Below are positions 1 to 64,000 of a stretch of DNA of 64,000 nucleotides, piece after piece. The stretch is from a bacterium. Lineage in GTDB: Bacteria; Electryoneota; Electryoneia; Electryoneales; Electryoneaceae. A program made the position numbers and the translations under genes. Where the stretch lies: NCBI GenBank assembly GCA_963669175.1, contig OY769902.1, forward strand, positions 992,001 to 1,056,000. Reading direction: 5' to 3'. The notes beneath the pieces were generated by a model. That model was given only the letters and a program-made list of their open reading frames with translations. It was not told where the DNA came from and did not search any database. Every line of letters begins with the position of its first letter. Position 1 is the stretch's first letter.

Positions 1-667
1 GGCCAAGGACATCGTTCAGAGCGAAGCCAGCCGTTGCGGTATGCCATACGTCAATGAGCGTTGGCTCGGCGGCATGTTGACCAACTTCTCAACCATCCGC
101 AAGTCTGTCAAAAAGCTGGAATCCATCGAAAAGAAGATGATTGACGGCACTTTTGACAAGCTCACTAAAAAAGAACGTCTGACTATCGACAAACAGCGTG
201 AAAAGCTGGAACTGGCCCTCAGCGGTATTCGCAACATGAAGAAGCTGCCGGGCGCCGTGTTCGTCGTTGACACGTTGGAAGAAGACATCGCCATCAAGGA
301 AGCGCGTAAGCTCGGTATCCCGGTATTCGCGATTGTGGATACTAATTCCGATCCCGATGTCGTCAACTACCCGATCCCGGCCAATGATGACGCCTACAAG
401 TCCATCGGCCTGATCACCAAGACCCTGACTGATGCCGTGTTTGAATCTGCGGCAACCGTCCAGGCGAAGAAAGCCGACGAGCCGAAAGACGCTCCTGTTC
501 AGGACCAGAAGGATGATGGTCCGCGTCGTCGTTCCCCACGTCGCCGTCGTGGCGCTGGTGGTGGTGGCAAGGGCGGTCAGGGCGGTCAGGGCGGCCAGAA
601 GGGTGGCGGCAAGGGCGGTCCGAAGGGCGGACGTGGTCCCCGCGGTGGTGGCAAGAAAGGCGAATAA
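1..667 (+). CDS. rpsB: 30S ribosomal protein S2 (5' end outside window) with Gly/Arg/Lys-rich C-terminal tail
   Basis: MPYVNERWLGGMLTNF, IAIKEARKLGIPV and VDTNSDPD..YPIPANDD are S2 signatures; lies upstream of tsf. Confidence 0.98.
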   Translation, partial: AKDIVQSEASRCGMPYVNERWLGGMLTNFSTIRKSVKKLESIEKKMIDGTFDKLTKKERLTIDKQREKLELALSGIRNMKKLPGAVFVVDTLEEDIAIKEARKLGIPVFAIVDTNSDPDVVNYPIPANDDAYKSIGLITKTLTDAVFESAATVQAKKADEPKDAPVQDQKDDGPRRRSPRRRRGAGGGGKGGQGGQGGQKGGGKGGPKGGRGPRGGGKKGE

Positions 668-741
668 TCATCATTCGCTAATGTTACACCCGTAGGTTAG
701 ACGCTCAAACGCGTAACAACATACAAGACAGGACATATACG

Positions 742-1605
742 ATGGAAATCAGTGCGAAGACCGTCATGGAACTGCGCAAGAAGACCGGCGCGGGAATGAT
801 GGATTGCAAGAAAGCGCTTGCCGAGACTGATGGCGACATGGAAACCGCAGTAAAATATCTTCGTGAAAAAGGCATGAGCGCCGCGAAGAAGCGTGCTGAA
901 CGTGAAGCCTCTGAAGGTAAGGTTGTCTTCAAGATCTCCGATGACATGAAGAAAGCGGCGATTGTTGAAGTCAACAGCGAAACAGACTTTGTCGCCCGTA
1001 ACGAAGAATTTGTCTCCCTGGCGGCGAATATCGCTGATCAGGCATTTGACAAAGGCCCGGAACTGGCTGAAAATAATATGATCGCCCCGGAGAAGCTGGA
1101 TCTTTCCGGCCTGACCCATCTTTCCGGCAAGATCGGTGAAAAACTGGTCCTGAACCGTGCTGCCTACATGGAAGTCACCGATGGTTTCATCGCCAGCTAC
1201 ATGCACCCCGGTGATCAGCTTGGTGTGCTGGTCGTGATGAGTGGTGATGAAGCTGCATTGAAGAACGAAGCGGCGATGGACCTGGCTCATGACCTGGGTT
1301 TGCAGATTGCAGCGCTTTCCCCGCGCTTTGTTGATTCCGAGGAAATCCCGGAAGAAGTCAAAGAGCAGGAAAAGGCCATCTACAAGCAGCAGATGAAGAA
1401 CGAAGGCAAGCCAGACCAGATCATTGAAAAGATCGCGGAAGGCAAGCTGCGCAAGTTCTACGAAGAAGTCTGCCTGGTCAACCAGATGTATGTCAAAGAG
1501 CAGAAGAATTCGGTCACTGACCGTATCAAGGAAGCGGAAAAGGTTGCCGGCGGCTCACTGAAGGTCGTCAAGTTCATCCGTTTCAAGGTCGGAGAAGGCG
1601 AATAA
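742..1605 (+). CDS. tsf: Elongation factor Ts
   Basis: [16 protein letters not shown] and [12 protein letters not shown] motifs; rpsB-tsf-pyrH synteny. Confidence 0.98.
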
Positions 1606-1607
1606 CG

Positions 1608-2327
1608 ATGAAGGATCTGCCCTTTAAGCGGGTGTTACTGAAGCTGTCGGGTGAATCGCTCGCGGGACCGGCGAAGTACGGTCTGGACGAAGAGGTACTC
1701 GGCAACCTCAGCGAAGAGCTGAAAGAGATCAACAATCTTGGCGTTCAGCTTGGTATCGTGGTTGGTGGCGGGAACATCTTCCGTGGCCTGCAGGCTGCCG
1801 GAATGGCAATGGACCGCGTACCAGCCGATCACATGGGCATGCTGGCGACTGTGATCAATGCGATCGCGCTGCAGGGACACCTGGAAAAGCACGGGGTTTA
1901 TACACGGGTACAGTCGGCGTTGACCGTGGATGAAGTCGCGGAGCCGTACATCCGTCGCCGTGCCATACGTCACCTGGAAAAAGGGCGGATTGTCATTTTC
2001 GCTGCCGGTACAGGGAACCCGTTTTTCACTACGGATACCGCTGCGGCTTTGCGCGCCACGGAAATTGGCGCGGAAGTACTGCTGAAGGGAACCCGTGTGG
2101 ATGGCGTCTACGATAAGGACCCGGAGAAATTCCCGGACGCCACACTGTTACCGAAATTGTCCTATCGTGAAGTGATCGGCACCGATATCCGTGTCATGGA
2201 TATGACCGCGATTACCTTCTGCCAGGACAACAAGCTGCCCATCCGTGTCTTCAACATGACTATTCCCGGCAACCTGAAGAGGGTGCTTACGGGTGAAGAT
2301 GTTGGCAGCACAGTCGGATTCGCCTGA
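1608..2327 (+). CDS. pyrH: UMP kinase
   Basis: [36 protein letters not shown] and DGVYDKDP motifs. Confidence 0.98.
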
Positions 2328-2355
2328 CCGGACACCCTGTTGTAAAGCCATATCC

Positions 2356-2381
2356 AAGCCGCCTTTCGAGGCGGCTTTTTT
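2356..2381 (+). terminator. Intrinsic terminator of the rpsB-tsf-pyrH operon
   Basis: aagccgcc-tttcga-ggcggctt hairpin followed by a T run, about 30 nt after the pyrH stop. Confidence 0.9.
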
Positions 2382-2441
2382 AATTCACAGGATGTACACG
2401 ATGAGGGAAAGATGGTGCCTCGCTATTTTGAATGGGTAAAT

Positions 2442-2689
2442 AGGCGAAAAATGGGACTGTTACCTTTTCATGCTTTCGAATACAGAACAGTCAAACCAGT
2501 ATTGATGAAAAGGTAACTGTACCAGATTTTTCGCCTGCTCTATCAGATGGTTCCAGACGGGAAAATCCTGGGACAGCCACCTTTTCGCAACATGTTTTCC
2601 CAGCGCTCGATGATTTTGCGTATACATAAATCATGATTAACAATGCCTGGCATATTCGCAGGCGAAAAGAGTGGCAGTCCCCATTTTCC
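2442..2689. repeat. Two adjacent imperfect inverted-repeat pairs (REP-like, GGGAC(A/T)G..CCTTTT family)
   Basis: aggcgaaaaatgggactgttaccttttcat (2442) pairs with atgaaaaggtaactgtaccagatttttcgcct (ends 2536). ggaaaatcctgggacagccaccttttcgc (2560) pairs with gcgaaaagagtggcagtccccattttcc (ends 2689). Confidence 0.75.
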
Positions 2690-3146
2690 ATCGGCAATTT
2701 TCCTTTTCCATCGAATTAGATCCTTACATCCAAGTTAAGGGTATAACAGAATCTTATTCACACAAAACAGCGAAGCGCCAGAAAGATGAACAGGATAAAA
2801 AGAAGGTTATTATTATGATCTTTTCCGACTTGTTGTCTCCTTTTGCGACTCTCTTGTCCGCCCTGGCAGATTTACAAACTACTTTATTCACTACGGGAAA
2901 CAACAAATTCTTGTGAGGAACCCAACTTTCCAACTTATAATAGGCCGTCGCCGGGCAGCCGCCATCACTTCGTTTCGGCTTGCTTCATGCCGTCGGGGCC
3001 AACGCGATCAATAACTTTGGAACTTTCCAACTTGGCAACTTTCAAACTCACCATGAAAAGGAACAAGAAAAATACATTCTTTATCCTTGAAACATATCGC
3101 AAGAGAATTGTATTATATCAATATCAACCACAGGGGGAGGGAAATA

Positions 3147-3557
3147 ATGCGTACCCGGATGTTAGCGCTTGCCTGTTACCTGTTTTGCCTACCACTCTTT
3201 TTCGCTTGCGATTCGGATGATCAGCACGTCAACACGTCGGAAGGCGATATTGAAGTGACTATAACCCCGAACAATACGCGCCCGGTTTACCGTTGGAGTG
3301 ATGGCGCAGTCAAAGCGGTAAGGGTATCTGTCTTCAACGAGGATGAAACCAGCCTGGACCTGGTCTGGGCCATTGCCGCTGATGATGGACAGGATTTGAT
3401 CGAGCAACCTTTCACACATGGAACTGTGCCGGAGAATTGCGAATTATTGATGAACCTGGAACCGGAACTGAACCTGTATGGGCGCTATGAGGTGTATGTC
3501 GTGCGTGAAAATGGTGACTCCGGCCGTAGAGCTTTCACACCTAATGATGGACAGTAA
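3147..3557 (+). CDS. Small predicted lipoprotein, function unknown
   Basis: SD ggggagg before ATG 3147; hydrophobic signal ending LFFA-C (lipobox-like). Confidence 0.8.
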   Translation: MRTRMLALACYLFCLPLFFACDSDDQHVNTSEGDIEVTITPNNTRPVYRWSDGAVKAVRVSVFNEDETSLDLVWAIAADDGQDLIEQPFTHGTVPENCELLMNLEPELNLYGRYEVYVVRENGDSGRRAFTPNDGQ

Positions 3558-3586
3558 TACTGCTGAAACTCTGCTGTAAACAGAAT

Positions 3587-3892
3587 GGCTGCTCAAAAGT
3601 ATGTGCGCAGCATGTCAACAGTCACGTTGCGTCAGGTCTTGATGTGATGAAGGTTTCCTGTTCCGAAGCAGTCCGTAGGGCTTATGATGACCGTCGTTTA
3701 CCGTTTGAGAGGTGTCACGTGCATCACATTGTGACCTGACGTCGGTCCTGAAACAAGTGGCAGGTCACAACGCGATATCTGCATTGTGTAGGGCAATCTC
3801 ATCGATCGGCACATGCCAACAGTAGAGCAAAATCATAACGCGCCAAGACCTGCCACAACACTACCTCAGCGTACAGATTCTTGTGAGGAACC
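3587..3892. mobile_element. Putative MITE with imperfect terminal inverted repeats and nested internal palindromes
   Basis: Left end ggctgctcaaaagtat matches the reverse complement of the right end (ggttcctcacaagaat) at 12/16. Internal inverted pairs are caggtcttg/caagacctg and ttgtgacctg/caggtcacaa. No ORF. Confidence 0.5.
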
Positions 3893-4228
3893 AAAAGAAT
3901 GAAGTTTTCTTAGTGTTTCAATGGAATCAGTATGTCCGGACTGGAATTCTGAGTCTTCCCTTCCCCTGTACCTGCAACCTATCCTGTTTCAAGAGATGAG
4001 AGACCCTCACATCCGGTGCGATTTTCGGCAAGTTCATATGCTGCCTTCAAGCCTGGAAGGCAACAATATTGTTCTGTAAATAAACAAGTTAAACGAAACC
4101 TGATAGTATAAGTGAAATAACAGGGATATACAACGCTGCTTGAACAGAATGATAATTTTTACTATTTTCCCCTTTCATATTTCTATTTCAGGTGATAGAC
4201 GGTCCACACCAACTATAGACTTTACAAA

Positions 4229-6466
4229 GTGCATAAACGTAAAACTTCAACAATCCGGAAGTCTACGTTTTACCACGTCAAGCGATCTCTGATAATGCTG
4301 ACAATGATGATCTCTGGCAGCTTGCTTACCGCAGGGTGCAGGACTTTTCCGCAAGACCAGAAAGCCTATCCGCTGCAGTATGAACAAACCTTCCATATAC
4401 CTGAAATATCGATCTTCAGCATGCCTGTCTGGCGAGGGCCGGATAAAGGGTATTCCTTGTTGGAATTTCATGTTCAAGGGAGTAGACAGCAACCGTACGC
4501 GATAATAAAAGACCCCGTGAAAGACCAGACCCTTGACCAGATCCCATTCAAACTTAGCTCAACTGTTAGTCAGGAAGACTTGATCATTGTCTATTCCGGA
4601 AAAACCGATGCCAACCTTGATGGCATTGACGAAGTCTATTTTACAATGAACGACAATAGTATGCAGCAATTATACAAAATAGACTTGAAAGACAATAGAA
4701 TCCGTCCAGTCTTGTGCCTGGAGAAACCGGACAGTTTCAGAAATGAGATCTATGATTCACGTGTATACTTGCGTGATTGCATGAAAATGGATTCCTCAAC
4801 ATCAAACGATGAGTATTTTTGTTTCATCCAGGCTACCGGCTATATCCGTCTTCCCCGAAAGATTATCATGTACCGAAAAGGGGATCCACCGGAAGAGATA
4901 TTTCAGTATGATTTCAGCAGTCCAATAAGTGATTATATTCTGGTTGATGATATCAACCGGGATGGCGAGGAAGAGTTCATCTTTGGTACTGCTAATCCCT
5001 CCAACGGCCACACCTTCAACGGTTTTATAGACTCGAAAAGCTATATCGTCGCTTTGGATAAGCAGGGAAATCTTGTCTGGTCAACAGAGTTTGGGGAGCA
5101 TGGGGGGCAGTGTGCCATAGCACGTCACCCAACCGATGACACTCGCTTGGTTGCGATAGACAACTGGGACGCCCTGGCAGATGCAAATGATATCACAGAC
5201 GTGTACATGCTCAATAAAAGCGATGGTGAGATTCTGACAAAAACAACATTGCCCGCTACTGTCTCTATGCACGTGAACCGAAAGACAGGAGTTGCCGGTC
5301 AACTGGTGGCATTAAGTGTGGAAGATGGGCTCTCAACCATCACAATTCTTTCAGTGACCTGTGATACTGTAATCAGTAAAACCTTCCCATTTCCATGCAG
5401 GTATGAAGATGTCATTTTCCATCCTGCATACAAGGACAGCTTATACAAATGCCATAACAGCAGCCTGGAAAGCTATCTACTGACCAAAGACCTTGAACTC
5501 GTCGCACGATTGCCGTTTTCAACCAGCACGTACTATGTTTTCAGTAGTCTGCAGAATCCCAATTCGCCTTTGATCCGTGCTTTAAAACGAGATATTAGCA
5601 CCACAATCGGTTTTTTAGTGAAGAAGCCCTGGTATATCTGGTGGACCTGGCGCTGGCGATGGGTTCTGATTGGGGCGCTGGTTATTCCGGCGGCGTTGTT
5701 CGGGGTATTCATGCTGATTCGATACATCTATGCCCGGCGAAAATATACCAGGGAGCTTCAGCAAGCGTATGAACAACTCAATGATCTGATGGCCAAAGTG
5801 CAGACTGTGCAGGAAGATGAACGGAAACGCGTTGCCAAGGATCTGCATGATGGTATGGGAAATTACATTACAGCGTTGAAAACAAGGGTTGAGCATATCA
5901 ATAAATCGGCCGCTAATGGAACGCTTTTCAGTGAACGAAACATCAATGAGGTTTTTTCTTTGCTGGACAAAAGTTCTGATGAAGTTCACCGTATCGTGTA
6001 TGGTCTTTCACCTCCATTACTTGAAAAAGAGGGGCTTGTTGCTGCGATTCAGGAAGATCTCGCCATGTCGGAAGGCAAAGCCGGGTTTGAAATTGATGCC
6101 GCATTGGATCAGCAACTACCACGCCTGCAGCCCGACCTGGAAATCACACTATTTCGAATTTACCAGGAGATTCTGAACAACATTATCAATCATGCAAAGA
6201 CCGCTCGATTGGTGCAAATTGCCCTGTACATGGAAGAAGATGCGCTGATTCTCTGGATAGAAGATGATGGTGAAGGATTTGATGTCAGCGGTGCGTTGCA
6301 GAAAAACTCTCTTGGTCTGAAAGTAATGCACCAGCGTCTACGACCCTTTGGCGGTCGTCTGCACATTATAAGTGAACCGGGAAAGGGCAGCAGGTTCAGT
6401 GGCGAAATCAAACATTGCAGCCAGTATCTGGCAGAAGAGAAGAATGAATATCAAATTCCATCATAA
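4229..6466 (+). CDS. Sensor histidine kinase (NarX/UhpB HisKA_3 type) with lipobox-like N-terminus, FG-GAP-like extracytoplasmic propeller and one TM helix; start may be 4295
   Basis: LLTAG-C lipobox; DANLDGIDE and DINRDGEEE Ca-loop motifs; TM WVLIGALVIPAALFGVFMLI; H-box ERKRVAKDLHDGMG; N-box FRIYQEILNNIINHA; G-boxes EDDGEGF and SLGL. Confidence 0.93.
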   Translation: MHKRKTSTIRKSTFYHVKRSLIMLTMMISGSLLTAGCRTFPQDQKAYPLQYEQTFHIPEISIFSMPVWRGPDKGYSLLEFHVQGSRQQPYAIIKDPVKDQTLDQIPFKLSSTVSQEDLIIVYSGKTDANLDGIDEVYFTMNDNSMQQLYKIDLKDNRIRPVLCLEKPDSFRNEIYDSRVYLRDCMKMDSSTSNDEYFCFIQATGYIRLPRKIIMYRKGDPPEEIFQYDFSSPISDYILVDDINRDGEEEFIFGTANPSNGHTFNGFIDSKSYIVALDKQGNLVWSTEFGEHGGQCAIARHPTDDTRLVAIDNWDALADANDITDVYMLNKSDGEILTKTTLPATVSMHVNRKTGVAGQLVALSVEDGLSTITILSVTCDTVISKTFPFPCRYEDVIFHPAYKDSLYKCHNSSLESYLLTKDLELVARLPFSTSTYYVFSSLQNPNSPLIRALKRDISTTIGFLVKKPWYIWWTWRWRWVLIGALVIPAALFGVFMLIRYIYARRKYTRELQQAYEQLNDLMAKVQTVQEDERKRVAKDLHDGMGNYITALKTRVEHINKSAANGTLFSERNINEVFSLLDKSSDEVHRIVYGLSPPLLEKEGLVAAIQEDLAMSEGKAGFEIDAALDQQLPRLQPDLEITLFRIYQEILNNIINHAKTARLVQIALYMEEDALILWIEDDGEGFDVSGALQKNSLGLKVMHQRLRPFGGRLHIISEPGKGSRFSGEIKHCSQYLAEEKNEYQIPS

Positions 6467-8714
6467 TAAACCTGAATCGGGGAAACAGTCGCCTCTGATC
6501 GTGTCCCTTGTGATCGGACTGGCTTCAGCGCTGATCTTGTTCAGCGCCGGTTGCGAGTATTACCCGAAGGATTCCAAGGCATATCCAATACAGTACGAGG
6601 AACTGGCGCATGGACTGAACGCGTATGTACAACCGCCGAAGTTGATTTTCCTCGGCGATACACTGGGTTATAAAGTTGTTGATTATCAGGAGCCACAGGA
6701 ATCATACCAGTTTTACGCATCCATCAGCGATCCTTTCAACCGTCATGTGTTTGATCAGATGTCCATACGACGATCAGAGCTGTTTGGGGCCACAGGTGAA
6801 ATTAGTTTTCACAACTCGGATGTTTTAGATGGGGATAACGATGGAATTGAAGAAAGCTATTTCTTTCTGAAAACCAGGAATAAGCTGAAGTTTTATCAGA
6901 ATGACCTGCTGGATCGTGAAATCACGCTACTGGATTCAATTTCTTTGCCGGATAGTCTCGCCGATTATCCCTTCGACTCCCTGGTTAGAATATTGCCATG
7001 GCTTCCTGCCCCCGGTATGGCTGATACGGTGAAAGTTTTCTCACGTGACCATTTTTCCGGGTATGTGCCTTTACCTCGCGACTACAAGATCTATTCCGGT
7101 TCGTTTGAAAATACTCCCCTTTGTTCCTTTCAATTCAGTAATCCATTGGCCCGTAATCGGTACTACCTGGACCTGGATGGCGATAGTGAACTGGAATTTC
7201 TTCTTTCTACCTATCAGACATGTAACGGTCGCAAAGTGGATGGATTTACGGATAACAACGGTTACGTCATCTGTGTAAACAGCGATGGTTCATTTCGCTG
7301 GGTGCTGGATACCGGGACACATGGTGGCATGGTGGAAATCGCCTTTCAACCCGGTATACCGGATACACTGTATGTTCTTGATTGCCAGGATACGTTTGGC
7401 GACGGTGAAGAAAAATCTGTGTTCTACAAACTTAACCCTGAGGATGGAACAGTATACGATCAACGAAGTATGCCAGGCCGTTGTTCTATAATTGTCACAA
7501 ACGATAGTTATTCAACGTCTTTTGTGGCGACCGAGTATGACGGAATCGAGACCATTGTGACATTGTTCGATTATAACTTCACCCCCTTGAAACGCACCAG
7601 AGTACCGAAACCACTAATCTTTTTACGGAATTATAATCTTGAAGAACCATTCGGATTGCTATTGTACCTGACAGAGTCACAGTCAGGAACACTATTGATG
7701 GACGCAGATTTGCGAGTTGTGGCCTATTCACCGGTACGCCTGCACAGCAAAAAAATGTCATACGTATCAAAAAGTGGACAGTACATTTTCATGGGCTATC
7801 GAGGGGATGGGCGATATACTACTTACCGCTTGCTTCGTGTCCCCTGGTATCGCTGGTGGACCTGGAGATGGCGTTATCTCCTGCTTGCGGCTCTGGTAGT
7901 TCCGGCGGCAGGGTTCGGAATTTTCATGCTGGTTCGTTATGAGTTGGCGCGTCGTAAACACACCCGGGAACTGATCGATGCCTACACTCGCCTCAACAGT
8001 TCGCATGCCGAATTGCAGGAGCTTCATAGCCAGCTAAACGCTCTGATCGCACGGCAGTACAACACCCAGGAAGAGTTCCGCAGGAAAATGGCGCGTGATC
8101 TTCATGACAACATGGGCGGTCACTGGTCGGCTGTAAAGCATATGGTGGAAGCGATTATTTTACAGTTGAAAAGCCAGGATTCGGGCCTGAAAACAGGACT
8201 AATGAACCTTATCTATACCGTGGAAGAAGGCGCTGACAAGACACGCCAGGTTTCCTATGACCTGTTGCCGCCGTTGATCGACGAACTTGGACTTGTGCCA
8301 GCTCTTGATGACTACCTGAAACGCTATGAGAAGGTCTATGGCATCGAGATTGAAAGAGCGATTGACCTGCAACTGCCACGAAACAACCGTGAACTGGAAA
8401 CTTCCCTGTTCCGGATTGTCCAGGAAGCGCTGACCAATGTTCAGAAATACGCCGGCGTCAACGAGGTGCAGGTCAATGTCTTTGAATACGAGAACAGCCT
8501 TCATGTACAGGTGATCGATGAAGGACGTGGGTTCGATCAGGAAACCAACAGACACAAGTCATCGCTTGGCCTGTTTAACATGCAGCAACGAGTGCTCCCC
8601 TATCATGGGAAGGTGAAGATAAACAGCGCTTTAGGTGAAGGAACGACAATAGAAGTAGTGATTCCAAACATGGAACAATGGAGGTTGAAGCGTGATACAT
8701 GTGATGATAGCTGA
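6444..8714 (+). CDS. Paralogous sensor histidine kinase with the same architecture
   Basis: FSAG-C lipobox; DGDNDGIEE and DLDGDSELE loops; TM helix; RRKMARDLHDNMG; FRIVQEALTNVQKYA; IDEGRGF. ATG 6444 overlaps the end of the previous gene. Confidence 0.93.
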   Translation: MNIKFHHNKPESGKQSPLIVSLVIGLASALILFSAGCEYYPKDSKAYPIQYEELAHGLNAYVQPPKLIFLGDTLGYKVVDYQEPQESYQFYASISDPFNRHVFDQMSIRRSELFGATGEISFHNSDVLDGDNDGIEESYFFLKTRNKLKFYQNDLLDREITLLDSISLPDSLADYPFDSLVRILPWLPAPGMADTVKVFSRDHFSGYVPLPRDYKIYSGSFENTPLCSFQFSNPLARNRYYLDLDGDSELEFLLSTYQTCNGRKVDGFTDNNGYVICVNSDGSFRWVLDTGTHGGMVEIAFQPGIPDTLYVLDCQDTFGDGEEKSVFYKLNPEDGTVYDQRSMPGRCSIIVTNDSYSTSFVATEYDGIETIVTLFDYNFTPLKRTRVPKPLIFLRNYNLEEPFGLLLYLTESQSGTLLMDADLRVVAYSPVRLHSKKMSYVSKSGQYIFMGYRGDGRYTTYRLLRVPWYRWWTWRWRYLLLAALVVPAAGFGIFMLVRYELARRKHTRELIDAYTRLNSSHAELQELHSQLNALIARQYNTQEEFRRKMARDLHDNMGGHWSAVKHMVEAIILQLKSQDSGLKTGLMNLIYTVEEGADKTRQVSYDLLPPLIDELGLVPALDDYLKRYEKVYGIEIERAIDLQLPRNNRELETSLFRIVQEALTNVQKYAGVNEVQVNVFEYENSLHVQVIDEGRGFDQETNRHKSSLGLFNMQQRVLPYHGKVKINSALGEGTTIEVVIPNMEQWRLKRDTCDDS

Positions 8715-9327
8715 CGATCATGTCCTGGTTCGCCAGGGATATGTCAGCTTGCTGGAACAGGAGAAAGATATCAAGGTGGTTGCCCAGGCTGCGGATACGA
8801 ATGGCGCCTTGGCTATGGTAAAAAAACATCAGGGCGATGTGCTTCTGCTGGACCTGAATATGCCCGGCGCCGGAGGGTTGGCCATACTACCGGTGATTAA
8901 ATCCTTGCCAAACGCTCCCAAGGTAATCGTGGTCTCTTTTGCCAAAAGAGATATCCATTATGATACCGTCATGAAAGCAGGCGCCGACGCCTACCGTGAG
9001 AAGACAGATTATTATAGTGAATTGGTCAAAACCATTCGTGAAGTTCATGCCGGAACTTATGTCCCTGACAGACCCCGTGACACCAAAGATCCCATTGGGT
9101 TGAGTGTCAAAGAATCACAGGTTTTTCAATTGCTTATGAAGGGGAAGAAGCCCAAAGATATCGCAGACTTACTGTGCCGTTCGCAGCCTGTTATCTTCAC
9201 ACACCGTAAGAATGTTCTGAAGAAATTCGGTGTTGAAACCGTTGAAGAACTTATCCTGTCCCCAAAGGCGAAAAAGTATCTGCTGGATGAGGGGAATTAT
9301 AATCCCAATGAACCGGGGGAAGCATAG
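8692..9327 (+). CDS. NarL/FixJ-family response regulator (REC + LuxR HTH)
   Basis: IADDHVLVRQG, LLDLNMPG phosphoacceptor, and LSVKESQVFQLLMKGKKPKDIA..HRKNVLKK HTH. Confidence 0.95.
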   Translation: MIHVMIADDHVLVRQGYVSLLEQEKDIKVVAQAADTNGALAMVKKHQGDVLLLDLNMPGAGGLAILPVIKSLPNAPKVIVVSFAKRDIHYDTVMKAGADAYREKTDYYSELVKTIREVHAGTYVPDRPRDTKDPIGLSVKESQVFQLLMKGKKPKDIADLLCRSQPVIFTHRKNVLKKFGVETVEELILSPKAKKYLLDEGNYNPNEPGEA

Positions 9328-9688
9328 TGTATTTTCTATACATCAGCTGAACATGCTTGCAGGTTTGTTTGCTTCTGAATGCTGCCCTGCCGTTCGCTTG
9401 ACTTGACGAAGCAACAGTGGTCAAAACAGAGTCGCTCCGAGCCCATGCGATTCTGTTTTGACCACTCGCCAGAAACTACTGCCACTGCCTTACCATCAAA
9501 CAAAACAAACAATTGAACATTCACCTCACATGTTGCTTAACAACACTCCCATGCTGCCGACCGTGATTTGATAATAATTACCATTTCCCGCCCTGCCAGA
9601 TCTCGATAGCTTTGCCCACTGTTTCACCAAAGCTTTCTGTCACATATGCGACAAACCATGCTTTGATGTCATCTCTGGGGAGGGGAAG

Positions 9689-12600
9689 ATGTCCACTTTG
9701 TTCCGGTTTTCTGTCTTGGTGATAATGATGCTGCTCTGTGCTTCATTCGCGATCGCTCAACCTGATACTGTCTGGACTGCAACGTATGGTACAGAGGGGA
9801 ATGAAGAAGGATGGAATGTTTTGGAAAAAGATGATGGTGACCTCATCGTAGTAGGAGGTCGCGAATCTAAAATTTATCAGCTATCCAGCACAGGAAACCT
9901 GGAATGGACTATGGAGGATGCCACCGTTTCCTATTATAGGGGTATCTGTGAAAGTCTTGAGGGAGATGGTTTCGTTGTATGCGGTTTCGACTACTCGGGA
10001 ATCTCTTCAATTTGTAAAGTACGAAAGTACCTGTGGGATCAAACCCTGGATTGGGCTGACCAGTATCAACCTTCATCGTGGATGAATAGTACAAAACAGG
10101 TAATGCCGGCAATAAACGGAGGTTATATCGTAAATGGTCACGATTCGAACGCAGCAGCTTATGGTAATGATTGTTTGACCAAGTACAGCGAGACAGGGAA
10201 CCGTGAAGGATACTATCGGCACTTCACGAATGGTCGAAGCGGCAATGCTATTGCCTATTCATCCATTGCAGGCTATTTACTGGTAGGTAATAATAAAATC
10301 AGTAGTGGTGACAACTATAGCCATCAACGGCTTTGGCTGGAACGTCGAGCTGACAATGGTGATGTAATTTGGGAACAATCGCTGGTTCGCGAAACAGCAA
10401 AGAACACCTTATATGGCATTAAACAGTATACTGACAACATCTATTATGTGTGCGGACAAGCGGCGTCGGGAGGCGACGTGGAAGGTTATATCGCACGCCT
10501 TGAAGAAACCCCGGACAGTATGGTTGTCGTTTGGGAATACTATTATCCCAACACTGGTGCTGCCCGGTTTTGGGATATCGACGTTATGCCTGACGGCGGG
10601 TGTGTGGCGGCAGGGTTTCTGACCACAGTCGATAGCGACACGGATGTCGTGGTTGCACGTCTCGACCCCGCGGGCAATCTCATGTGGTCCGACACTTACG
10701 GCGGTGAGAACGACGATGAGATCCGCAAAGTCCAGGTCCTCAGCGATGATGGGATCCTTCTGGTCGGAACAACCGCCTCGTATGGCGCAGGTGGCTACGA
10801 TGCCTGGGTGATTAGACTGGAAGCAGAGAACCAAGACATAGGGTGGACGGAACATACAATCGATGGCTCTTTTGATGGCGCCTACGATGTTTTCGCTGCT
10901 GACGTTGATGGAGATGGTGATCCTGATGTACTTGGTGCGGCCTATAATGAGGATATTACATGGTGGGAGAATAGCGATGGCCTAGGTACGACATGGGTTG
11001 AGCATGTTGTATCGAGTGGGTCGAATGGGGCTCGCGGGGTTTATGTTTCAGATGTCGATGGCGATGGTGATGAGGATATACTCGGAGCTGAAAATACTGA
11101 TAATTCAATTACATGGTGGGAGAACTCGAATAATATCGGAACTTCTTGGATAGAGCACATAGTAGATAATACTCTAAATAATCCAAGCTGCGTATTCGCA
11201 GCAGATGTTGATGGAGATGGTGATGTAGACGTGGTTGGATCTTCTCAAAACGATGACATGGTGTTATGGTGGGAAAATACTATAGGAAATGGGACAACAT
11301 GGATTAGTCATATTGTCGATGATAGTTTTGATTCTCCGTGGAGTATTTACATAATGGATATGGACAACGATGGGAATATAGATATTGTCGGTGCGGGATA
11401 TTCGGCAGATGATATTTGTTGGTGGGAAAATACTAATGGTAATGGTATGAGCTGGTTACAACATGATATTGATAATAATATAGATGGTATATGGAGTACA
11501 TGCGCTAAAGATATTGATGGAGATAGCGACCAAGATGTGTTAGGGGCAGCATTTATTGGTCATATCATTAGCTGGTGGGAAAACACTAACGATGCAGGAA
11601 CAACATGGGTTGAACATCCGGTTGATGAGGAAATGACTTATGCAACTAGTGTTTATTCTATAGACGTCGATAATGATGGTGATAATGATATTATAGGGGC
11701 TTCATGGAGTGATGAAGTAGTCTGGTGGGAGAATACTACCGGAGATGGAACTGTTTGGAATGAACATACCATAGACAGCGGTTTTAATTCTCCCAGTGGA
11801 TTGTTTGCTTCCGATATTGATGGCGATGGCGACATTGATGTTCTTGGTGCAGCCGAACATGGTGATGAAATCGCTTGGTGGGAGAACGACCTCAATCCCA
11901 ACGCCACCGCCCTCACCTGTGAAATTCCTTCCGAGCAATGGACGTTGATCGGCATTCCGGCAGAAGTAACCAACGGTTCCTTTGCTGCTCTGTTTGCGGA
12001 TGACCTGCCCGGTACACCTGGTCGAGATTTCCGGATCAGTTACTGGAATGAAGCAAACAATACGTACATCCGTTACGGTGAAGCTGATCATCCTGTCGAT
12101 TTGGGACAAAATCCTCCATCGTTTGCACCCGGAATCGGGGTGTGGATATATCAGAACCTTGGTTATACGGCTACTCTTGACATCACTGCCGCCCAACTTG
12201 CAGGCGCTACCAACGAAGGCGCTTCATGCCTTGTACCGCTGGCCCAGGGGGATGGCGCACGCACCATGATCGCCAATCCCTTCAACTACATCTCAGATTG
12301 GCGACGCATGCGGATCTACGATTCTGCCAATGATCAACGCTTCTCCATCTTCGCCGCTGCACAAGATAGCAGAATGAATTCGTATGCCTACACGTACGAT
12401 GGCGTAAACGAGCAATGGGAGCAGGTGAACTGCTACGGCACTTCGAATGTCACCCTGGATACCTGGGAAGGCTTCTTCGTTGTTCAAACCGATGCCACAA
12501 ACAGTTACCAGCTTGAAATGATGCCAGCCAACCTGCTGTGTGGTGATCCTGAAGGCGCGGATTTTGAACTGGATGAACCCGGCGAGTTTACGTTGCCACT

Positions 12601-13327
12601 GGTCGTTCGAACTTCGGACGATATCCGCAGGGACACCCACAACGCCTTAGGTATTCATTCTTTTGCAGATGATCAGTATGATGGCTTGGACGCATTTGAG
12701 TTCACACCACGTTCCCCGGAGTTTGTCCAGCTCTATTTCGATCACAATGATTGGAACCACCTGCCGGATGTTTACACCTACGACTACCGCAGCGCCGACT
12801 TCAGCGGCGGATCGAAGACTTGGTATTTCACCGTGCGAACGTGGCAGTTGCCGGGCGAAGAGCTGGAACTGATCTGGCCGGGAGTTGAGGATGTGGATGA
12901 CGCTTATGAGCTGCTGCTATACACCCCGGACAACACCGAGATCGATCTTCGAACAGCAGATAGTTACAACTTCACCAGTGAGAACGAAGCGGACAGCCGT
13001 CAGGATTTCATGATCGTCTGCCGGTTCGCGGGGAACGATGTGGCGGAAACAGAAGCGATGCCAGTAAACTTCGGCATCCACGACCTCTATCCGAATCCGT
13101 TCAACGATCAGGTCCGCATCAGCTATGGTCTTCCGGAAGCTGGCGATGTGAAGCTGACCGTGTTCAATATCCTGGGGCAACAGGTGGCGCGACTGGCAGA
13201 GGGCAACCGTACCGCGGGATTGCATCACACCCAGTGGCATGCGAAGAACATGGCCAGCGGGGTGTACCTGGTGAAGCTGGAAGTGCAAGGGCGGAGCAGT
13301 ATCCGCAAGGTACAGTTATTACGTTAG
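9689..13327 (+). CDS. Secreted protein: N-terminal beta-propeller, 7 FG-GAP repeats, C-terminal T9SS sorting domain
   Basis: SD ggggagggg and a signal peptide; seven ~51-aa repeats with D(V/I/M)DxDGDxD loops and WWEN; C-terminal LYPNPFN..FNILGQQVA..ASGVYLVKL..KVQLLR. Confidence 0.92.
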   Translation: MSTLFRFSVLVIMMLLCASFAIAQPDTVWTATYGTEGNEEGWNVLEKDDGDLIVVGGRESKIYQLSSTGNLEWTMEDATVSYYRGICESLEGDGFVVCGFDYSGISSICKVRKYLWDQTLDWADQYQPSSWMNSTKQVMPAINGGYIVNGHDSNAAAYGNDCLTKYSETGNREGYYRHFTNGRSGNAIAYSSIAGYLLVGNNKISSGDNYSHQRLWLERRADNGDVIWEQSLVRETAKNTLYGIKQYTDNIYYVCGQAASGGDVEGYIARLEETPDSMVVVWEYYYPNTGAARFWDIDVMPDGGCVAAGFLTTVDSDTDVVVARLDPAGNLMWSDTYGGENDDEIRKVQVLSDDGILLVGTTASYGAGGYDAWVIRLEAENQDIGWTEHTIDGSFDGAYDVFAADVDGDGDPDVLGAAYNEDITWWENSDGLGTTWVEHVVSSGSNGARGVYVSDVDGDGDEDILGAENTDNSITWWENSNNIGTSWIEHIVDNTLNNPSCVFAADVDGDGDVDVVGSSQNDDMVLWWENTIGNGTTWISHIVDDSFDSPWSIYIMDMDNDGNIDIVGAGYSADDICWWENTNGNGMSWLQHDIDNNIDGIWSTCAKDIDGDSDQDVLGAAFIGHIISWWENTNDAGTTWVEHPVDEEMTYATSVYSIDVDNDGDNDIIGASWSDEVVWWENTTGDGTVWNEHTIDSGFNSPSGLFASDIDGDGDIDVLGAAEHGDEIAWWENDLNPNATALTCEIPSEQWTLIGIPAEVTNGSFAALFADDLPGTPGRDFRISYWNEANNTYIRYGEADHPVDLGQNPPSFAPGIGVWIYQNLGYTATLDITAAQLAGATNEGASCLVPLAQGDGARTMIANPFNYISDWRRMRIYDSANDQRFSIFAAAQDSRMNSYAYTYDGVNEQWEQVNCYGTSNVTLDTWEGFFVVQTDATNSYQLEMMPANLLCGDPEGADFELDEPGEFTLPLVVRTSDDIRRDTHNALGIHSFADDQYDGLDAFEFTPRSPEFVQLYFDHNDWNHLPDVYTYDYRSADFSGGSKTWYFTVRTWQLPGEELELIWPGVEDVDDAYELLLYTPDNTEIDLRTADSYNFTSENEADSRQDFMIVCRFAGNDVAETEAMPVNFGIHDLYPNPFNDQVRISYGLPEAGDVKLTVFNILGQQVARLAEGNRTAGLHHTQWHAKNMASGVYLVKLEVQGRSSIRKVQLLR

Positions 13328-13456
13328 CCTGGATATTTCACAACTGGCGCTTCAAATAATGATCCCTGATGGAAAGGCCAAGACAAGAACCTCGGTAGTG
13401 GTTTCCTTTTCAGAGGCGAAGAGGTTTCTGTGACCGAAAAGAGAAGCACAAAACGT

Positions 13457-13557
13457 AAAAAGGGTCACGACGCATTCGCCGTAACCCTTTAAAAACCGTG
13501 TGCCGGGGGATGATTGGGACTCCTCCTCACGAGGGGTGAACCTCGGCGGATTTTGAG
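13457..13557 (-). repeat. Degenerate duplicate of the tRNA-Leu 3' half plus its terminator hairpin (att-like site)
   Basis: Direct repeat of 15854-15951. cctcacgaggggtgaacctcggcggattttgag is identical, the T-arm is altered, and the hairpin aaaaagggtcacg..cgtaacccttt is conserved. Confidence 0.92.
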
Positions 13558-13751
13558 CGGCTTTTATCTGATAATTCACAACACATTACAATTCGTAACC
13601 GCTTGGTTTACTGGTCTTTATGTCGCACCCTGCTGTTGCTCCCGGAGGCACACTTTTGCCCGTTTTTGCCGCCGAGTGTGCCATGAGTGTGCCACGGGTT
13701 GAAAGCTCTTTATTCAGATATTAGATTTCATATCCACAATCGAGGTTTTGC

Positions 13752-15515
13752 ATGAGTATCGATGGATTTAAGAAGAAACTTGATGGCTATATAGATAAAA
13801 TAATTAACTCCTTAAAAACTGTAAATCCCATTGCAATAGTGAATATATTAAATATTAACACCATAAGAGCTATTAACAACGCAGAATATTACAGTATTAT
13901 GGTAGATGCATATCCTAAAAAGTTTCATTATTTGAAATCACTAGTGCTTGGTCGTGGATATAATCCTAGTATGATTGATCAAAATAATTTACCAGATGTA
14001 GACATACTAATAAAAGCTATAGATTATATATATATTAGATATTTAGAAGAATTAACAACAATTAATGAAGACAAAAAAGATGATAATAATCTTGATGATT
14101 TATTTGAAACAGAATATATACTATCATTGCTTCAAGTTGAATTAGGAGATACTGATCAATATGATACTAGAATGAATGAATTTAATCATATGATAAATGA
14201 AATTCTAATAGAAAAATATTTTATAAATTACGACGATATATATAATATATCTAATTATTTAAGAAATTACTTTAGAAATAATATGATAAAATACAGAAAA
14301 GAATTAAAAGAAAAATATGGTCCATTTATAGAAAACAGAAAGATTTATGATCAAGGAATAATAACAAATGCCGAATATAAATTAAGAGTTAAGGAATTAG
14401 GGAATGAAAGAGATGTAGTAAAATATTTAGATAAAATGCTTCTTAATATAAGCATGATAGATATAGAAATATTATATAAAAAATACGATAAAAACATAAT
14501 CAATTGCTATTTAAATTTATTTACCATCAATTTAGAAGATATGGGAGAATTATGTTACTATCCATCGGATAGTAACAAATTAGATATATTTCCATTAGTA
14601 AAAATGAATGATGATAAAATTATAATAGTAGACATACCGTATATGACCATGAGAATACATGATAATATACATTATAGATTAAGTAAAAGTGATTCTAGGA
14701 CAAGAGAAAAATATCATAAAAGAAAAGCGTTATTTACTGAAAATAAAGCAAAAGAAATATTTAGACGATACTATGAGGAAGAAGAAATATATACGAATAT
14801 TTATTATAATAATAAAAAGGGTAATCTTTGTGAAGCAGATATGTTAATAATAAGTACAAATATTATAATAATAGTGGAAAGTAAATCACATGACATGAAG
14901 GAAATGATACATGTTGGAGCAAACATAAATGCTATAAAAAATGATTTTAAAAAGGGAATAAAAAAAGCATATAAACAAGGAATAAGGTTAAAAAAAGAAA
15001 TAGAAAGCGATAGAAACATAGAAATAAAAGATAGAAAAGGTAATATAATACTAAAAAACGATGATATAAAGAATAAAAAAATAATTATAATGGTTGTTAC
15101 TTATAAATCATATAGGGCAATAGCAACAAACATAAATGAAATATTAGAGATAGAAGGGGAAGAATATCCAATAGTGGTAGGTTTAATGGAGCTAGATAAA
15201 TATAGTATTGCATTAAAAACAAGAAAAGATCTAGAAGGGTACTTGAAAGAGAGAGATAAGGTGTATGGAAAGTTAATAGCACATGATGAATTGGAATATG
15301 TGGGATATTATGCAGAGAATAAAGGGTTGGATATTCCAGAGAAAAGAGAAAAAACATTGTTAGATCCACACTGGTCAGATATGTTTGATGACGAATTTAA
15401 AGAAAAACATAATATTGGCGATAAAAGCGTGGGAAAAAAGAAGAAAGGGAGTGAAAGAAATAAACCATGTAAGTGTGGTAGTGGAAAGAAATATAAGCGG
15501 TGTTGTGGAAAGTAA
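13752..15515 (+). CDS. AT-rich protein with a NERD-like PD-(D/E)XK nuclease motif and a C-terminal SEC-C zinc-binding motif
   Basis: EADMLII..IIVESKS (ExD..ExK) and RNKPCKCGSGKKYKRCCG; base composition far more AT-rich than the flanks. Confidence 0.85.
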   Translation: MSIDGFKKKLDGYIDKIINSLKTVNPIAIVNILNINTIRAINNAEYYSIMVDAYPKKFHYLKSLVLGRGYNPSMIDQNNLPDVDILIKAIDYIYIRYLEELTTINEDKKDDNNLDDLFETEYILSLLQVELGDTDQYDTRMNEFNHMINEILIEKYFINYDDIYNISNYLRNYFRNNMIKYRKELKEKYGPFIENRKIYDQGIITNAEYKLRVKELGNERDVVKYLDKMLLNISMIDIEILYKKYDKNIINCYLNLFTINLEDMGELCYYPSDSNKLDIFPLVKMNDDKIIIVDIPYMTMRIHDNIHYRLSKSDSRTREKYHKRKALFTENKAKEIFRRYYEEEEIYTNIYYNNKKGNLCEADMLIISTNIIIIVESKSHDMKEMIHVGANINAIKNDFKKGIKKAYKQGIRLKKEIESDRNIEIKDRKGNIILKNDDIKNKKIIIMVVTYKSYRAIATNINEILEIEGEEYPIVVGLMELDKYSIALKTRKDLEGYLKERDKVYGKLIAHDELEYVGYYAENKGLDIPEKREKTLLDPHWSDMFDDEFKEKHNIGDKSVGKKKKGSERNKPCKCGSGKKYKRCCGK

Positions 15516-15853
15516 TGTGTAAAGGTAACCTGGAGCTCGCAGTGTAGATCCAGGTTAGCGGAGCGGGCCTTGACAGTAACTCCTGCAATATATTGCCACA
15601 ACAGGCAAAAAGAAAACGGGTTATCTGTTCAACCCGTATTTCTTTTTAGCCCTTACAAACCAACATCGTTTGCCGTTCAAGCTAGACGTCAACAGCATCC
15701 CAACCAGGTAACCGAACAGATCGACCCGGTTCCCTAGGACTGCTGTCACGCTTTTTCTCCTCCAGCAAGTATTCCAGGATATCCAGGATAACCAGGGAGG
15801 CACTTGTTTTACCATTGTCGGGTGATGAGTGTACTTGGCATCATCAGGCAAAG

Positions 15854-15887
15854 AAAAAGGGTCACGGCGTGTTTGCCGTAACCCTTT
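15854..15887 (-). terminator. Intrinsic terminator downstream of tRNA-Leu
   Basis: Minus strand reads aaagggttacggcaaacacgccgtgacccttttt. Confidence 0.7.
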
Positions 15888-15897
15888 AAGAAACAAG

Positions 15898-15983
15898 TGC
15901 CGGGGGAGGGACTCGAACCCTCACGAGGGGTGAACCTCGGCGGATTTTGAGTCCGCTGCGTCTGCCAATTCCGCCACCCCGGC
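15898..15983 (-). tRNA. tRNA-Leu (anticodon CAA), long variable arm, CCA not encoded
   Basis: Minus strand gccggggtggcggaattggcagacgcagcggact-CAA-aatccgccgaggttcacccctcgtgagggttcgagtccctcccccggca folds into a cloverleaf. Confidence 0.97.
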
Positions 15984-16313
15984 GTATACATAAAACTGTG
16001 TAAAAAGAACTTCTTCTACAGCATCTCCCCTGTGTGATGCCGTAGACTGTCCAACCTGTGATGATATCCCAAGATACAACGACAGCACCCCTGCCGGACA
16101 GGAAAGCACAATATAGTGTCCGAAAGTGGTGCGCTCAAGCGTTTTTACGTCAGGCTCGGGAGGACACGAAAAAAGTCTTATCAAGAAAGGCTTTCAAGGA
16201 AACTTCTGCAATTCTTGTGTCCTGTTCCTTGTTGCCTGTGTGATACTGCCTTAGTTTACAACATCGTTATGAATTCCCCGATAAAGGACATCTTTGGAAG
16301 GAGAGCAGTGGTG

Positions 16314-19300
16314 ATGAGGTCCGGCAACCACAGTCTACAGGTCTCTTTTGTCTGCGTGGTGGTGTGTCTTGGAGTATTCTTGTCCAAAGTGCAAGCCGTC
16401 GAGTTTCCAATACTGTTTCATGAAACTGCCAATCCGCTAAGCCCTACAGGTTTTGCTGCAGGCGATCTGACGGGTGACAATTTTCCCGACCTTTTCTGTT
16501 ACGAGATCGATCATGCTACCGAATATTTCTGGATAGACGGGGCTTACGGTTGTTACACCGAAGCACACGAAATAGATATTGACCGGGAATGTGTATCCAC
16601 TGCGGTAATCGGTGATGTTACCGGGGACGGGAATGCCGATATCATACTCGCGTATGCACCCTATGACGACGAAACGCCAGAGTATACACTTCTTTACATT
16701 CTCGGTACCCCCACCGGACCTTCCAGTGACGAGGCCATCATTGAAGACGATGATTACGGGCTGCGATGGATCGAGTTGGCGGATATGGATAACGATGGTG
16801 ACCTGGACATTGTCGGACTATCCTCTGCCTTCGGCGCCCTATACGTGTGGTTAAATGATGGAACCGGACAGTTCAGTCCGCAAGCCGGCATCGACATCGT
16901 AGGAATCCAACATGCAACATTGGGTGATATGGATAATGATGGCGACCTGGATATCGTTGCTGTTGTCACCAATGATGCGATAGGGGTTTTTTACCAGGAA
17001 ACCCTTACCCAGTATACGTTTCAGGAAGTAGAGGCAGGTTTTGATGATGGTGAATGTCTGAATCTGAAGGATCTCGATGGGGATGGTGACCTGGAAATCA
17101 TCGCCTGTGGAGTGACCGATGGCGATACCAAATGGTGGGACAACACGGAGGAAGGATTTGTTGGCCATTTCCTGATCGCGACACATGGCTTATATGCAGG
17201 CGCTGAAGATATGGATGGGGATGGCGACCCGGATATTGTCCTGGTTACTGAAGAAGCGTGGCGTATCTGGATCAATGATGGTTTTGGTCAGTTCACCATG
17301 TTTTCCAACAGGACAGGGGAATTCTCACAACAGGTAGCCTTGATAGACCTGGCCGGTGATGGCTGTGCCGACATGTTTACCATAAGGAGCCATGAACTGT
17401 GCATCTATGAAAACGATGGTATGGCCATGGTGAATACGAGCACGGTAAGCACATTGATGTCCTGGGATGTGTCCCTGGTGGACTGGGACAACGACAATGA
17501 TCTGGACCCGTTAGTATACCCGTTAAACCGGAATCATCAGGCGCTGGTGGTTTATAGAAATGACGGCGACATGGACTTTACGTTTTATGGTTTTCCGGGC
17601 GCTCAGAATTATACAATGTTTGCAAACCCGGCAGATCTCGATCAGGATGGCGATCTCGATATTCTGACCGCTGACAATTCAGCGCAAAGCCAGCTATCGT
17701 GGTGGGAGCACACCATCAATATCACAGGAGTTTTCCACCTTATCCCTGGATTCGCGAATTTAACAAACATACAATGTATTGACTATAACGACGATGAAGC
17801 GCCGGACTTCTTCTGTGTCTGGGATAGTCGATATGTTCGGTTTTACATCAACGACGGGACGGCTGGTTTTTATACCTGGGAGGAAGGTAGTGTATCCGGG
17901 GTCATCGAGATGGCCTGTTGTGCTGATCTGGATAATGATGGTGATATCGATGTTGTCGCCTGTGGGCAGACCAATCCCGAAGAAACAACGTGTACCTGGA
18001 TTCTCGAGAATACCGGCGACGGAAACTTCACCAACCACCTGTTGCCCGGATATTATGGAACCCCACTCACGGGCGATTTTGATGAAGACAACGATAACGA
18101 CATCTTCATCCTGGGATTACCGAGTATCCTGCTGGAAAATGAAGGTAACCTGAGCTTTACTTCACATGTAATTGGGACACCCTCCGGGTACAAAGGCAAG
18201 GTAGTGGACTATGACAGTGATGGTGACCTGGATGTAGTTTGCACCGCTGGCTACGGTTATGATAGAGATGATATGGAGAATGTTGTTTTCTGGGAGAATG
18301 AAGGGAATCTGTCTTTTCGTCGACACATCCTGGTAGAAGCCTCGCATGCGTATAACCTGGATGTCGGAGATCTGGACGGGGATATGGATGTGGACATTCT
18401 CCTGTCCATGGGACGAGGCCTGAATGCTTCACAAGTCCTCTGTGTTGAACAACTCTCCGAAGCAGTTTTCAGCTATGAGTTTTCACTTTCTTTACCCTAT
18501 CACAACGAAATTATTACCAATGATACGGTAACTGTGAGCTGGTATTTTGATCAGATTCCTCTCCCCGCAACACCACAGGTGTTCGAAGTATTTTGGGATA
18601 CCACACGCGAGTTGACCAACGGCTGGTCTGCCACCTGCCTGGAACACAGTTTCGAGATCACCGGGTTCGGTGATTTACTGGCAGCACGAGGATTGGATGA
18701 ATTGCCAGATAATACGGTGATTTATTGGGATGTACGCACCATGATAAATGGTCAATGGATTTGGGGACGTGGACTGCCACGGCGTTTTGCGGTACATGTT
18801 CCTGATCCCCCTGAACCATTTCACCTGTTTTCGCCAGACGGAGATACCACCTTAGACGATAGGATGGCTTTCACCTGGTATTCTACCAGTGATCCGGATG
18901 CAGATGATGAAATAAGATACAGTTTGTGTCTCAGTAGTTTTTCGGATCTTGCTGAAGCCTGGTTCCCCAGAACCGGCCAGAGAGATACTGCAGTTGTCTG
19001 GAACGGTTTCGAGGACGATCAATGCTATTACTGGACTGTAACGGCAACCGATCTGACTGACAATGTTACCTGGGCGCTGGATACATTGGTATTTTTCACA
19101 GCCTTTCCTGATCCGCCCAATTCTTTCCAAAGGTTTGCCCCCTGGAATGATGATACTGTTACTGAGGATACGGTGACTGTCAGGTGGACGGTTGAAGGCG
19201 ATCCTGATCCGGGTGATTCAGTGCATTACATGGTACACTGGTCGCTGGATGCAAACATGGGAACCTGCGACAGCATGGAGACCGGGGAAAACTGGCTGTC

Positions 19301-20417
19301 CATCGGCAGTGTGTCCGAGGTATTGGCTGCGTTACGACACGGGCAAGACCATGAAGGTATCCAGACGTATTATGAACTGAATGAATTGCCGGATAACCAT
19401 ACGCTGTATTGGCGGGTGAAGGCTGTGGATGAACAGGGGCATGCTGTTTGGGCCGACAGCACCACAGAGCCCTGGTGTTTTCATGTCGCTGTCGGAGATG
19501 CGCCTGCGCCGTTTGACCTTGTAGCGCCCAATGATGAGGAAGTTTGTACACTGTTGCCGGTGTTGTTCAAATGGCAACAGACATCCGATCCGGATCCGTC
19601 TGACAGTATTACCTATGAATTCTGGATCGATACTACGGCGGTCATGTCCACACGCTGGATGATTGCGGACCGGATTACGGATACCACCTATACACTGGAA
19701 GACACCCTGGAACAGGACCGGCCCATCTACTGGCGGGTGCATGCACGTGATACGAATACCTCCGGAAGGTGGTCCAGCGACATTTTCTCCTTTGTCCTGT
19801 CGGTACCTGAACCACCGCGACCGTTCAGCCTGCTTGAACCTGAGGATCATACGGTCATCGATCAAGAAGAGCAATTTCCTGTCGTATTTCGCTGGGAAAA
19901 TAATGGTGATCCGGATGCGGAAGATTCACTCACGTACAACTTCTTCCTGTGCACCGACAGCACATTTCATGCTGTTGACTGGTACTATGTAACGAGATCG
20001 GACAGTATAGAATTCGACTCGCTTGAATGTGAGACGTACTGGTGGCGGGTAAAAGCAATTGATACCCAGGGATTGGAATGTTTCAGCGCCCAGACCTGGC
20101 GCCTGGATGTGACCCTGCCAGTCGTTGACGATCAATTCAGTGGCATTCCGACCGAATTCGGTATTGCCGGAGTGTATCCCAACCCCTTTAACAATACCGC
20201 ATCTGTAGTGGTTGGTCTTCCATGTGCCAGCGAGATTTCCCTGGTTGTATACAACATTCGAGGACAGCAGGTGGCTACACTCGCCCAAGGGCAAGCTCTG
20301 GCGGAAGGATACCACACGCTGACCCTGAACGGTGACAGGTTGGCCAGTGGTGTGTATTTCGTGAAGTTCAACGCGGCACAACACTCGGATATCCGAAGAG
20401 TAATACTGTTGAAGTGA
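16314..20417 (+). CDS. Secreted FG-GAP/VCBS repeat protein with FN3-like repeats and T9SS C-terminal domain
   Basis: SD aaggag before GTG/ATG at 16308-16314; many DxDxDGDxD loops; five repeats ending in YW motifs like those of the giant protein; VYPNPFN..ASGVYFVKF..RVILLK. Confidence 0.9.
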   Translation: MRSGNHSLQVSFVCVVVCLGVFLSKVQAVEFPILFHETANPLSPTGFAAGDLTGDNFPDLFCYEIDHATEYFWIDGAYGCYTEAHEIDIDRECVSTAVIGDVTGDGNADIILAYAPYDDETPEYTLLYILGTPTGPSSDEAIIEDDDYGLRWIELADMDNDGDLDIVGLSSAFGALYVWLNDGTGQFSPQAGIDIVGIQHATLGDMDNDGDLDIVAVVTNDAIGVFYQETLTQYTFQEVEAGFDDGECLNLKDLDGDGDLEIIACGVTDGDTKWWDNTEEGFVGHFLIATHGLYAGAEDMDGDGDPDIVLVTEEAWRIWINDGFGQFTMFSNRTGEFSQQVALIDLAGDGCADMFTIRSHELCIYENDGMAMVNTSTVSTLMSWDVSLVDWDNDNDLDPLVYPLNRNHQALVVYRNDGDMDFTFYGFPGAQNYTMFANPADLDQDGDLDILTADNSAQSQLSWWEHTINITGVFHLIPGFANLTNIQCIDYNDDEAPDFFCVWDSRYVRFYINDGTAGFYTWEEGSVSGVIEMACCADLDNDGDIDVVACGQTNPEETTCTWILENTGDGNFTNHLLPGYYGTPLTGDFDEDNDNDIFILGLPSILLENEGNLSFTSHVIGTPSGYKGKVVDYDSDGDLDVVCTAGYGYDRDDMENVVFWENEGNLSFRRHILVEASHAYNLDVGDLDGDMDVDILLSMGRGLNASQVLCVEQLSEAVFSYEFSLSLPYHNEIITNDTVTVSWYFDQIPLPATPQVFEVFWDTTRELTNGWSATCLEHSFEITGFGDLLAARGLDELPDNTVIYWDVRTMINGQWIWGRGLPRRFAVHVPDPPEPFHLFSPDGDTTLDDRMAFTWYSTSDPDADDEIRYSLCLSSFSDLAEAWFPRTGQRDTAVVWNGFEDDQCYYWTVTATDLTDNVTWALDTLVFFTAFPDPPNSFQRFAPWNDDTVTEDTVTVRWTVEGDPDPGDSVHYMVHWSLDANMGTCDSMETGENWLSIGSVSEVLAALRHGQDHEGIQTYYELNELPDNHTLYWRVKAVDEQGHAVWADSTTEPWCFHVAVGDAPAPFDLVAPNDEEVCTLLPVLFKWQQTSDPDPSDSITYEFWIDTTAVMSTRWMIADRITDTTYTLEDTLEQDRPIYWRVHARDTNTSGRWSSDIFSFVLSVPEPPRPFSLLEPEDHTVIDQEEQFPVVFRWENNGDPDAEDSLTYNFFLCTDSTFHAVDWYYVTRSDSIEFDSLECETYWWRVKAIDTQGLECFSAQTWRLDVTLPVVDDQFSGIPTEFGIAGVYPNPFNNTASVVVGLPCASEISLVVYNIRGQQVATLAQGQALAEGYHTLTLNGDRLASGVYFVKFNAAQHSDIRRVILLK

Positions 20418-20420
20418 TAC

Positions 20421-20467
20421 GAGGTTAAGAGGGTAAAAAAGGTTAAAAAGGTAAAGAAGGTAAGGAA
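20421..20467. repeat. Degenerate 9-bp tandem array (aaggt(t/a)aa(a/g))
   Basis: gaggttaag agggtaaaa aaggttaaa aaggtaaag aaggtaagg directly after the stop codon. Confidence 0.7.
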
Positions 20468-20573
20468 GACGCGTGGCCCGACTGCTTGCTGTCGGGAAGC
20501 GTTCCTGTCGTTTCCGTATCATCCAGGTAGCCCGGCCATGCCTGGCCGGGGGATATGCTGAAAGAAAAGAGGG

Positions 20574-21052
20574 CTAACCCGGATATTTCACGAACGAAAC
20601 ATGGATAATCATCTTAACACATTTCATATCAGCACAATACAACTGATTCATACAGCTTTTTTATGGGTACAGTTTGCTCCGGTATCCCTTTGCGTGCCTA
20701 TTCCCTGTTTCGCTGGCAAAATGAGGCTGAGTATCGGCAACCGCCCCGGCATGGGCAACCTGTATTAGCCCCGGGCAGCCGCCGTCAGTTTGGCGGCTAC
20801 CCGGGGAGATAATGCGCACCATATATTTACTCCGGAAGGAGTAACCTGATAATTATCAAAAGTATACAGTGGAAATATTCAGGCAACCCGCTGCCGGGGT
20901 TGGCAAGTAGCGTACATCCTATTCCCACCGTGAGCGCCAAACAGACGGCGCTGGACGGTGGGCTAATCCAGGGAACCACTGCCGTGGTTCTTGCACTGGC
21001 CATTCCATCAAATACCACATTTGAAATTGCATTGGTGAAATATTCGGGCTAA
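20574..21052. mobile_element. MITE-like element with ~17-bp terminal inverted repeats enclosing REP hairpins
   Basis: taacccggatatttcac ... gtgaaatattcgggcta (15/17 inverted match); internal hairpins at 20769-20806 and 20924-20963; no transposase. Confidence 0.7.
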
Positions 21053-21070
21053 CTTCTTGATATGATTAAA

Positions 21071-21107
21071 AATAAACCCCGCCGGACAAGCCGGACGGGG
21101 CCAATAG
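21071..21107. repeat. REP-like palindrome downstream of glyQS, with an inverted copy at 22835-22900
   Basis: aataaaccccgccggacaagccggacggggccaatag; its reverse complement recurs at 22835-22900, split by an insert. Confidence 0.85.
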
Positions 21108-21148
21108 ACAAATCGGGCGGGACCAAATAATGTCGTAAAAATCTGTTG

Positions 21149-22567
21149 TTACTGCATCAACTTCGCCGCAAGAATACCGGTCAATTCTTCGATCTTCGGC
21201 CGTTCCGGTTGATCAAGGGTGTCACGGTCACGAATGGTAACTGTCCGGTCTTCCAGTGTCTGATGATCCACCGTGATGCAGAACGGCGTTCCCGCTTCAT
21301 CCTGCCTGCGGTAGCGACGTCCGATATTGCCCTGCTCGTCGTAGAACACGTTGAAGTGCTTACGCAATTCCTCGTGAATCTCACGTGCGATTTCAGGCAT
21401 GCCATCTTTCTTGAACAGCGGGAAAACAGCCGCTGTATAGGGCGCCAGCTTCGGATCAAGTTTCATGACTACACGTGTGCTGCCATCAACCTCGTCCTCG
21501 TGGTACGCATCCAGCAGGATCGCCAGCAGGCCACGGTTCAGCCCGGCAGAGGTTTCAACGATATATGGGATAAAGCGTTCACGGGTCTGATCATCGAAAT
21601 AGGTCAGATCCTTTTCCTTGCCACTGAACTCGGCATGGCGTTTCAGGTCATAATCGGTACGGTTATGTACACCTTCAAACTCATCCCAGCCGAAGGGGAA
21701 ATTGTACTCGATGTCGTAAGCGGCCTTGGCGTAATGGGCCAGTTCGTTCTTGCCATGTTCGTGGAAACGGAGGTTCTCTTCACGAATGCCGCAGACATCC
21801 CGCCAGAATGCCATACGTTCTTTCTTCCAGTATTCCATGGCCTCATCATCCTGACCCGGCGCCAGGAAATACTGCATTTCCATCTGTTCGAACTCACGTG
21901 TCCGGAAGATGAAGTTACCGGGGGTGATCTCGTTACGGAAAGCCTTGCCTATCTGGGCGATTCCGAACGGCACCTTAAGGCGTGAGACTGTTTGCACTTG
22001 CGGGTAATCGACATAAATGCCCTGCGCGGTTTCAGGACGCAGGTAAACCGCATTGCCTGAGTCTTCCACCGGGCCGACATGGGTTTTGAACATCAGGTTA
22101 AAACTCCGTGGCGGTGTCAATGTGCCACGCTGGCCGCAGTTCGGGCAGGGAAGCTGGACATAGCTCGGATGGTTCGGATCGAGATCGCCATCTGCTGTGA
22201 GCGGTGGTTCATCAATTTTCTTGGCGGTTTTCGCGTGCTTGGCCAGGTCATCCGCCTTGAACCGTGACTTACAGTTCTTGCAATCGATCAACGGGTCCAC
22301 GAAACCGTCCACATGCCCACTGGCTTCCCAGGTGCGCGGATGATAGATAATCGCGGAGTCGATGCCCACAATATTGTCATGCTTACGGACCATCTCACGC
22401 CACCACAGGTCAGCGAGCTTACGCTTCATCTCGATACCAAGGGGACCGTAATCGTAAGAAGACCCGATGCCGCCGTAAATCTCGCTGGTCGGCATGACAA
22501 ACCCACGCCGTTTCGCCAACGATACGACCAGGTCCAGTACGCTTTTTTCCTTGTTCTGCTTGCCCAT
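21149..22567 (-). CDS. glyQS: Glycine--tRNA ligase (alpha2 dimeric type)
   Basis: SEIYGG..YDYGPLG, YLRPETAQGI, GKAFRNEITPGNFIFRTREFEQME and IGRRYRRQDEAGTPFCITVD. Confidence 0.98.
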   Translation of the reverse strand: MGKQNKEKSVLDLVVSLAKRRGFVMPTSEIYGGIGSSYDYGPLGIEMKRKLADLWWREMVRKHDNIVGIDSAIIYHPRTWEASGHVDGFVDPLIDCKNCKSRFKADDLAKHAKTAKKIDEPPLTADGDLDPNHPSYVQLPCPNCGQRGTLTPPRSFNLMFKTHVGPVEDSGNAVYLRPETAQGIYVDYPQVQTVSRLKVPFGIAQIGKAFRNEITPGNFIFRTREFEQMEMQYFLAPGQDDEAMEYWKKERMAFWRDVCGIREENLRFHEHGKNELAHYAKAAYDIEYNFPFGWDEFEGVHNRTDYDLKRHAEFSGKEKDLTYFDDQTRERFIPYIVETSAGLNRGLLAILLDAYHEDEVDGSTRVVMKLDPKLAPYTAAVFPLFKKDGMPEIAREIHEELRKHFNVFYDEQGNIGRRYRRQDEAGTPFCITVDHQTLEDRTVTIRDRDTLDQPERPKIEELTGILAAKLMQ

Positions 22568-22587
22568 CTTTTTATCCTCTTCTTAGG

Positions 22588-22815
22588 GAGTTACAAAGTT
22601 TGAAAGTTTGAAAGTTACAAAGTTATTGGATTTATAGACAGTGCCCGACTTGCTTGTAAGCGCCTGTTTATCTTCAAGCATTTCATTCGTTGCAACTCTG
22701 TCACTGTGGTCTTGCTGCACACCCGGCAAATCGGGCCAGGCTTTTATGGAGTTGTAAAGTTTGAAAGTTAGTATGAAGTTGAAAAGTTGTAAAGTTTGAA
22801 AGTTCTAAAGTTATT
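22588..22815. repeat. Two arrays of an 8-bp (aagttNNa) tandem repeat upstream of glyQS
   Basis: gagttaca aagtttga aagtttga aagttaca aagttatt (22588-22627) and a longer array at 22749-22815; reverse-orientation copies near 2922-2937, 3012-3050 and 23001-23022. Confidence 0.8.
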
Positions 22816-22950
22816 GCATAATAGTAGTGACGCACTATTGGCCCCGTCCGGCTTGAAACACGCCGTAGCTTGCGAAGGCGGTTGTCCGGCGGGGTTTATT
22901 CTAATTCCGATCGAAAGAATCAGTCCGCTTATTCCCTCGAGATCCCCGTT

Positions 22951-22980
22951 AGATCCCCGCCTTCTCGGGGAGGGGATGAC
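22951..22980. repeat. GTCATCCCC..GGCGGGGATCT-type REP palindrome
   Basis: Minus strand gtcatcccctccccgagaaggcggggatct. Confidence 0.55.
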
Positions 22981-23113
22981 ATCTGATGCGTGAATCTTTG
23001 AGCTTTCCAACTTTCCAACTTCACAAAGAATATCCGCGGAATATAGGGGAGACCGGTCTTGGCAACAAGCTCAAATCTCTGCTATATCGCGAATGAAAGC
23101 GAGACCGGGATGT

Positions 23114-23830
23114 TCAGCCGACAGAGACACCGGTTGGCGACAGAAAGACCTCTGTCAGCAGATCCTGTATCTTTTGCCAAAGGGCAATGTCTCCCTGCAC
23201 AATAGCCTGGTTAATTTCAATCTCGTAACCAAGGTAGACCGAAGCGGGGTATTGCAGGCGGAGTTTCTGCACAAATCCGTCCTGAATACCGGTGTAAGGG
23301 TAATTCATGCGTATGCGAAGCTCAGGCATCCGTTGATTGATATGCTCTTTCCAGTCTACCGCCAGTTTACGTTCGTCGTTTCGCTTGGGATCATAAAGCA
23401 GCCCAAGGTCGCTGTTCCGCACTTCACCGTTCAAGACTGGCGTGAACGAATGAATAGACAAGTGCAGCACACGTTCATGCTGTTGTAATACATCCTCCAA
23501 GGCAATTTCCACAAGCCTGCGATACGGATGGTAAAAGTGATCCAGGATGTACTGTTTTTCCTGCGCAGCGAGATCACGGGTGATCTCGGAAAACAGGTTA
23601 CGGTGTCCGAGTGAACGGTTCGTGTCCACCAACAGGCGTGTTGCCTTGGCAGCCAAAACCGGCGCTTGGGCAATTTTTCCGATATGCAGGGCAAGGTCGA
23701 GAGCGCCGGGATCCCAGCCACGATGGCTGGAAAGCAGGGTGTTACACCCTTTGAACAACGGTCTATAGGCTTCAGGCACTTCTGCTGTCGCATGTTCGCA
23801 GCTTATTACCACACCGAATGTGTCAGGCAT
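23114..23830 (-). CDS. N-formylglutamate amidohydrolase family protein
   Basis: ISCEHA, SHRGWDPGA, TRLLVDTNRS, YHPYR, LSIHSFTP and EIEINQ. Confidence 0.92.
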   Translation of the reverse strand: MPDTFGVVISCEHATAEVPEAYRPLFKGCNTLLSSHRGWDPGALDLALHIGKIAQAPVLAAKATRLLVDTNRSLGHRNLFSEITRDLAAQEKQYILDHFYHPYRRLVEIALEDVLQQHERVLHLSIHSFTPVLNGEVRNSDLGLLYDPKRNDERKLAVDWKEHINQRMPELRIRMNYPYTGIQDGFVQKLRLQYPASVYLGYEIEINQAIVQGDIALWQKIQDLLTEVFLSPTGVSVG

Positions 23831-25070
23831 GGAACATCCTGCCTTCCGCCAGGCAGGTTTGCAGCCTGGAATACGTTTCTTTCAATGCCGCCCGTGATGG
23901 CTCCGGGCCGGTCGCCTTTAAAATGCGTGAGGCCAGCGGACCTTCTTTCAGAATGGTCTTCAACACACTTCCCCAGCCCTCCCCGGCCAGATCCTCGGGC
24001 AACAACAGCTCTTTCAGGAGATAGTCCCAGATTTCTCCCGCAGACATGGATTTCTCCTGTCGAATACCCAATACCCGCATCAGGTCAGGGCTTGATATCA
24101 CGCTATTGCCGCCATGTGTCAGGGTAGCAACAAACAGGGAAGCCAGCATTTCCGTATGCAACGAATGAAGCTCTTCAAGACTGCCCCAGCGTAATTCAGT
24201 CAACGCTTTTACAACAGCGACGATCATTGCCACAATAGCCATATCCGCTCGTGGGCATTCCTGAATATCTACAATTCGGATTTCGATGGCGCCACGATCA
24301 AACCGTGTGATCGCTCCCCGACTGTTCAGCCATTCATGCTGTAAAATTCCGTCCGGGTCATGGCTGGATATGTCACGGTACAACCGTTGCAGGATGTTTT
24401 CACGATATTCCGCCATCGAATGAACCACTTCCGGGATCACCAATCCGGTCAGGGAAGGAATCCGGCGTTGATTCAAACGATAATACTCCAGCCGTGTGTC
24501 CAGCAGACCGGAAGCCTTGCCATCAGCGAAGGGTGACGCGGCCGAAATCGCCGGTATCAGGGCCAGCACCACACGTATGGCGGCATGGAGTCGAATAAAC
24601 TCCTCGTCATTGGCAAAGGGCAGGTTGATATGAGTGGACTGAAGGTTGGACCAGCCATGTCCACGGCAACTGAAAATGCGGTCATAGCTGTGATAGACCT
24701 CGGTCTGCTCGTGCGGCCACAAGCGGGTTTCAGTCAGGGGGTCCATCCAGGGGTGCATGGCGGAAGGGAGCAGCGCGCCACCAAGACTTTCCAGCAGGTT
24801 GTTTGCCTTGTTGACATGATTCTGAAAATGCTGCGACAGACCCACAAGCGAGGGAGCCGGACCATTGGTTTTCATCTCCAGTACATGCATGACCAGCTCG
24901 TTGGACCAGGCCAGTTCCCCCAGTTCCACTTCGCTGACCTGCTCGCCAGCAGCTTCCGCCAGCACTTTATCGGCAACAGGGAATACATTCAGGGTGTCGT
25001 CCCGGACGATCATGTATTCCAGTTCAACACCATATCCTTTAAACAGGCCCAGGGGATAACTTTCACTCAT
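23823..25070 (-). CDS. Glutamate--cysteine ligase family 2 (GCS2, COOH-NH2 ligase)
   Basis: GVELEYMIV, ELVMHVLEMKT, LLPSAMHPW, QSTHINLP, AASPF and IEIRIVD. Confidence 0.92.
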   Translation of the reverse strand: MSESYPLGLFKGYGVELEYMIVRDDTLNVFPVADKVLAEAAGEQVSEVELGELAWSNELVMHVLEMKTNGPAPSLVGLSQHFQNHVNKANNLLESLGGALLPSAMHPWMDPLTETRLWPHEQTEVYHSYDRIFSCRGHGWSNLQSTHINLPFANDEEFIRLHAAIRVVLALIPAISAASPFADGKASGLLDTRLEYYRLNQRRIPSLTGLVIPEVVHSMAEYRENILQRLYRDISSHDPDGILQHEWLNSRGAITRFDRGAIEIRIVDIQECPRADMAIVAMIVAVVKALTELRWGSLEELHSLHTEMLASLFVATLTHGGNSVISSPDLMRVLGIRQEKSMSAGEIWDYLLKELLLPEDLAGEGWGSVLKTILKEGPLASRILKATGPEPSRAALKETYSRLQTCLAEGRMFHA

Positions 25071-26542
25071 CAGTAGTTCCTCGCTTCTTTACGTTTTTCC
25101 ATGCGGCGCAGGAAAACGCGCATCACCTTGCGATAAACCTCATCTTTGTAATAACGGTCTTCAATCTTGTGTTCCAGGCTTGGATTGTCATTCACTTCAA
25201 TGACATACCACTGGTTTCCGATCTGTTTCAGGTCCACGCCATACAGGCCATCCCCGATCAGGTTTGCCGCTTTTAACGCAAGCTTCAGCCCTTTTGACGG
25301 AACATCTTCCACAGCAAGACACTCGAACAGTCCGTAATCCGTATCCCCTGTCCGTTTGTCGTAATGGGCAATCTGCCAGTGACGCGCTGCCATAAAATAT
25401 TTGGCCACGTAGAAGGGCTTCCGGTCCAGCACGCCAATCCGCCAGTCAAACGCAGTCGGTAAAAACTCCTGGGCGATAAGCAGGTCGGAGGCATCAAACA
25501 ACTTTGCCGCGATGCTTCTGCTTTCGGCTTCGTTGTCTGCCTTTTCCACCCCGAGCGAAGAGGAGCTGTCCGGTTGCTTCAGGATGCAGGGAAAGCCAAT
25601 GTCCTCCATGACATTGTCCAGGTTATCCTTGAACAGAATGCGTGTTTTCGGCGTCGGGATACCATTTTTAGTCAGCAGGTCAGCGAGGTAAACCTTATTG
25701 GTGCAGCGCAGGATCGAGGTGGGATCATCGATCACAACCAGTCCTTCAGCCTCAGCACGGCGGGCAAAACGGTAGGTGTAATGGTTCACGGCTGTTGTTG
25801 CACGGATAAACAACCCGTCAAATTCAGCCAGCCGCCCGTAATCCTGTTTCCCGATTATTTCAACCGCAATACCGAGGTCGCTCCCGGCACGGATGAATTT
25901 GTCTATCGCTTTCTGGTCGGAGGGACAGGTGATCACCGAGGGATCCCAAAGGATCGCCAGGTCAAAGCGTGTCTGAACCGTCGTGCGTGGACGATGATAG
26001 GAATGGCTGAAGAATTCTGTCGCTGCCGAAACTACAAACTCACGGTGTGGCTCCGGTATGCCACTCATCGGGATTGCGGTTATATTCTGTAATTCCCATT
26101 TCTGGTGACGGACAAAGGTAGCGCGAAGCAAGGGGGCCGGGAACAGCTTGAACAGGGCATTGCTCAACTTGTCATGTTTTTTGGCCAGGTTCTTTCCGAA
26201 ATAAATGCTCAGGTCAAACGTGTCCGATTGCAGCGAAGCGAGGCTCTTCTGCATCAGGGAATCCACTTCCTCAGAAGCCATCCGTGTCAGGGAAGGTGTC
26301 CGCAGATCCTGCATGGTCATAACCGTGGGAAACGGTTTATGCCCACGTGCTTCCGCCAGCAGAGAGACATAATACCCGAGCGACTGGTATTTGTACTGAC
26401 GGCAGAGGTTGAACACCTTGGCCCGTTTCAACTTGCTGAATTCGGCGTCCATCAGGTACGACTGAGCTGTCACCACACGCACGCCCGGTAGCGAATGCGG
26501 CCAATCCTTCTCTCGGGTAATAACGACCAGGGTTTCCATCAT
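25070..26542 (-). CDS. RimK-like ATP-grasp peptide ligase with N-terminal RLAN-type domain
   Basis: VFNLCRQYKYQSLGYYVSLLAEARGH (RLAN-type); ATP-grasp motifs LKQPDSSSSLGV, QEFLPT, DWRIGVL, GVDLK and IEVNDNP. Confidence 0.92.
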   Translation of the reverse strand: MMETLVVITREKDWPHSLPGVRVVTAQSYLMDAEFSKLKRAKVFNLCRQYKYQSLGYYVSLLAEARGHKPFPTVMTMQDLRTPSLTRMASEEVDSLMQKSLASLQSDTFDLSIYFGKNLAKKHDKLSNALFKLFPAPLLRATFVRHQKWELQNITAIPMSGIPEPHREFVVSAATEFFSHSYHRPRTTVQTRFDLAILWDPSVITCPSDQKAIDKFIRAGSDLGIAVEIIGKQDYGRLAEFDGLFIRATTAVNHYTYRFARRAEAEGLVVIDDPTSILRCTNKVYLADLLTKNGIPTPKTRILFKDNLDNVMEDIGFPCILKQPDSSSSLGVEKADNEAESRSIAAKLFDASDLLIAQEFLPTAFDWRIGVLDRKPFYVAKYFMAARHWQIAHYDKRTGDTDYGLFECLAVEDVPSKGLKLALKAANLIGDGLYGVDLKQIGNQWYVIEVNDNPSLEHKIEDRYYKDEVYRKVMRVFLRRMEKRKEARNY

Positions 26543-26550
26543 CCATCCTC

Positions 26551-27255
26551 TCAGGAGTTTGGCTCGATTACGAGCAAGTTGCCATCATAGGTCAGCACCC
26601 CCAGGAAAATGGCTCCGATCAGACGTTCAACCGCGACAGTGAATTTTCCGCCATTCTCGCCATCTGTTTGAAACAACGGATCAGCCACATGAATCTTCTT
26701 GGTATGGTCATCAAAACCAGCCAGTACGACAAAATGGCCCGCCGGTGTGCCGTGAATATCATCGTAATCATCATCCCAGGGCCGTTCGCGCATGGTACGG
26801 TGCAGGTAAGTGGCGCTGAGGCCCACCAGCAGAGGAATGCCACGCTCGAGGTGAGTTTCGATCAGGTGACGGTCCAGGTCTTCAAACCGGATCTTTCCGC
26901 CCATCTCCAGATAGGTGATATAGGCGCGAGTGGCGGTAAGCAGTGTGGGGTCACTTTTTGCTTTCGCCTGAACGGATAAGCGTTCAACCAGGTCATAACT
27001 GTCCGCATTAAACCAGGTCGGATCAAACAGACGAAGGTTGTAGGTAAACAGAGTGGCTTTATACCCACGTTTCAGGGCATGCTGGCCAAGGTTGACCGCA
27101 AGAGTGCCACCATTGGGCAGCATGGGCACCTCACGGATTACCTGACGCAGGGAAATGGAGTCTCCCCAGTACCGGTAAACAGCATGGAGACTGGCTGGAC
27201 CACAGGTAACATCATCCGGCTGTCGACGGATGTCGAGCTTCAGCTTCTTATGCAT
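26551..27255 (-). CDS. Papain-like C39-family peptidase
   Basis: QPDDVTCGPASL (Gln/Cys), GHFVVL (His) and VADP (Asp). Confidence 0.85.
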   Translation of the reverse strand: MHKKLKLDIRRQPDDVTCGPASLHAVYRYWGDSISLRQVIREVPMLPNGGTLAVNLGQHALKRGYKATLFTYNLRLFDPTWFNADSYDLVERLSVQAKAKSDPTLLTATRAYITYLEMGGKIRFEDLDRHLIETHLERGIPLLVGLSATYLHRTMRERPWDDDYDDIHGTPAGHFVVLAGFDDHTKKIHVADPLFQTDGENGGKFTVAVERLIGAIFLGVLTYDGNLLVIEPNS

Positions 27256-27427
27256 TGCATTACCCCAACCCCGGTCCCTTTAAGACCGGTAAAAACAGAA
27301 CCTGCCTGATCCGCTCCTGACAAGGGATTCGGGCATCAGGGGTGAAAGGTCAAATATACGAACTTTTCAGGATTGCAAGAGGGGGTAAAGAAGAAATTCC
27401 GGAGTAAGACATGTGCTTAATCCAGCG

Positions 27428-27492
27428 CTACAACTTCTGCTGCCGCATGGTCAGGAAAGCGAACAGCACCTGATCCAACGGTGTCTCAGTAG
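27428..27492 (-). repeat. Displaced duplicate of the last 65 bp of the DUF58 gene
   Basis: Matches 30139-30203 with 3 substitutions in the coding part and TAG versus TGA as stop. Confidence 0.95.
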
Positions 27493-27546
27493 GTGCGTGG
27501 CCCTACGATCTGCCGAAGGGTATCAGCGCTTCTCAATGGGCAAGAC

Positions 27547-27922
27547 CGTGTGGCCCGGCGTGCTTGCACCCGGGCGGTTGTGAAGCGGGCACAAACGAGT
27601 GGCTTTCCGATGTGGTGGCCCGGGGTAAACAGTCAAACATGAATCCCAACTCCTTCAGAGTTGGAATTTCTTTCATTCTGAACCCGGGGATGGCATCAAA
27701 CTGACGATGCCAATCCTGGGCTCACTTATCTAACTCCTTCGGAGCAAAAACTCAAACGGTCCATAGCTACTCCTGAAAATAAACCGTCATGATAGTATCC
27801 GACGAACGATTCATAGGTGACAAAGAAGAAGCCTATGGAAAAAGGGTACAGTTTCCTTTTCCATGAATGCCTCAAGAGTTTTCTGTATGAGCACGAGGAA
27901 AAGAATCCCGTCCCCTTTTCCC
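27547..27922. repeat. Cluster of REP-like palindromes
   Basis: cgtgtggcccgg..ccgggc; cccggggatggcatcaaactgacgatgccaatcctggg (27683-27720); ggaaaaagggtacagtttccttttcc and ggaaaagaatcccgtccccttttcc (27837-27922). Confidence 0.7.
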
Positions 27923-28123
27923 GGCAATCTCTATTGTGACGGAACAAAATCGAGAACAGTCATAGCACGTAAAATTCCCATCTTCGTGGCAATGTTGGCC
28001 AACCCGCCGAAAAGAGTTGCTTTTCCGAAAAAACCTTTGATAGTTTGTCTTATTGATAGAAGAACCGGTGCATGTTTGTTTCATAGCGAACTTTCTATAA
28101 CACGTAGTCTTGCAGGCCAAACG

Positions 28124-29914
28124 ATGAAACGTCACACTCGCTCCACTCCTTTTCTCCATGTTCTGCCACCATTGATCGCTCTGCTTGTATGTGTCGTTCT
28201 GCCTTTCCCCCTCCTTGCCGAGTGGCAGCCTTCCGGTACGCAGGTAACTCCCAATGGTGGAGCAGTATTAAGCTATTTTTCGTTGGTTTCCGACAGTTGT
28301 GGCGGCTGTTACCTGGGATATATCGCTTATGATGATCCAGATATCCCTGGTTATCAAGGCGGTCGTATACAGCGCATTGATCGTAATGGCGACATGGTCT
28401 GGCCGGAAGGCGGTGTCTACATCTGTGATCCGGACTCGATATATGGCTTTTCCACGGGAAAATGCGTACCGGCTCCAGGCGGTGGACTTTACGTGGTCTT
28501 TACAGGGCAGCGTACGGCAGAGACATATGATGCCATTTTTGTTCAGCGGCTTTCCCCTGAAGGTGAACGGCTGTTCGGTGCTCGGGGAGTGCAACTGACA
28601 TTAAGTGATACTACGGAATACAATGATATAAGAGATCAATGGGTTAATGCAACTGTGCCGGACGGTGTCGGTGGAATTATTGTTGGGCATCAATATGGGA
28701 TTGGGGATATTGGTGAGGAAGTAATATGGGTGAGTGCACACCGTGTGTCTGATACAGGCGAGGTTCTATGGAGCAACAATCAGGTAAGTCCTGAAAACAT
28801 CTCTGGAATTGAAATCTGTCGTGCCGCTACCTCTACACTTGGCGGCGCAGCATTCTTCACCGAAGTCCAAGACAGCCTGGTCGCAAGGTATGTGAATCTG
28901 GATGGCGAGGTATTCTGGCAGGACAACCCGGTGATTGTTCGCAATGAAGCCTATGATAGCGAGCATGGTTTCTCTTACGCCTGCAGGTCATATGATATCA
29001 CCCCACTGCCTGACGGGGAATTCGGGATCGCCAATGGATCCTATGATGGTGTGCTCCAGTACTATCACCTGGGGGCAGACGGCCTGGTACAGAACGGACA
29101 GCACGGAACCCTGCTTTTACATGATAGTTTTCATGCGGATCCCAATTTTGATGTGGCGTGCGCCAGTGGTAATGCGGCCATCGCGGCGGATGATGAATTT
29201 GTTTACCTGGTCTTAATTACAAAATCTCGTAACAACCCTGATACCTTCAACACCTTGCTGAAGTGCAGCTTTGATGGCGACCTTATCACACCCGAGCCTT
29301 GGAACGTCGGGCAAGTAAACTATTCTTCTTCGACACAATTATTCATCGAACCGAAGTATCAATTGATAACAAAAAAACATGATGTCCCGTATTTCTCTTA
29401 TGCTCAACTTGTTTCACGCGGCGGAGAGTTGCCCTGGGGGATGGACGGCGTGCCGGTCGGGTATCCACAACTCTATTGGGCCGACCGTCAACAGACCTGC
29501 AAGACCGCCCAGGACACCTTCGTAACAGCCTGGTACTGCTGGCCGGGCGCTAATGGCGAGGGATATCAAGCCTTTTTCGTCTCCCAGATCGCGATAGCGG
29601 AAGAAGATTACCCGGTAGCGGAAGAGAACCAATCACCCATCCCGTCCTCCTTCCGTATCCTTGGCGCCTACCCCGACCCCTTCAATTCTGTTGTCACCAT
29701 CGACTACCGGGTGAAAGAAACCGGCCGATATGTTTTTGCCGTATTCAATGTCCTGGGAGAAACTGTATTCCAGGACACAATACAATGCAACTCTGCCGGA
29801 ATCGCCTCCTGGCGCTGGTCTGCGGATGAGGTGGCGTCTGGAGTGTACCTGGTTCAACTGCAACAGCTTGAGACAAAACAGATTGACACAAAACGTGTGA
29901 CATTGCTTCGATAA
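28124..29914 (+). CDS. Secreted beta-propeller-like protein with T9SS C-terminal domain
   Basis: Signal peptide MKRHTRSTPFLHVLPPLIALLVCVVLPFPLLA; repeated DGxGG / QR(I/L)xxxG..W..GV blades; AYPDPFN..FNVLGE..ASGVYLVQL..RVTLLR. Confidence 0.88.
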   Translation: MKRHTRSTPFLHVLPPLIALLVCVVLPFPLLAEWQPSGTQVTPNGGAVLSYFSLVSDSCGGCYLGYIAYDDPDIPGYQGGRIQRIDRNGDMVWPEGGVYICDPDSIYGFSTGKCVPAPGGGLYVVFTGQRTAETYDAIFVQRLSPEGERLFGARGVQLTLSDTTEYNDIRDQWVNATVPDGVGGIIVGHQYGIGDIGEEVIWVSAHRVSDTGEVLWSNNQVSPENISGIEICRAATSTLGGAAFFTEVQDSLVARYVNLDGEVFWQDNPVIVRNEAYDSEHGFSYACRSYDITPLPDGEFGIANGSYDGVLQYYHLGADGLVQNGQHGTLLLHDSFHADPNFDVACASGNAAIAADDEFVYLVLITKSRNNPDTFNTLLKCSFDGDLITPEPWNVGQVNYSSSTQLFIEPKYQLITKKHDVPYFSYAQLVSRGGELPWGMDGVPVGYPQLYWADRQQTCKTAQDTFVTAWYCWPGANGEGYQAFFVSQIAIAEEDYPVAEENQSPIPSSFRILGAYPDPFNSVVTIDYRVKETGRYVFAVFNVLGETVFQDTIQCNSAGIASWRWSADEVASGVYLVQLQQLETKQIDTKRVTLLR

Positions 29915-30138
29915 AAATCGCTACAGAAAAAGGGGCGTGTGGCCCGATCCGCAAGTGACCAATTCTCGATAAAAACTGAACCCGGAAAACTCTGGAGAAA
30001 TCACAAAACAGGACGAATCAACTTTGTCCCGATGCGCTCATAAGTATTGATAGAATATGAGGTGTTGTGAGAGTATTCTTGCTGCATTTAAAGCGGAAGC
30101 TGCATCACCAGCGGATCGGGCCAAACGTGGCAGCAATA

Positions 30139-31080
30139 TCACAACTTCTGCTGCCGCATGGTCAGGAAAGCGAACAGCGCCTGGTCCAACGGTGTCTCGG
30201 TAGACAGAAGGTGATGCGCCACGCGATGATGCGAACACCCGGAACGCAGGGTTTCCAGATACTTCTTCATCTCTTCCTGGTATCCTTCTCGCAGTTGCCA
30301 GGGGTTGGCATTCATGGTTTTCCCGGTTTCCAGCTCTTCAAACAGGCTTTCACGGTCAAACGCGAAATCCAGCTCACGCGGGTCCAGAACCTGGAACACC
30401 AGCGCTTCATGGCCATTATGTCGGAAATGATGCAAGCCGGACAGCAATTCTTCGGGATCATCCAGCAGGTCGGAGATCAGGATAACCAGTCCCCGCCGTC
30501 CGATACGCTCCGCGATCTCGTGGAGCACGCTCCCGATGCGAGTACGTCCGCTCGGTTTTGTGCGCTCCAGGGCTCCCCATAATTCAGTCCGCCAGGTTTG
30601 CGCACTCTTGGGAGAATAAGATTCCCGTAGCTGATCATCAAAAAGACCCATCCCGACAGCGTCACGCTGGGTGAGCAACAGAAAGATCAGGGCAGCGGCC
30701 AGGCTACGACCATATTCGAACTTGGTCGCAGTTCCGCCGGCCTTGAAATCCATGGAGGCTGACACATCCAGAAGAATGGTAGCGCGAAGATTGGTCTCTT
30801 CCTGGTACTGTTTGATATAATAACGATCGCTGCGCCCCAGAACCTTCCAGTCCAGGTGGCGTAAAGGGTCGCCGGGCTGGTACATGCGATGCTCGGCGAA
30901 CTCCACGGAGAAGCCATGATAGGGGCTCTTGTGCAGCCCGGTGAGGAAACCTTCCACAACAAGACGGGCACGTAATGACAACGGCTCCAACCGGTGAATC
31001 AGCGAGGAGGAAACCAGTTCTTTGTCAGCATGGAGCGGCAAGACAGCCTCAATGTTTGATCGGACCACGATGTTTGTCAC
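30139..31080 (-). CDS. DUF58 (MoxR-associated vWA-like) protein; exact start uncertain
   Basis: GLHKSPYHGFSVEFAEHRMYQPGDPLRHLDWK, LLDVSASM and LVILISDL. Confidence 0.93.
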   Translation of the reverse strand: MTNIVVRSNIEAVLPLHADKELVSSSLIHRLEPLSLRARLVVEGFLTGLHKSPYHGFSVEFAEHRMYQPGDPLRHLDWKVLGRSDRYYIKQYQEETNLRATILLDVSASMDFKAGGTATKFEYGRSLAAALIFLLLTQRDAVGMGLFDDQLRESYSPKSAQTWRTELWGALERTKPSGRTRIGSVLHEIAERIGRRGLVILISDLLDDPEELLSGLHHFRHNGHEALVFQVLDPRELDFAFDRESLFEELETGKTMNANPWQLREGYQEEMKKYLETLRSGCSHHRVAHHLLSTETPLDQALFAFLTMRQQKL

Positions 31081-31381
31081 AGGTAAGATACGAATTCAGC
31101 ATGGAGCATGTTCCCGGTAAAGGGTCATCCGACAAAAAGGCAGAAAGAAGCTCTCGTAATCGTAAAATAAGGCTCGAATGAAACCGACAGTGCAATTATT
31201 CTACCTCTAATACTTTAAGTTTTTCCTGTTTGTTGCCGATAAAACGAACTGAGAAGTGCTCCGGGATTTGTATTGTCAAGCGAAAAAAAGTATGGCTGTC
31301 GGTTAATTTCGTAGACATCCAGCGTAATAGCTCCTATATTTAAGAATTGGCACTGCTGCAAGAACGAACCGCTGAGGGCAT

Positions 31382-34300
31382 ATGATCGTTGCTAAACGAC
31401 AGTTGAGAAGCTTGCTTTATGCAGGGCTGCTTCTTCTTATTTGTGCTGGTGTTCTGTCGGCACAGACAGAAATCTCCGGCAGCCTTGAGGGTGTTCTCGA
31501 GGAAGATACCTATCTCGCCACAGGTGATATTGAAGTCACGACGTTCAACGACCTGGAAATCGAGCCCGGCACCATCATTTATTTTAACCAGGATATTGAA
31601 TTTACCATCCGTGGCACCCTCATCGCGGAAGGAGCCGTAAATGACAGTATTCTCTTCCTCAACACCGAAGACTCCACCTGGTCCGGCATCACCTTCAACG
31701 GCGCTTTTTCCGACAACAGTTCCATGCGGTATTGCCGTGTCAGCGGCTCAGATCATCGTGGTATTCATATTGTCAACAGCGATCTCAGCTTTGATCATTG
31801 TGTTATATCCGGGAACTCCACCATTGGTTTTGCCGACCTGATCAACCACCGTGGCGCCGGTTTTTATATCTACTCCGGATCGCCCGACATCACGAACTGT
31901 CTTGTTGCCGATAACGAATCCGTCCGTGGCGCTGGTGTCTATATCTGGCGGGATGGCAATCCCTCGATGACCAATACGGTTATTCGTGACAATAACGCCA
32001 TCTTCAATAATCAGAATGAAGGTGGTCATGGTGGCGGTATCTATTTCTATAACTGCAATCCGAGTGTTTCAGACCTGACCGTTTCAGGCAACTACGCCCA
32101 GGATAATGGCGGCGGTATGTATTTCTATAATGCGCATCCGGTTGTCCAGGATTGTGATATCTCCGATAATGAAGCGGATGGCGGCGGTGGCGGTATTGCC
32201 ATGATACAATCAGAAGCCCAGGTTCTGAATTGTGAGATCTATAACAACACCACGGATTTATACGGTGGCGGAATTCACGCTTTCAATGCCTGTGAGCCCA
32301 CGATTGATAAATGTCTTTTCCGGAACAACACTGCCAACCTGCGTGGTGGCGCCATTCATGCCTACAGTGATGGGAATCCGACGATAACCAGAAACACCAT
32401 TGTCTTTAATACCTCTCCGACTGGTGCAGGTATTTACATCGGGTACAATTCAGACGGCACAGTGAATTCGAACATCATTGCCTTTAACATCGAAGGTGAA
32501 GGCGTCAATGCGTCCAACGATTCTCCGTTAAGTGAAATCGCTTATAACAATGTACACAGCAATGATGCCGGGGGGATGTGGGGGAACCTGCCGGATGGAA
32601 CAGGCGTCATTTCGACCGTGAACGAAAACGGTGACCCAAGCGATGTTTACTTCAATATTGATGAAGATCCGCAGTTTACCGATACATTTCTGAACGATTA
32701 TACCCTGGAATCAACTTCGCCAAGTATTAACGCCGGTGATCCTGATCTTCCTGCTGATCCTGATCTTTCCATTGCAGACCAGGGAGCGTTCCCGTATTAC
32801 CAGCACACCCCGATCGCTTTCAGCCTGCTTTCGCCTTTGGACGGCACTATTGTGTACGTTGGTGGTGACACCACGTTGACATGGGAGGCATCTGCAGACC
32901 CAGACGGTCAGGCAGTTCACTATGATGTATGGATGAGTAACTCCCCGGATCTGTCCGATGCGGTGCAGATTGCCGAAGGTCTCCTGGCGACATCGTTTGC
33001 CGTCAATGATCTGGAGGATGACCAGGACTGGTACTGGACGGTTCATGCCACGGACACCAATACCGATGGTCAATGGGCGCGGGACACCTTGCACTTCCAT
33101 ACCCATACGGTTGAAGCGCCGGGCGCATTTGCGCTGGCATCACCTGCCGATGAAAGCATACAGCCAAGCACAGGAGTCATGCTGCGCTGGACTCGCTCCA
33201 TTGATGCCGATCCTGGTGATGAAATCACTTACACCGTCCAATGGTCCGACCATTCCAATTTCAGTCCTGTGTACCAGGGAACCACACAGGACACCATGCT
33301 GTTTATCAATACTCTTCAGGATATTGTAGCAGAGTTTCCTGATAACAGTACGATTTACTGGCGCGTGCGTGCACGAGACAGCTTTAACCAGTATACGTGG
33401 GCAACTCCACAGAGCGGTTGGTCTTTCGATGTGGTCGATCCAGATCCACCAGCGGCATTTGACCTGGTTGGCCCGGGCGATCTGGATACCTGCTGGACCG
33501 GCGATACCACTTTTGTCTGGGAAGCGACAACCGATCCGGACATGGGCGATGAAGTCACCGGGTACATGCTCTGGGTGGCAACCAATCCCAGTTTTACCGC
33601 TAATCTGGACAGTTTCTTCACGACTGGCACATCCTATACGGTAAACAACCTCCAGGATGATGTTGAGTACTGGTGGATGGTCCGTGCGTTGGATAATAAC
33701 ACGAACGGTCGATGGTCCTCTGATGCATGGCGACTAAGAATTTATATCCCTGAAGCGCCGATGGCGTTTAACCTGTCCAGTCCGCCGAACAACGGAGAAG
33801 TGGACAATGATACCGTAAATGTAGTCTGGCATGCGCCGGTCGATCCCGATCCCAACGACCAGATGACCTATACCATCGAATGGACAGAAGACGCATCCTG
33901 GTCAGACTATTACTCAGACACCACAGAAGAGTTGACGTACGAAATTTCAGACCTGTCACAGCCGTTATTAACTGCAAGGCGTGAGCTGGCGGAGAGATAC
34001 CTGTCTGGCGAGTTGGATCTGGATAACATCGGCGGGTTGGATGAGCTGGATGAACTACCTGACGAGACCTGGGTTTACTGGCGTGTTCGCGCCATGGACA
34101 GCTTCGGTAACAGCGTTCAGTGTACTCCGGCTGCCGGCTGGCGTTTTTATGTCAATGTTACGGATCCAATAGAACCGTTCAGCCTGTTCTCGCCCGGCGA
34201 TGGCGATACCTGCTGGACTGGCGACACCACCTTTGCCTGGAACCATACGGAAGACCCCGATGGTATCCTGCTCTATTATCGTTTCCAATGGGCGGAAGAT

Positions 34301-37300
34301 GAAGATTTTACTATCAATGTAGACTCCACCGCAGCAACTTTCGATTCGTTCATGACGATGAACGGGTTCGAAGATGATCAGACCTATTGGTGGCGGGTAC
34401 GTGCCGGAAACCTGTCCGGTTCCTCGCGCATGTCCAGCGAAACCTGGGCATTGAATATCTTCATCCCGGAACCGCCATCTGCGTTTGATCTGCTATCCCC
34501 CCCGGACGAAGACACACTATTTAATGCCACCCCAACGGTTTCATGGCAAGCCTCTGTTGATCCGGACCCCGGTGAAACAGTCCGCTATCGTGTCATCTGG
34601 GCCACAGACGCCGCCTTTACTCAAAATGTCGATTCCTCGGCGGCAACAACTTCCACTTCGGCGACACTGCCAGCCTTGAACGATGATACGACCTACTGGT
34701 GGCGGGTACGTGCGCTTGATCCTCGTGCGGGGGATGTGTGGTCAACATCCACACGTCGATTCCACATTTACATTCCTGAACCACCGGCGGATTTCTCTTA
34801 TCTCGCGCCGGCAAGCGGTAGTGTGGTGGAAGAGGATACGGTCACGGTAAGCTGGCATGCAGCAGTCGATCCCGACCCCAATGATGTCATTACCTATACG
34901 GTATACTGGTCAACCGCGGCAACCTTTAACCCGTTGTACACGGCGACCACAACCGAAACCAGTTACCGGATCTCTGACCTGGCCAGTGTGCTGGGGCATG
35001 GGGTTGATGAACTCGACCAGTTGCCGGACAACCAGCGTATCTTCTGGAAAGTAACCGCTGAAGACAGTTACGGCTTCACCAGTGATGGTTTGCCGACCAC
35101 GGGATGGTCATTCTGGACAAACTACATCGATGAACCGCCTGATCCCTTCAGCCTGCTCTCGCCAAGCAATGATGATACCGTCTGGGCCGGGGACACAACC
35201 CTGACCTGGCAGGCGACAACCGAACCTGATCCGGGTGATGATGTAACCGGGTATATGGTCTGGTGGGCCACCAACAGTGGATTCAGCGATAACCTGGATT
35301 CCGCGGCTGTGGGAGCCGGGGTGACTTCCTACCATCTGGAAGATCTTATCGATGATCATGCCTACTGGTGGAAGGTCCGGGCGCTTGACAACAACACCAA
35401 TGGCCGTTGGTCTACCGATACCCGCAGGTTCCACGCCTTTGTGCCCGATCCGCCTTCTGCGTTTGCACTGGCTGCGCCGGATAGCGGTGATTTGATCGCA
35501 GAGGATACGGTTGTCGTGTACTGGCGGCAATCAACCGATCCTGACCTGAACGATGAGATCACCTATACCGTCATGTGGTCAACCGATCCCGGGTTCGGGA
35601 CCGTATACTCGGGTACGACACAGGACACCTCCTACACAATCACCGATCTGGCCAATCTTGGCCCCCAGGATGAAATCATTGGCAGCGATGAACTGGATGA
35701 ACTTCCCGATGCCACGACCATTTACTGGCGGGTACGAGCGGAGGACAGGTACAACCTGTCTACGATCGGGACGCCATCTCATGGTTGGTCTTTCACGACC
35801 AACCTCCCGACACCGCCACAGCCGTTCAGTCTGTTGAGCCCATCCAATGGGGACACCTGCTGGGGTGGCGATACAACTCTGACCTGGCAAACAGCAATCG
35901 ACCCTGACCCGGATGACGCTGTTCTGCGGTATGTGGTCTGGATTGCTTCCAACAGCGCGTTTACTCAGAATCTGGACAGCATTTCCGTAAATGCTCCGGC
36001 TACGACGCTTGACCTGGAAGACCTTGATGATGACCGGGCGTATTACTGGAAGGTTCGCGCACAGGACGGCAACACGACCGGAAGGTGGTCTTCGACAACC
36101 CGCTATTTCAGGACCTATATCCCGGAAGCTCCTGGCGCTTTTGCTCTGCAAAGCCCGGCGAATGGGGCTGATGTTGACAACGACACAGTGACTGTAAGCT
36201 GGACAGCCGCAGTTGATCCGGACCCCAACGATGTTTTGACTTATACGGTTGAATGGTCCACGCAGAGTAACTTTGCCACATCATACACTGGCTCAACTAC
36301 CAATACCAGCTTCCAGATCACCGACCTGCAGGACTATGTCGGAAATGGTGATGAGCTGGACGAGCTGCCGGATGACACAACGATTTACTGGCGTGTTTCT
36401 GTCAGGGATCGGTTCGGAAACATACGTCAGGCGACTCCTCCTGAGGGATGGTCGTTCCATATTGACATCCCACAGCCACCATTACCCTTCAGCCTGGTCA
36501 GTCCGGCCGATAATGTGACCTGCCGGACAGGAGATACAACCCTGGTCTGGCGCTCCACAACAGACCCGGATCCTGGACAAACGGTTCTCTACACGGTCTG
36601 GTGGGCCAACAACAGCAGTTTCACCAGTAATCTGGATTCTGCGACGACGGCAGACACAACATGTGACCTCAATAATCTGGCTGACGAATCCCATTATTAC
36701 TGGAAAGTTAAAGCTGTTGATGATGACGGGAACGCTACCTGGTCAACACAAACCCGGCGTTTCCTGGTCTATATACCGGAAGCGCCTTCCGCATTCAACC
36801 TGTTGAGTCCTGCTGATGGGGACACTTCCTGGACAGGCAATGCAAACTTGAGTTGGCAAGCCGCAACTGACCCGGACCATGGTGATGTTCTTCATTACGA
36901 AGTCTGGTGGGCGACAAATGCTGCGTTTACTGCCGGAGTAGACAGCCAGGCGGTGACAGGAACCTCCTATACGCTTGCGAACCTGACAGATGACACGCAG
37001 TACTGGTGGAAAGTCAAGGTGGTTGACAATTATAGTCTAAGCGCCTGGTCCACAAGTACGCGCAGTTTCCATGTTTATATCTCAGAAGCGCCGGGAGCCT
37101 TTACCCTTGTCAGCCCGGATAGCGGGGACGTTATTGCAGAAGATACAGTAACCGTAACATGGACAGCTTCGGTTGATCCCGACCCGGGTGACGATGTCAG
37201 CTATCGAGTCGAATGGGCTACGAATCCGTCGTTCACCGGTTATTACAGCGGCACAACGGAAGAAACAACCTTTGATATAACAGATCTGGCTGATATCGTT

Positions 37301-40300
37301 CAGGATCTGGACGAACTGGAAGACGACATCACGGTTTACTGGCGTGTCCGCGCCATCGACAATCACAGTATGGAAACGCTGGCTACACCGAATCATGGCT
37401 GGTCATTCTCCATTTACATCCCGGAAGCGCCTTCTGCATTCGGCCTGTTGAGTCCGGCTAGTGGGGATACCTGCTGGACCGGGGATACCACGCTTACCTG
37501 GCAGGCATCGATTGATCCTGATCCCGACAATGTCATCGCCTACAAGGTCTGGTGGGCGACGAATGCAGCGTTTACCCAGGGACTGGACAGCGCCTCGACC
37601 AATGCGACCAGTTACGCTCTGAACAACCTGCCGGACGACACCCGGTTCTACTGGAAAGTCCGCGCCCAGGATCAGAATTCCACGGGCACCTGGTCAACGG
37701 ATACCCGGTATTTTGATGTCTTCATCCCGGATGCGCCGACAGCGTTCAACCTGTTGACACCGCCGGACGAATCCATATTGGCGATGGATACAGTGACGGT
37801 GACCTGGGAAGCCTCAACCGACGCCGACCCGGGCGATGAGATCACCTACCGTGTCGAATGGGCAACGAATCCCGCGTTCACCGGCTATTACAGCGGAACA
37901 ACACTTGGAACCACGTTAGATATCACCGACCTCGCCGACATGGTGCAGGATCTGGACGAACTTCCCGATGATATCACGGTCTACTGGCGTGTCCGCGCCA
38001 TGGATAAATATGATCAGGAAACGCTGGCAACACCGAATGAAGGCTGGTCTTTCTCGGTCTACATTCCTGAACCGCCTTCTGCATTCAGCCTGTTGAGCCC
38101 CGATGACGGCGATACCTGCTGGACTGGCGATACCACTCTGACCTGGCAGGATTCGACCGATCCCGACCCGGACGATGTTATCACCTACAAAGTCTGGTGG
38201 GCGACCAACGCGGCCTTCACGCAGGGGCTGGACAGCGCATCAACCAATGCGACCAGTTACGCTATGAACAACCTGCCGGACGACACCCGGTTCTACTGGA
38301 AAGCCCGCGCCCAGGATCAGAATTCCACAGGCACATGGTCTACGGAAACCTGGCATTTTGACGTGTTCATCCCCGATGCGCCGACAGCGTTCAACCTGCT
38401 GACACCACCGGACGAGTCCGTGTTGGCGATAGATACGGTGACGGTAACCTGGGAAGCGTCTTCCGACCCCGACCCGGGCGATGAGATCACCTACCGTGTC
38501 GAATGGGCAACAAACCCGGCGTTTACTGGTTATTACAGCGGAACAACACTTGGAACCACTTTCGATATTACCGATCTCGCCGATATGGTGCAGGATCTGG
38601 ACGAGCTTCCCGATGATATCACGGTTTACTGGCGTGTCCGCGCCATGGACAAGTACGATCTCGAAACACTGGCGACACCGAATGAGGGCTGGTCTTTCTC
38701 GGTCTACATTCCTGAACCACCAACCGCGTTCAGCCTGTTACATCCGTCCGATGGCGATACCTGCTGGACCGGCGACACCACCCTGACCTGGCAGGCGTCT
38801 TCCGACCCCGATCCGGGTGACGCGATTACCTACAAGGTCTGGTGGGCGACCAACGCCGCCTTTACGCAGGGACTGGACAGCGCTTCCACTGCCGAAACCA
38901 GCTATGAGTTGAATAACCTGCCGGATGACACCCGCTTCTATTGGAAGGTTCGCGCGCAGGATACAAACACGACGGGTACATGGTCCACACAAAGCTGGCA
39001 CTTCGACGTCTTTATCCCGGATGCGCCGACAGCGTTCAACCTGTTGACACCGCCGGACGGTTCTGTACTGGCGATGGATACAGTGACCGTAACCTGGGAA
39101 GCATCGACTGACGCCGACCCGGGTGATGAGATCACCTACCGTGTCGAATGGGCAACAAACCCGGCGTTTACAGGTTATTACAGCGGAACAACGCTTGGAA
39201 CAACCTTCGATATCACTGATCTGGCTGATGTGGCGCCGGAACTGGATGAGCTTCCCGATGATATCACGGTCTACTGGCGTGTTCGTGCCATGGACAAATA
39301 CGACCAGGAAACACTCGCGACACCAAACGAGGGCTGGTCGTTCTCGATCTTCATTCCCGAGCAACCGGCAGCCTTCAGCCTGCTGAGTCCGGACAATGGA
39401 GACACCTGCTGGACTGGCGATGAAACGCTGAACTGGCAGGCTTCGTCCGATCCTGATCCAGGTGACGCGATTACCTACAAGGTCTGGTGGGCAACCAACG
39501 CAGCCTTTACGCAGGGGCTGGACAGCGCTTCCACTGCGGAAACCAGCTACGAATTGAATAACCTGCCGGACGACACCCGTTTCTGGTGGAAAGTTCGCGC
39601 CCAAGATACCAATACAACCGGAACATGGTCTACGGAAACGTGGCAGTTTGACGTCTTCATACCCGAAACTCCGATAGCCTTCAACCTGACCGGACCTGTT
39701 ACCGGGGACACCTGCTGGACCGGGGATACAACCCTGGTATGGCAGGCAAGCAGCGATAATGACCCGGGCGATGTGATCACCTACAAGGTCTGGTGGGCGA
39801 CCAATGCAGCCTTTACCGAAGGCTTGGACAGCGCCTCCACGTCAGAAACCACATACACACTGAACGGCCTTGATGACGACACCCGCTACTGGTGGAAAGT
39901 CCGGGCGCAGGATCGTTATACCAATGGCACGTGGTCAAACCAGGTATATGATTTTGATGTATTTATAATTGAAGCGCCGGGGGCGTTTTCACTGGTCGCC
40001 CCAACTGATGGCGCTGCAGTGAATGATGATACCGTCACCGTATCCTGGACACAATCCATTGATCCGGATGCCAACGATATTGTGACATATCGTGTTGAAT
40101 GGTCCACCAGTAATACGTTTGCGCCGCTGTACGATGACGAAACCACGGAAACCAGTTACAATATTACCGGGCTGGTGGATATGTTGCAGGATCTGGATGA
40201 ATTGCCCGATGATATGACCGTGTACTGGCGTGTCCGTGCGATTGACCGGTATGGATTTAGCACGACGGCGACACCGTCGGACGGCTGGTCGTTTACCGTA

Positions 40301-43300
40301 CGCATCCCCGAAGAGCCATCGGCGTTCAGCCTGATCGGTCCGGTCAACGGGGATACCTGTTGGACGGGTGACACCACGTTGACATGGCAGGCGTCAGTTG
40401 ATCCTGATCCGGGGGATGTGATCACCTACAAGGTCTGGTGGGCGACCAACGCGGCCTTTACCGAAGGACTGGACAGCGCTTCGACAGCCGCGACCAGCTA
40501 TACCCTGCACAACCTGGCAGACGATACTCGTTTCTGGTGGAAAGTTCGAGCCCAGGATACCAATACATCCGGTGTCTGGTCCACAGAAACAGAGTCCTTT
40601 GATGTCTTCATCCCGGAGGCGCCGGGCGCGTTTGCATTGTTGACTCCTGCCAACGGCGCCCTGATGCCGAATGATACAGTAACCGTGTCCTGGGCGGCTT
40701 CCATCGACCCGGACCCGGGTGATGTTGTGACCTATCGTGTGGAATGGTCCACCAGCAATACGTTTGTTCCGTTGTATGACGATGAAACAACGGAAACAAG
40801 TTATATGATTACCGACTTGCAGGACGTGTTGCAGGATCTCGATGAAATCCCGGACAATACGACTGTCTACTGGCGGATTCGAGTCACGGATAATCGTGGC
40901 ATGGTCAATTGGGGGACGCCCAATGCGGGACGCTCTTTCACCATTCGCATATCCGATGCGCCGTACCCATTCAGCCTGTTAGACCCGCTGGATGGAGACA
41001 CCTGCTGGACCGGCGATACTACGTTGACATGGCAGGTAGCGACAGACCCCGACCCCGGCGATCAGATTGCCTACAAAGTCTGGTGGGCAACCAACGCGGC
41101 CTTTACCGAAGGGCTGGACAGTGTATCGGTTACGGAAGCCAGTTATGCCCTGAACAACCTGGCTGATGATACGGATTACTGGTGGAAGGTTCGGGCTCAG
41201 GACGGTAACAGTTCCGGCACCTGGTCAACCGAAACGAGACGGTTGCATGTCTACATCCCGGAAGCGCCGTCTACCTTCAGCCTGATCGAACCGGAACATG
41301 GCGATACTGTCTGGACCAGCGCCGTAGAGTTGTCCTGGCAGGTTGCAAACGACAACGATCCGAACGATACCGTTGAATACTGGGTTTTCTGGGCTAACGA
41401 TCCCGGCTTTACCACGGGGCTGGATTCTGCGGTAGTGAACCAGGCCAGTTATACCCTGACCGGGTTGATGGATGACCACACCTATTTCTGGAAGGTACGT
41501 GCGCAGGACAATTACACCGGCGGAACCTGGTCAACTCAGACCCGCATGTTCCGGGTGTACATGATTGGATTCCCGGACGCATTCAGCCTGATCGGTCCCT
41601 TGAACGGCGATACCTGCTGGACTGGCGATACGACACTGGTCTGGCATGAAACGACCGACCCCGACCCCGACGATGATATTACCTATGTCATCTGGTGGGC
41701 CAATGATGAAGCCTTTATCGAGGGGCTGGATTCAACCACAACAACAGACACAACCCTGTCGCTGGAAGACCTTTCCGATGATACTCCGTATTGGTGGAAA
41801 GTACGTGCGCAGGACCAGAATACAGCAGGCACATGGTCAACACAAACCTTTGGCTTCCATGTGTACATCCCGGAATCGCCCGTAACCTTCGGGCTGGCAT
41901 TGCCGGAAAATGAGGCGACAGTAACTACCGATACCGTCACTATTTATTGGCATCCGGCCACAGACCCCGATCCCGGTGATGTGATTCATTATGACATCGA
42001 GCTGGCCATGTTGCCGGATTTCAGTCATACCCAGGAAGCTAGCACGTCAGATACCAGCTTTATCATCACAGACTTCATCCAGCAGATGGCTGGAGAACTG
42101 GATGAGCTGGAAGACGATCAAACCTATTACTGGCGTGTGTTCGCTGAGGATCGGTTCGGGCTGAATGTCGGCTGTACGCCCATCACCGGGTATGCCTTCA
42201 CCGTTCATGTCCCGGAACCGCCGGAAGCGTTCAGCCTGATATCACCCTTTGATGAAGATACCTGCTGGACCGGCGATACAACCCTTGTCTGGCATTCTTC
42301 GAGTGACCCGGATCCGGGCGATGTGATCACGTATCATATCTGGATCGCCAACGACGAGCAGTTCACTGTCGGTCTCGATTCGATGGCTACTGCCGACACT
42401 ACCCTGGAACTGGTAGATCTTCCCGATGACACCCCGTTCTGGTGGAAAGTGCGCGCGCAGGACATGAACACCGAAGGAACCTGGTCAACCGAAACGGGCA
42501 TGTTCGAGGTGTTCATCCCGGAGGCGCCTGCCGCCTTCAGCCTGTTGAGCCCGTTGAACGGCGTTACGCTGGAAATGACGGATGTGGACCTTGAATGGCA
42601 GGAATCCAGCGATAACGATCCGGATGATGACCTGGAATATGTGTTGTACTGGTCGCTTTCGGAGAACTTTGTAACGGGAGTGGATTCCATAACCCTGACC
42701 GAGACAGAACACACCCTGGCAGGGCTATCGGATGACACGCAGTACTGGTGGAAAGTCCGTGCGCAGGACCACTACACCGTGGGCACCTGGTCAACCCAAA
42801 CCTGGACCTTCAGCGTGGGTGTGCCGCAATCCCCCTTCCCCTTCAGCCTGATCAGCCCGGTTGAGGGAGATACCATCTGGAGTTCGGAAGGCAATTTCTT
42901 CTGGCATGGCACATCTGATCCTGATCCGGAAGAAGACTTCACCTATCATTTCCAGATCGCTACTGATCCGCTGTTCACGCTGAACTTTGAAGAACAGGTT
43001 CTTGAGATGGATACCGGGGCTGTGGCGACTGGCCTGATGGATGATACCCGCTACTGGTGGCGTGTTGTGGCCATTGACGAACAGGACCACGCGACCTATT
43101 CCAACGAAACCTGGTACTTCGATGTTTATATCCCGGAAGCGCCGGAAGAATTCAGCCTGTTGCTGCCGGAAAATGAAGCCATTATTGAAGATGATACGGT
43201 ATTAGTGTACTGGGAACCGACCACCGACCCCGACCCGGGCGACTGGATCAGGTATACGGTACAGTGGTCCATGTTCGAACAGTTTACCGAATATGCGACC

Positions 43301-46300
43301 GCAACAACACTTGATACCATGCTGAGTATCAATGGGCTGGAAGACCAGATCCTTGCGGAACTGGATGAACTCCCCGATGATATCAGCGTTTACTGGCGTG
43401 TCCTGGCTATAGACCAGTATGCGGACACCACATGGGCCACCCCGGAGACCGGGTATGTCTTCCATGTGTCCTACGAACATTCACCGCCGCTCGCATTTGA
43501 CCTGGTTGAACCGGCTGATGGTGATACCGTATTCACCGGTGAACCGATAGTGCGCTGGGAAACTGCTGTTGAGCCTGATCCGGGTGATAGTGTAGCAAGC
43601 TATACGATCGTGTGGGCGGAAGATGCCGTGTTTACGGTTGGCGTCGATTCCACAACCGGACTGGAAGACACGAGCTATGTGTTTGAAGGATTGACCGACG
43701 AAACCATGTACTGGTGGAAGGTGCGGGCGGTGGATACCAACACCAACGGCGCCTGGTCAACCAGCAACTTCAGTTTCCTGGTCTATATCCCGGAACCGCC
43801 GACAGCGTTCAACCTGTTGTCGCCGGAAGACGAAGCGCTAGTGGCGGAAGATACGGTTACCGTGACCTGGAGCAGTTCGTCTGATCCCGATGCCGGGGAC
43901 ACCCTGACCTATCATGTGGTCTGGTCCATTGATCCGGAGTTCGGCATCGCCAATGACAGCCTGGTAACAGACACCACCATGCAGATCGGGTATGTCGATC
44001 TGCCTACCGCCCAGGTTCAGCGAAAATCAACAGAACCGGCTGGTTTCGGCAGTCAGTCACGCAAGAGCCGGAATACGGAATTCGGTGAGTCAGTCGGATT
44101 GCAGAAAAGTGACAGGCTGGGTGAGCTGGATGAACTTGATGAGCTGGACGAACTCCTGGATGGGTTGACCATCTATTGGAAAGTGGAATGCAGTGACGAA
44201 TACGGCAATACAATCTGGGCCGAACCGGAAACTGGCTGGTCCTTTACCGTGAACCTGCCGTCACTGCCGGATACCTTCAGCCTGCATGAGCCGTTAAATA
44301 GTGATACTGTATGGACCGATTCAACGCAACTGGTCTGGTTCTTTGCCGATGAACCCGACCCGGACGATGAAATCACCGATTATGTCATCTGGTGGGCAAG
44401 CGATGAAGATTTCACGGAAGACCTCGATTCTGCCGTGGTAACACTGTTCAATACGCACTGGTTGTACAACCTGACAGACGATACCCGTTACTGGTGGAAA
44501 GTGCGCGCCAATGACGGTAACAGTGTTGGCCGCTGGTGTAACGAACCGTTCAATTTCCTGGTCTATATCCCGGAGCCGCCGACAGCGCCGGAATTGATCT
44601 CACCGGATAACGAGACTATTGCTACCGAAAGCGTTGTTCTGCAATGGAACGGCTCGACCGATCCCGACCCGAACGATGAAATCAGGTATGTGGTCGTCTG
44701 GAGTCGCAGCCAGGACTTCCTGGAGATCGATTCTACCGTATCAACAGAAACCACGGCCACGTTGCATGGTCTGGAAGACGATTCCGATTACTGGTGGCAC
44801 GTGAGAGCGCAGGACCAGTACACGGAAGGCACCTGGTCGGATACTGTGTTCACGTTCAGTCTTTCCATTCCGGAACCGCCTGCGGCCTTCCAGCTTTACG
44901 GGCCGGACGATGAAGCTACTGTCAGTGACAGCTCGGTTACCCTGGCGTGGCAGAATACATCTGACCCTGATCCGGGCGATGAAGTCGAGTATGAACTGGC
45001 AATAGCGTGGAACGCGTCCTTCACTCCGGCCGCCTATTTCAGCCTGGAGGATACGACCTATCTGCTGGATGGAATCGATGACCTGCCTGTCCTTCCGGGA
45101 ATGATGCAGGTCGAGTCGAACCAGCAGGAGCTTGGCGTAGCGAAAAAGGGCCAACGCAACTCGCAAAACACACGTTCCAACAGTGGTCCTTCTGGATTCG
45201 GCTCGGTCAACTTCACCAGCAATGGCGCCAATTCACTGCGGGTGACATCGCTGGATGATTCAATCCCGCTCCCTGATGACGCCACAATTTTCTGGAAAGT
45301 CACCGCGATAGACCAGGATAACCAGCGCACTGCCGGAACTCCGGCCAACGGCAAGAGCTTCTCACTGTACTATCCAGATCCTCCGGAAGCGTTCAGCCTG
45401 CTGGAACCGGCCAATGGCGCTTCACTTCCCTACGGCAATGTCTCCCTGCGTTGGGAGGAAACAACGGATCCTGATCCTGATGATGAACTGACCTATGTGG
45501 TGGTCTGGTCGCTGGATGATAGTTTTGACGAGGACGATGATTCGCTGGTTGTACATGGAACAACCACGACCATCGGCGGCCTGCTGGGCAATACAACCTA
45601 TTACTGGCAGGTTCGTGCACAGGATACGAATACTTCCGGCACGTGGTCGGATGATGTCTTTACCTTCAGCCTGGAAGAGGATCACCCGCCTACAGCTTTC
45701 AGCCTGCTGTCACCACAGGACGAGGATACGATTTACAGCAGAAGCCTGACACTCGACTGGGAAGAGAGCGAAGATCCGGATAACTTCGGTATCAGTTATG
45801 TTGTCTGGTTGTCCACCGACGAATTTTTCCAGGACCATGTAGACTCGATCTTTACCGATACAACCATCTTTACCCTGTCCAACCTGCAAGATGAGATAGA
45901 CTACTGGTGGGCTGTACGCGCCATAGATCCAAGCGGTAACGGAACCTGGTGCGATGATTCGTATACATTCCATGTCAGCATTCCGCAAGCGCCGCGAGCA
46001 TTTGACATTATTGCTCCGGATAACAATGCTGTTGTCAGTTCTCCGAATGTGGAATTCAGTTGGGAAAGCACTACCGATCCTGACCCGAACGATTCCCTGG
46101 TCTATGTTCTGCAATGGTCCTGGCACCCGACATTCAGCGGCGCATTGAACATTATCACGGAAGACACCAGCGCTATTGTCGGCCCGGACAGCCTGCCGGA
46201 CAACACGACTGTGTACTGGCGGGTGAAAGCGGTAGACCGGTTTGGAATGTATCGATGGGGTGGGGTGCTGTCGGGATACACATTCCGTACAGACTTCCCG

Positions 46301-46915
46301 GACGTTCCCTCCGTATTTGAATTAAGCGCGCCATCGGCAGGTAGTTACATGAACAGGGACAGTCTGGCGCTTTCCTGGATGGAATCGGTTGACCCGGATA
46401 GTTATGATGTACCCTGTTATGATGTCTGGATAGACACCAATGCTGCGATGAGCACGGCATGGCTGGTGGGCGACAGTGTTCGTATGACGTCGTTCTGGTT
46501 AATGGCGTCGGATGTCTTCCCGGGATTGGATCACTATTGGACTGTCCGTGCGACGGACTCGAATACGTCCGGCACATGGGCGTCAGATACGCTCCTTGTA
46601 CATGTGAGCTCGCATGCCGGGCAGCCTCCGGCATGGTCAGGAGTGCCGGAGAGCTTTGGTATTCCGGCCACATACCCGAACCCATTCAATTCCAGCATGA
46701 CAGCGATTGTGGGGCTTCCTGCAAGATCGGATATTTATGTCGCTGTGTATGACGTTCTGGGGCGGAAAGTGGCGGTGTTGGCCAGCGGACGGTATGATGC
46801 GGGGTATCACAAGTTCGGATTACAGGCGGATCGACTGGCCAGTGGGGTCTACTTCGTTCAGGCGCGTGGGAGTGGTTTCGGTACTCAGTTGAAAAAAATC
46901 GTGCTGGTCAGGTAG
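31382..46915 (+). CDS. Giant secreted surface protein (5177 aa): parallel beta-helix N-terminus, 42 FN3-like repeats, T9SS C-terminal domain
   Basis: Signal peptide; GG(G/A)I repeats; 42 counted W-x3-D/EPD..Y..YWxVxA modules; TYPNPFN..YDVLGRKVA..ASGVYFV..KIVLVR. Confidence 0.95.
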   Translation: MIVAKRQLRSLLYAGLLLLICAGVLSAQTEISGSLEGVLEEDTYLATGDIEVTTFNDLEIEPGTIIYFNQDIEFTIRGTLIAEGAVNDSILFLNTEDSTWSGITFNGAFSDNSSMRYCRVSGSDHRGIHIVNSDLSFDHCVISGNSTIGFADLINHRGAGFYIYSGSPDITNCLVADNESVRGAGVYIWRDGNPSMTNTVIRDNNAIFNNQNEGGHGGGIYFYNCNPSVSDLTVSGNYAQDNGGGMYFYNAHPVVQDCDISDNEADGGGGGIAMIQSEAQVLNCEIYNNTTDLYGGGIHAFNACEPTIDKCLFRNNTANLRGGAIHAYSDGNPTITRNTIVFNTSPTGAGIYIGYNSDGTVNSNIIAFNIEGEGVNASNDSPLSEIAYNNVHSNDAGGMWGNLPDGTGVISTVNENGDPSDVYFNIDEDPQFTDTFLNDYTLESTSPSINAGDPDLPADPDLSIADQGAFPYYQHTPIAFSLLSPLDGTIVYVGGDTTLTWEASADPDGQAVHYDVWMSNSPDLSDAVQIAEGLLATSFAVNDLEDDQDWYWTVHATDTNTDGQWARDTLHFHTHTVEAPGAFALASPADESIQPSTGVMLRWTRSIDADPGDEITYTVQWSDHSNFSPVYQGTTQDTMLFINTLQDIVAEFPDNSTIYWRVRARDSFNQYTWATPQSGWSFDVVDPDPPAAFDLVGPGDLDTCWTGDTTFVWEATTDPDMGDEVTGYMLWVATNPSFTANLDSFFTTGTSYTVNNLQDDVEYWWMVRALDNNTNGRWSSDAWRLRIYIPEAPMAFNLSSPPNNGEVDNDTVNVVWHAPVDPDPNDQMTYTIEWTEDASWSDYYSDTTEELTYEISDLSQPLLTARRELAERYLSGELDLDNIGGLDELDELPDETWVYWRVRAMDSFGNSVQCTPAAGWRFYVNVTDPIEPFSLFSPGDGDTCWTGDTTFAWNHTEDPDGILLYYRFQWAEDEDFTINVDSTAATFDSFMTMNGFEDDQTYWWRVRAGNLSGSSRMSSETWALNIFIPEPPSAFDLLSPPDEDTLFNATPTVSWQASVDPDPGETVRYRVIWATDAAFTQNVDSSAATTSTSATLPALNDDTTYWWRVRALDPRAGDVWSTSTRRFHIYIPEPPADFSYLAPASGSVVEEDTVTVSWHAAVDPDPNDVITYTVYWSTAATFNPLYTATTTETSYRISDLASVLGHGVDELDQLPDNQRIFWKVTAEDSYGFTSDGLPTTGWSFWTNYIDEPPDPFSLLSPSNDDTVWAGDTTLTWQATTEPDPGDDVTGYMVWWATNSGFSDNLDSAAVGAGVTSYHLEDLIDDHAYWWKVRALDNNTNGRWSTDTRRFHAFVPDPPSAFALAAPDSGDLIAEDTVVVYWRQSTDPDLNDEITYTVMWSTDPGFGTVYSGTTQDTSYTITDLANLGPQDEIIGSDELDELPDATTIYWRVRAEDRYNLSTIGTPSHGWSFTTNLPTPPQPFSLLSPSNGDTCWGGDTTLTWQTAIDPDPDDAVLRYVVWIASNSAFTQNLDSISVNAPATTLDLEDLDDDRAYYWKVRAQDGNTTGRWSSTTRYFRTYIPEAPGAFALQSPANGADVDNDTVTVSWTAAVDPDPNDVLTYTVEWSTQSNFATSYTGSTTNTSFQITDLQDYVGNGDELDELPDDTTIYWRVSVRDRFGNIRQATPPEGWSFHIDIPQPPLPFSLVSPADNVTCRTGDTTLVWRSTTDPDPGQTVLYTVWWANNSSFTSNLDSATTADTTCDLNNLADESHYYWKVKAVDDDGNATWSTQTRRFLVYIPEAPSAFNLLSPADGDTSWTGNANLSWQAATDPDHGDVLHYEVWWATNAAFTAGVDSQAVTGTSYTLANLTDDTQYWWKVKVVDNYSLSAWSTSTRSFHVYISEAPGAFTLVSPDSGDVIAEDTVTVTWTASVDPDPGDDVSYRVEWATNPSFTGYYSGTTEETTFDITDLADIVQDLDELEDDITVYWRVRAIDNHSMETLATPNHGWSFSIYIPEAPSAFGLLSPASGDTCWTGDTTLTWQASIDPDPDNVIAYKVWWATNAAFTQGLDSASTNATSYALNNLPDDTRFYWKVRAQDQNSTGTWSTDTRYFDVFIPDAPTAFNLLTPPDESILAMDTVTVTWEASTDADPGDEITYRVEWATNPAFTGYYSGTTLGTTLDITDLADMVQDLDELPDDITVYWRVRAMDKYDQETLATPNEGWSFSVYIPEPPSAFSLLSPDDGDTCWTGDTTLTWQDSTDPDPDDVITYKVWWATNAAFTQGLDSASTNATSYAMNNLPDDTRFYWKARAQDQNSTGTWSTETWHFDVFIPDAPTAFNLLTPPDESVLAIDTVTVTWEASSDPDPGDEITYRVEWATNPAFTGYYSGTTLGTTFDITDLADMVQDLDELPDDITVYWRVRAMDKYDLETLATPNEGWSFSVYIPEPPTAFSLLHPSDGDTCWTGDTTLTWQASSDPDPGDAITYKVWWATNAAFTQGLDSASTAETSYELNNLPDDTRFYWKVRAQDTNTTGTWSTQSWHFDVFIPDAPTAFNLLTPPDGSVLAMDTVTVTWEASTDADPGDEITYRVEWATNPAFTGYYSGTTLGTTFDITDLADVAPELDELPDDITVYWRVRAMDKYDQETLATPNEGWSFSIFIPEQPAAFSLLSPDNGDTCWTGDETLNWQASSDPDPGDAITYKVWWATNAAFTQGLDSASTAETSYELNNLPDDTRFWWKVRAQDTNTTGTWSTETWQFDVFIPETPIAFNLTGPVTGDTCWTGDTTLVWQASSDNDPGDVITYKVWWATNAAFTEGLDSASTSETTYTLNGLDDDTRYWWKVRAQDRYTNGTWSNQVYDFDVFIIEAPGAFSLVAPTDGAAVNDDTVTVSWTQSIDPDANDIVTYRVEWSTSNTFAPLYDDETTETSYNITGLVDMLQDLDELPDDMTVYWRVRAIDRYGFSTTATPSDGWSFTVRIPEEPSAFSLIGPVNGDTCWTGDTTLTWQASVDPDPGDVITYKVWWATNAAFTEGLDSASTAATSYTLHNLADDTRFWWKVRAQDTNTSGVWSTETESFDVFIPEAPGAFALLTPANGALMPNDTVTVSWAASIDPDPGDVVTYRVEWSTSNTFVPLYDDETTETSYMITDLQDVLQDLDEIPDNTTVYWRIRVTDNRGMVNWGTPNAGRSFTIRISDAPYPFSLLDPLDGDTCWTGDTTLTWQVATDPDPGDQIAYKVWWATNAAFTEGLDSVSVTEASYALNNLADDTDYWWKVRAQDGNSSGTWSTETRRLHVYIPEAPSTFSLIEPEHGDTVWTSAVELSWQVANDNDPNDTVEYWVFWANDPGFTTGLDSAVVNQASYTLTGLMDDHTYFWKVRAQDNYTGGTWSTQTRMFRVYMIGFPDAFSLIGPLNGDTCWTGDTTLVWHETTDPDPDDDITYVIWWANDEAFIEGLDSTTTTDTTLSLEDLSDDTPYWWKVRAQDQNTAGTWSTQTFGFHVYIPESPVTFGLALPENEATVTTDTVTIYWHPATDPDPGDVIHYDIELAMLPDFSHTQEASTSDTSFIITDFIQQMAGELDELEDDQTYYWRVFAEDRFGLNVGCTPITGYAFTVHVPEPPEAFSLISPFDEDTCWTGDTTLVWHSSSDPDPGDVITYHIWIANDEQFTVGLDSMATADTTLELVDLPDDTPFWWKVRAQDMNTEGTWSTETGMFEVFIPEAPAAFSLLSPLNGVTLEMTDVDLEWQESSDNDPDDDLEYVLYWSLSENFVTGVDSITLTETEHTLAGLSDDTQYWWKVRAQDHYTVGTWSTQTWTFSVGVPQSPFPFSLISPVEGDTIWSSEGNFFWHGTSDPDPEEDFTYHFQIATDPLFTLNFEEQVLEMDTGAVATGLMDDTRYWWRVVAIDEQDHATYSNETWYFDVYIPEAPEEFSLLLPENEAIIEDDTVLVYWEPTTDPDPGDWIRYTVQWSMFEQFTEYATATTLDTMLSINGLEDQILAELDELPDDISVYWRVLAIDQYADTTWATPETGYVFHVSYEHSPPLAFDLVEPADGDTVFTGEPIVRWETAVEPDPGDSVASYTIVWAEDAVFTVGVDSTTGLEDTSYVFEGLTDETMYWWKVRAVDTNTNGAWSTSNFSFLVYIPEPPTAFNLLSPEDEALVAEDTVTVTWSSSSDPDAGDTLTYHVVWSIDPEFGIANDSLVTDTTMQIGYVDLPTAQVQRKSTEPAGFGSQSRKSRNTEFGESVGLQKSDRLGELDELDELDELLDGLTIYWKVECSDEYGNTIWAEPETGWSFTVNLPSLPDTFSLHEPLNSDTVWTDSTQLVWFFADEPDPDDEITDYVIWWASDEDFTEDLDSAVVTLFNTHWLYNLTDDTRYWWKVRANDGNSVGRWCNEPFNFLVYIPEPPTAPELISPDNETIATESVVLQWNGSTDPDPNDEIRYVVVWSRSQDFLEIDSTVSTETTATLHGLEDDSDYWWHVRAQDQYTEGTWSDTVFTFSLSIPEPPAAFQLYGPDDEATVSDSSVTLAWQNTSDPDPGDEVEYELAIAWNASFTPAAYFSLEDTTYLLDGIDDLPVLPGMMQVESNQQELGVAKKGQRNSQNTRSNSGPSGFGSVNFTSNGANSLRVTSLDDSIPLPDDATIFWKVTAIDQDNQRTAGTPANGKSFSLYYPDPPEAFSLLEPANGASLPYGNVSLRWEETTDPDPDDELTYVVVWSLDDSFDEDDDSLVVHGTTTTIGGLLGNTTYYWQVRAQDTNTSGTWSDDVFTFSLEEDHPPTAFSLLSPQDEDTIYSRSLTLDWEESEDPDNFGISYVVWLSTDEFFQDHVDSIFTDTTIFTLSNLQDEIDYWWAVRAIDPSGNGTWCDDSYTFHVSIPQAPRAFDIIAPDNNAVVSSPNVEFSWESTTDPDPNDSLVYVLQWSWHPTFSGALNIITEDTSAIVGPDSLPDNTTVYWRVKAVDRFGMYRWGGVLSGYTFRTDFPDVPSVFELSAPSAGSYMNRDSLALSWMESVDPDSYDVPCYDVWIDTNAAMSTAWLVGDSVRMTSFWLMASDVFPGLDHYWTVRATDSNTSGTWASDTLLVHVSSHAGQPPAWSGVPESFGIPATYPNPFNSSMTAIVGLPARSDIYVAVYDVLGRKVAVLASGRYDAGYHKFGLQADRLASGVYFVQARGSGFGTQLKKIVLVR
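37731..39665 (+). repeat. Near-identical in-frame 645-bp tandem units inside the giant gene
   Basis: atgcgccgacagcgttcaacctg recurs at 37731, 38376 and 39021 (period 645 nt = 215 aa, two FN3-like modules). Confidence 0.9.
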
Positions 46916-47232
46916 CATGGCCGGCAGGATTTTCAGCAGATAGTGTTACGGTGCTGTAGTGGAGAATCTGGTTTTCATATTGTTGGGAACTATTGCCTCT
47001 TGAGAAACGTATATAACGGGAGTCAGTTTCCATACAGCATCCGTTTTGATAGAGGGCCGATTGAACCTCTCTACACTTGACTCGCTGAAAAAGGCGAGCC
47101 TATTTTGTGCTAGTAACGGAGAAAATACCCACTAAGGAGTACATTACCGGAAGTTTCGCGCAACGGGTTGACCATGGCAGTTCGATCAGACAGCATAGTC
47201 GGGATACCCTATTCGCGGGCGAACGGTTAGGG

Positions 47233-47266
47233 AGGCCGTGCCGACCCAGACGCATCGGTCTTTTTT
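47233..47266 (+). terminator. Terminator-like hairpin ~20 nt upstream of porU
   Basis: aggccgtgc-cgacccagac-gcatcggtct followed by a T run. Confidence 0.5.
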
Positions 47267-47284
47267 ATTGTGGGCGATTTTCAT

Positions 47285-50200
47285 ATGATGAAAAGACACT
47301 TCGCAATTCTGTTCCTGGTAATGACCAGCCTTGTGCTGTTGGCCGGGCCTTTGTCTGCAAAGGTCACGGTGCTCGAAGATACTCCCTCCTACCTGGAACT
47401 GCAGGTTATCCCTGAAGGCTGGATGATTATCGAGGCGGAAGATGGCATTATTCCCATGCCGTTTGGCGCCGGTCTCGATGAACGTGCTGGCGGCCAAGCC
47501 ACACCATATTACCGCCGTCTGATAGGTCTTCCTTCCGGCAAGCTTCCCCAGGCGCAACTTACCCAGGTAACATGGGGTGAGTTGGTTGACGGCGTTCTGC
47601 CTGTGGGTCAGGAAGTTGAGGGTAATGACCGTGTTCCCCATCTGAGCCCGGATCGCATGATTCAGTTCGGGGCGCCCTATATGTGGCGCAACCAGTGGGT
47701 AACGGATATTTATATTGTTCCGGTTTCCCGGCAGGGGAAACAGCTTCGCAAGCTGGAAAGCGCCACCATCCGGATTGCCTATCCGGAAGCCCAGGCAGGA
47801 CTCGTTCGTAAAACAGACCCCATGTCCAGTCAATTCCTGGTAAACCCGGTTGCTGCACAGAACTGGCAGCATAGAAAATCCGGCCGAAGCGCATTCAGTT
47901 TTGAAGATCTCTGGCCTTCCGGGGAGATGTTCAAGATCGAAATCAGCCAGGAAGGGATTTATTCGCTTACACGTGCCGACCTGGAATCGGCCGGAATAGA
48001 CCTGAGCGGTTTTGATCCGAGGACTTTCCGCATTTTCGGCAACGGTGGCTTCATGTTGCCGGAAGATGTCTCGGCTGATAGAGATGAAGAGCTGATAGAA
48101 AATGCCATTCTGGTTGTTGGTGAAGATGACGGTTCCTGGGATGAAGGTGATGAGATCCTTTTCTTCGCTCGTGGTGTGAATAGCTGGGAACCATCAACGA
48201 GTTTGCCGGGCACGTATAAACATGTTCAGAACCTGTACACCAGAAACAACGTCTATTGGTTGAATGTTCCGGATGATGGTTCCATGGGGAAGCGGATGGA
48301 CCCCCTTGGGGAAGGCCTGACCCGGACCTTTGTCGCAGAATGGGCGACATCACGGGTTTATATGGACAATGACGCTTTTGTTTTCTATAGCGATAAAACT
48401 CCCGAGTCCGGCAAAAGCTGGTATGCTGCAGATCTGTACGCTGGGGGGCAGTATAACAGCTCTTTCCAACTGGATTCGCCGATTGTGGACCAGGAAGCAC
48501 AGATCAAGGTAGGCTACAAGAAGGTCTATGTAACAGGCGAATCGGATTACGATGCGGTTATCCTGGTCAATGGGGTGGCTGTCGATACAGTCGATACGTC
48601 TGTCAGCAACCGCACTTTGACCGTGCCTGCGAACGTACTTCGCAACGGTAGCAATTCCTTTACATTCAGAATGTTATCCGGGCGGGCGCTGTTTGACTAT
48701 TTCGAATTGGCCTATATCCGCAGCCTGGAAACAAGCCAGACCAAGCTGGAATTTGATGCCTTGCAGGACGATGGTGTTGCTGAAATTGACATCGAGGGCT
48801 TGACCAATCCCTGGATCTTCAATATTGAAGATTTTGACAATGTAAGTGTTACACGAACATTGCCATTCAAGATCGAAACCAGTTATGCGAACCCGCACCG
48901 GGTGCTGGCGATATCCGACGGCTCCTTCCTGAGCCCATCCAGTATTCAGTCTTTCTACCGTGGCTGGGGTGAATATCCTGATGGACTCAGACAAGACGGA
49001 ATAAGCGCTGATGCGATTTTTATCGTGCATCCCGATTTTGCTGAAGCAGCAGCGGAACTGGAGTCGTACGTGGAAGAGCGCGATGATATCCAGGCCGTCC
49101 GTGTGCGGACAACAGACATTTACAATGAATTCAGTTGGGGGTTGTTCGATCCAACCGCTATCCGAGATTTCCTGGAATTTGCCAAAGATAATTGGTCGGG
49201 AACCGGTTCGTCCGGTCCGACAGTCTGTCTCCTGATAGGCGATGGTGATTACGATTACCGTAACGTCGTATCCTCGAACGATAAAAACTGGGTTCCACCC
49301 TATGAAACCGGGATTCAGTGCCGTGACGACTGGTTCGCCACATTTACCCTGGATGGGGATGCCGAGTACATCATGGGACGTCTGCCTTTCCAGAAAGTAT
49401 CCGAGGTAGAGAATTACACCGAACGGCTCATCACCTACGAAAATGATGTCAATCGCGGTCCCTGGCGCAGCAAGGTGATCATGGTTGCCGACGATGAGTA
49501 CATTGACGTCGGACCAACCACAACCGACAAGCAGCACATGGCCTACTCGGAAGAGTTGGCCAACACTCATATCCCCGATTACATGCAAATCGAGAAAATC
49601 TATATCGGTCCTTACCCCACGGAATTTGATCCGACCACCGGCGCACGCACCAAACCGGGCGCTTCGCAGGATCTCATTGAGACAATTAATCGCGGAGCCT
49701 TGTTGATCAATTACATGGGCCATGGAAACGCGCATGTATGGGCTCACGAGAACCTGCTGCTCGACAGCCGTGATGTGTCCAATATCAACAGTGGTTTGCG
49801 CGAGCCGATCTACGTCGCGGCAACCTGCTCGTGGGGATACTTTGACCGTCCTGACAATGAAGCCTGCTTCGAACAGTTATTGGCCAAATCTGGTGGCGCT
49901 ATCGGTGTCATGGCCGCTTCCAGGAACACGTCCGGTTATGGCAACAACAACATGGTCAAGATGTTTTATCAGCTTTTCTTTGACCGTGAAGAACCGCGTT
50001 CTCTCGGCGAATGCCTGTACCTGGCAAAGATAGAAACATCCGGCGCTACCAATAAGTATTATCACTGTTTTGCCGACCCCTTGATGATGCCGGCAGTGCC
50101 ACGACTGGATTTGACTGTAGAAGAGATTCTGCCGGACAGCCTGATATCGATGCAGGTGGCCGATATCAACGGTTGTGTTCATGCGCTGAACGGTACAGTC

Positions 50201-51157
50201 CCGGTGACTGATTTCGAAGGGGAAGCGCTGGTTACCGTATATGATAGTTACGATACCTTCACCTATACCTATTTTGACGATTCAGAATTAGACTACCGCA
50301 TGCCCGGCGGCATCATGTTCCGTGGCAATGTTGGGGTTTATGAAGGTGATTTTAATGCACGTTTTGTGGTTCCCAAAGATGTGAATTACGGATCGACGGA
50401 TGGCTGGGTGGTTCTGTACGGCACCGGCAACGAAAAGGATGCGATTGGTTCGAAAGAGGGAATACACATTTCCTCGACATTCCCTGAGCCGAGTGATATT
50501 ACGGACCATACACCGCCGGAAATTGCCATCTTTTTCAATCATCGTGGCTGGCAGGAAGGTGACCTGACCGATATTCAGCCGACATTGCTGATCGACCTGG
50601 TTGACAGCAGCGGGATCAACCTGACCGGTGAAATCGGGCATGATATCAAGGTTACGGTTGATCCGGGAACATCCTCAGAACAGGCAATCGTGTTGAACGA
50701 AGACTTTATCTATGAACGTGACAGTTACACCGCGGGCACAGCCGAGCGCTTGATCACGGGGCTTGAGCCGGGACCGCATGAACTGGAAGTGCGGGCTTGG
50801 GATAATGCCAACAACATGGCCCTGGAGAGGATACAGTTTGTTACGGCTGATTCGGATGGTGATCTGATCCTTCGCAATGTGTTTAATGTACCCAATCCAT
50901 TCAAGGATCAGACTCATTTTACCTTTGAAACAATACGGGCCGATGAAGTGACGATTCGAGTCTATACGCCAAGCGGTCGCCATATAAAGACCATTGGTCC
51001 TGTAAGTGTTCGGGATAACTTCAATTATATCGAATGGGATGGCCGTGACCATTACGGCGATGATATTGCTAATGGTGTGTATCTCTATACGGTCAAAGTC
51101 AGCAATTCATCCGGCCAAAGTGAAGAGGCTGTTGGTAAACTGCTGAGGATTCGTTAA
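47285..51157 (+). CDS. porU: T9SS sortase PorU (peptidase C25, clan CD) with C-terminal FlgD-like domain
   Basis: IYNEFSWG..DPTAIRDF, LLIGDGDYDYRN, GRLP; catalytic YMGHG (49718) and ATC (49826); AWDNANN; NVPNPF; directly upstream of porV. Confidence 0.92.
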   Translation: MMKRHFAILFLVMTSLVLLAGPLSAKVTVLEDTPSYLELQVIPEGWMIIEAEDGIIPMPFGAGLDERAGGQATPYYRRLIGLPSGKLPQAQLTQVTWGELVDGVLPVGQEVEGNDRVPHLSPDRMIQFGAPYMWRNQWVTDIYIVPVSRQGKQLRKLESATIRIAYPEAQAGLVRKTDPMSSQFLVNPVAAQNWQHRKSGRSAFSFEDLWPSGEMFKIEISQEGIYSLTRADLESAGIDLSGFDPRTFRIFGNGGFMLPEDVSADRDEELIENAILVVGEDDGSWDEGDEILFFARGVNSWEPSTSLPGTYKHVQNLYTRNNVYWLNVPDDGSMGKRMDPLGEGLTRTFVAEWATSRVYMDNDAFVFYSDKTPESGKSWYAADLYAGGQYNSSFQLDSPIVDQEAQIKVGYKKVYVTGESDYDAVILVNGVAVDTVDTSVSNRTLTVPANVLRNGSNSFTFRMLSGRALFDYFELAYIRSLETSQTKLEFDALQDDGVAEIDIEGLTNPWIFNIEDFDNVSVTRTLPFKIETSYANPHRVLAISDGSFLSPSSIQSFYRGWGEYPDGLRQDGISADAIFIVHPDFAEAAAELESYVEERDDIQAVRVRTTDIYNEFSWGLFDPTAIRDFLEFAKDNWSGTGSSGPTVCLLIGDGDYDYRNVVSSNDKNWVPPYETGIQCRDDWFATFTLDGDAEYIMGRLPFQKVSEVENYTERLITYENDVNRGPWRSKVIMVADDEYIDVGPTTTDKQHMAYSEELANTHIPDYMQIEKIYIGPYPTEFDPTTGARTKPGASQDLIETINRGALLINYMGHGNAHVWAHENLLLDSRDVSNINSGLREPIYVAATCSWGYFDRPDNEACFEQLLAKSGGAIGVMAASRNTSGYGNNNMVKMFYQLFFDREEPRSLGECLYLAKIETSGATNKYYHCFADPLMMPAVPRLDLTVEEILPDSLISMQVADINGCVHALNGTVPVTDFEGEALVTVYDSYDTFTYTYFDDSELDYRMPGGIMFRGNVGVYEGDFNARFVVPKDVNYGSTDGWVVLYGTGNEKDAIGSKEGIHISSTFPEPSDITDHTPPEIAIFFNHRGWQEGDLTDIQPTLLIDLVDSSGINLTGEIGHDIKVTVDPGTSSEQAIVLNEDFIYERDSYTAGTAERLITGLEPGPHELEVRAWDNANNMALERIQFVTADSDGDLILRNVFNVPNPFKDQTHFTFETIRADEVTIRVYTPSGRHIKTIGPVSVRDNFNYIEWDGRDHYGDDIANGVYLYTVKVSNSSGQSEEAVGKLLRIR

Positions 51158-51380
51158 CTTGTAAGATTAGCGCTTTTCTGAATATTGTCCGGGAATAGCC
51201 GATATAGTCAGAAAAGCAGTATTTATTTTGAGTCTTTGGGATAGAGGTTAGTAGATTGACGTCGGTCAACTCGGACGGCATGTTTGGCTGATAACTTGAG
51301 TTCCAGATAGTTGTTGGAATATAGCTTCGAGGGTGTACGTACGGAGCGGCGCAAACAGAGTGGCAAGCAGGGATAAAAAG

Positions 51381-52454
51381 ATGATGCATTTGAGTGGTGA
51401 CCAGCGGATCGGCATCCGCATGATGACTTGGATAATTGCGGCTGGTATACTGGTCTTGCCGGTGGCAGTGGAAGCGGCCTCGGTGTCTCAGGCGGGTGTA
51501 TTGTTCCTGAAGATTAATCCAGGCGCTCGACCGGGTGGTATGGGTGAAGCTTTCACAGCGATTGCGGATGATGCAACTGCGACGTACTGGAATCCTGCAG
51601 GTCTCGCTTGGCAGGATCAAAACGAGTTGACCCTGATGCACGTGAACTGGTTGCCTCAGTTCAAGCTGTCCGACTTGTATTACGACTACATCAGCTATGT
51701 TCATCCGGTAGAAGAATGGGGCACCTTCGGTGGGAACATTGTGTTCCTGAACCTGGGTGAAACAGAACGCCGTGACGAAAACAACCAGTACCAGGGTACG
51801 TTCTCGTCTTATGAATTCGCCGCGACCGGCAGTTATGGTGCGACGATGACGGAAAACATGGCCCTTGGTGTCAACTGCCGTTTCATTTACAGTCACCTGT
51901 CAGACCGAGGCGCCGGAAACGAACTGGGTTCGGGTGTTGCGACATCTATCGGTGTTGACCTTGGCTGGTTGTGGCATACGCCGCTGGAAAAACTGGATGT
52001 GGGCGCCAATTTGTCCAACATGGGTCCGAAAGTGGCCTATATCGACCGCGCCCAGGCTGACCCGCTTCCGACAAACCTGTCGTTGGGTGTTGCCTATCAT
52101 ATCGTTGATTCACCTTACAACAAAGTGACGTTGGTAGGTGACCTGAACAAGGAATTGGTCCGCCGTTATGATGATGGCGATTCAGATCCTTTCTATATCG
52201 CCATGTTCTCGGCCTGGTCGGATGGTCCTTTCTGGACGACCATGATTTACAATGTGGGCGCTGAGTACTGGTATACCGACCTGATCGCTTTGCGCGTCGG
52301 GTACTGGAACGATGAACTCGGGAAAGTAAAACCCCTAACCTTTGGAGCCAGCCTGCAATATTCGCTCTACCGTTTTGACTTCTCGTACGTCTCGGCCGGT
52401 GAAGGTCATCCGCTGACGGATACCATGCGGTTCAGTCTGTCAATCGGATTCTAA
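51381..52454 (+). CDS. porV: T9SS outer-membrane shuttle PorV family beta-barrel (start uncertain, 51333-51420)
   Basis: FLKINPGARPGGMGEAFTAIADDATATYWNPAGL; PLPTNL; C-terminal HPLTDTMRFSLSIGF. Confidence 0.9.
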   Translation: MMHLSGDQRIGIRMMTWIIAAGILVLPVAVEAASVSQAGVLFLKINPGARPGGMGEAFTAIADDATATYWNPAGLAWQDQNELTLMHVNWLPQFKLSDLYYDYISYVHPVEEWGTFGGNIVFLNLGETERRDENNQYQGTFSSYEFAATGSYGATMTENMALGVNCRFIYSHLSDRGAGNELGSGVATSIGVDLGWLWHTPLEKLDVGANLSNMGPKVAYIDRAQADPLPTNLSLGVAYHIVDSPYNKVTLVGDLNKELVRRYDDGDSDPFYIAMFSAWSDGPFWTTMIYNVGAEYWYTDLIALRVGYWNDELGKVKPLTFGASLQYSLYRFDFSYVSAGEGHPLTDTMRFSLSIGF

Positions 52455-52481
52455 GAGACAAATTGCTGAGGCTAGCAGGCC

Positions 52482-55400
52482 GTGAAATCGATTAAAAAAC
52501 ATTTGCAGGGCATCTTGCTGGTGACCCTGGGGGTTGCCTTGTACCTGTCCGGAACAGTTCAGGCAGCGCAACCAGGCGCACCATTACGCTTTACTCCCAC
52601 GTCAACCCTGGGAGAACAAAGCCGTCATCTCGCAGGAAGCGAACTGGATGATATCCGTCATCCCGGATTGCCGAACACGTTACGTGTGCTGGCCATTCGA
52701 GTGGATTTTCAGTCTGACACGCTGTCAACGACGACTGGCGACGGTTCCTTCTTCTACGAGCTGCCGGATACGGTGGATGCCGAAGACTGGCTGATCGATC
52801 CACCACCGCACGACAAAGCGTATTTTGAAGATCAGTTCCTCGGACTGAAGAATTATTACGAACGCTTCAGCCATGGGGAATTGACCATTGTCGGTGATAT
52901 CTATCCCGCGGCAAATCAAGCGGCCTACCGGATGCCGTATCCTATCTGGCACATCAACTACGGTGACACTACCGAAGCCGGATTTGAACGTCTGAACCAG
53001 ACATTGACTCAACTCTTCATCGATTCCTGGCAGGCCGCAGACAGCGATCTGGTAGCTGCGGGAGTCGATTACAGTCAGTACGACTATTTTGTGATATTCC
53101 ATGCCGGTGCAGGCAACGAGTTTGACACGGGCTACGATACCACGCCGCATGATATCCCTTCAGTCTACATCGGCCCCCAGGACTTGCTGGAATACTCAGA
53201 CTATCCCAATGGGGTAGAGCTTGGTAACAGCTTCATACTGGACCGTGGTGTTATCCTGCCCGAAATGCAGCGTCAGGGCGATGTAGAAGTCGGTCTCCTT
53301 GGCACAATTTGCGCACAGGTCGGTTTCCTGATGGGAATGCCGCACCTGTACCAGGCTGAAACAGGTGACCCTGGCATCGGGCTGTTCGGGCTGATGGATC
53401 GAGGTTTTGGTGGCTTTTTCGGCATTATTCCCTCCCCGCCCAGCGCGTGGATGCGCTATTATATGGGCTGGGAAGACGCGGTTGAAATTACAGATGGACC
53501 GATCCGGCTTGGCGTTCTCCAACTTCCGGATTCCGTATTCCACGACAGCTTGCATCGACTGGTAAAAGTTCCACTTAACGACAACGAATACTATCTGCTT
53601 GAAGCGCGCCGACGTGATCCGCAGGAAGAAGGCCAGGTGTGGTATGACAGCACCTACGCGCTCGATGCTCCGGATGCGAATGGAAACCAGGACACGCTGG
53701 TTCTTCGCTACGATTACAGCTTTGATCTGCTGCATGAAGGAACGGATTTTGGAGTGCCTGTCTGGATTGAGGACCAGGACTTTGACCTTCCCGCCAGTGG
53801 TATCCTGATCTGGCATATTGATGAGCGCCTGATTCGTGCCGGGCTGGCAGATGATCGTATACAGACCAGCAAAGAACAGCGCGGGGTTAAACTGATCGAA
53901 GCGGATGGCAGTTGGGATATCGGTGAAGAGTACGCTTTCCTGACGGCAGGTGACGGTAGCGAATACGGCGTCATTGATGATGCTTTCTTTGCGGACAACG
54001 AAATCTGGCCTGAAGCAAACCCGGGCATGGGACACGATATTTTCTTTGGCAGTGAAACCGCCCCGGCAACAGTAACAAGCGATGGGCTACAAACTCATAT
54101 TCTTTTCGACAACTTCTCCAACATCGCCGATACCATGCGTTGCCGTGTAGGTAACGAGTGGAAGCAGGGCGATTTCCCGACATTTTTACCGTTCCCATAT
54201 CCAAACAATTATCCTGTGCGAGCTGTGCCATGCGATGTGGATGGTGATGGTATAAACGAGATCTTCTTCGGATACGGTGAAGGTGAAGCGTATGTATTTG
54301 ACGGAGAAGGCACTCAACTATATCATGCCCAGCTTTCAGATCCGGAATTTGTGCATGCCTGGCCGGTAGCGGACTTGAATGGTGATGGCAGGGATGAAGT
54401 TGTAGCGGTTGGGATAGACTATGTGACAATCCTGACCTTCGAAAGCGATGGAACAGTCAGCCTGTCAGGGCGAGCACTTGCTAATATGCCTGACAGTCCG
54501 GCAACAGACCTGGTCCGGAATGCGATGATTGTCGGTCCCGAGTCTGATCCGCACCTTGTATTCCGCTGTATGGATGAAGGCGGTGTTCTCGGGTTGATCT
54601 CATTGTCTCTGCTGAATACCACGGCCGATCCAGCAACATTCTGGCTGACTGATATTGAAAATGCGAACTATGCTTCAACCTTTGCTGTTCAGGTTGGCAG
54701 CGCCTCTTCGGATACGGTTGCCTATGTAACTAGTGACGGCACTTTGTACGTGCTGACGGCAGATCAACTGCATCTTGTATCCGATGTTGACGGCTTCGCT
54801 ACGCATGCTGAAGTAATTGGGTCAGTTGTCAGCGCTGATTTTGACGGAGATGGTGTCGCAGACATCGCGGCAACAATCGGTACACAGATGGTGTACTGGT
54901 TTGGGTCGGAACAGTACAGTTACGCCAATGTGTATGATCTTGGCGGTTTTTATCTTGGGATGATACCGCTGGATATCGACCATGATGGTCTGGTTGAATT
55001 TACAGGCTTATCACTAACAAGCAGAAAGATCGAGGGATTTGAACCCACAGGCATTCTTTCTGAAGGGGCCGGACTGCAAATCAGCAACAAGCAGAGCATA
55101 TTGAGCCGGGCCGATTTCTACTGGATGGATGGATCGTCGCGAGGTGACAACGAGCTGTTGACATCATTTTCGACGCAGGATTTGTCCAGTACCCTGTGGA
55201 AAGAAACTATTGATGCGTTCACGATGAATAACAGCAGAGAACGGCTTGGATTTCCTCTACAATCTGTGTATGGACCACAAGTATATGGCGGGACAAAACT
55301 GATCCTGACACAACTCGACCAAGATGATAATCCGGAGTTGGTTCTGTATGGTGAGGCGTCCAACCGGATTCAGGTTTTCAACCTCCCGATCTCATCCGGA

Positions 55401-55763
55401 CAACCTCCTATCATTCACTGGGGCATGGAGGGCGGCAATGCCCAGGGCACCTATTCATTGCGAACAACACCGGCCGGAGGCTCATCAAGGACTGGCCTGG
55501 ATGCTTCCGCCTACTGCTGGCCGAACCCGGTTCTGAATGGCGATGATGCCCATTTCCGTTTCAGGGCAAAATCTGGTGGCACCGCTTCGGTTCGTGTTTT
55601 TGATATGGTTGGCCGTGAAATGATGTACAAAGAACAGGGCATTGAAGCCGGTTTGGACGAAGAAATCGTTCTTTCGACCCGTGATCTTGCTTCGGGTGTC
55701 TACGCTGCACGGTTGGAGGCTGGCGGGGAATACAAAATTATTCGGTTTGCGGTGGTGAAATGA
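52482..55763 (+). CDS. M6/immune-inhibitor-A-like protein lacking the HExxH motif, with FG-GAP repeats and T9SS-like C-terminal domain
   Basis: LAIRVDF, VIFHAG, NEYYLLE, GILIWHIDE and GVKLIEADG are M6-type motifs. The zinc site reads ICAQVGFLMGMPHLY. DxDGDG loops and CWPNPV..ASGVY follow. Confidence 0.8.
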   Translation: MKSIKKHLQGILLVTLGVALYLSGTVQAAQPGAPLRFTPTSTLGEQSRHLAGSELDDIRHPGLPNTLRVLAIRVDFQSDTLSTTTGDGSFFYELPDTVDAEDWLIDPPPHDKAYFEDQFLGLKNYYERFSHGELTIVGDIYPAANQAAYRMPYPIWHINYGDTTEAGFERLNQTLTQLFIDSWQAADSDLVAAGVDYSQYDYFVIFHAGAGNEFDTGYDTTPHDIPSVYIGPQDLLEYSDYPNGVELGNSFILDRGVILPEMQRQGDVEVGLLGTICAQVGFLMGMPHLYQAETGDPGIGLFGLMDRGFGGFFGIIPSPPSAWMRYYMGWEDAVEITDGPIRLGVLQLPDSVFHDSLHRLVKVPLNDNEYYLLEARRRDPQEEGQVWYDSTYALDAPDANGNQDTLVLRYDYSFDLLHEGTDFGVPVWIEDQDFDLPASGILIWHIDERLIRAGLADDRIQTSKEQRGVKLIEADGSWDIGEEYAFLTAGDGSEYGVIDDAFFADNEIWPEANPGMGHDIFFGSETAPATVTSDGLQTHILFDNFSNIADTMRCRVGNEWKQGDFPTFLPFPYPNNYPVRAVPCDVDGDGINEIFFGYGEGEAYVFDGEGTQLYHAQLSDPEFVHAWPVADLNGDGRDEVVAVGIDYVTILTFESDGTVSLSGRALANMPDSPATDLVRNAMIVGPESDPHLVFRCMDEGGVLGLISLSLLNTTADPATFWLTDIENANYASTFAVQVGSASSDTVAYVTSDGTLYVLTADQLHLVSDVDGFATHAEVIGSVVSADFDGDGVADIAATIGTQMVYWFGSEQYSYANVYDLGGFYLGMIPLDIDHDGLVEFTGLSLTSRKIEGFEPTGILSEGAGLQISNKQSILSRADFYWMDGSSRGDNELLTSFSTQDLSSTLWKETIDAFTMNNSRERLGFPLQSVYGPQVYGGTKLILTQLDQDDNPELVLYGEASNRIQVFNLPISSGQPPIIHWGMEGGNAQGTYSLRTTPAGGSSRTGLDASAYCWPNPVLNGDDAHFRFRAKSGGTASVRVFDMVGREMMYKEQGIEAGLDEEIVLSTRDLASGVYAARLEAGGEYKIIRFAVVK

Positions 55764-56989
55764 CCGAGGAGGAGAAACAACAAGAGGACGAAAAAAAACG
55801 AACGGGTATTACCCCTTATCTGATCAATTTTTCTGTTTTGCTGGTTTCTCTTTTGTTCATGGTTCTTTTCACAGAGGTGATATTCAGGCTGTTTTTCCCG
55901 CAGCCAGTCGTCAGGTCACGTGAGGGGATGTATGTTCCCTGTAGTATTCTGGGACACAAACATGCATCAGATTATAATGAAGAGTTGTTGTCTGCGGAGG
56001 ATGGTCGTCCCATCATTTTCAAGACTGATGACCGGGGAGATCGAATCAACCCTGACCCTGCGGTAGAAACGCCATTGGATGAGTCTAAGATTCAGTTACT
56101 GTTTATAGGCGACTCTTTCCTTGAAGCCGTCAGTTGCGAGGATGAGTTCATTGTAGATGCGTGTCTGGGGCAAATGCTGGAAGAAGCGTTACCTGCGGAC
56201 GAGAAGGTGTACACAGAAAACACGGGTGTCGCAGAGTATAGTCCCAAACATTACTATCTTGTAGCGAAACAACGCTTATCAGAACAGAAATATTCTGCAG
56301 CCGTAGTAATGTTCTTTATCGGAAATGATTTTATTGGCAAGTTTGATAAAAACAAGAACGAATCATATGTCCCGGAGATTAAACATAAGTTTAAACTCCC
56401 TTTGACACTTAAAAAGGATGTGTGGATTAAACATGTATTGTACCCTATGAATGACTGTTTGGAGCAAAGATCACATCTTTTTGTATTCTTTAAAAACAGG
56501 CTACAAATATTATTTGCAAGGATGGGTTTGACAGCCTATTATATTCCGGAAATATTTTTTGTTGATCATGACAAAGATAAATTAATAAACAGTACAGCAG
56601 AAGCCATCATTGAAATAAACGATTTATTTAAGCAATATGATACGCCTGTAATTTTCGTTGTTATACCCAAAAATTTTCAAATATATGCGGATGATTGGGA
56701 AAAATATACACAGATGTTTGACATTCCTGATGGAGCAACCGATCTCGACTTGCCGAATCGGTTGATTCGAGACAGGTTGGCCGATCAGGATATTGTCTGG
56801 CTGGACCCAATGGATTTATTCAGAGAGCTTGCTGAAACGGACACAGAACTATTGTATGGAAAGGTAGATAGTCATCTTTCACCAGAAGGTCACAGAGTAT
56901 TGGCTGAATTTCTTTATCCTGAGATGGTGAAAGTGTTGGAATTGGAACCCAAACAGAAGATAGATGCTGGGGATAAACGTACTAACTAA
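55760..56989 (+). CDS. Membrane-anchored SGNH hydrolase/acyltransferase-like protein (AlgJ/AlgX-like)
   Basis: N-terminal TM helix; FIGDSF (Ser), NTGV, FIGND and DSHLSPEGH (Asp-x-His). Confidence 0.8.
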   Translation: MTEEEKQQEDEKKRTGITPYLINFSVLLVSLLFMVLFTEVIFRLFFPQPVVRSREGMYVPCSILGHKHASDYNEELLSAEDGRPIIFKTDDRGDRINPDPAVETPLDESKIQLLFIGDSFLEAVSCEDEFIVDACLGQMLEEALPADEKVYTENTGVAEYSPKHYYLVAKQRLSEQKYSAAVVMFFIGNDFIGKFDKNKNESYVPEIKHKFKLPLTLKKDVWIKHVLYPMNDCLEQRSHLFVFFKNRLQILFARMGLTAYYIPEIFFVDHDKDKLINSTAEAIIEINDLFKQYDTPVIFVVIPKNFQIYADDWEKYTQMFDIPDGATDLDLPNRLIRDRLADQDIVWLDPMDLFRELAETDTELLYGKVDSHLSPEGHRVLAEFLYPEMVKVLELEPKQKIDAGDKRTN

Positions 56990-57003
56990 GTTGTGGAAGA
57001 ATC

Positions 57004-60000
57004 TTGCAGCTACATACGTCGAAAAAGAAACTTGCCTACCTCGTTGTCAGTAGCATCCTGCTGATGGCGACATGCGGTTTCGCGCAACCATATGACGCCA
57101 ACCATCCTGAGCTGGTATGGCATACGTTTGAAACGGAGCATTTCGTTTTCACGTATCATGACGGCGCGGAACGAACGGCCAATACGATTGCAAAGATTGC
57201 CGAAGAAATCTACGGACCGATCACGACCCTCTATGAATATGAACCGGACACAAAGATTCAGTATGTAGTAAAGGATACCGACGATTACGCCAACGGCGGC
57301 GCTTATTATTACAACAACAAGATTGTTATCTGGGCGACTGCATTGGACTATGACCTGCGCGGCAGCGTGAACTGGTTGCGGAATGTGGTTACCCACGAAT
57401 TCACTCACATGATTCAGCTCGGCGCGTCACGCAAGTTGCCACGCGCCATACCGGCGGTGTATGTACAGGTGCTGGGCTACGAAGAAGAGAAACGTCCGGA
57501 TGTGCTCTATGGCTATCCTAACGTGCTCGCTTCTTATCCCTTTGCCATGACAACGATTCCCATGTGGTTTGCCGAGGGAACTGCGCAGTCCAATCTGGCT
57601 CAATTCGATTATGACTACTGGGACAGCCACCGTGACATGCAACTGCGCGTACGCACTCTGAACGATTCCCTGCTTTCCATGAATGATATGGAGGTCTTCG
57701 GCAAGAACAGCCTGGGCAACGAGTCAACCTACAATCACGGTTACGGATTGGTACTGTATATCCGAAATACCTATGGTGAAGAGGCTTTGCGTCACCTGAG
57801 CGAGGAAATGACCAAGCTGAATCACCTGACATTCGACTCTGCTATCAAGGCTGCGCTGGGGATCAGCAGCGATCAGTTGTACGAGGACTGGACTTCAGCG
57901 ATGCGGGAAGACTATGGATCCCGCACGGCTATCATTCGGGACAACATCGTAGAAGGTGAACTTTTCGCCCGCGAAGGCTATGGCAACCTGTTCCCCGTAT
58001 GGAGCAAGCCGGATGGTGAAAAGATTTATTATTCTTCCAATGAAGGCAACGACTACCTGGGGCAACGCTCGTTGCTGGTGAAAGATGTCGAAGAGGGAGA
58101 GTCGGAAGTTGTCATTCCGTATGTAGGCACTCCCTTTGATATGACTTCCGATGGCCGCTGGCTGGTCTATTCTCAGTTAAAGCTTCAGTCTAACGAGAGC
58201 AACTATGCCGATGTTTTCCTGTTTGATGTTCAGGAAAAGAAAAATATCAGGCTCACCAGGGCCGCACGTGCGATAGAGCCGTCCTTCCTTCCTGACGAGA
58301 GCGCAGTTGTATTTGTCCTGAACGCGGATGGCACCAAGGACTTGGCACGCATAGACCTTCCTCCCCGTGAGGAATGGAGCGACATTGAACCGATGGTCGC
58401 GGACAGTATCCATCGGTTGACAGATTCACGAGATGGCTCTCAGGTGTGGCGACCATCTGCATCACCGGATGGTGAATGGGTGGTGTATTCATGGAATCGT
58501 GGTATCGGCCGTGATATTCGCCTGATTCGTCCTGACGGCAGCGAGATGCGTACACTGCTTGGCGGTCCGGGTGGACAACGTGATCCGGTATGGAGCGTGG
58601 ACGGCAAATGGCTGTACTATTCATCCGATATCACCGGCATTTTCAACCTGTATCGTTATAACCTGGAAACGGAACAGTCGGAACCCATCACCAATGTCTT
58701 GGGCGGGGCGTTCATGCCCAATGTGAACAAGGACGGTGATATTGTTTATGTGGAATACACGGAATACGGTTTCGAACTTCGTATCCTGGATGATCCGCAG
58801 CCGGTCGATCCGGAAGTAATGGTGTATAATTCGGATTTCCTGGAGAATCTGCCCAGGGTTGACTATGATGACACCAATATCGGGTTCGCTGCGACAAAAA
58901 TGTATAAACCAGTTTTTGAATCCATGTTCCTGGTGCCACGCATCGGTTTTGATTATGGCAAGTTCAAACCGGGTATCTATGCCTTCAGCAATGACGTCCT
59001 GGAACGGCTTTCCATGATGGGTGGTTTCGCCATGAATACAGATGGGGAATTTGACGCGTTCGGGTTGTTTGATTTCCGTGCGTTGCGTCCAACCCTGTTC
59101 CTTGAAGGTTATTACATGAAGAGGGTCTATTCGGATGAGTTTGAAGATCCCTATGTTATCAAGGGATCAAAAATCGTTGACGGTGAACTGGTTCCGATTT
59201 ATGATCAGTATGGCGTTGATTATACTTTCCACCTGATGGAGGTGGATGGCGGCGCGAAGCTGAAACTTTCGGAACCGGTCGACCTTGAGCTTCGCGCGGT
59301 ATGGAGCCGGTACCAGGCTTTCCTTAACTATGAAGATCTAACCAGCCTGCATTATACCTATTTCATAGGACGCTATCTGCAAACCCGTATGGATTTCAAT
59401 TACACGGAACCGATGGTTCGTGGCAATGTGCATCCTCACAAGGGTATTGTCGGACAATTGACCGCAGCATATGAAGATAACGATTTCATCGAAGGCTTCG
59501 AGATCAATCAGGATAAATATACCCTGCAGGAAGTGTTTACTCCGTATCGTTATCTCCGTTTTGAAGGGGATATCACAGGGTGGTGGAATCCCTTCGGGGA
59601 AGTAGTGGTGCAACCGCGTTTGCGTGGCGGTTACCTTGATCACGAGGTTGATCCTTTCATGTATTTGTACGCCGGTGGCTTGCACGGCATGAAGGGGTAC
59701 AGCTACTATTCTCTTGGCGGGAATCGGAAGATTATCGGCAGTTTGGCTTTGCGTCATCCCCTAATTACAGCGCCTCGCCCCCGCTTGGGCTGGTTCCATT
59801 TCGATGGCTTGTATGGCGGTGTATTTTATGAAGCGGGCGATGCCTGGGTGAATAGGGATTTCTCGTTTGACCGTCTTGCCCGGACTGTGGGCATGGAGTT
59901 ACGTACAAAACTGTATTCGTGGTATGGCTATCCGACAGCGGTGACTTTCAGCGCTGCGAGAGGCCTCGACCACATAACACATACAGAAAACAATACCACG

Positions 60001-60096
60001 ACGTTTTACGATCCCGGCTGGCGGTACTATCTTACGGTACTGTTCGAGTTCGAGACCATTTTTCCCGGCCGGGGTTCGGCCTCAAGGAGGTTCTAA
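57004..60096 (+). CDS. Secreted/outer-membrane protein: gluzincin-like domain, TolB/PD40 propeller and Omp85/BamA-like C-terminal barrel
   Basis: THEFTH and WFAEG zinc motifs; PVWS/SPDG PD40 repeats; GMKGY and VGMELR in a barrel-like C-terminus. Confidence 0.8.
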   Translation: MQLHTSKKKLAYLVVSSILLMATCGFAQPYDANHPELVWHTFETEHFVFTYHDGAERTANTIAKIAEEIYGPITTLYEYEPDTKIQYVVKDTDDYANGGAYYYNNKIVIWATALDYDLRGSVNWLRNVVTHEFTHMIQLGASRKLPRAIPAVYVQVLGYEEEKRPDVLYGYPNVLASYPFAMTTIPMWFAEGTAQSNLAQFDYDYWDSHRDMQLRVRTLNDSLLSMNDMEVFGKNSLGNESTYNHGYGLVLYIRNTYGEEALRHLSEEMTKLNHLTFDSAIKAALGISSDQLYEDWTSAMREDYGSRTAIIRDNIVEGELFAREGYGNLFPVWSKPDGEKIYYSSNEGNDYLGQRSLLVKDVEEGESEVVIPYVGTPFDMTSDGRWLVYSQLKLQSNESNYADVFLFDVQEKKNIRLTRAARAIEPSFLPDESAVVFVLNADGTKDLARIDLPPREEWSDIEPMVADSIHRLTDSRDGSQVWRPSASPDGEWVVYSWNRGIGRDIRLIRPDGSEMRTLLGGPGGQRDPVWSVDGKWLYYSSDITGIFNLYRYNLETEQSEPITNVLGGAFMPNVNKDGDIVYVEYTEYGFELRILDDPQPVDPEVMVYNSDFLENLPRVDYDDTNIGFAATKMYKPVFESMFLVPRIGFDYGKFKPGIYAFSNDVLERLSMMGGFAMNTDGEFDAFGLFDFRALRPTLFLEGYYMKRVYSDEFEDPYVIKGSKIVDGELVPIYDQYGVDYTFHLMEVDGGAKLKLSEPVDLELRAVWSRYQAFLNYEDLTSLHYTYFIGRYLQTRMDFNYTEPMVRGNVHPHKGIVGQLTAAYEDNDFIEGFEINQDKYTLQEVFTPYRYLRFEGDITGWWNPFGEVVVQPRLRGGYLDHEVDPFMYLYAGGLHGMKGYSYYSLGGNRKIIGSLALRHPLITAPRPRLGWFHFDGLYGGVFYEAGDAWVNRDFSFDRLARTVGMELRTKLYSWYGYPTAVTFSAARGLDHITHTENNTTTFYDPGWRYYLTVLFEFETIFPGRGSASRRF

Positions 60097-61145
60097 TGGG
60101 TAGCAGGATGCTTTGGATCGCCATCATGGCGGCGCTGGTAATCGTACCGGGACTGGCTGGTGCGGAAGGATCTTCTGTTGAAGATGGGTCGGAGGAACGT
60201 TCTGTTGTGTTCCTGAACCAGAATCCGGCGCCGCAAGCAGCAGAAGTCTCGCTGGGTGAAGAAGTGCTGGGTTTCCTGGAAAAACCGGTCAGCTTTACCG
60301 GACGAGATCATGAACTGAACCGGCAGCTCGCTTTCCAGTTGCAGTCGGACCAGGGATCAGATGTCTCTTCCGTCGCGGCAAGCGGCGCGAAGAAAATTAA
60401 CCCGGGTCGCGCCATCCTGATGTCAGCGTTGATTCCTGGCGCCGGTCAATTCTATGCGGCGTCGAACATGGAATCGAATACGATTGCCTATATCAAGTCG
60501 GCGGTCTTCTTCGCGGCGGAACTCGGTTTCTGGACCGGAGCAATCCTGTATGCCAAGAAGGGACAGGACAAGGAAGACGAATACGAACTGTATGCGGATA
60601 AAAACTGGAACGAAGAAGTCTACCGCGAATGGGAATACTGGCTCGCTACCAATAAAGGGGGGCAGGCCGATTCCTTATATCCCTATACAAAAGATCAATG
60701 GGAAATCTTGCCGTGGGATGCAAGGCTTCAGTACCTGCCGACAAACTTTACCCACAAACTTCCGGACTCCAAGGATCAGCAGTATTACGAAATGATCGGT
60801 AAATATCTGACTCAGTTCGGTGCTGCGTGGGATGATATCTACCCGGAAAATCCGTCTGAATGGAGCGCCTTCTTCAACACATTTTACGATGATGAAACAT
60901 TCTTGAATGTGCATAGTGTTCTGGCAAATACGTATGCCCAGATGCGCTATGATTCGAACAAACTCCTGGACAAGAGCGCAGCATTCTTCATGGCGATCAT
61001 GGTGAACCACGTGGTATCTGCCGTTGATGCCGGGTTTACTGTGCGGCTGCATAACAAGCGTGTCATGTCCGGAGAAGTCACTGCAAAAACAACATTCTTT
61101 AATGGTGAACCGGTTGTTATGGGAGGAGTCAACCTGACTTTCTGA
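60096..61145 (+). CDS. DUF5683-like membrane/secreted protein
   Basis: SD aaggagg; ATG overlaps the previous TAA; KKINPGRAILMSALIPGAGQFY and NHVVSAVDA; terminal Phe. Confidence 0.75.
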   Translation: MGSRMLWIAIMAALVIVPGLAGAEGSSVEDGSEERSVVFLNQNPAPQAAEVSLGEEVLGFLEKPVSFTGRDHELNRQLAFQLQSDQGSDVSSVAASGAKKINPGRAILMSALIPGAGQFYAASNMESNTIAYIKSAVFFAAELGFWTGAILYAKKGQDKEDEYELYADKNWNEEVYREWEYWLATNKGGQADSLYPYTKDQWEILPWDARLQYLPTNFTHKLPDSKDQQYYEMIGKYLTQFGAAWDDIYPENPSEWSAFFNTFYDDETFLNVHSVLANTYAQMRYDSNKLLDKSAAFFMAIMVNHVVSAVDAGFTVRLHNKRVMSGEVTAKTTFFNGEPVVMGGVNLTF

Positions 61146-61200
61146 CCGTCAGATTGCTTTTACCCGGTACTCGAACAGTGAGACCTGTCAAGAGGATGCT

Positions 61201-62061
61201 TTGAGTCTAGTAGTCGTGATACAGGATAAAATCAGAATCCAGCTTGTGCTGTTCAGCCTGGTGGTTTTCTTCGTGCTGGGCGTGGTTGCCGCGCATGCCG
61301 AAGAAGCCGCTACGAACCCCGGCGATCAGTACACGCAGACTGCCATTGGATTCCGTGCACCTTCATCAATTCATACACAATTGTTGACTGGTAACGGTCC
61401 TTACGAGCGACCGGGCGCACGTGGTTCACGCAGCAAGAAGGAAAAAAAGGAAAAGCTACCCGAGGTCGAGTATCCTGCTGAATTGCAGAAAAGTCCGCCT
61501 CGAGCGTTTCTGTACAGCATGATTTTGCCTGGTTGGGGCCAGCGGTATGTAGACAGGCCGATTCGTGGCGCCATCTATACCGGCGTCGAAGTCAGCTTGT
61601 GGACAGGTATCCTGTTGTCGTGGCAGAGTTACCTGTACCAGACGGACAACTATGAGAAGTTTGCCATACAGCACGCGGGTGTCAGTGGTGACCATGAAAG
61701 CGCGTTTTATGCTGATATCGGCAACTACAACAATATCAATGATTACAACGCTGCCAAGCGTCAGCAACGCGATTATGAAGCCCAGTACGATATCGCATCC
61801 GAATACTGGAACTGGGATAGCTCGTCGAACAGGCATGAATTTGATGATATCCGCATTTCCGCGGGACGTCACAAGAACCGGATATACTATCTTGCCGGTG
61901 GAATGCTGATCAACCGCCTGATTTCAGCGATTGATGCTGCAAGGACGATTTCCAACGCTCAGAAGAAGTACCGTGAGAGTCTGGGGGAAATGCACGTTGG
62001 CTGGTTGCCGGAAGCACAAGGACCGGCTTTGGTATGGTCCTGGAGGGGTAACCTGTTCTAA
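61201..62061 (+). CDS. Second DUF5683-like protein
   Basis: KSPPRAFLYSMILPGWGQRY and NRLISAIDA; similar layout to the upstream gene. Confidence 0.75.
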   Translation: MSLVVVIQDKIRIQLVLFSLVVFFVLGVVAAHAEEAATNPGDQYTQTAIGFRAPSSIHTQLLTGNGPYERPGARGSRSKKEKKEKLPEVEYPAELQKSPPRAFLYSMILPGWGQRYVDRPIRGAIYTGVEVSLWTGILLSWQSYLYQTDNYEKFAIQHAGVSGDHESAFYADIGNYNNINDYNAAKRQQRDYEAQYDIASEYWNWDSSSNRHEFDDIRISAGRHKNRIYYLAGGMLINRLISAIDAARTISNAQKKYRESLGEMHVGWLPEAQGPALVWSWRGNLF

Positions 62062-62090
62062 GCTGTTGCCCAAAGATCGTGAAAAACAAC

Positions 62091-62121
62091 AGGGATTGGC
62101 CGATGAGGTCAATCCTTTTTT
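62091..62121. terminator. Probable bidirectional terminator between convergent genes
   Basis: agggattggc-cgatgag-gtcaatcc followed by a T run, with an A-rich stretch upstream. Confidence 0.7.
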
Positions 62122-64000
62122 AATGCTGTTTAACCGGCAGGAAAATGGTAAAAGTTGTACCGACACCAACCTTACTGGTGACCGTAATAGCGCCCTTATG
62201 AGCACGGATGATTCCCAATACTGCCGCCAGTCCCAATCCGCGTCCCGTAAATTTTGTCGTATAAAACGGCTCAAAAATTCGTGTCAATAGTCCTTCTTCG
62301 ATACCAATCCCGTTATCATTGATGACCAGTTTGATGAAATCCCCGGCTTCCGGGATTTCAGTCAGAACGGACTCCTCCAGAACTTCCCTGCTGCAGGCGG
62401 CAAGTGAGGTGCTGATCTTGATTTTTCCGGCTTTCCCATCAAGAGCGTCGGAAGCGTTTAGCACCAGGTTGGTAACAAGTTGTCGGATTTGCAGGCTATC
62501 CCCGGCAATATTGGGAAGGGCCGGAATCAGATCCAATTCCAGGGAAGCGTAATCACTGATGGAAGATTTCAGCAGTGTTGATACGTCCTTGACCAGTATG
62601 GACAGGTCCAACGGTTCTATAATAAACTGTCCCTGTCCGGAATAGGCGAGCATCTGGCTTGTAAGCAGCGACATACGTTCTGCGCTTTTTTGAATATTGT
62701 CCAGGTTCTTCTTATGCGCAGGTAATTCTTCTCTGCATTTCATATGAATCATATCAATATTGCCTATTATCTCAGCCAGCAGGTTATTGAAATCGTGTGC
62801 AATACCGCCCGCCAATAAACCAATGCTTTCCAGCCGTTGATTTTCCTGGATTCTAGCATCAAGTTTTTTTCTTTCCTCTTCCTGTTTTTTCCGTTCTGTA
62901 TTATCCAGGAAGATGACCAGCTCACGGTTTCCGATCCGGGAGAAGCGGATTTCCGTGTCAAGAATTGTGCCGTTTTTGCAGATGATTTGCACATCTTTCA
63001 GCGCCTGTATAGCGCGATCCTGGCCTGACAGGTTCACCTTTTGTTGCCATGACACCACAATTTGTTGCCGATAGTGCGGGGCTGGAAAAGCCTGGCGCCA
63101 CCAGTCGTCAATGGTAGGAATATCCTGTTGATCATATTGAAACAGGTGCAGAAAACGGCTATTCAGAATCTCAATAACGCCATCGAGGTTACAGACCAGG
63201 ATTGGCAGGGGCGAGTATTCGATCAGTTTCCGGAACTGGCTTTCACTTTCACGCAGCGCTTCTTCGGTACGCTTGATACGATCAATATTCACATTGGTGC
63301 CGATCATTCGCCGAGGGCGCCCATCCGCTTCCCTTTCGAGAATACGTCCACGAGTCAGAATCCAGCGCCAGCGTCCCTGCTTGGTCTTCGCACGATATTC
63401 CACGGTGAATTGGGACAGGTTTCCGACGAGATACTCCTGCAGCAGTTGATCCACACGTTCCAGGTCATTGGGATGGATCAGATTCATCCAGCTATCAAAA
63501 GTCGGAAGAAATTCATTCTCCTCATAACCAAACATCTGCCACCAGGTACGATTAAAACAGATGTCTCCGTTACTGATATCCCAATCCCATAAACTGTCGC
63601 CAGTTGCTTCATAAGAGAAATCAAGGATAGCCCTGCTTTCTTTCAAGGCCTCGTCAGCCTGATGGTGAACGATTGCCATGGCAATATGATCGGAAACAAA
63701 TTCCAGCAAGTGCATATCTTCCGGAATATAAGCGTTGGGGTTGTCGTAACTTTGGATAGCGACAACACCGATCACATCATTCGCTGTTTTCAGAGGGACG
63801 CCGATCCAGATTGGTGCAGGCGCGCCGACATCACCAACCAGTTCCTGCTTCATCATTTCACGGTGAGTCGCATCATCTCCCCATAAAGGTTTTCCGGTGC
63901 GACGGACGTAATCAGTCAGGCTTCCTTCAAGGGGATAGTTGTCTTCACGATTAATCTCTTCTCGGAGGTCATGGTGAAATGGGAACGTGTAGGTTTCAGA
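62120..64000 (-). CDS. GAF/PAS sensor histidine kinase (5' end outside window)
   Basis: The frame stays open to the window edge. GAF WIGVPLK..IGVVAIQSY; PAS domains; LAGGIAHDFNNLL; NLVLNASDA; DNGIGI; EPFYTTKFTGRGLGL. Confidence 0.93.
   Translation of the reverse strand, partial: SETYTFPFHHDLREEINREDNYPLEGSLTDYVRRTGKPLWGDDATHREMMKQELVGDVGAPAPIWIGVPLKTANDVIGVVAIQSYDNPNAYIPEDMHLLEFVSDHIAMAIVHHQADEALKESRAILDFSYEATGDSLWDWDISNGDICFNRTWWQMFGYEENEFLPTFDSWMNLIHPNDLERVDQLLQEYLVGNLSQFTVEYRAKTKQGRWRWILTRGRILEREADGRPRRMIGTNVNIDRIKRTEEALRESESQFRKLIEYSPLPILVCNLDGVIEILNSRFLHLFQYDQQDIPTIDDWWRQAFPAPHYRQQIVVSWQQKVNLSGQDRAIQALKDVQIICKNGTILDTEIRFSRIGNRELVIFLDNTERKKQEEERKKLDARIQENQRLESIGLLAGGIAHDFNNLLAEIIGNIDMIHMKCREELPAHKKNLDNIQKSAERMSLLTSQMLAYSGQGQFIIEPLDLSILVKDVSTLLKSSISDYASLELDLIPALPNIAGDSLQIRQLVTNLVLNASDALDGKAGKIKISTSLAACSREVLEESVLTEIPEAGDFIKLVINDNGIGIEEGLLTRIFEPFYTTKFTGRGLGLAAVLGIIRAHKGAITVTSKVGVGTTFTIFLPVKQH

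Follow-up and report, generated by a model that had tools for sequence, protein, structure and literature searches.

The 64-kb window analyzed here (the whole stretch of 64,000 nucleotides) encodes four secreted proteins that share a short acidic motif, which raises the question of whether the motif is read by an extracellular enzyme. An earlier note had proposed that it ends variable linkers in unrelated T9SS cargo and marks cleavage after Asp by a clan CD protease. All sites listed in that note were found at their nucleotides; they and the other window features described below lie on the + strand.

In the FG-GAP T9SS cargo protein encoded at 9689-13327, ELDE occurs at residue 960 (in DFELDEPG; 12566-12577), past the region that follows the FG-GAP repeats and ahead of the final domain preceding the T9SS C-terminal domain (CTD). 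It is retained at the aligned position, with differing flanks, in four paralogues of the same genome (G000) and also in the G004 and G006 homologues, and is absent from that position in the homologues of G008 (two loci) and G011. A second FG-GAP cargo protein (16116-20417, also cited as the 16314 protein) carries GLDE (18690-18701) and ELNE (19374-19385) in the E-F loops of two FN3 type-B repeats, and the register of its GLDE is identical to that of the giant-protein repeats (GLDELPDNTVIYWDV). The giant T9SS cargo protein (31382-46915; 5177 aa) comprises an N-terminal beta-helix-like region, approximately 40 FN3-like repeats (39 F-strand anchors by regular expression), and a CTD. The type-B form accounts for 16 of these repeats, and 14 of the 16 carry a loose form of the motif immediately preceding (L/I)(P/E/L)D..x.YW(R/K)V, in agreement with the 14 of 42 repeats counted earlier. 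These are GLDELDE in type-B repeat 2, closing a 35-aa loop insert (34034-34054); ELDQ in repeat 3 (35009-35020); ELDE in repeats 4 (35690-35701), 5 (36353-36364), 9 (39239-39250), 12 (42095-42106), and 13 (43358-43369); DLDE in repeats 6 (37304-37315), 7 (37949-37960), 8 (38594-38605; omitted from repeat alignment A2), 10 (40190-40201), and 11 (40835-40846); ELDELDELDE in repeat 14, closing a basic, Gly/Ser-rich loop insert of about 55 aa (44123-44152); and the variant SLDD in repeat 15, closing a loop insert some 65 aa long (45248-45259). The fourth protein, an inactivated M6-like T9SS metalloprotease (52482-55763), has ELDD at residue 54 (in GSELDD; 52641-52652), 8 aa upstream of the start of its NF052323 match. 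Of all the sites, this one is the weakest and may have arisen by chance; the same-genus orthologue reads ELDV and no such motif was found in the other readable genera, so it is not conserved beyond the genus. By themselves, the four proteins are unconvincing as evidence for a motif, since the sites in the giant protein and the 16116-20417 protein are copies of one homologous repeat and the other two are single. By a rough estimate, composition alone would yield 0.2-0.8 matches per window protein.

The signal is far stronger across the genome than is visible in the window. A crude set of 3463 ORFs contained 329 with a CTD, as identified by an iterated HMM, and in these proteins ELDE occurred 158 times against 7.8 expected (approximately 20-fold; first-order Markov expectation, 8.3-10.6), compared with 61 against 33.4 in the remaining 3134 ORFs. 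For the looser pattern [ED]LD[ED], the cargo proteins had 235 sites where 47.6 were expected, and the 3134 non-cargo ORFs had 159 where 129.9 were expected. Signal-peptide ORFs without a CTD showed no added enrichment of ELDE: their ratio (19 against 11.4) equalled that of ORFs lacking the signal peptide (42 against 24.9). When flanks were collapsed by BLAST similarity, the 158 sites fell into 38 unrelated contexts (Poisson probability of at least 38 given 8, 1.7e-14), and their codons varied synonymously. The claim that the motif is common to unrelated T9SS cargo is thereby confirmed. ELDE is under protein-level selection specific to T9SS cargo, and we regard it as almost certainly a real, selected motif.

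The order of the residues matters: the other 11 orders of E, L, D, and E occurred only 5-36 times each in cargo. Position 4 was the most tolerant genome-wide (E, then D, S, and W), and two residues after Asp we found hydrophobic enrichment (L 4.4-fold, F 2.7-fold, Y 1.9-fold), giving the consensus [N/D/G/S]-E-L-D-E-[L/F/Y]. When lineages were compared, Asp was conserved best (ELD-x at C25 junctions, xTDE versus ELDE at S8 junctions), as an Asp-specific code would have it; however, any single substitution in E-L-D-E lowered the observed/expected ratio from 20 to 6 or less, so the motif is much narrower than the one proposed. Among 16 genomes of the family, those with more C25 matches had a larger excess of the ELDE DNA pattern over a reversed control (Spearman 0.84, and 0.61 after subtraction of 2.5 sites per C25 match), although P values for this correlation overstate the evidence because the genomes are related. 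ELDE was carried by 86 of the 329 cargo proteins; its absence from the other 243 counts against a role in processing, as does ELD(D/E) directly after the signal peptide in three cargo proteins, since a cut at that point would remove nothing.

In secreted proteases, the motif recurs at zymogen junctions. Among 20 gingipain-like C25 paralogues, 17 have [ED]LD[ED] at residues 188-257, between Propeptide_C25 and Peptidase_C25, and 19 have E-L-D at this junction. The 59 readable junctions from 67 C25 loci of relatives comprised ELDE (48), ELDD (8), ELDQ (1), ELND (1), and ELNE (1), and the position-4 residues seen at C25 junctions were E, D, Q, N, R, and Y. A second [ED]LD[ED] occurs at residues 124-161 in 9 of the 20 paralogues; HMMER aligned E128-E131 of L002 onto R126-A-E-N of the RgpB prodomain. 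Compared with the PDB, an AF2 model of L002 residues 1-620 (pLDDT 92.3) was most similar to RgpB, pro-RgpB, and Kgp. According to two reports on RgpB (PMC4357240, PMC4138498), Arg126 and Arg229 are autoprocessing sites, and the inhibitory loop (Lys121-Tyr135), which puts Arg126 into the S1 pocket, binds yet is inefficiently cut. As judged from these alignments, the motif occupies the two C25-zymogen positions matching Arg126 and Arg229. The C25-like proteins have additional sites farther along, where one later domain gives way to the next. The junction ELDE falls within a conserved block, DWDxxELDEYxLYRG, and is predicted to form a short helix (pLDDT approximately 93), so a structural role is possible there.

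In five S8 cargo proteins, the motif lies 22-33 aa upstream of the Pfam S8 match and approximately 26 aa before the catalytic Asp block, which is about where a mature subtilisin usually begins; the motif is missing, however, from all but about 5 of the roughly 15 S8 cargo proteins, a point against our best reading. In three C1-like cargo proteins, it adjoins the N-terminal edge of the C1 match. Within the source family (f1), ELDE is present in 15 of 17 readable orthologous S8 pro/mature junctions, and the linker immediately upstream varies freely; the f5 junctions have xTDE in 5 of 5. The canonical C25 junctions read ELDE in f1, TD[N/D/E/P/V] in f4/f5, and QLDE in f7, and the FN3 type-B repeats of one f4 genome have an insert-free (L/M)FDELPDD. 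These variants suggest that D-E is older and that E-L was fixed in f1 in several unrelated contexts. Since D-E-L-P-D-D (FN3 type-B) and D-E (S8) occur in lineages without ELDE, the motif is in part inherited domain sequence. The enrichment, the restriction to cargo, the motif positions, and the conservation within lineages are thus shown by the data.

We also placed the motif on a predicted structure of type-B repeat 4 of the giant protein. The AF2 model (mean pLDDT 87.4) had FN3 domains as its best PDB matches and showed the motif (residues 84-87) as coil, 4 residues before strand F; pLDDT was 53 for residues 71-80, 68 for residues 81-90, and 96 for residues 91-100. The 15 residues downstream of ELDE were more hydrophobic than those at random positions (p = 4e-4), and the folds that follow share nothing (FN3 strand F, S8, C25, beta-propeller-like, MAM-like, and beta-helix). 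The coil in the FN3 loop and the hydrophobic flank agree with the idea that the motif ends variable linkers; however, the giant-protein sites lie within the FN3 domain, in the E-F loop, rather than between domains. Likewise, the low and rising confidence in this loop fits the disordered ends envisaged in the earlier note, but the predicted helix at the C25 junction does not.

PorU, one of the enzymes put forward earlier, is not implicated by these data. The window encodes an ordinary PorU sortase (47270-51157; NF033707 score 688 bits, cut-off 420; Pfam C25, 2.9e-68), a canonical C25 with His-Gly and Cys motifs (MGHGN, ATCSWG), followed by the PorV outer-membrane shuttle (51333-52454; NF033709 score 283 bits, cut-off 90); none of the 158 ELDE sites lies within 100 aa of the cargo C-terminus, where PorU acts. 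Of other clan CD families, the genome has two C14 homologues, both without a CTD, and no C13 homologue was found. The single canonical His/Cys C25 of this genome (L177; G000:3259808-3263752) has LDELDE 6 aa upstream of its Pfam C25 match. Its residue aligned to RgpB Arg126 is Arg, not acidic, which counts against our best reading, and no orthologue (E <= 1e-40) was found in G005, G008, G013, or G014, all of which retain ELDE at the S8 junction. The proposal of a C25 paralogue fits the motif at the RgpB autoprocessing positions, but the catalytic His is missing from all 20 gingipain-like paralogues (19 with a CTD, the exception being one truncated ORF), and Arg plus an aromatic residue stand in its place. 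An aromatic residue occupies the position of RgpB His211, whereas the position of Glu152 is unconserved. By the textbook mechanism, proteins without this His should not be peptidases. In an alignment of L002 with 143 database representatives, Arg431 and Cys460 were jointly invariant in 134 of 144 sequences, with no conserved His in any column (best columns, 76% and 69%), and were mostly lost jointly in the rest; pseudo-members lacking both still keep the junction ELDE. A further point against our best reading is that, of the 20 paralogues, only some 9-10 have Lys where RgpB has Asp163.

We put the probability at about one half that ELDE is an Asp-centered processing code whose reader is a secreted protease, with C25 as its most likely family. 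That ELDE is a processing site at all is, if anything, slightly favored, although the cleavage and its scissile bond are what we infer from motif positions; the assignment of the reader to C25 is tentative. ELDE would thus be a short linear motif of T9SS cargo in one family of the candidate phylum Electryoneota, at which proteins would be matured by a site-specific cut at or beside Asp (E-L-D/E, the slash marking the bond). Such a cut would free the prodomains of secreted proteases (C25-like, S8, and possibly C1), split the modules of very large multidomain cargo, and nick long exposed loops such as the type-B E-F loops of the 5177-aa protein. The reader would be a family C25 (clan CD) peptidase that is itself secreted by the T9SS. 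The candidates are the canonical His/Cys enzyme and the 20-member gingipain-like subfamily, in which Arg and Cys are invariant and the catalytic His is missing. The caspase P4-P1 rule is xE-x-D, and the tolerant position 4 is the pattern expected of a P1' residue following a P1 Asp. The interpretation in the earlier note is partly supported.

The least probable alternative, which we consider highly improbable, is a functionless motif arising by chance and shared ancestry through acidic composition and repeat amplification. It draws on the unconserved M6-like site and on the fact that 16 of the 18 window sites counted earlier are copies of one FN3 repeat type, but it is contradicted by the genome-wide excess (158 against 7.8-10.6), the 38 unrelated contexts, the permutation control, and the constancy of the motif next to linkers that vary freely. 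A fairly unlikely possibility is that ELDE is never cut and serves for docking: the His-less C25-like pseudo-proteases would bind it through their retained Arg-bearing cleft, both on other cargo and on their own prodomain (autoinhibited), forming a non-covalent surface network like gingipain-adhesin complexes or cohesin-dockerin pairs. The missing His in all 20 paralogues and in the wider subfamily, the CTD on all but one truncated ORF, and the ELDE sites straight after the signal peptide in three proteins are consistent with this idea. Moreover, the many copies in exposed loops of the giant protein would allow multivalent binding, and the aligned RgpB inhibitory loop binds without efficient cutting. 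However, the joint invariance and joint loss of Arg431 and Cys460 suggest Cys chemistry beyond binding, and the motif lies exactly at S8 and canonical C25 pro/mature junctions, where activity requires cutting.

We also assign a low probability to a structural or metal-binding element at domain starts (a helix N-cap, Ca2+ ligands, or an aid to folding after export), convergently favored in the acidic secreted proteins of this lineage without a trans-acting reader. The helix predicted with high confidence at the C25 junction, the hydrophobic downstream flank, and D-E before S8 mature domains and in type-B repeats of lineages without the full motif argue for it, and RgpB-type enzymes bind Ca2+ near prodomain contacts according to PMC4357240. 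Against it, the downstream folds have no common feature, the FN3 model shows coil of modest confidence, and a charge cluster would not need the exact order E-L-D-E, the other 11 orders being at background. The restriction to T9SS cargo among signal-peptide proteins and the L-to-T switch between families in unrelated proteins are likewise hard to explain without a shared reader. It is quite unlikely that ELDE is cut by an enzyme outside clan CD, such as a secreted S8 subtilase or a metallopeptidase acting near acidic residues, with the C25-like proteins as substrates only. Related MAGs are described as protein degraders rich in S8 in PMC9324843. The many secreted proteases encoded in the genome, the missing His, and the junction ELDE of Arg/Cys-less pseudo-members would also suit such an enzyme, but the ELDE in the inhibitory-loop position points to a C25 cleft, and our analysis yielded no candidate from another family. 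The xExD pattern, moreover, is typical of clan CD.

The proposed Asp-centered processing resembles several known systems. Gingipains (RgpB, RgpA, and Kgp of Porphyromonas gingivalis; C25, clan CD) have adhesin domains that undergo cleavage, which the ELDE sites between later domains recall, and they share the cargo layout of Propeptide_C25, Peptidase_C25, Ig-like domain, and CTD. Their recognition residues likewise occur at the inhibitory-loop position and the pro/catalytic junction (Arg126 and Arg229 in RgpB), but these are a single Arg or Lys rather than an acidic tetrapeptide. Gingipains also have a catalytic His, which is missing from all but one of the 21 gingipain-like enzymes of this genome; the other 20 have an invariant Arg adjoining its position. 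Here, moreover, the motif is spread over 86 cargo proteins of many families, and its cleavage is putative. If the cut follows Asp, ELDE would agree with the caspase code (C14, clan CD; x-E-x-D) in having Asp at P1 and Glu at P3; the clan CD fold class is common to the candidate enzymes here, and the tolerant fourth residue fits P1'. Caspases are, however, cytosolic His/Cys enzymes in which two Arg residues bind the P1 Asp, whereas the present motif belongs to extracellular proteins and neither of the two C14 homologues has a CTD; the strong preference for Glu and then a hydrophobic residue after Asp is not a caspase trait. The proprotein convertases furin and kexin likewise use one short motif in many unrelated secreted precursors at prodomain and module boundaries. 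Their motif is multibasic and belongs to the eukaryotic secretory pathway; ours is acidic, bacterial, and tied to the T9SS, its convertase is only a candidate, and the S8 enzymes themselves bear the motif. Legumain, the asparaginyl endopeptidases, and the related peptide ligases (C13, clan CD) take Asp or Asn at P1 and a hydrophobic residue at P2', which parallels the L/F/Y enrichment two residues past Asp; no C13 homologue was found in the genome, and a ligase activity at ELDE, by analogy with these enzymes, would be pure speculation.

ELDE is a real motif whose selection acts on the protein, and it is specific both to T9SS cargo and to this lineage. The window belongs to a ~5.45-Mb single-contig genome (G000:C1:992001-1056000), whose close relatives on public record are MAGs assigned to the FCB-group candidate phylum Candidatus Electryoneota. 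ORFs were called by a simple codon-usage score, giving a crude set of 3463 from which some genes overlapping long ORFs were dropped (window 4229-6466 and 59919-61145 among them), and cargo was defined as the 329 proteins recovered by an HMM iterated from five C-terminal domains (CTDs) of the window. The earlier note had proposed that [ED]LD[ED] be counted in CTD-bearing and other proteins. The predicted enrichment was borne out, with 235 occurrences in cargo against 47.6 expected from composition; the 3134 ORFs outside cargo had 159, where 129.9 were expected. ELDE itself occurred 158 times in cargo, spread over 86 proteins, where composition predicted 7.8 and a first-order Markov model 8.3-10.6; outside cargo the figures were 61 and 33.4. 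ORFs with a signal peptide and no CTD showed the same ratio (19 against 11.4 expected) as those without a signal peptide (42 against 24.9), by a crude rule that flags 295 of the 329 cargo proteins.

An unbiased scan limited to 4-mers found in 15 or more proteins ranked ELDE alongside k-mers from the CTD and from the FN3 repeat. The remaining 11 orderings of its four residues occurred 5-36 times each in cargo, and any single substitution cut the observed/expected ratio from 20 to 6 or less. The motif was preceded by N, D, G or S and followed by L (4.4-fold enriched), F (2.7-fold) or Y (1.9-fold). A repeated nucleotide element was rejected as its source; selection is placed at the protein level because 20 codon combinations encode ELDE, with usage near that of the genome. 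When the motif was masked, the flanks of the 158 sites formed 38 clusters unrelated by BLAST, 21 of them singletons (Poisson probability of at least 38 unrelated contexts given 8, 1.7e-14).

The window has several cargo genes with a Pfam Por_Secre_tail domain: two FG-GAP proteins (9689-13327 and 16116-20417), the 5177-aa giant repeat protein (31382-46915) and an M6-like "inactivated" metalloprotease with a CTD (52482-55763). The PorU sortase (47270-51157; NCBIfam equivalog NF033707, 688.2 bits against a cut-off of 420) adjoins PorV (51333-52454), and these genes form, with the M6-like gene, an SGNH/AlgX-like gene (55760-56989) and an MA-clan peptidase fused to a TolB-like propeller (57004-60096), a cluster of the T9SS attachment type (47270-60096). 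The M6-like protein adjoining PorU and PorV might be a stand-in for a PorZ-like partner. Between the two FG-GAP genes, a gene (13752-15515) encodes a NERD nuclease-related domain and a SEC-C motif domain; it lies in a stretch (12001-16000) whose G+C content is 0.40, against ~0.50 in the flanks, and may be an inserted element. By our own HMM, 329 CTD-bearing ORFs in a ~5.4-Mb genome constitute an unusually large T9SS secretome, and two of the cargo ORFs reach 11593 and 10354 aa (G000:C1:4826820-4861601 and 4378113-4409177). According to the main text of PMC9324843, related MAGs, from anoxic waters and sediments, are protein degraders with many S8 peptidases; that text does not contain the terms T9SS, C25 or gingipain.

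The motif sites that the earlier note had listed in the window were all found at its coordinates. The ~40 FN3-like repeats of the giant protein take two forms, type A (...SYxLxxLxDDTxYWWKVRA) and type B (16 copies), the latter with an insert of 0 to ~65 residues from strand E to the block (E/D)LDELPDDxTxYWRV. The loose motif was indeed present in 14 repeats, all type B; the placement of these sites in linkers between domains did not hold for the giant protein, in which the motif lies inside the repeat, after strand E. Both sites of the protein encoded at 16116 are type-B repeats in the same register, which leaves two sites of the window, 12566 and 52641, that lie outside FN3 and are independent of this repeat family. 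An AF2 model of a type-B repeat (window 35441-35815; 17-row alignment A2) had a mean pLDDT of 87.4 and an FN3 fold with nine short strands. ELDE (residues 84-87) lay in the coil between strands 64-67 and 92-101, where pLDDT was 53 over residues 71-80, 68 over 81-90 and 96 over 91-100. Almost all of the top 50 Foldseek matches were FN3 domains (best E = 8.8e-5), which together with the model supports the seven-strand beta sandwich of FN3 for these repeats; they stay below the threshold of Pfam fn3.

The 12566 site has a recurrent context, a linker followed by ELDE and then x-x-W/F-x-L-x-L. Its motif was kept in four paralogues of the same genome, with different flanks, and in homologues from G004 and G006, and was not kept in those from G008 and G011. 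The 52641 site, in the M6-like protein, was not conserved, with ELDV in the orthologue from the same genus and nothing similar in the other readable genera. This site may be a chance match.

Among 22 C25-family proteins, 20 are gingipain-like paralogues of ~1250-1780 aa with a Propeptide_C25, Peptidase_C25, CarboxypepD_reg and CTD layout (one truncated ORF is missing the CTD). At the prodomain/catalytic junction (aa 188-257), 17 of the 20 carry [ED]LD[ED] and 19 carry E-L-D; a second [ED]LD[ED] copy lies in a prodomain loop (aa 124-161) in 9/20, and a third near aa 1254-1300, after a basic Gly/Ser-rich linker, in 11/20. In five S8 cargo proteins the motif is 22-33 aa before the Pfam S8 match and ~26 aa before the catalytic Asp block, which we take to be the distance of the mature N-terminus of subtilisin. 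In three C1-like proteins ELDE borders the C1 match on its N-terminal side. Elsewhere it precedes unrelated domains (GGPDxxGY..., FN3-like FLGxNVY..., MAM-like, beta-propeller-like), with many sites 50-90 aa into the protein, and its density at aa 30-100 is about twice that overall; in three cargo proteins it directly follows the signal peptide. The 15 residues after ELDE were more hydrophobic than random cargo positions (0.41 against 0.36, p = 4e-4) and the 15 before it slightly less so (p = 0.055). One cargo protein (L044, G000:C1:4337856-4341617) has a weak Pfam Cleaved_Adhesin match at aa 80-147 (20.2 bits, below the cut-off of 21.4) that starts at the last residue of ELDE; this is the type of domain excised from gingipain polyproteins, but the match was set aside as too weak.

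Like cleavage sites, then, the motif is found at maturation junctions (C25, S8) and in flexible segments (FN3 coil, pLDDT 53-68). The earlier note had expected it to end disordered loops and had named an ordered element as the contrary outcome. In the AF2 models the expectation held for the FN3 loops but not for the C25 junction, at which the copy of L002, one of the gingipain-like paralogues, is predicted as a short helix (residues 223-228, pLDDT ~93). The copy in the prodomain loop of L002 is in coil (pLDDT 85-90).

The fold of the 20 paralogues is that of gingipains, a caspase-hemoglobinase domain behind a C25 prodomain, as judged by Pfam for L001 and L002 (the latter at G000:C1:2976444-2981492) and by AF2 and Foldseek for L002. 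Both paralogues matched PF01364 and PF08126 above the cut-offs. The model of L002 residues 1-620 (pLDDT 92.3) had RgpB, pro-RgpB and Kgp as its best PDB matches (Foldseek, 1cvr, E = 2.9e-23; 4ief prodomain chains, E ~1e-13), and phmmer against PDB aligned L002 to RgpB (E = 2.9e-18) and to the RgpB prodomain. In this alignment E128-L-D-E131 of L002 falls onto R-A-E-N of 4ief_A, whose Arg is Arg126 (chain index plus 19 gives the residue number). In RgpB, the S1 pocket is reported to receive Arg126 from the inhibitory loop Lys121-Tyr135, autoprocessing takes place at Arg126 and Arg229, and specificity is set by Asp163 (PMC4357240, PMC4138498). The alignment and the RgpB literature therefore indicate that, where the paralogues have their two ELDE copies, RgpB has the residue for which it is itself specific.

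The catalytic center differs from that of RgpB. Catalytic Cys (RgpB Cys244) was present in 18 of the 20 paralogues, and catalytic His (RgpB His211, x-G-H-G) in none; PorU and L177, a canonical His/Cys C25 protein of the same genome, keep G-H. The RgpB sequence Y-T-G-H-G is replaced by Y-x-x-R-G-(Y/F/W) or a close variant in all 20, so that, aligned without gaps, His211 pairs with an aromatic residue and Thr209 with an Arg. A subfamily search of 1.84 billion cluster representatives returned at least 650 at E <= 1e-30. In an alignment of L002 with 143 matches of at least 560 aa from the best 150, Arg431 and Cys460 were both present in 134/144 sequences; the remainder are apparent pseudo-members, most of which have lost both. 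No column of conserved His was found among the 144 rows, the best reaching 76% and 69%. The Arg/Cys pair and the missing His therefore define a large C25 branch in which Arg/Cys replaces His/Cys, comprising L002, its 19 paralogues and the database representatives P0005-P0154. A literature search of incomplete coverage found no published account of His-less C25 homologues. The earlier note had proposed looking for basic residues in the S1 pocket. The RgpB type of pocket, which accepts basic residues through Asp163, is not retained: this position is Lys in ~9-10 of the 20 paralogues, L002 among them, with T or another residue in the rest, and Lys here was rejected as a general specificity switch. 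A peptide of 33 residues from a loop of the giant protein (window 44066-44164) was paired with L002 residues 228-620 (alignment A3) in a complex prediction; both runs, made without controls, scored 0.00 and speak neither for nor against binding.

The canonical protein L177 (G000:3259808-3263752) has a prodomain (PF08126), a catalytic domain with His-Gly (NHLGH) and Cys (QGCYCG) motifs (PF01364, 178.7 bits over profile positions 2-374) and a CTD (PF18962). LDELDE stands at its junction, 6 aa upstream of the C25 match, and Arg is the residue aligned to RgpB Arg126. Similarity to RgpB was low (phmmer E = 0.74), with a deletion in the S1 region of the MAFFT alignment. The survey of clan CD peptidases that the earlier note had called for thus returned the 22 C25 proteins and two C14 (caspase-like) homologues (G000:C1:543928-545922 and 2647344-2650688), but no C13 and no C11 peptidase in this genome. 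The C14 homologues were ruled out as T9SS-secreted enzymes because neither has a CTD. One has a signal peptide and a C-terminal half that looked to be of the formylglycine-generating-enzyme type; the other has a long N-terminal region of what seem to be WD40-like repeats and neighbors a 5237-aa cargo gene. The window's PorU, which the note had offered as a candidate reader, was not implicated: no ELDE site of 158 lay within 100 aa of the C-terminus and one within 130 aa, so the CTD cut is not involved.

Among relatives, a single-protein query recovered no locus and a query with alignment A1 recovered 56. The junction was readable in 59 of 67 C25 loci, as ELDE in 48, ELDD in 8, and ELDQ, ELND and ELNE in one each. 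Close-clade database representatives also have Q, N, R or Y as the fourth residue, and in a distant clade (28-35% identity) most junctions are RDxEYQQPSY or of the form E-[T/I/L]-D. In the S8 orthologues of the same family (f1), ELDE was present in 15 of 17 readable junctions, each time after a different linker; the rest had ELDS or no motif. S8 junctions of family f5 read xTDE in 5/5. Canonical C25 junctions read ELDE in f1, TD[N/D/E/P/V] in f4 and f5 and QLDE in f7, and those of the His-less paralogues of f5 read [E/D]LD[I/V] or GLDE. The type-B repeats of an f4 genome have (L/M)FDELPDD and no insert. Asp is invariant in the motif, with Glu two residues before it as in the caspase-type x-E-x-D pattern, and across families Asp stays where L changes to T. 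This comparison of junctions and FN3 repeats indicates that D-E is older and partly inherited with the domains; the fixation of E-L in several unrelated proteins of f1 is expected from a shared reader with extended specificity. Two S8 genes of G009 have the junction TDELDE (L057 and L080, and likewise L056 of G006), which combines the TDE of other families with the LDE of f1, a hint that a small duplication beside the older D-E gave rise to ELDE.

A DNA-pattern proxy for the motif, GARCTNGAYGAR, was compared with its reversed control in each genome. Counts were 215/32 in G000, 166/66 in G001, 150/28 in G003, 99/16 in G009 and 84/32 in G006, and ~1:1 in those genomes of the family that have 0-6 C25 matches, as in most of those from other families. 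Pattern and C25-match number were correlated (Spearman 0.84, falling to 0.61 once 2.5 sites were subtracted for every C25 match), both values overstating the evidence because of kinship among the genomes. L177 orthologues (E <= 1e-40) were found in 7 of 16 family genomes, with a pattern/control ratio of at least 2 in six of these and 1.2 in G010. None was found at this threshold in G005, G008, G013 and G014, whose S8 junctions still keep ELDE.

Most likely, ELDE would act as a maturation signal, recognized by a secreted C25 peptidase and cleaved at Asp. This reading is favored because the motif lies at the maturation junctions of three protease families and at two zymogen positions equivalent to those of RgpB, and because L switches to T at the level of families in unrelated proteins. 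The absence of His from all 20 paralogues argues against it, as do the position of ELDE immediately behind three signal peptides, its predicted order within a conserved block at the C25 junction and the greater age of D-E. ELDE may instead be a docking motif that is not cleaved, or a structural element that starts domains.

A wider scheme, to which we give a probability of roughly one in five, builds on this reading. This family of Electryoneota would possess a "convertase" system that works outside the cell by an acidic code resembling that of caspases (E-L-D/E-hydrophobic, the slash marking the cut), in which the His-replaced Arg/Cys C25 proteins would serve as acid-specific peptidases or transpeptidases of non-canonical mechanism. 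Their zymogen loop and junction would have co-evolved with a secretome-wide code that drifts by family (E-L-D vs x-T-D). Through such a system, surface proteases and giant adhesins would be activated by the dozen in a programmable cascade.

A literature search of incomplete coverage found no paper linking ELDE with type IX secretion; a maturation code of this kind would be, to our knowledge, the first known case in which a single short acidic motif governs the processing of much of a bacterial T9SS secretome. ELD-containing peptides offer a testable substrate for at least 650 database clusters (E <= 1e-30) of candidate peptidases, an Asp- or ELDE-specific secreted protease could find use as a reagent, and the code would make it easier to place domain limits and mature N-termini when very large cargo proteins are annotated. 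The gingipain model, in which zymogens and polyproteins mature in a single oral pathogen, would also be carried over to an uncultivated phylum of protein degraders.
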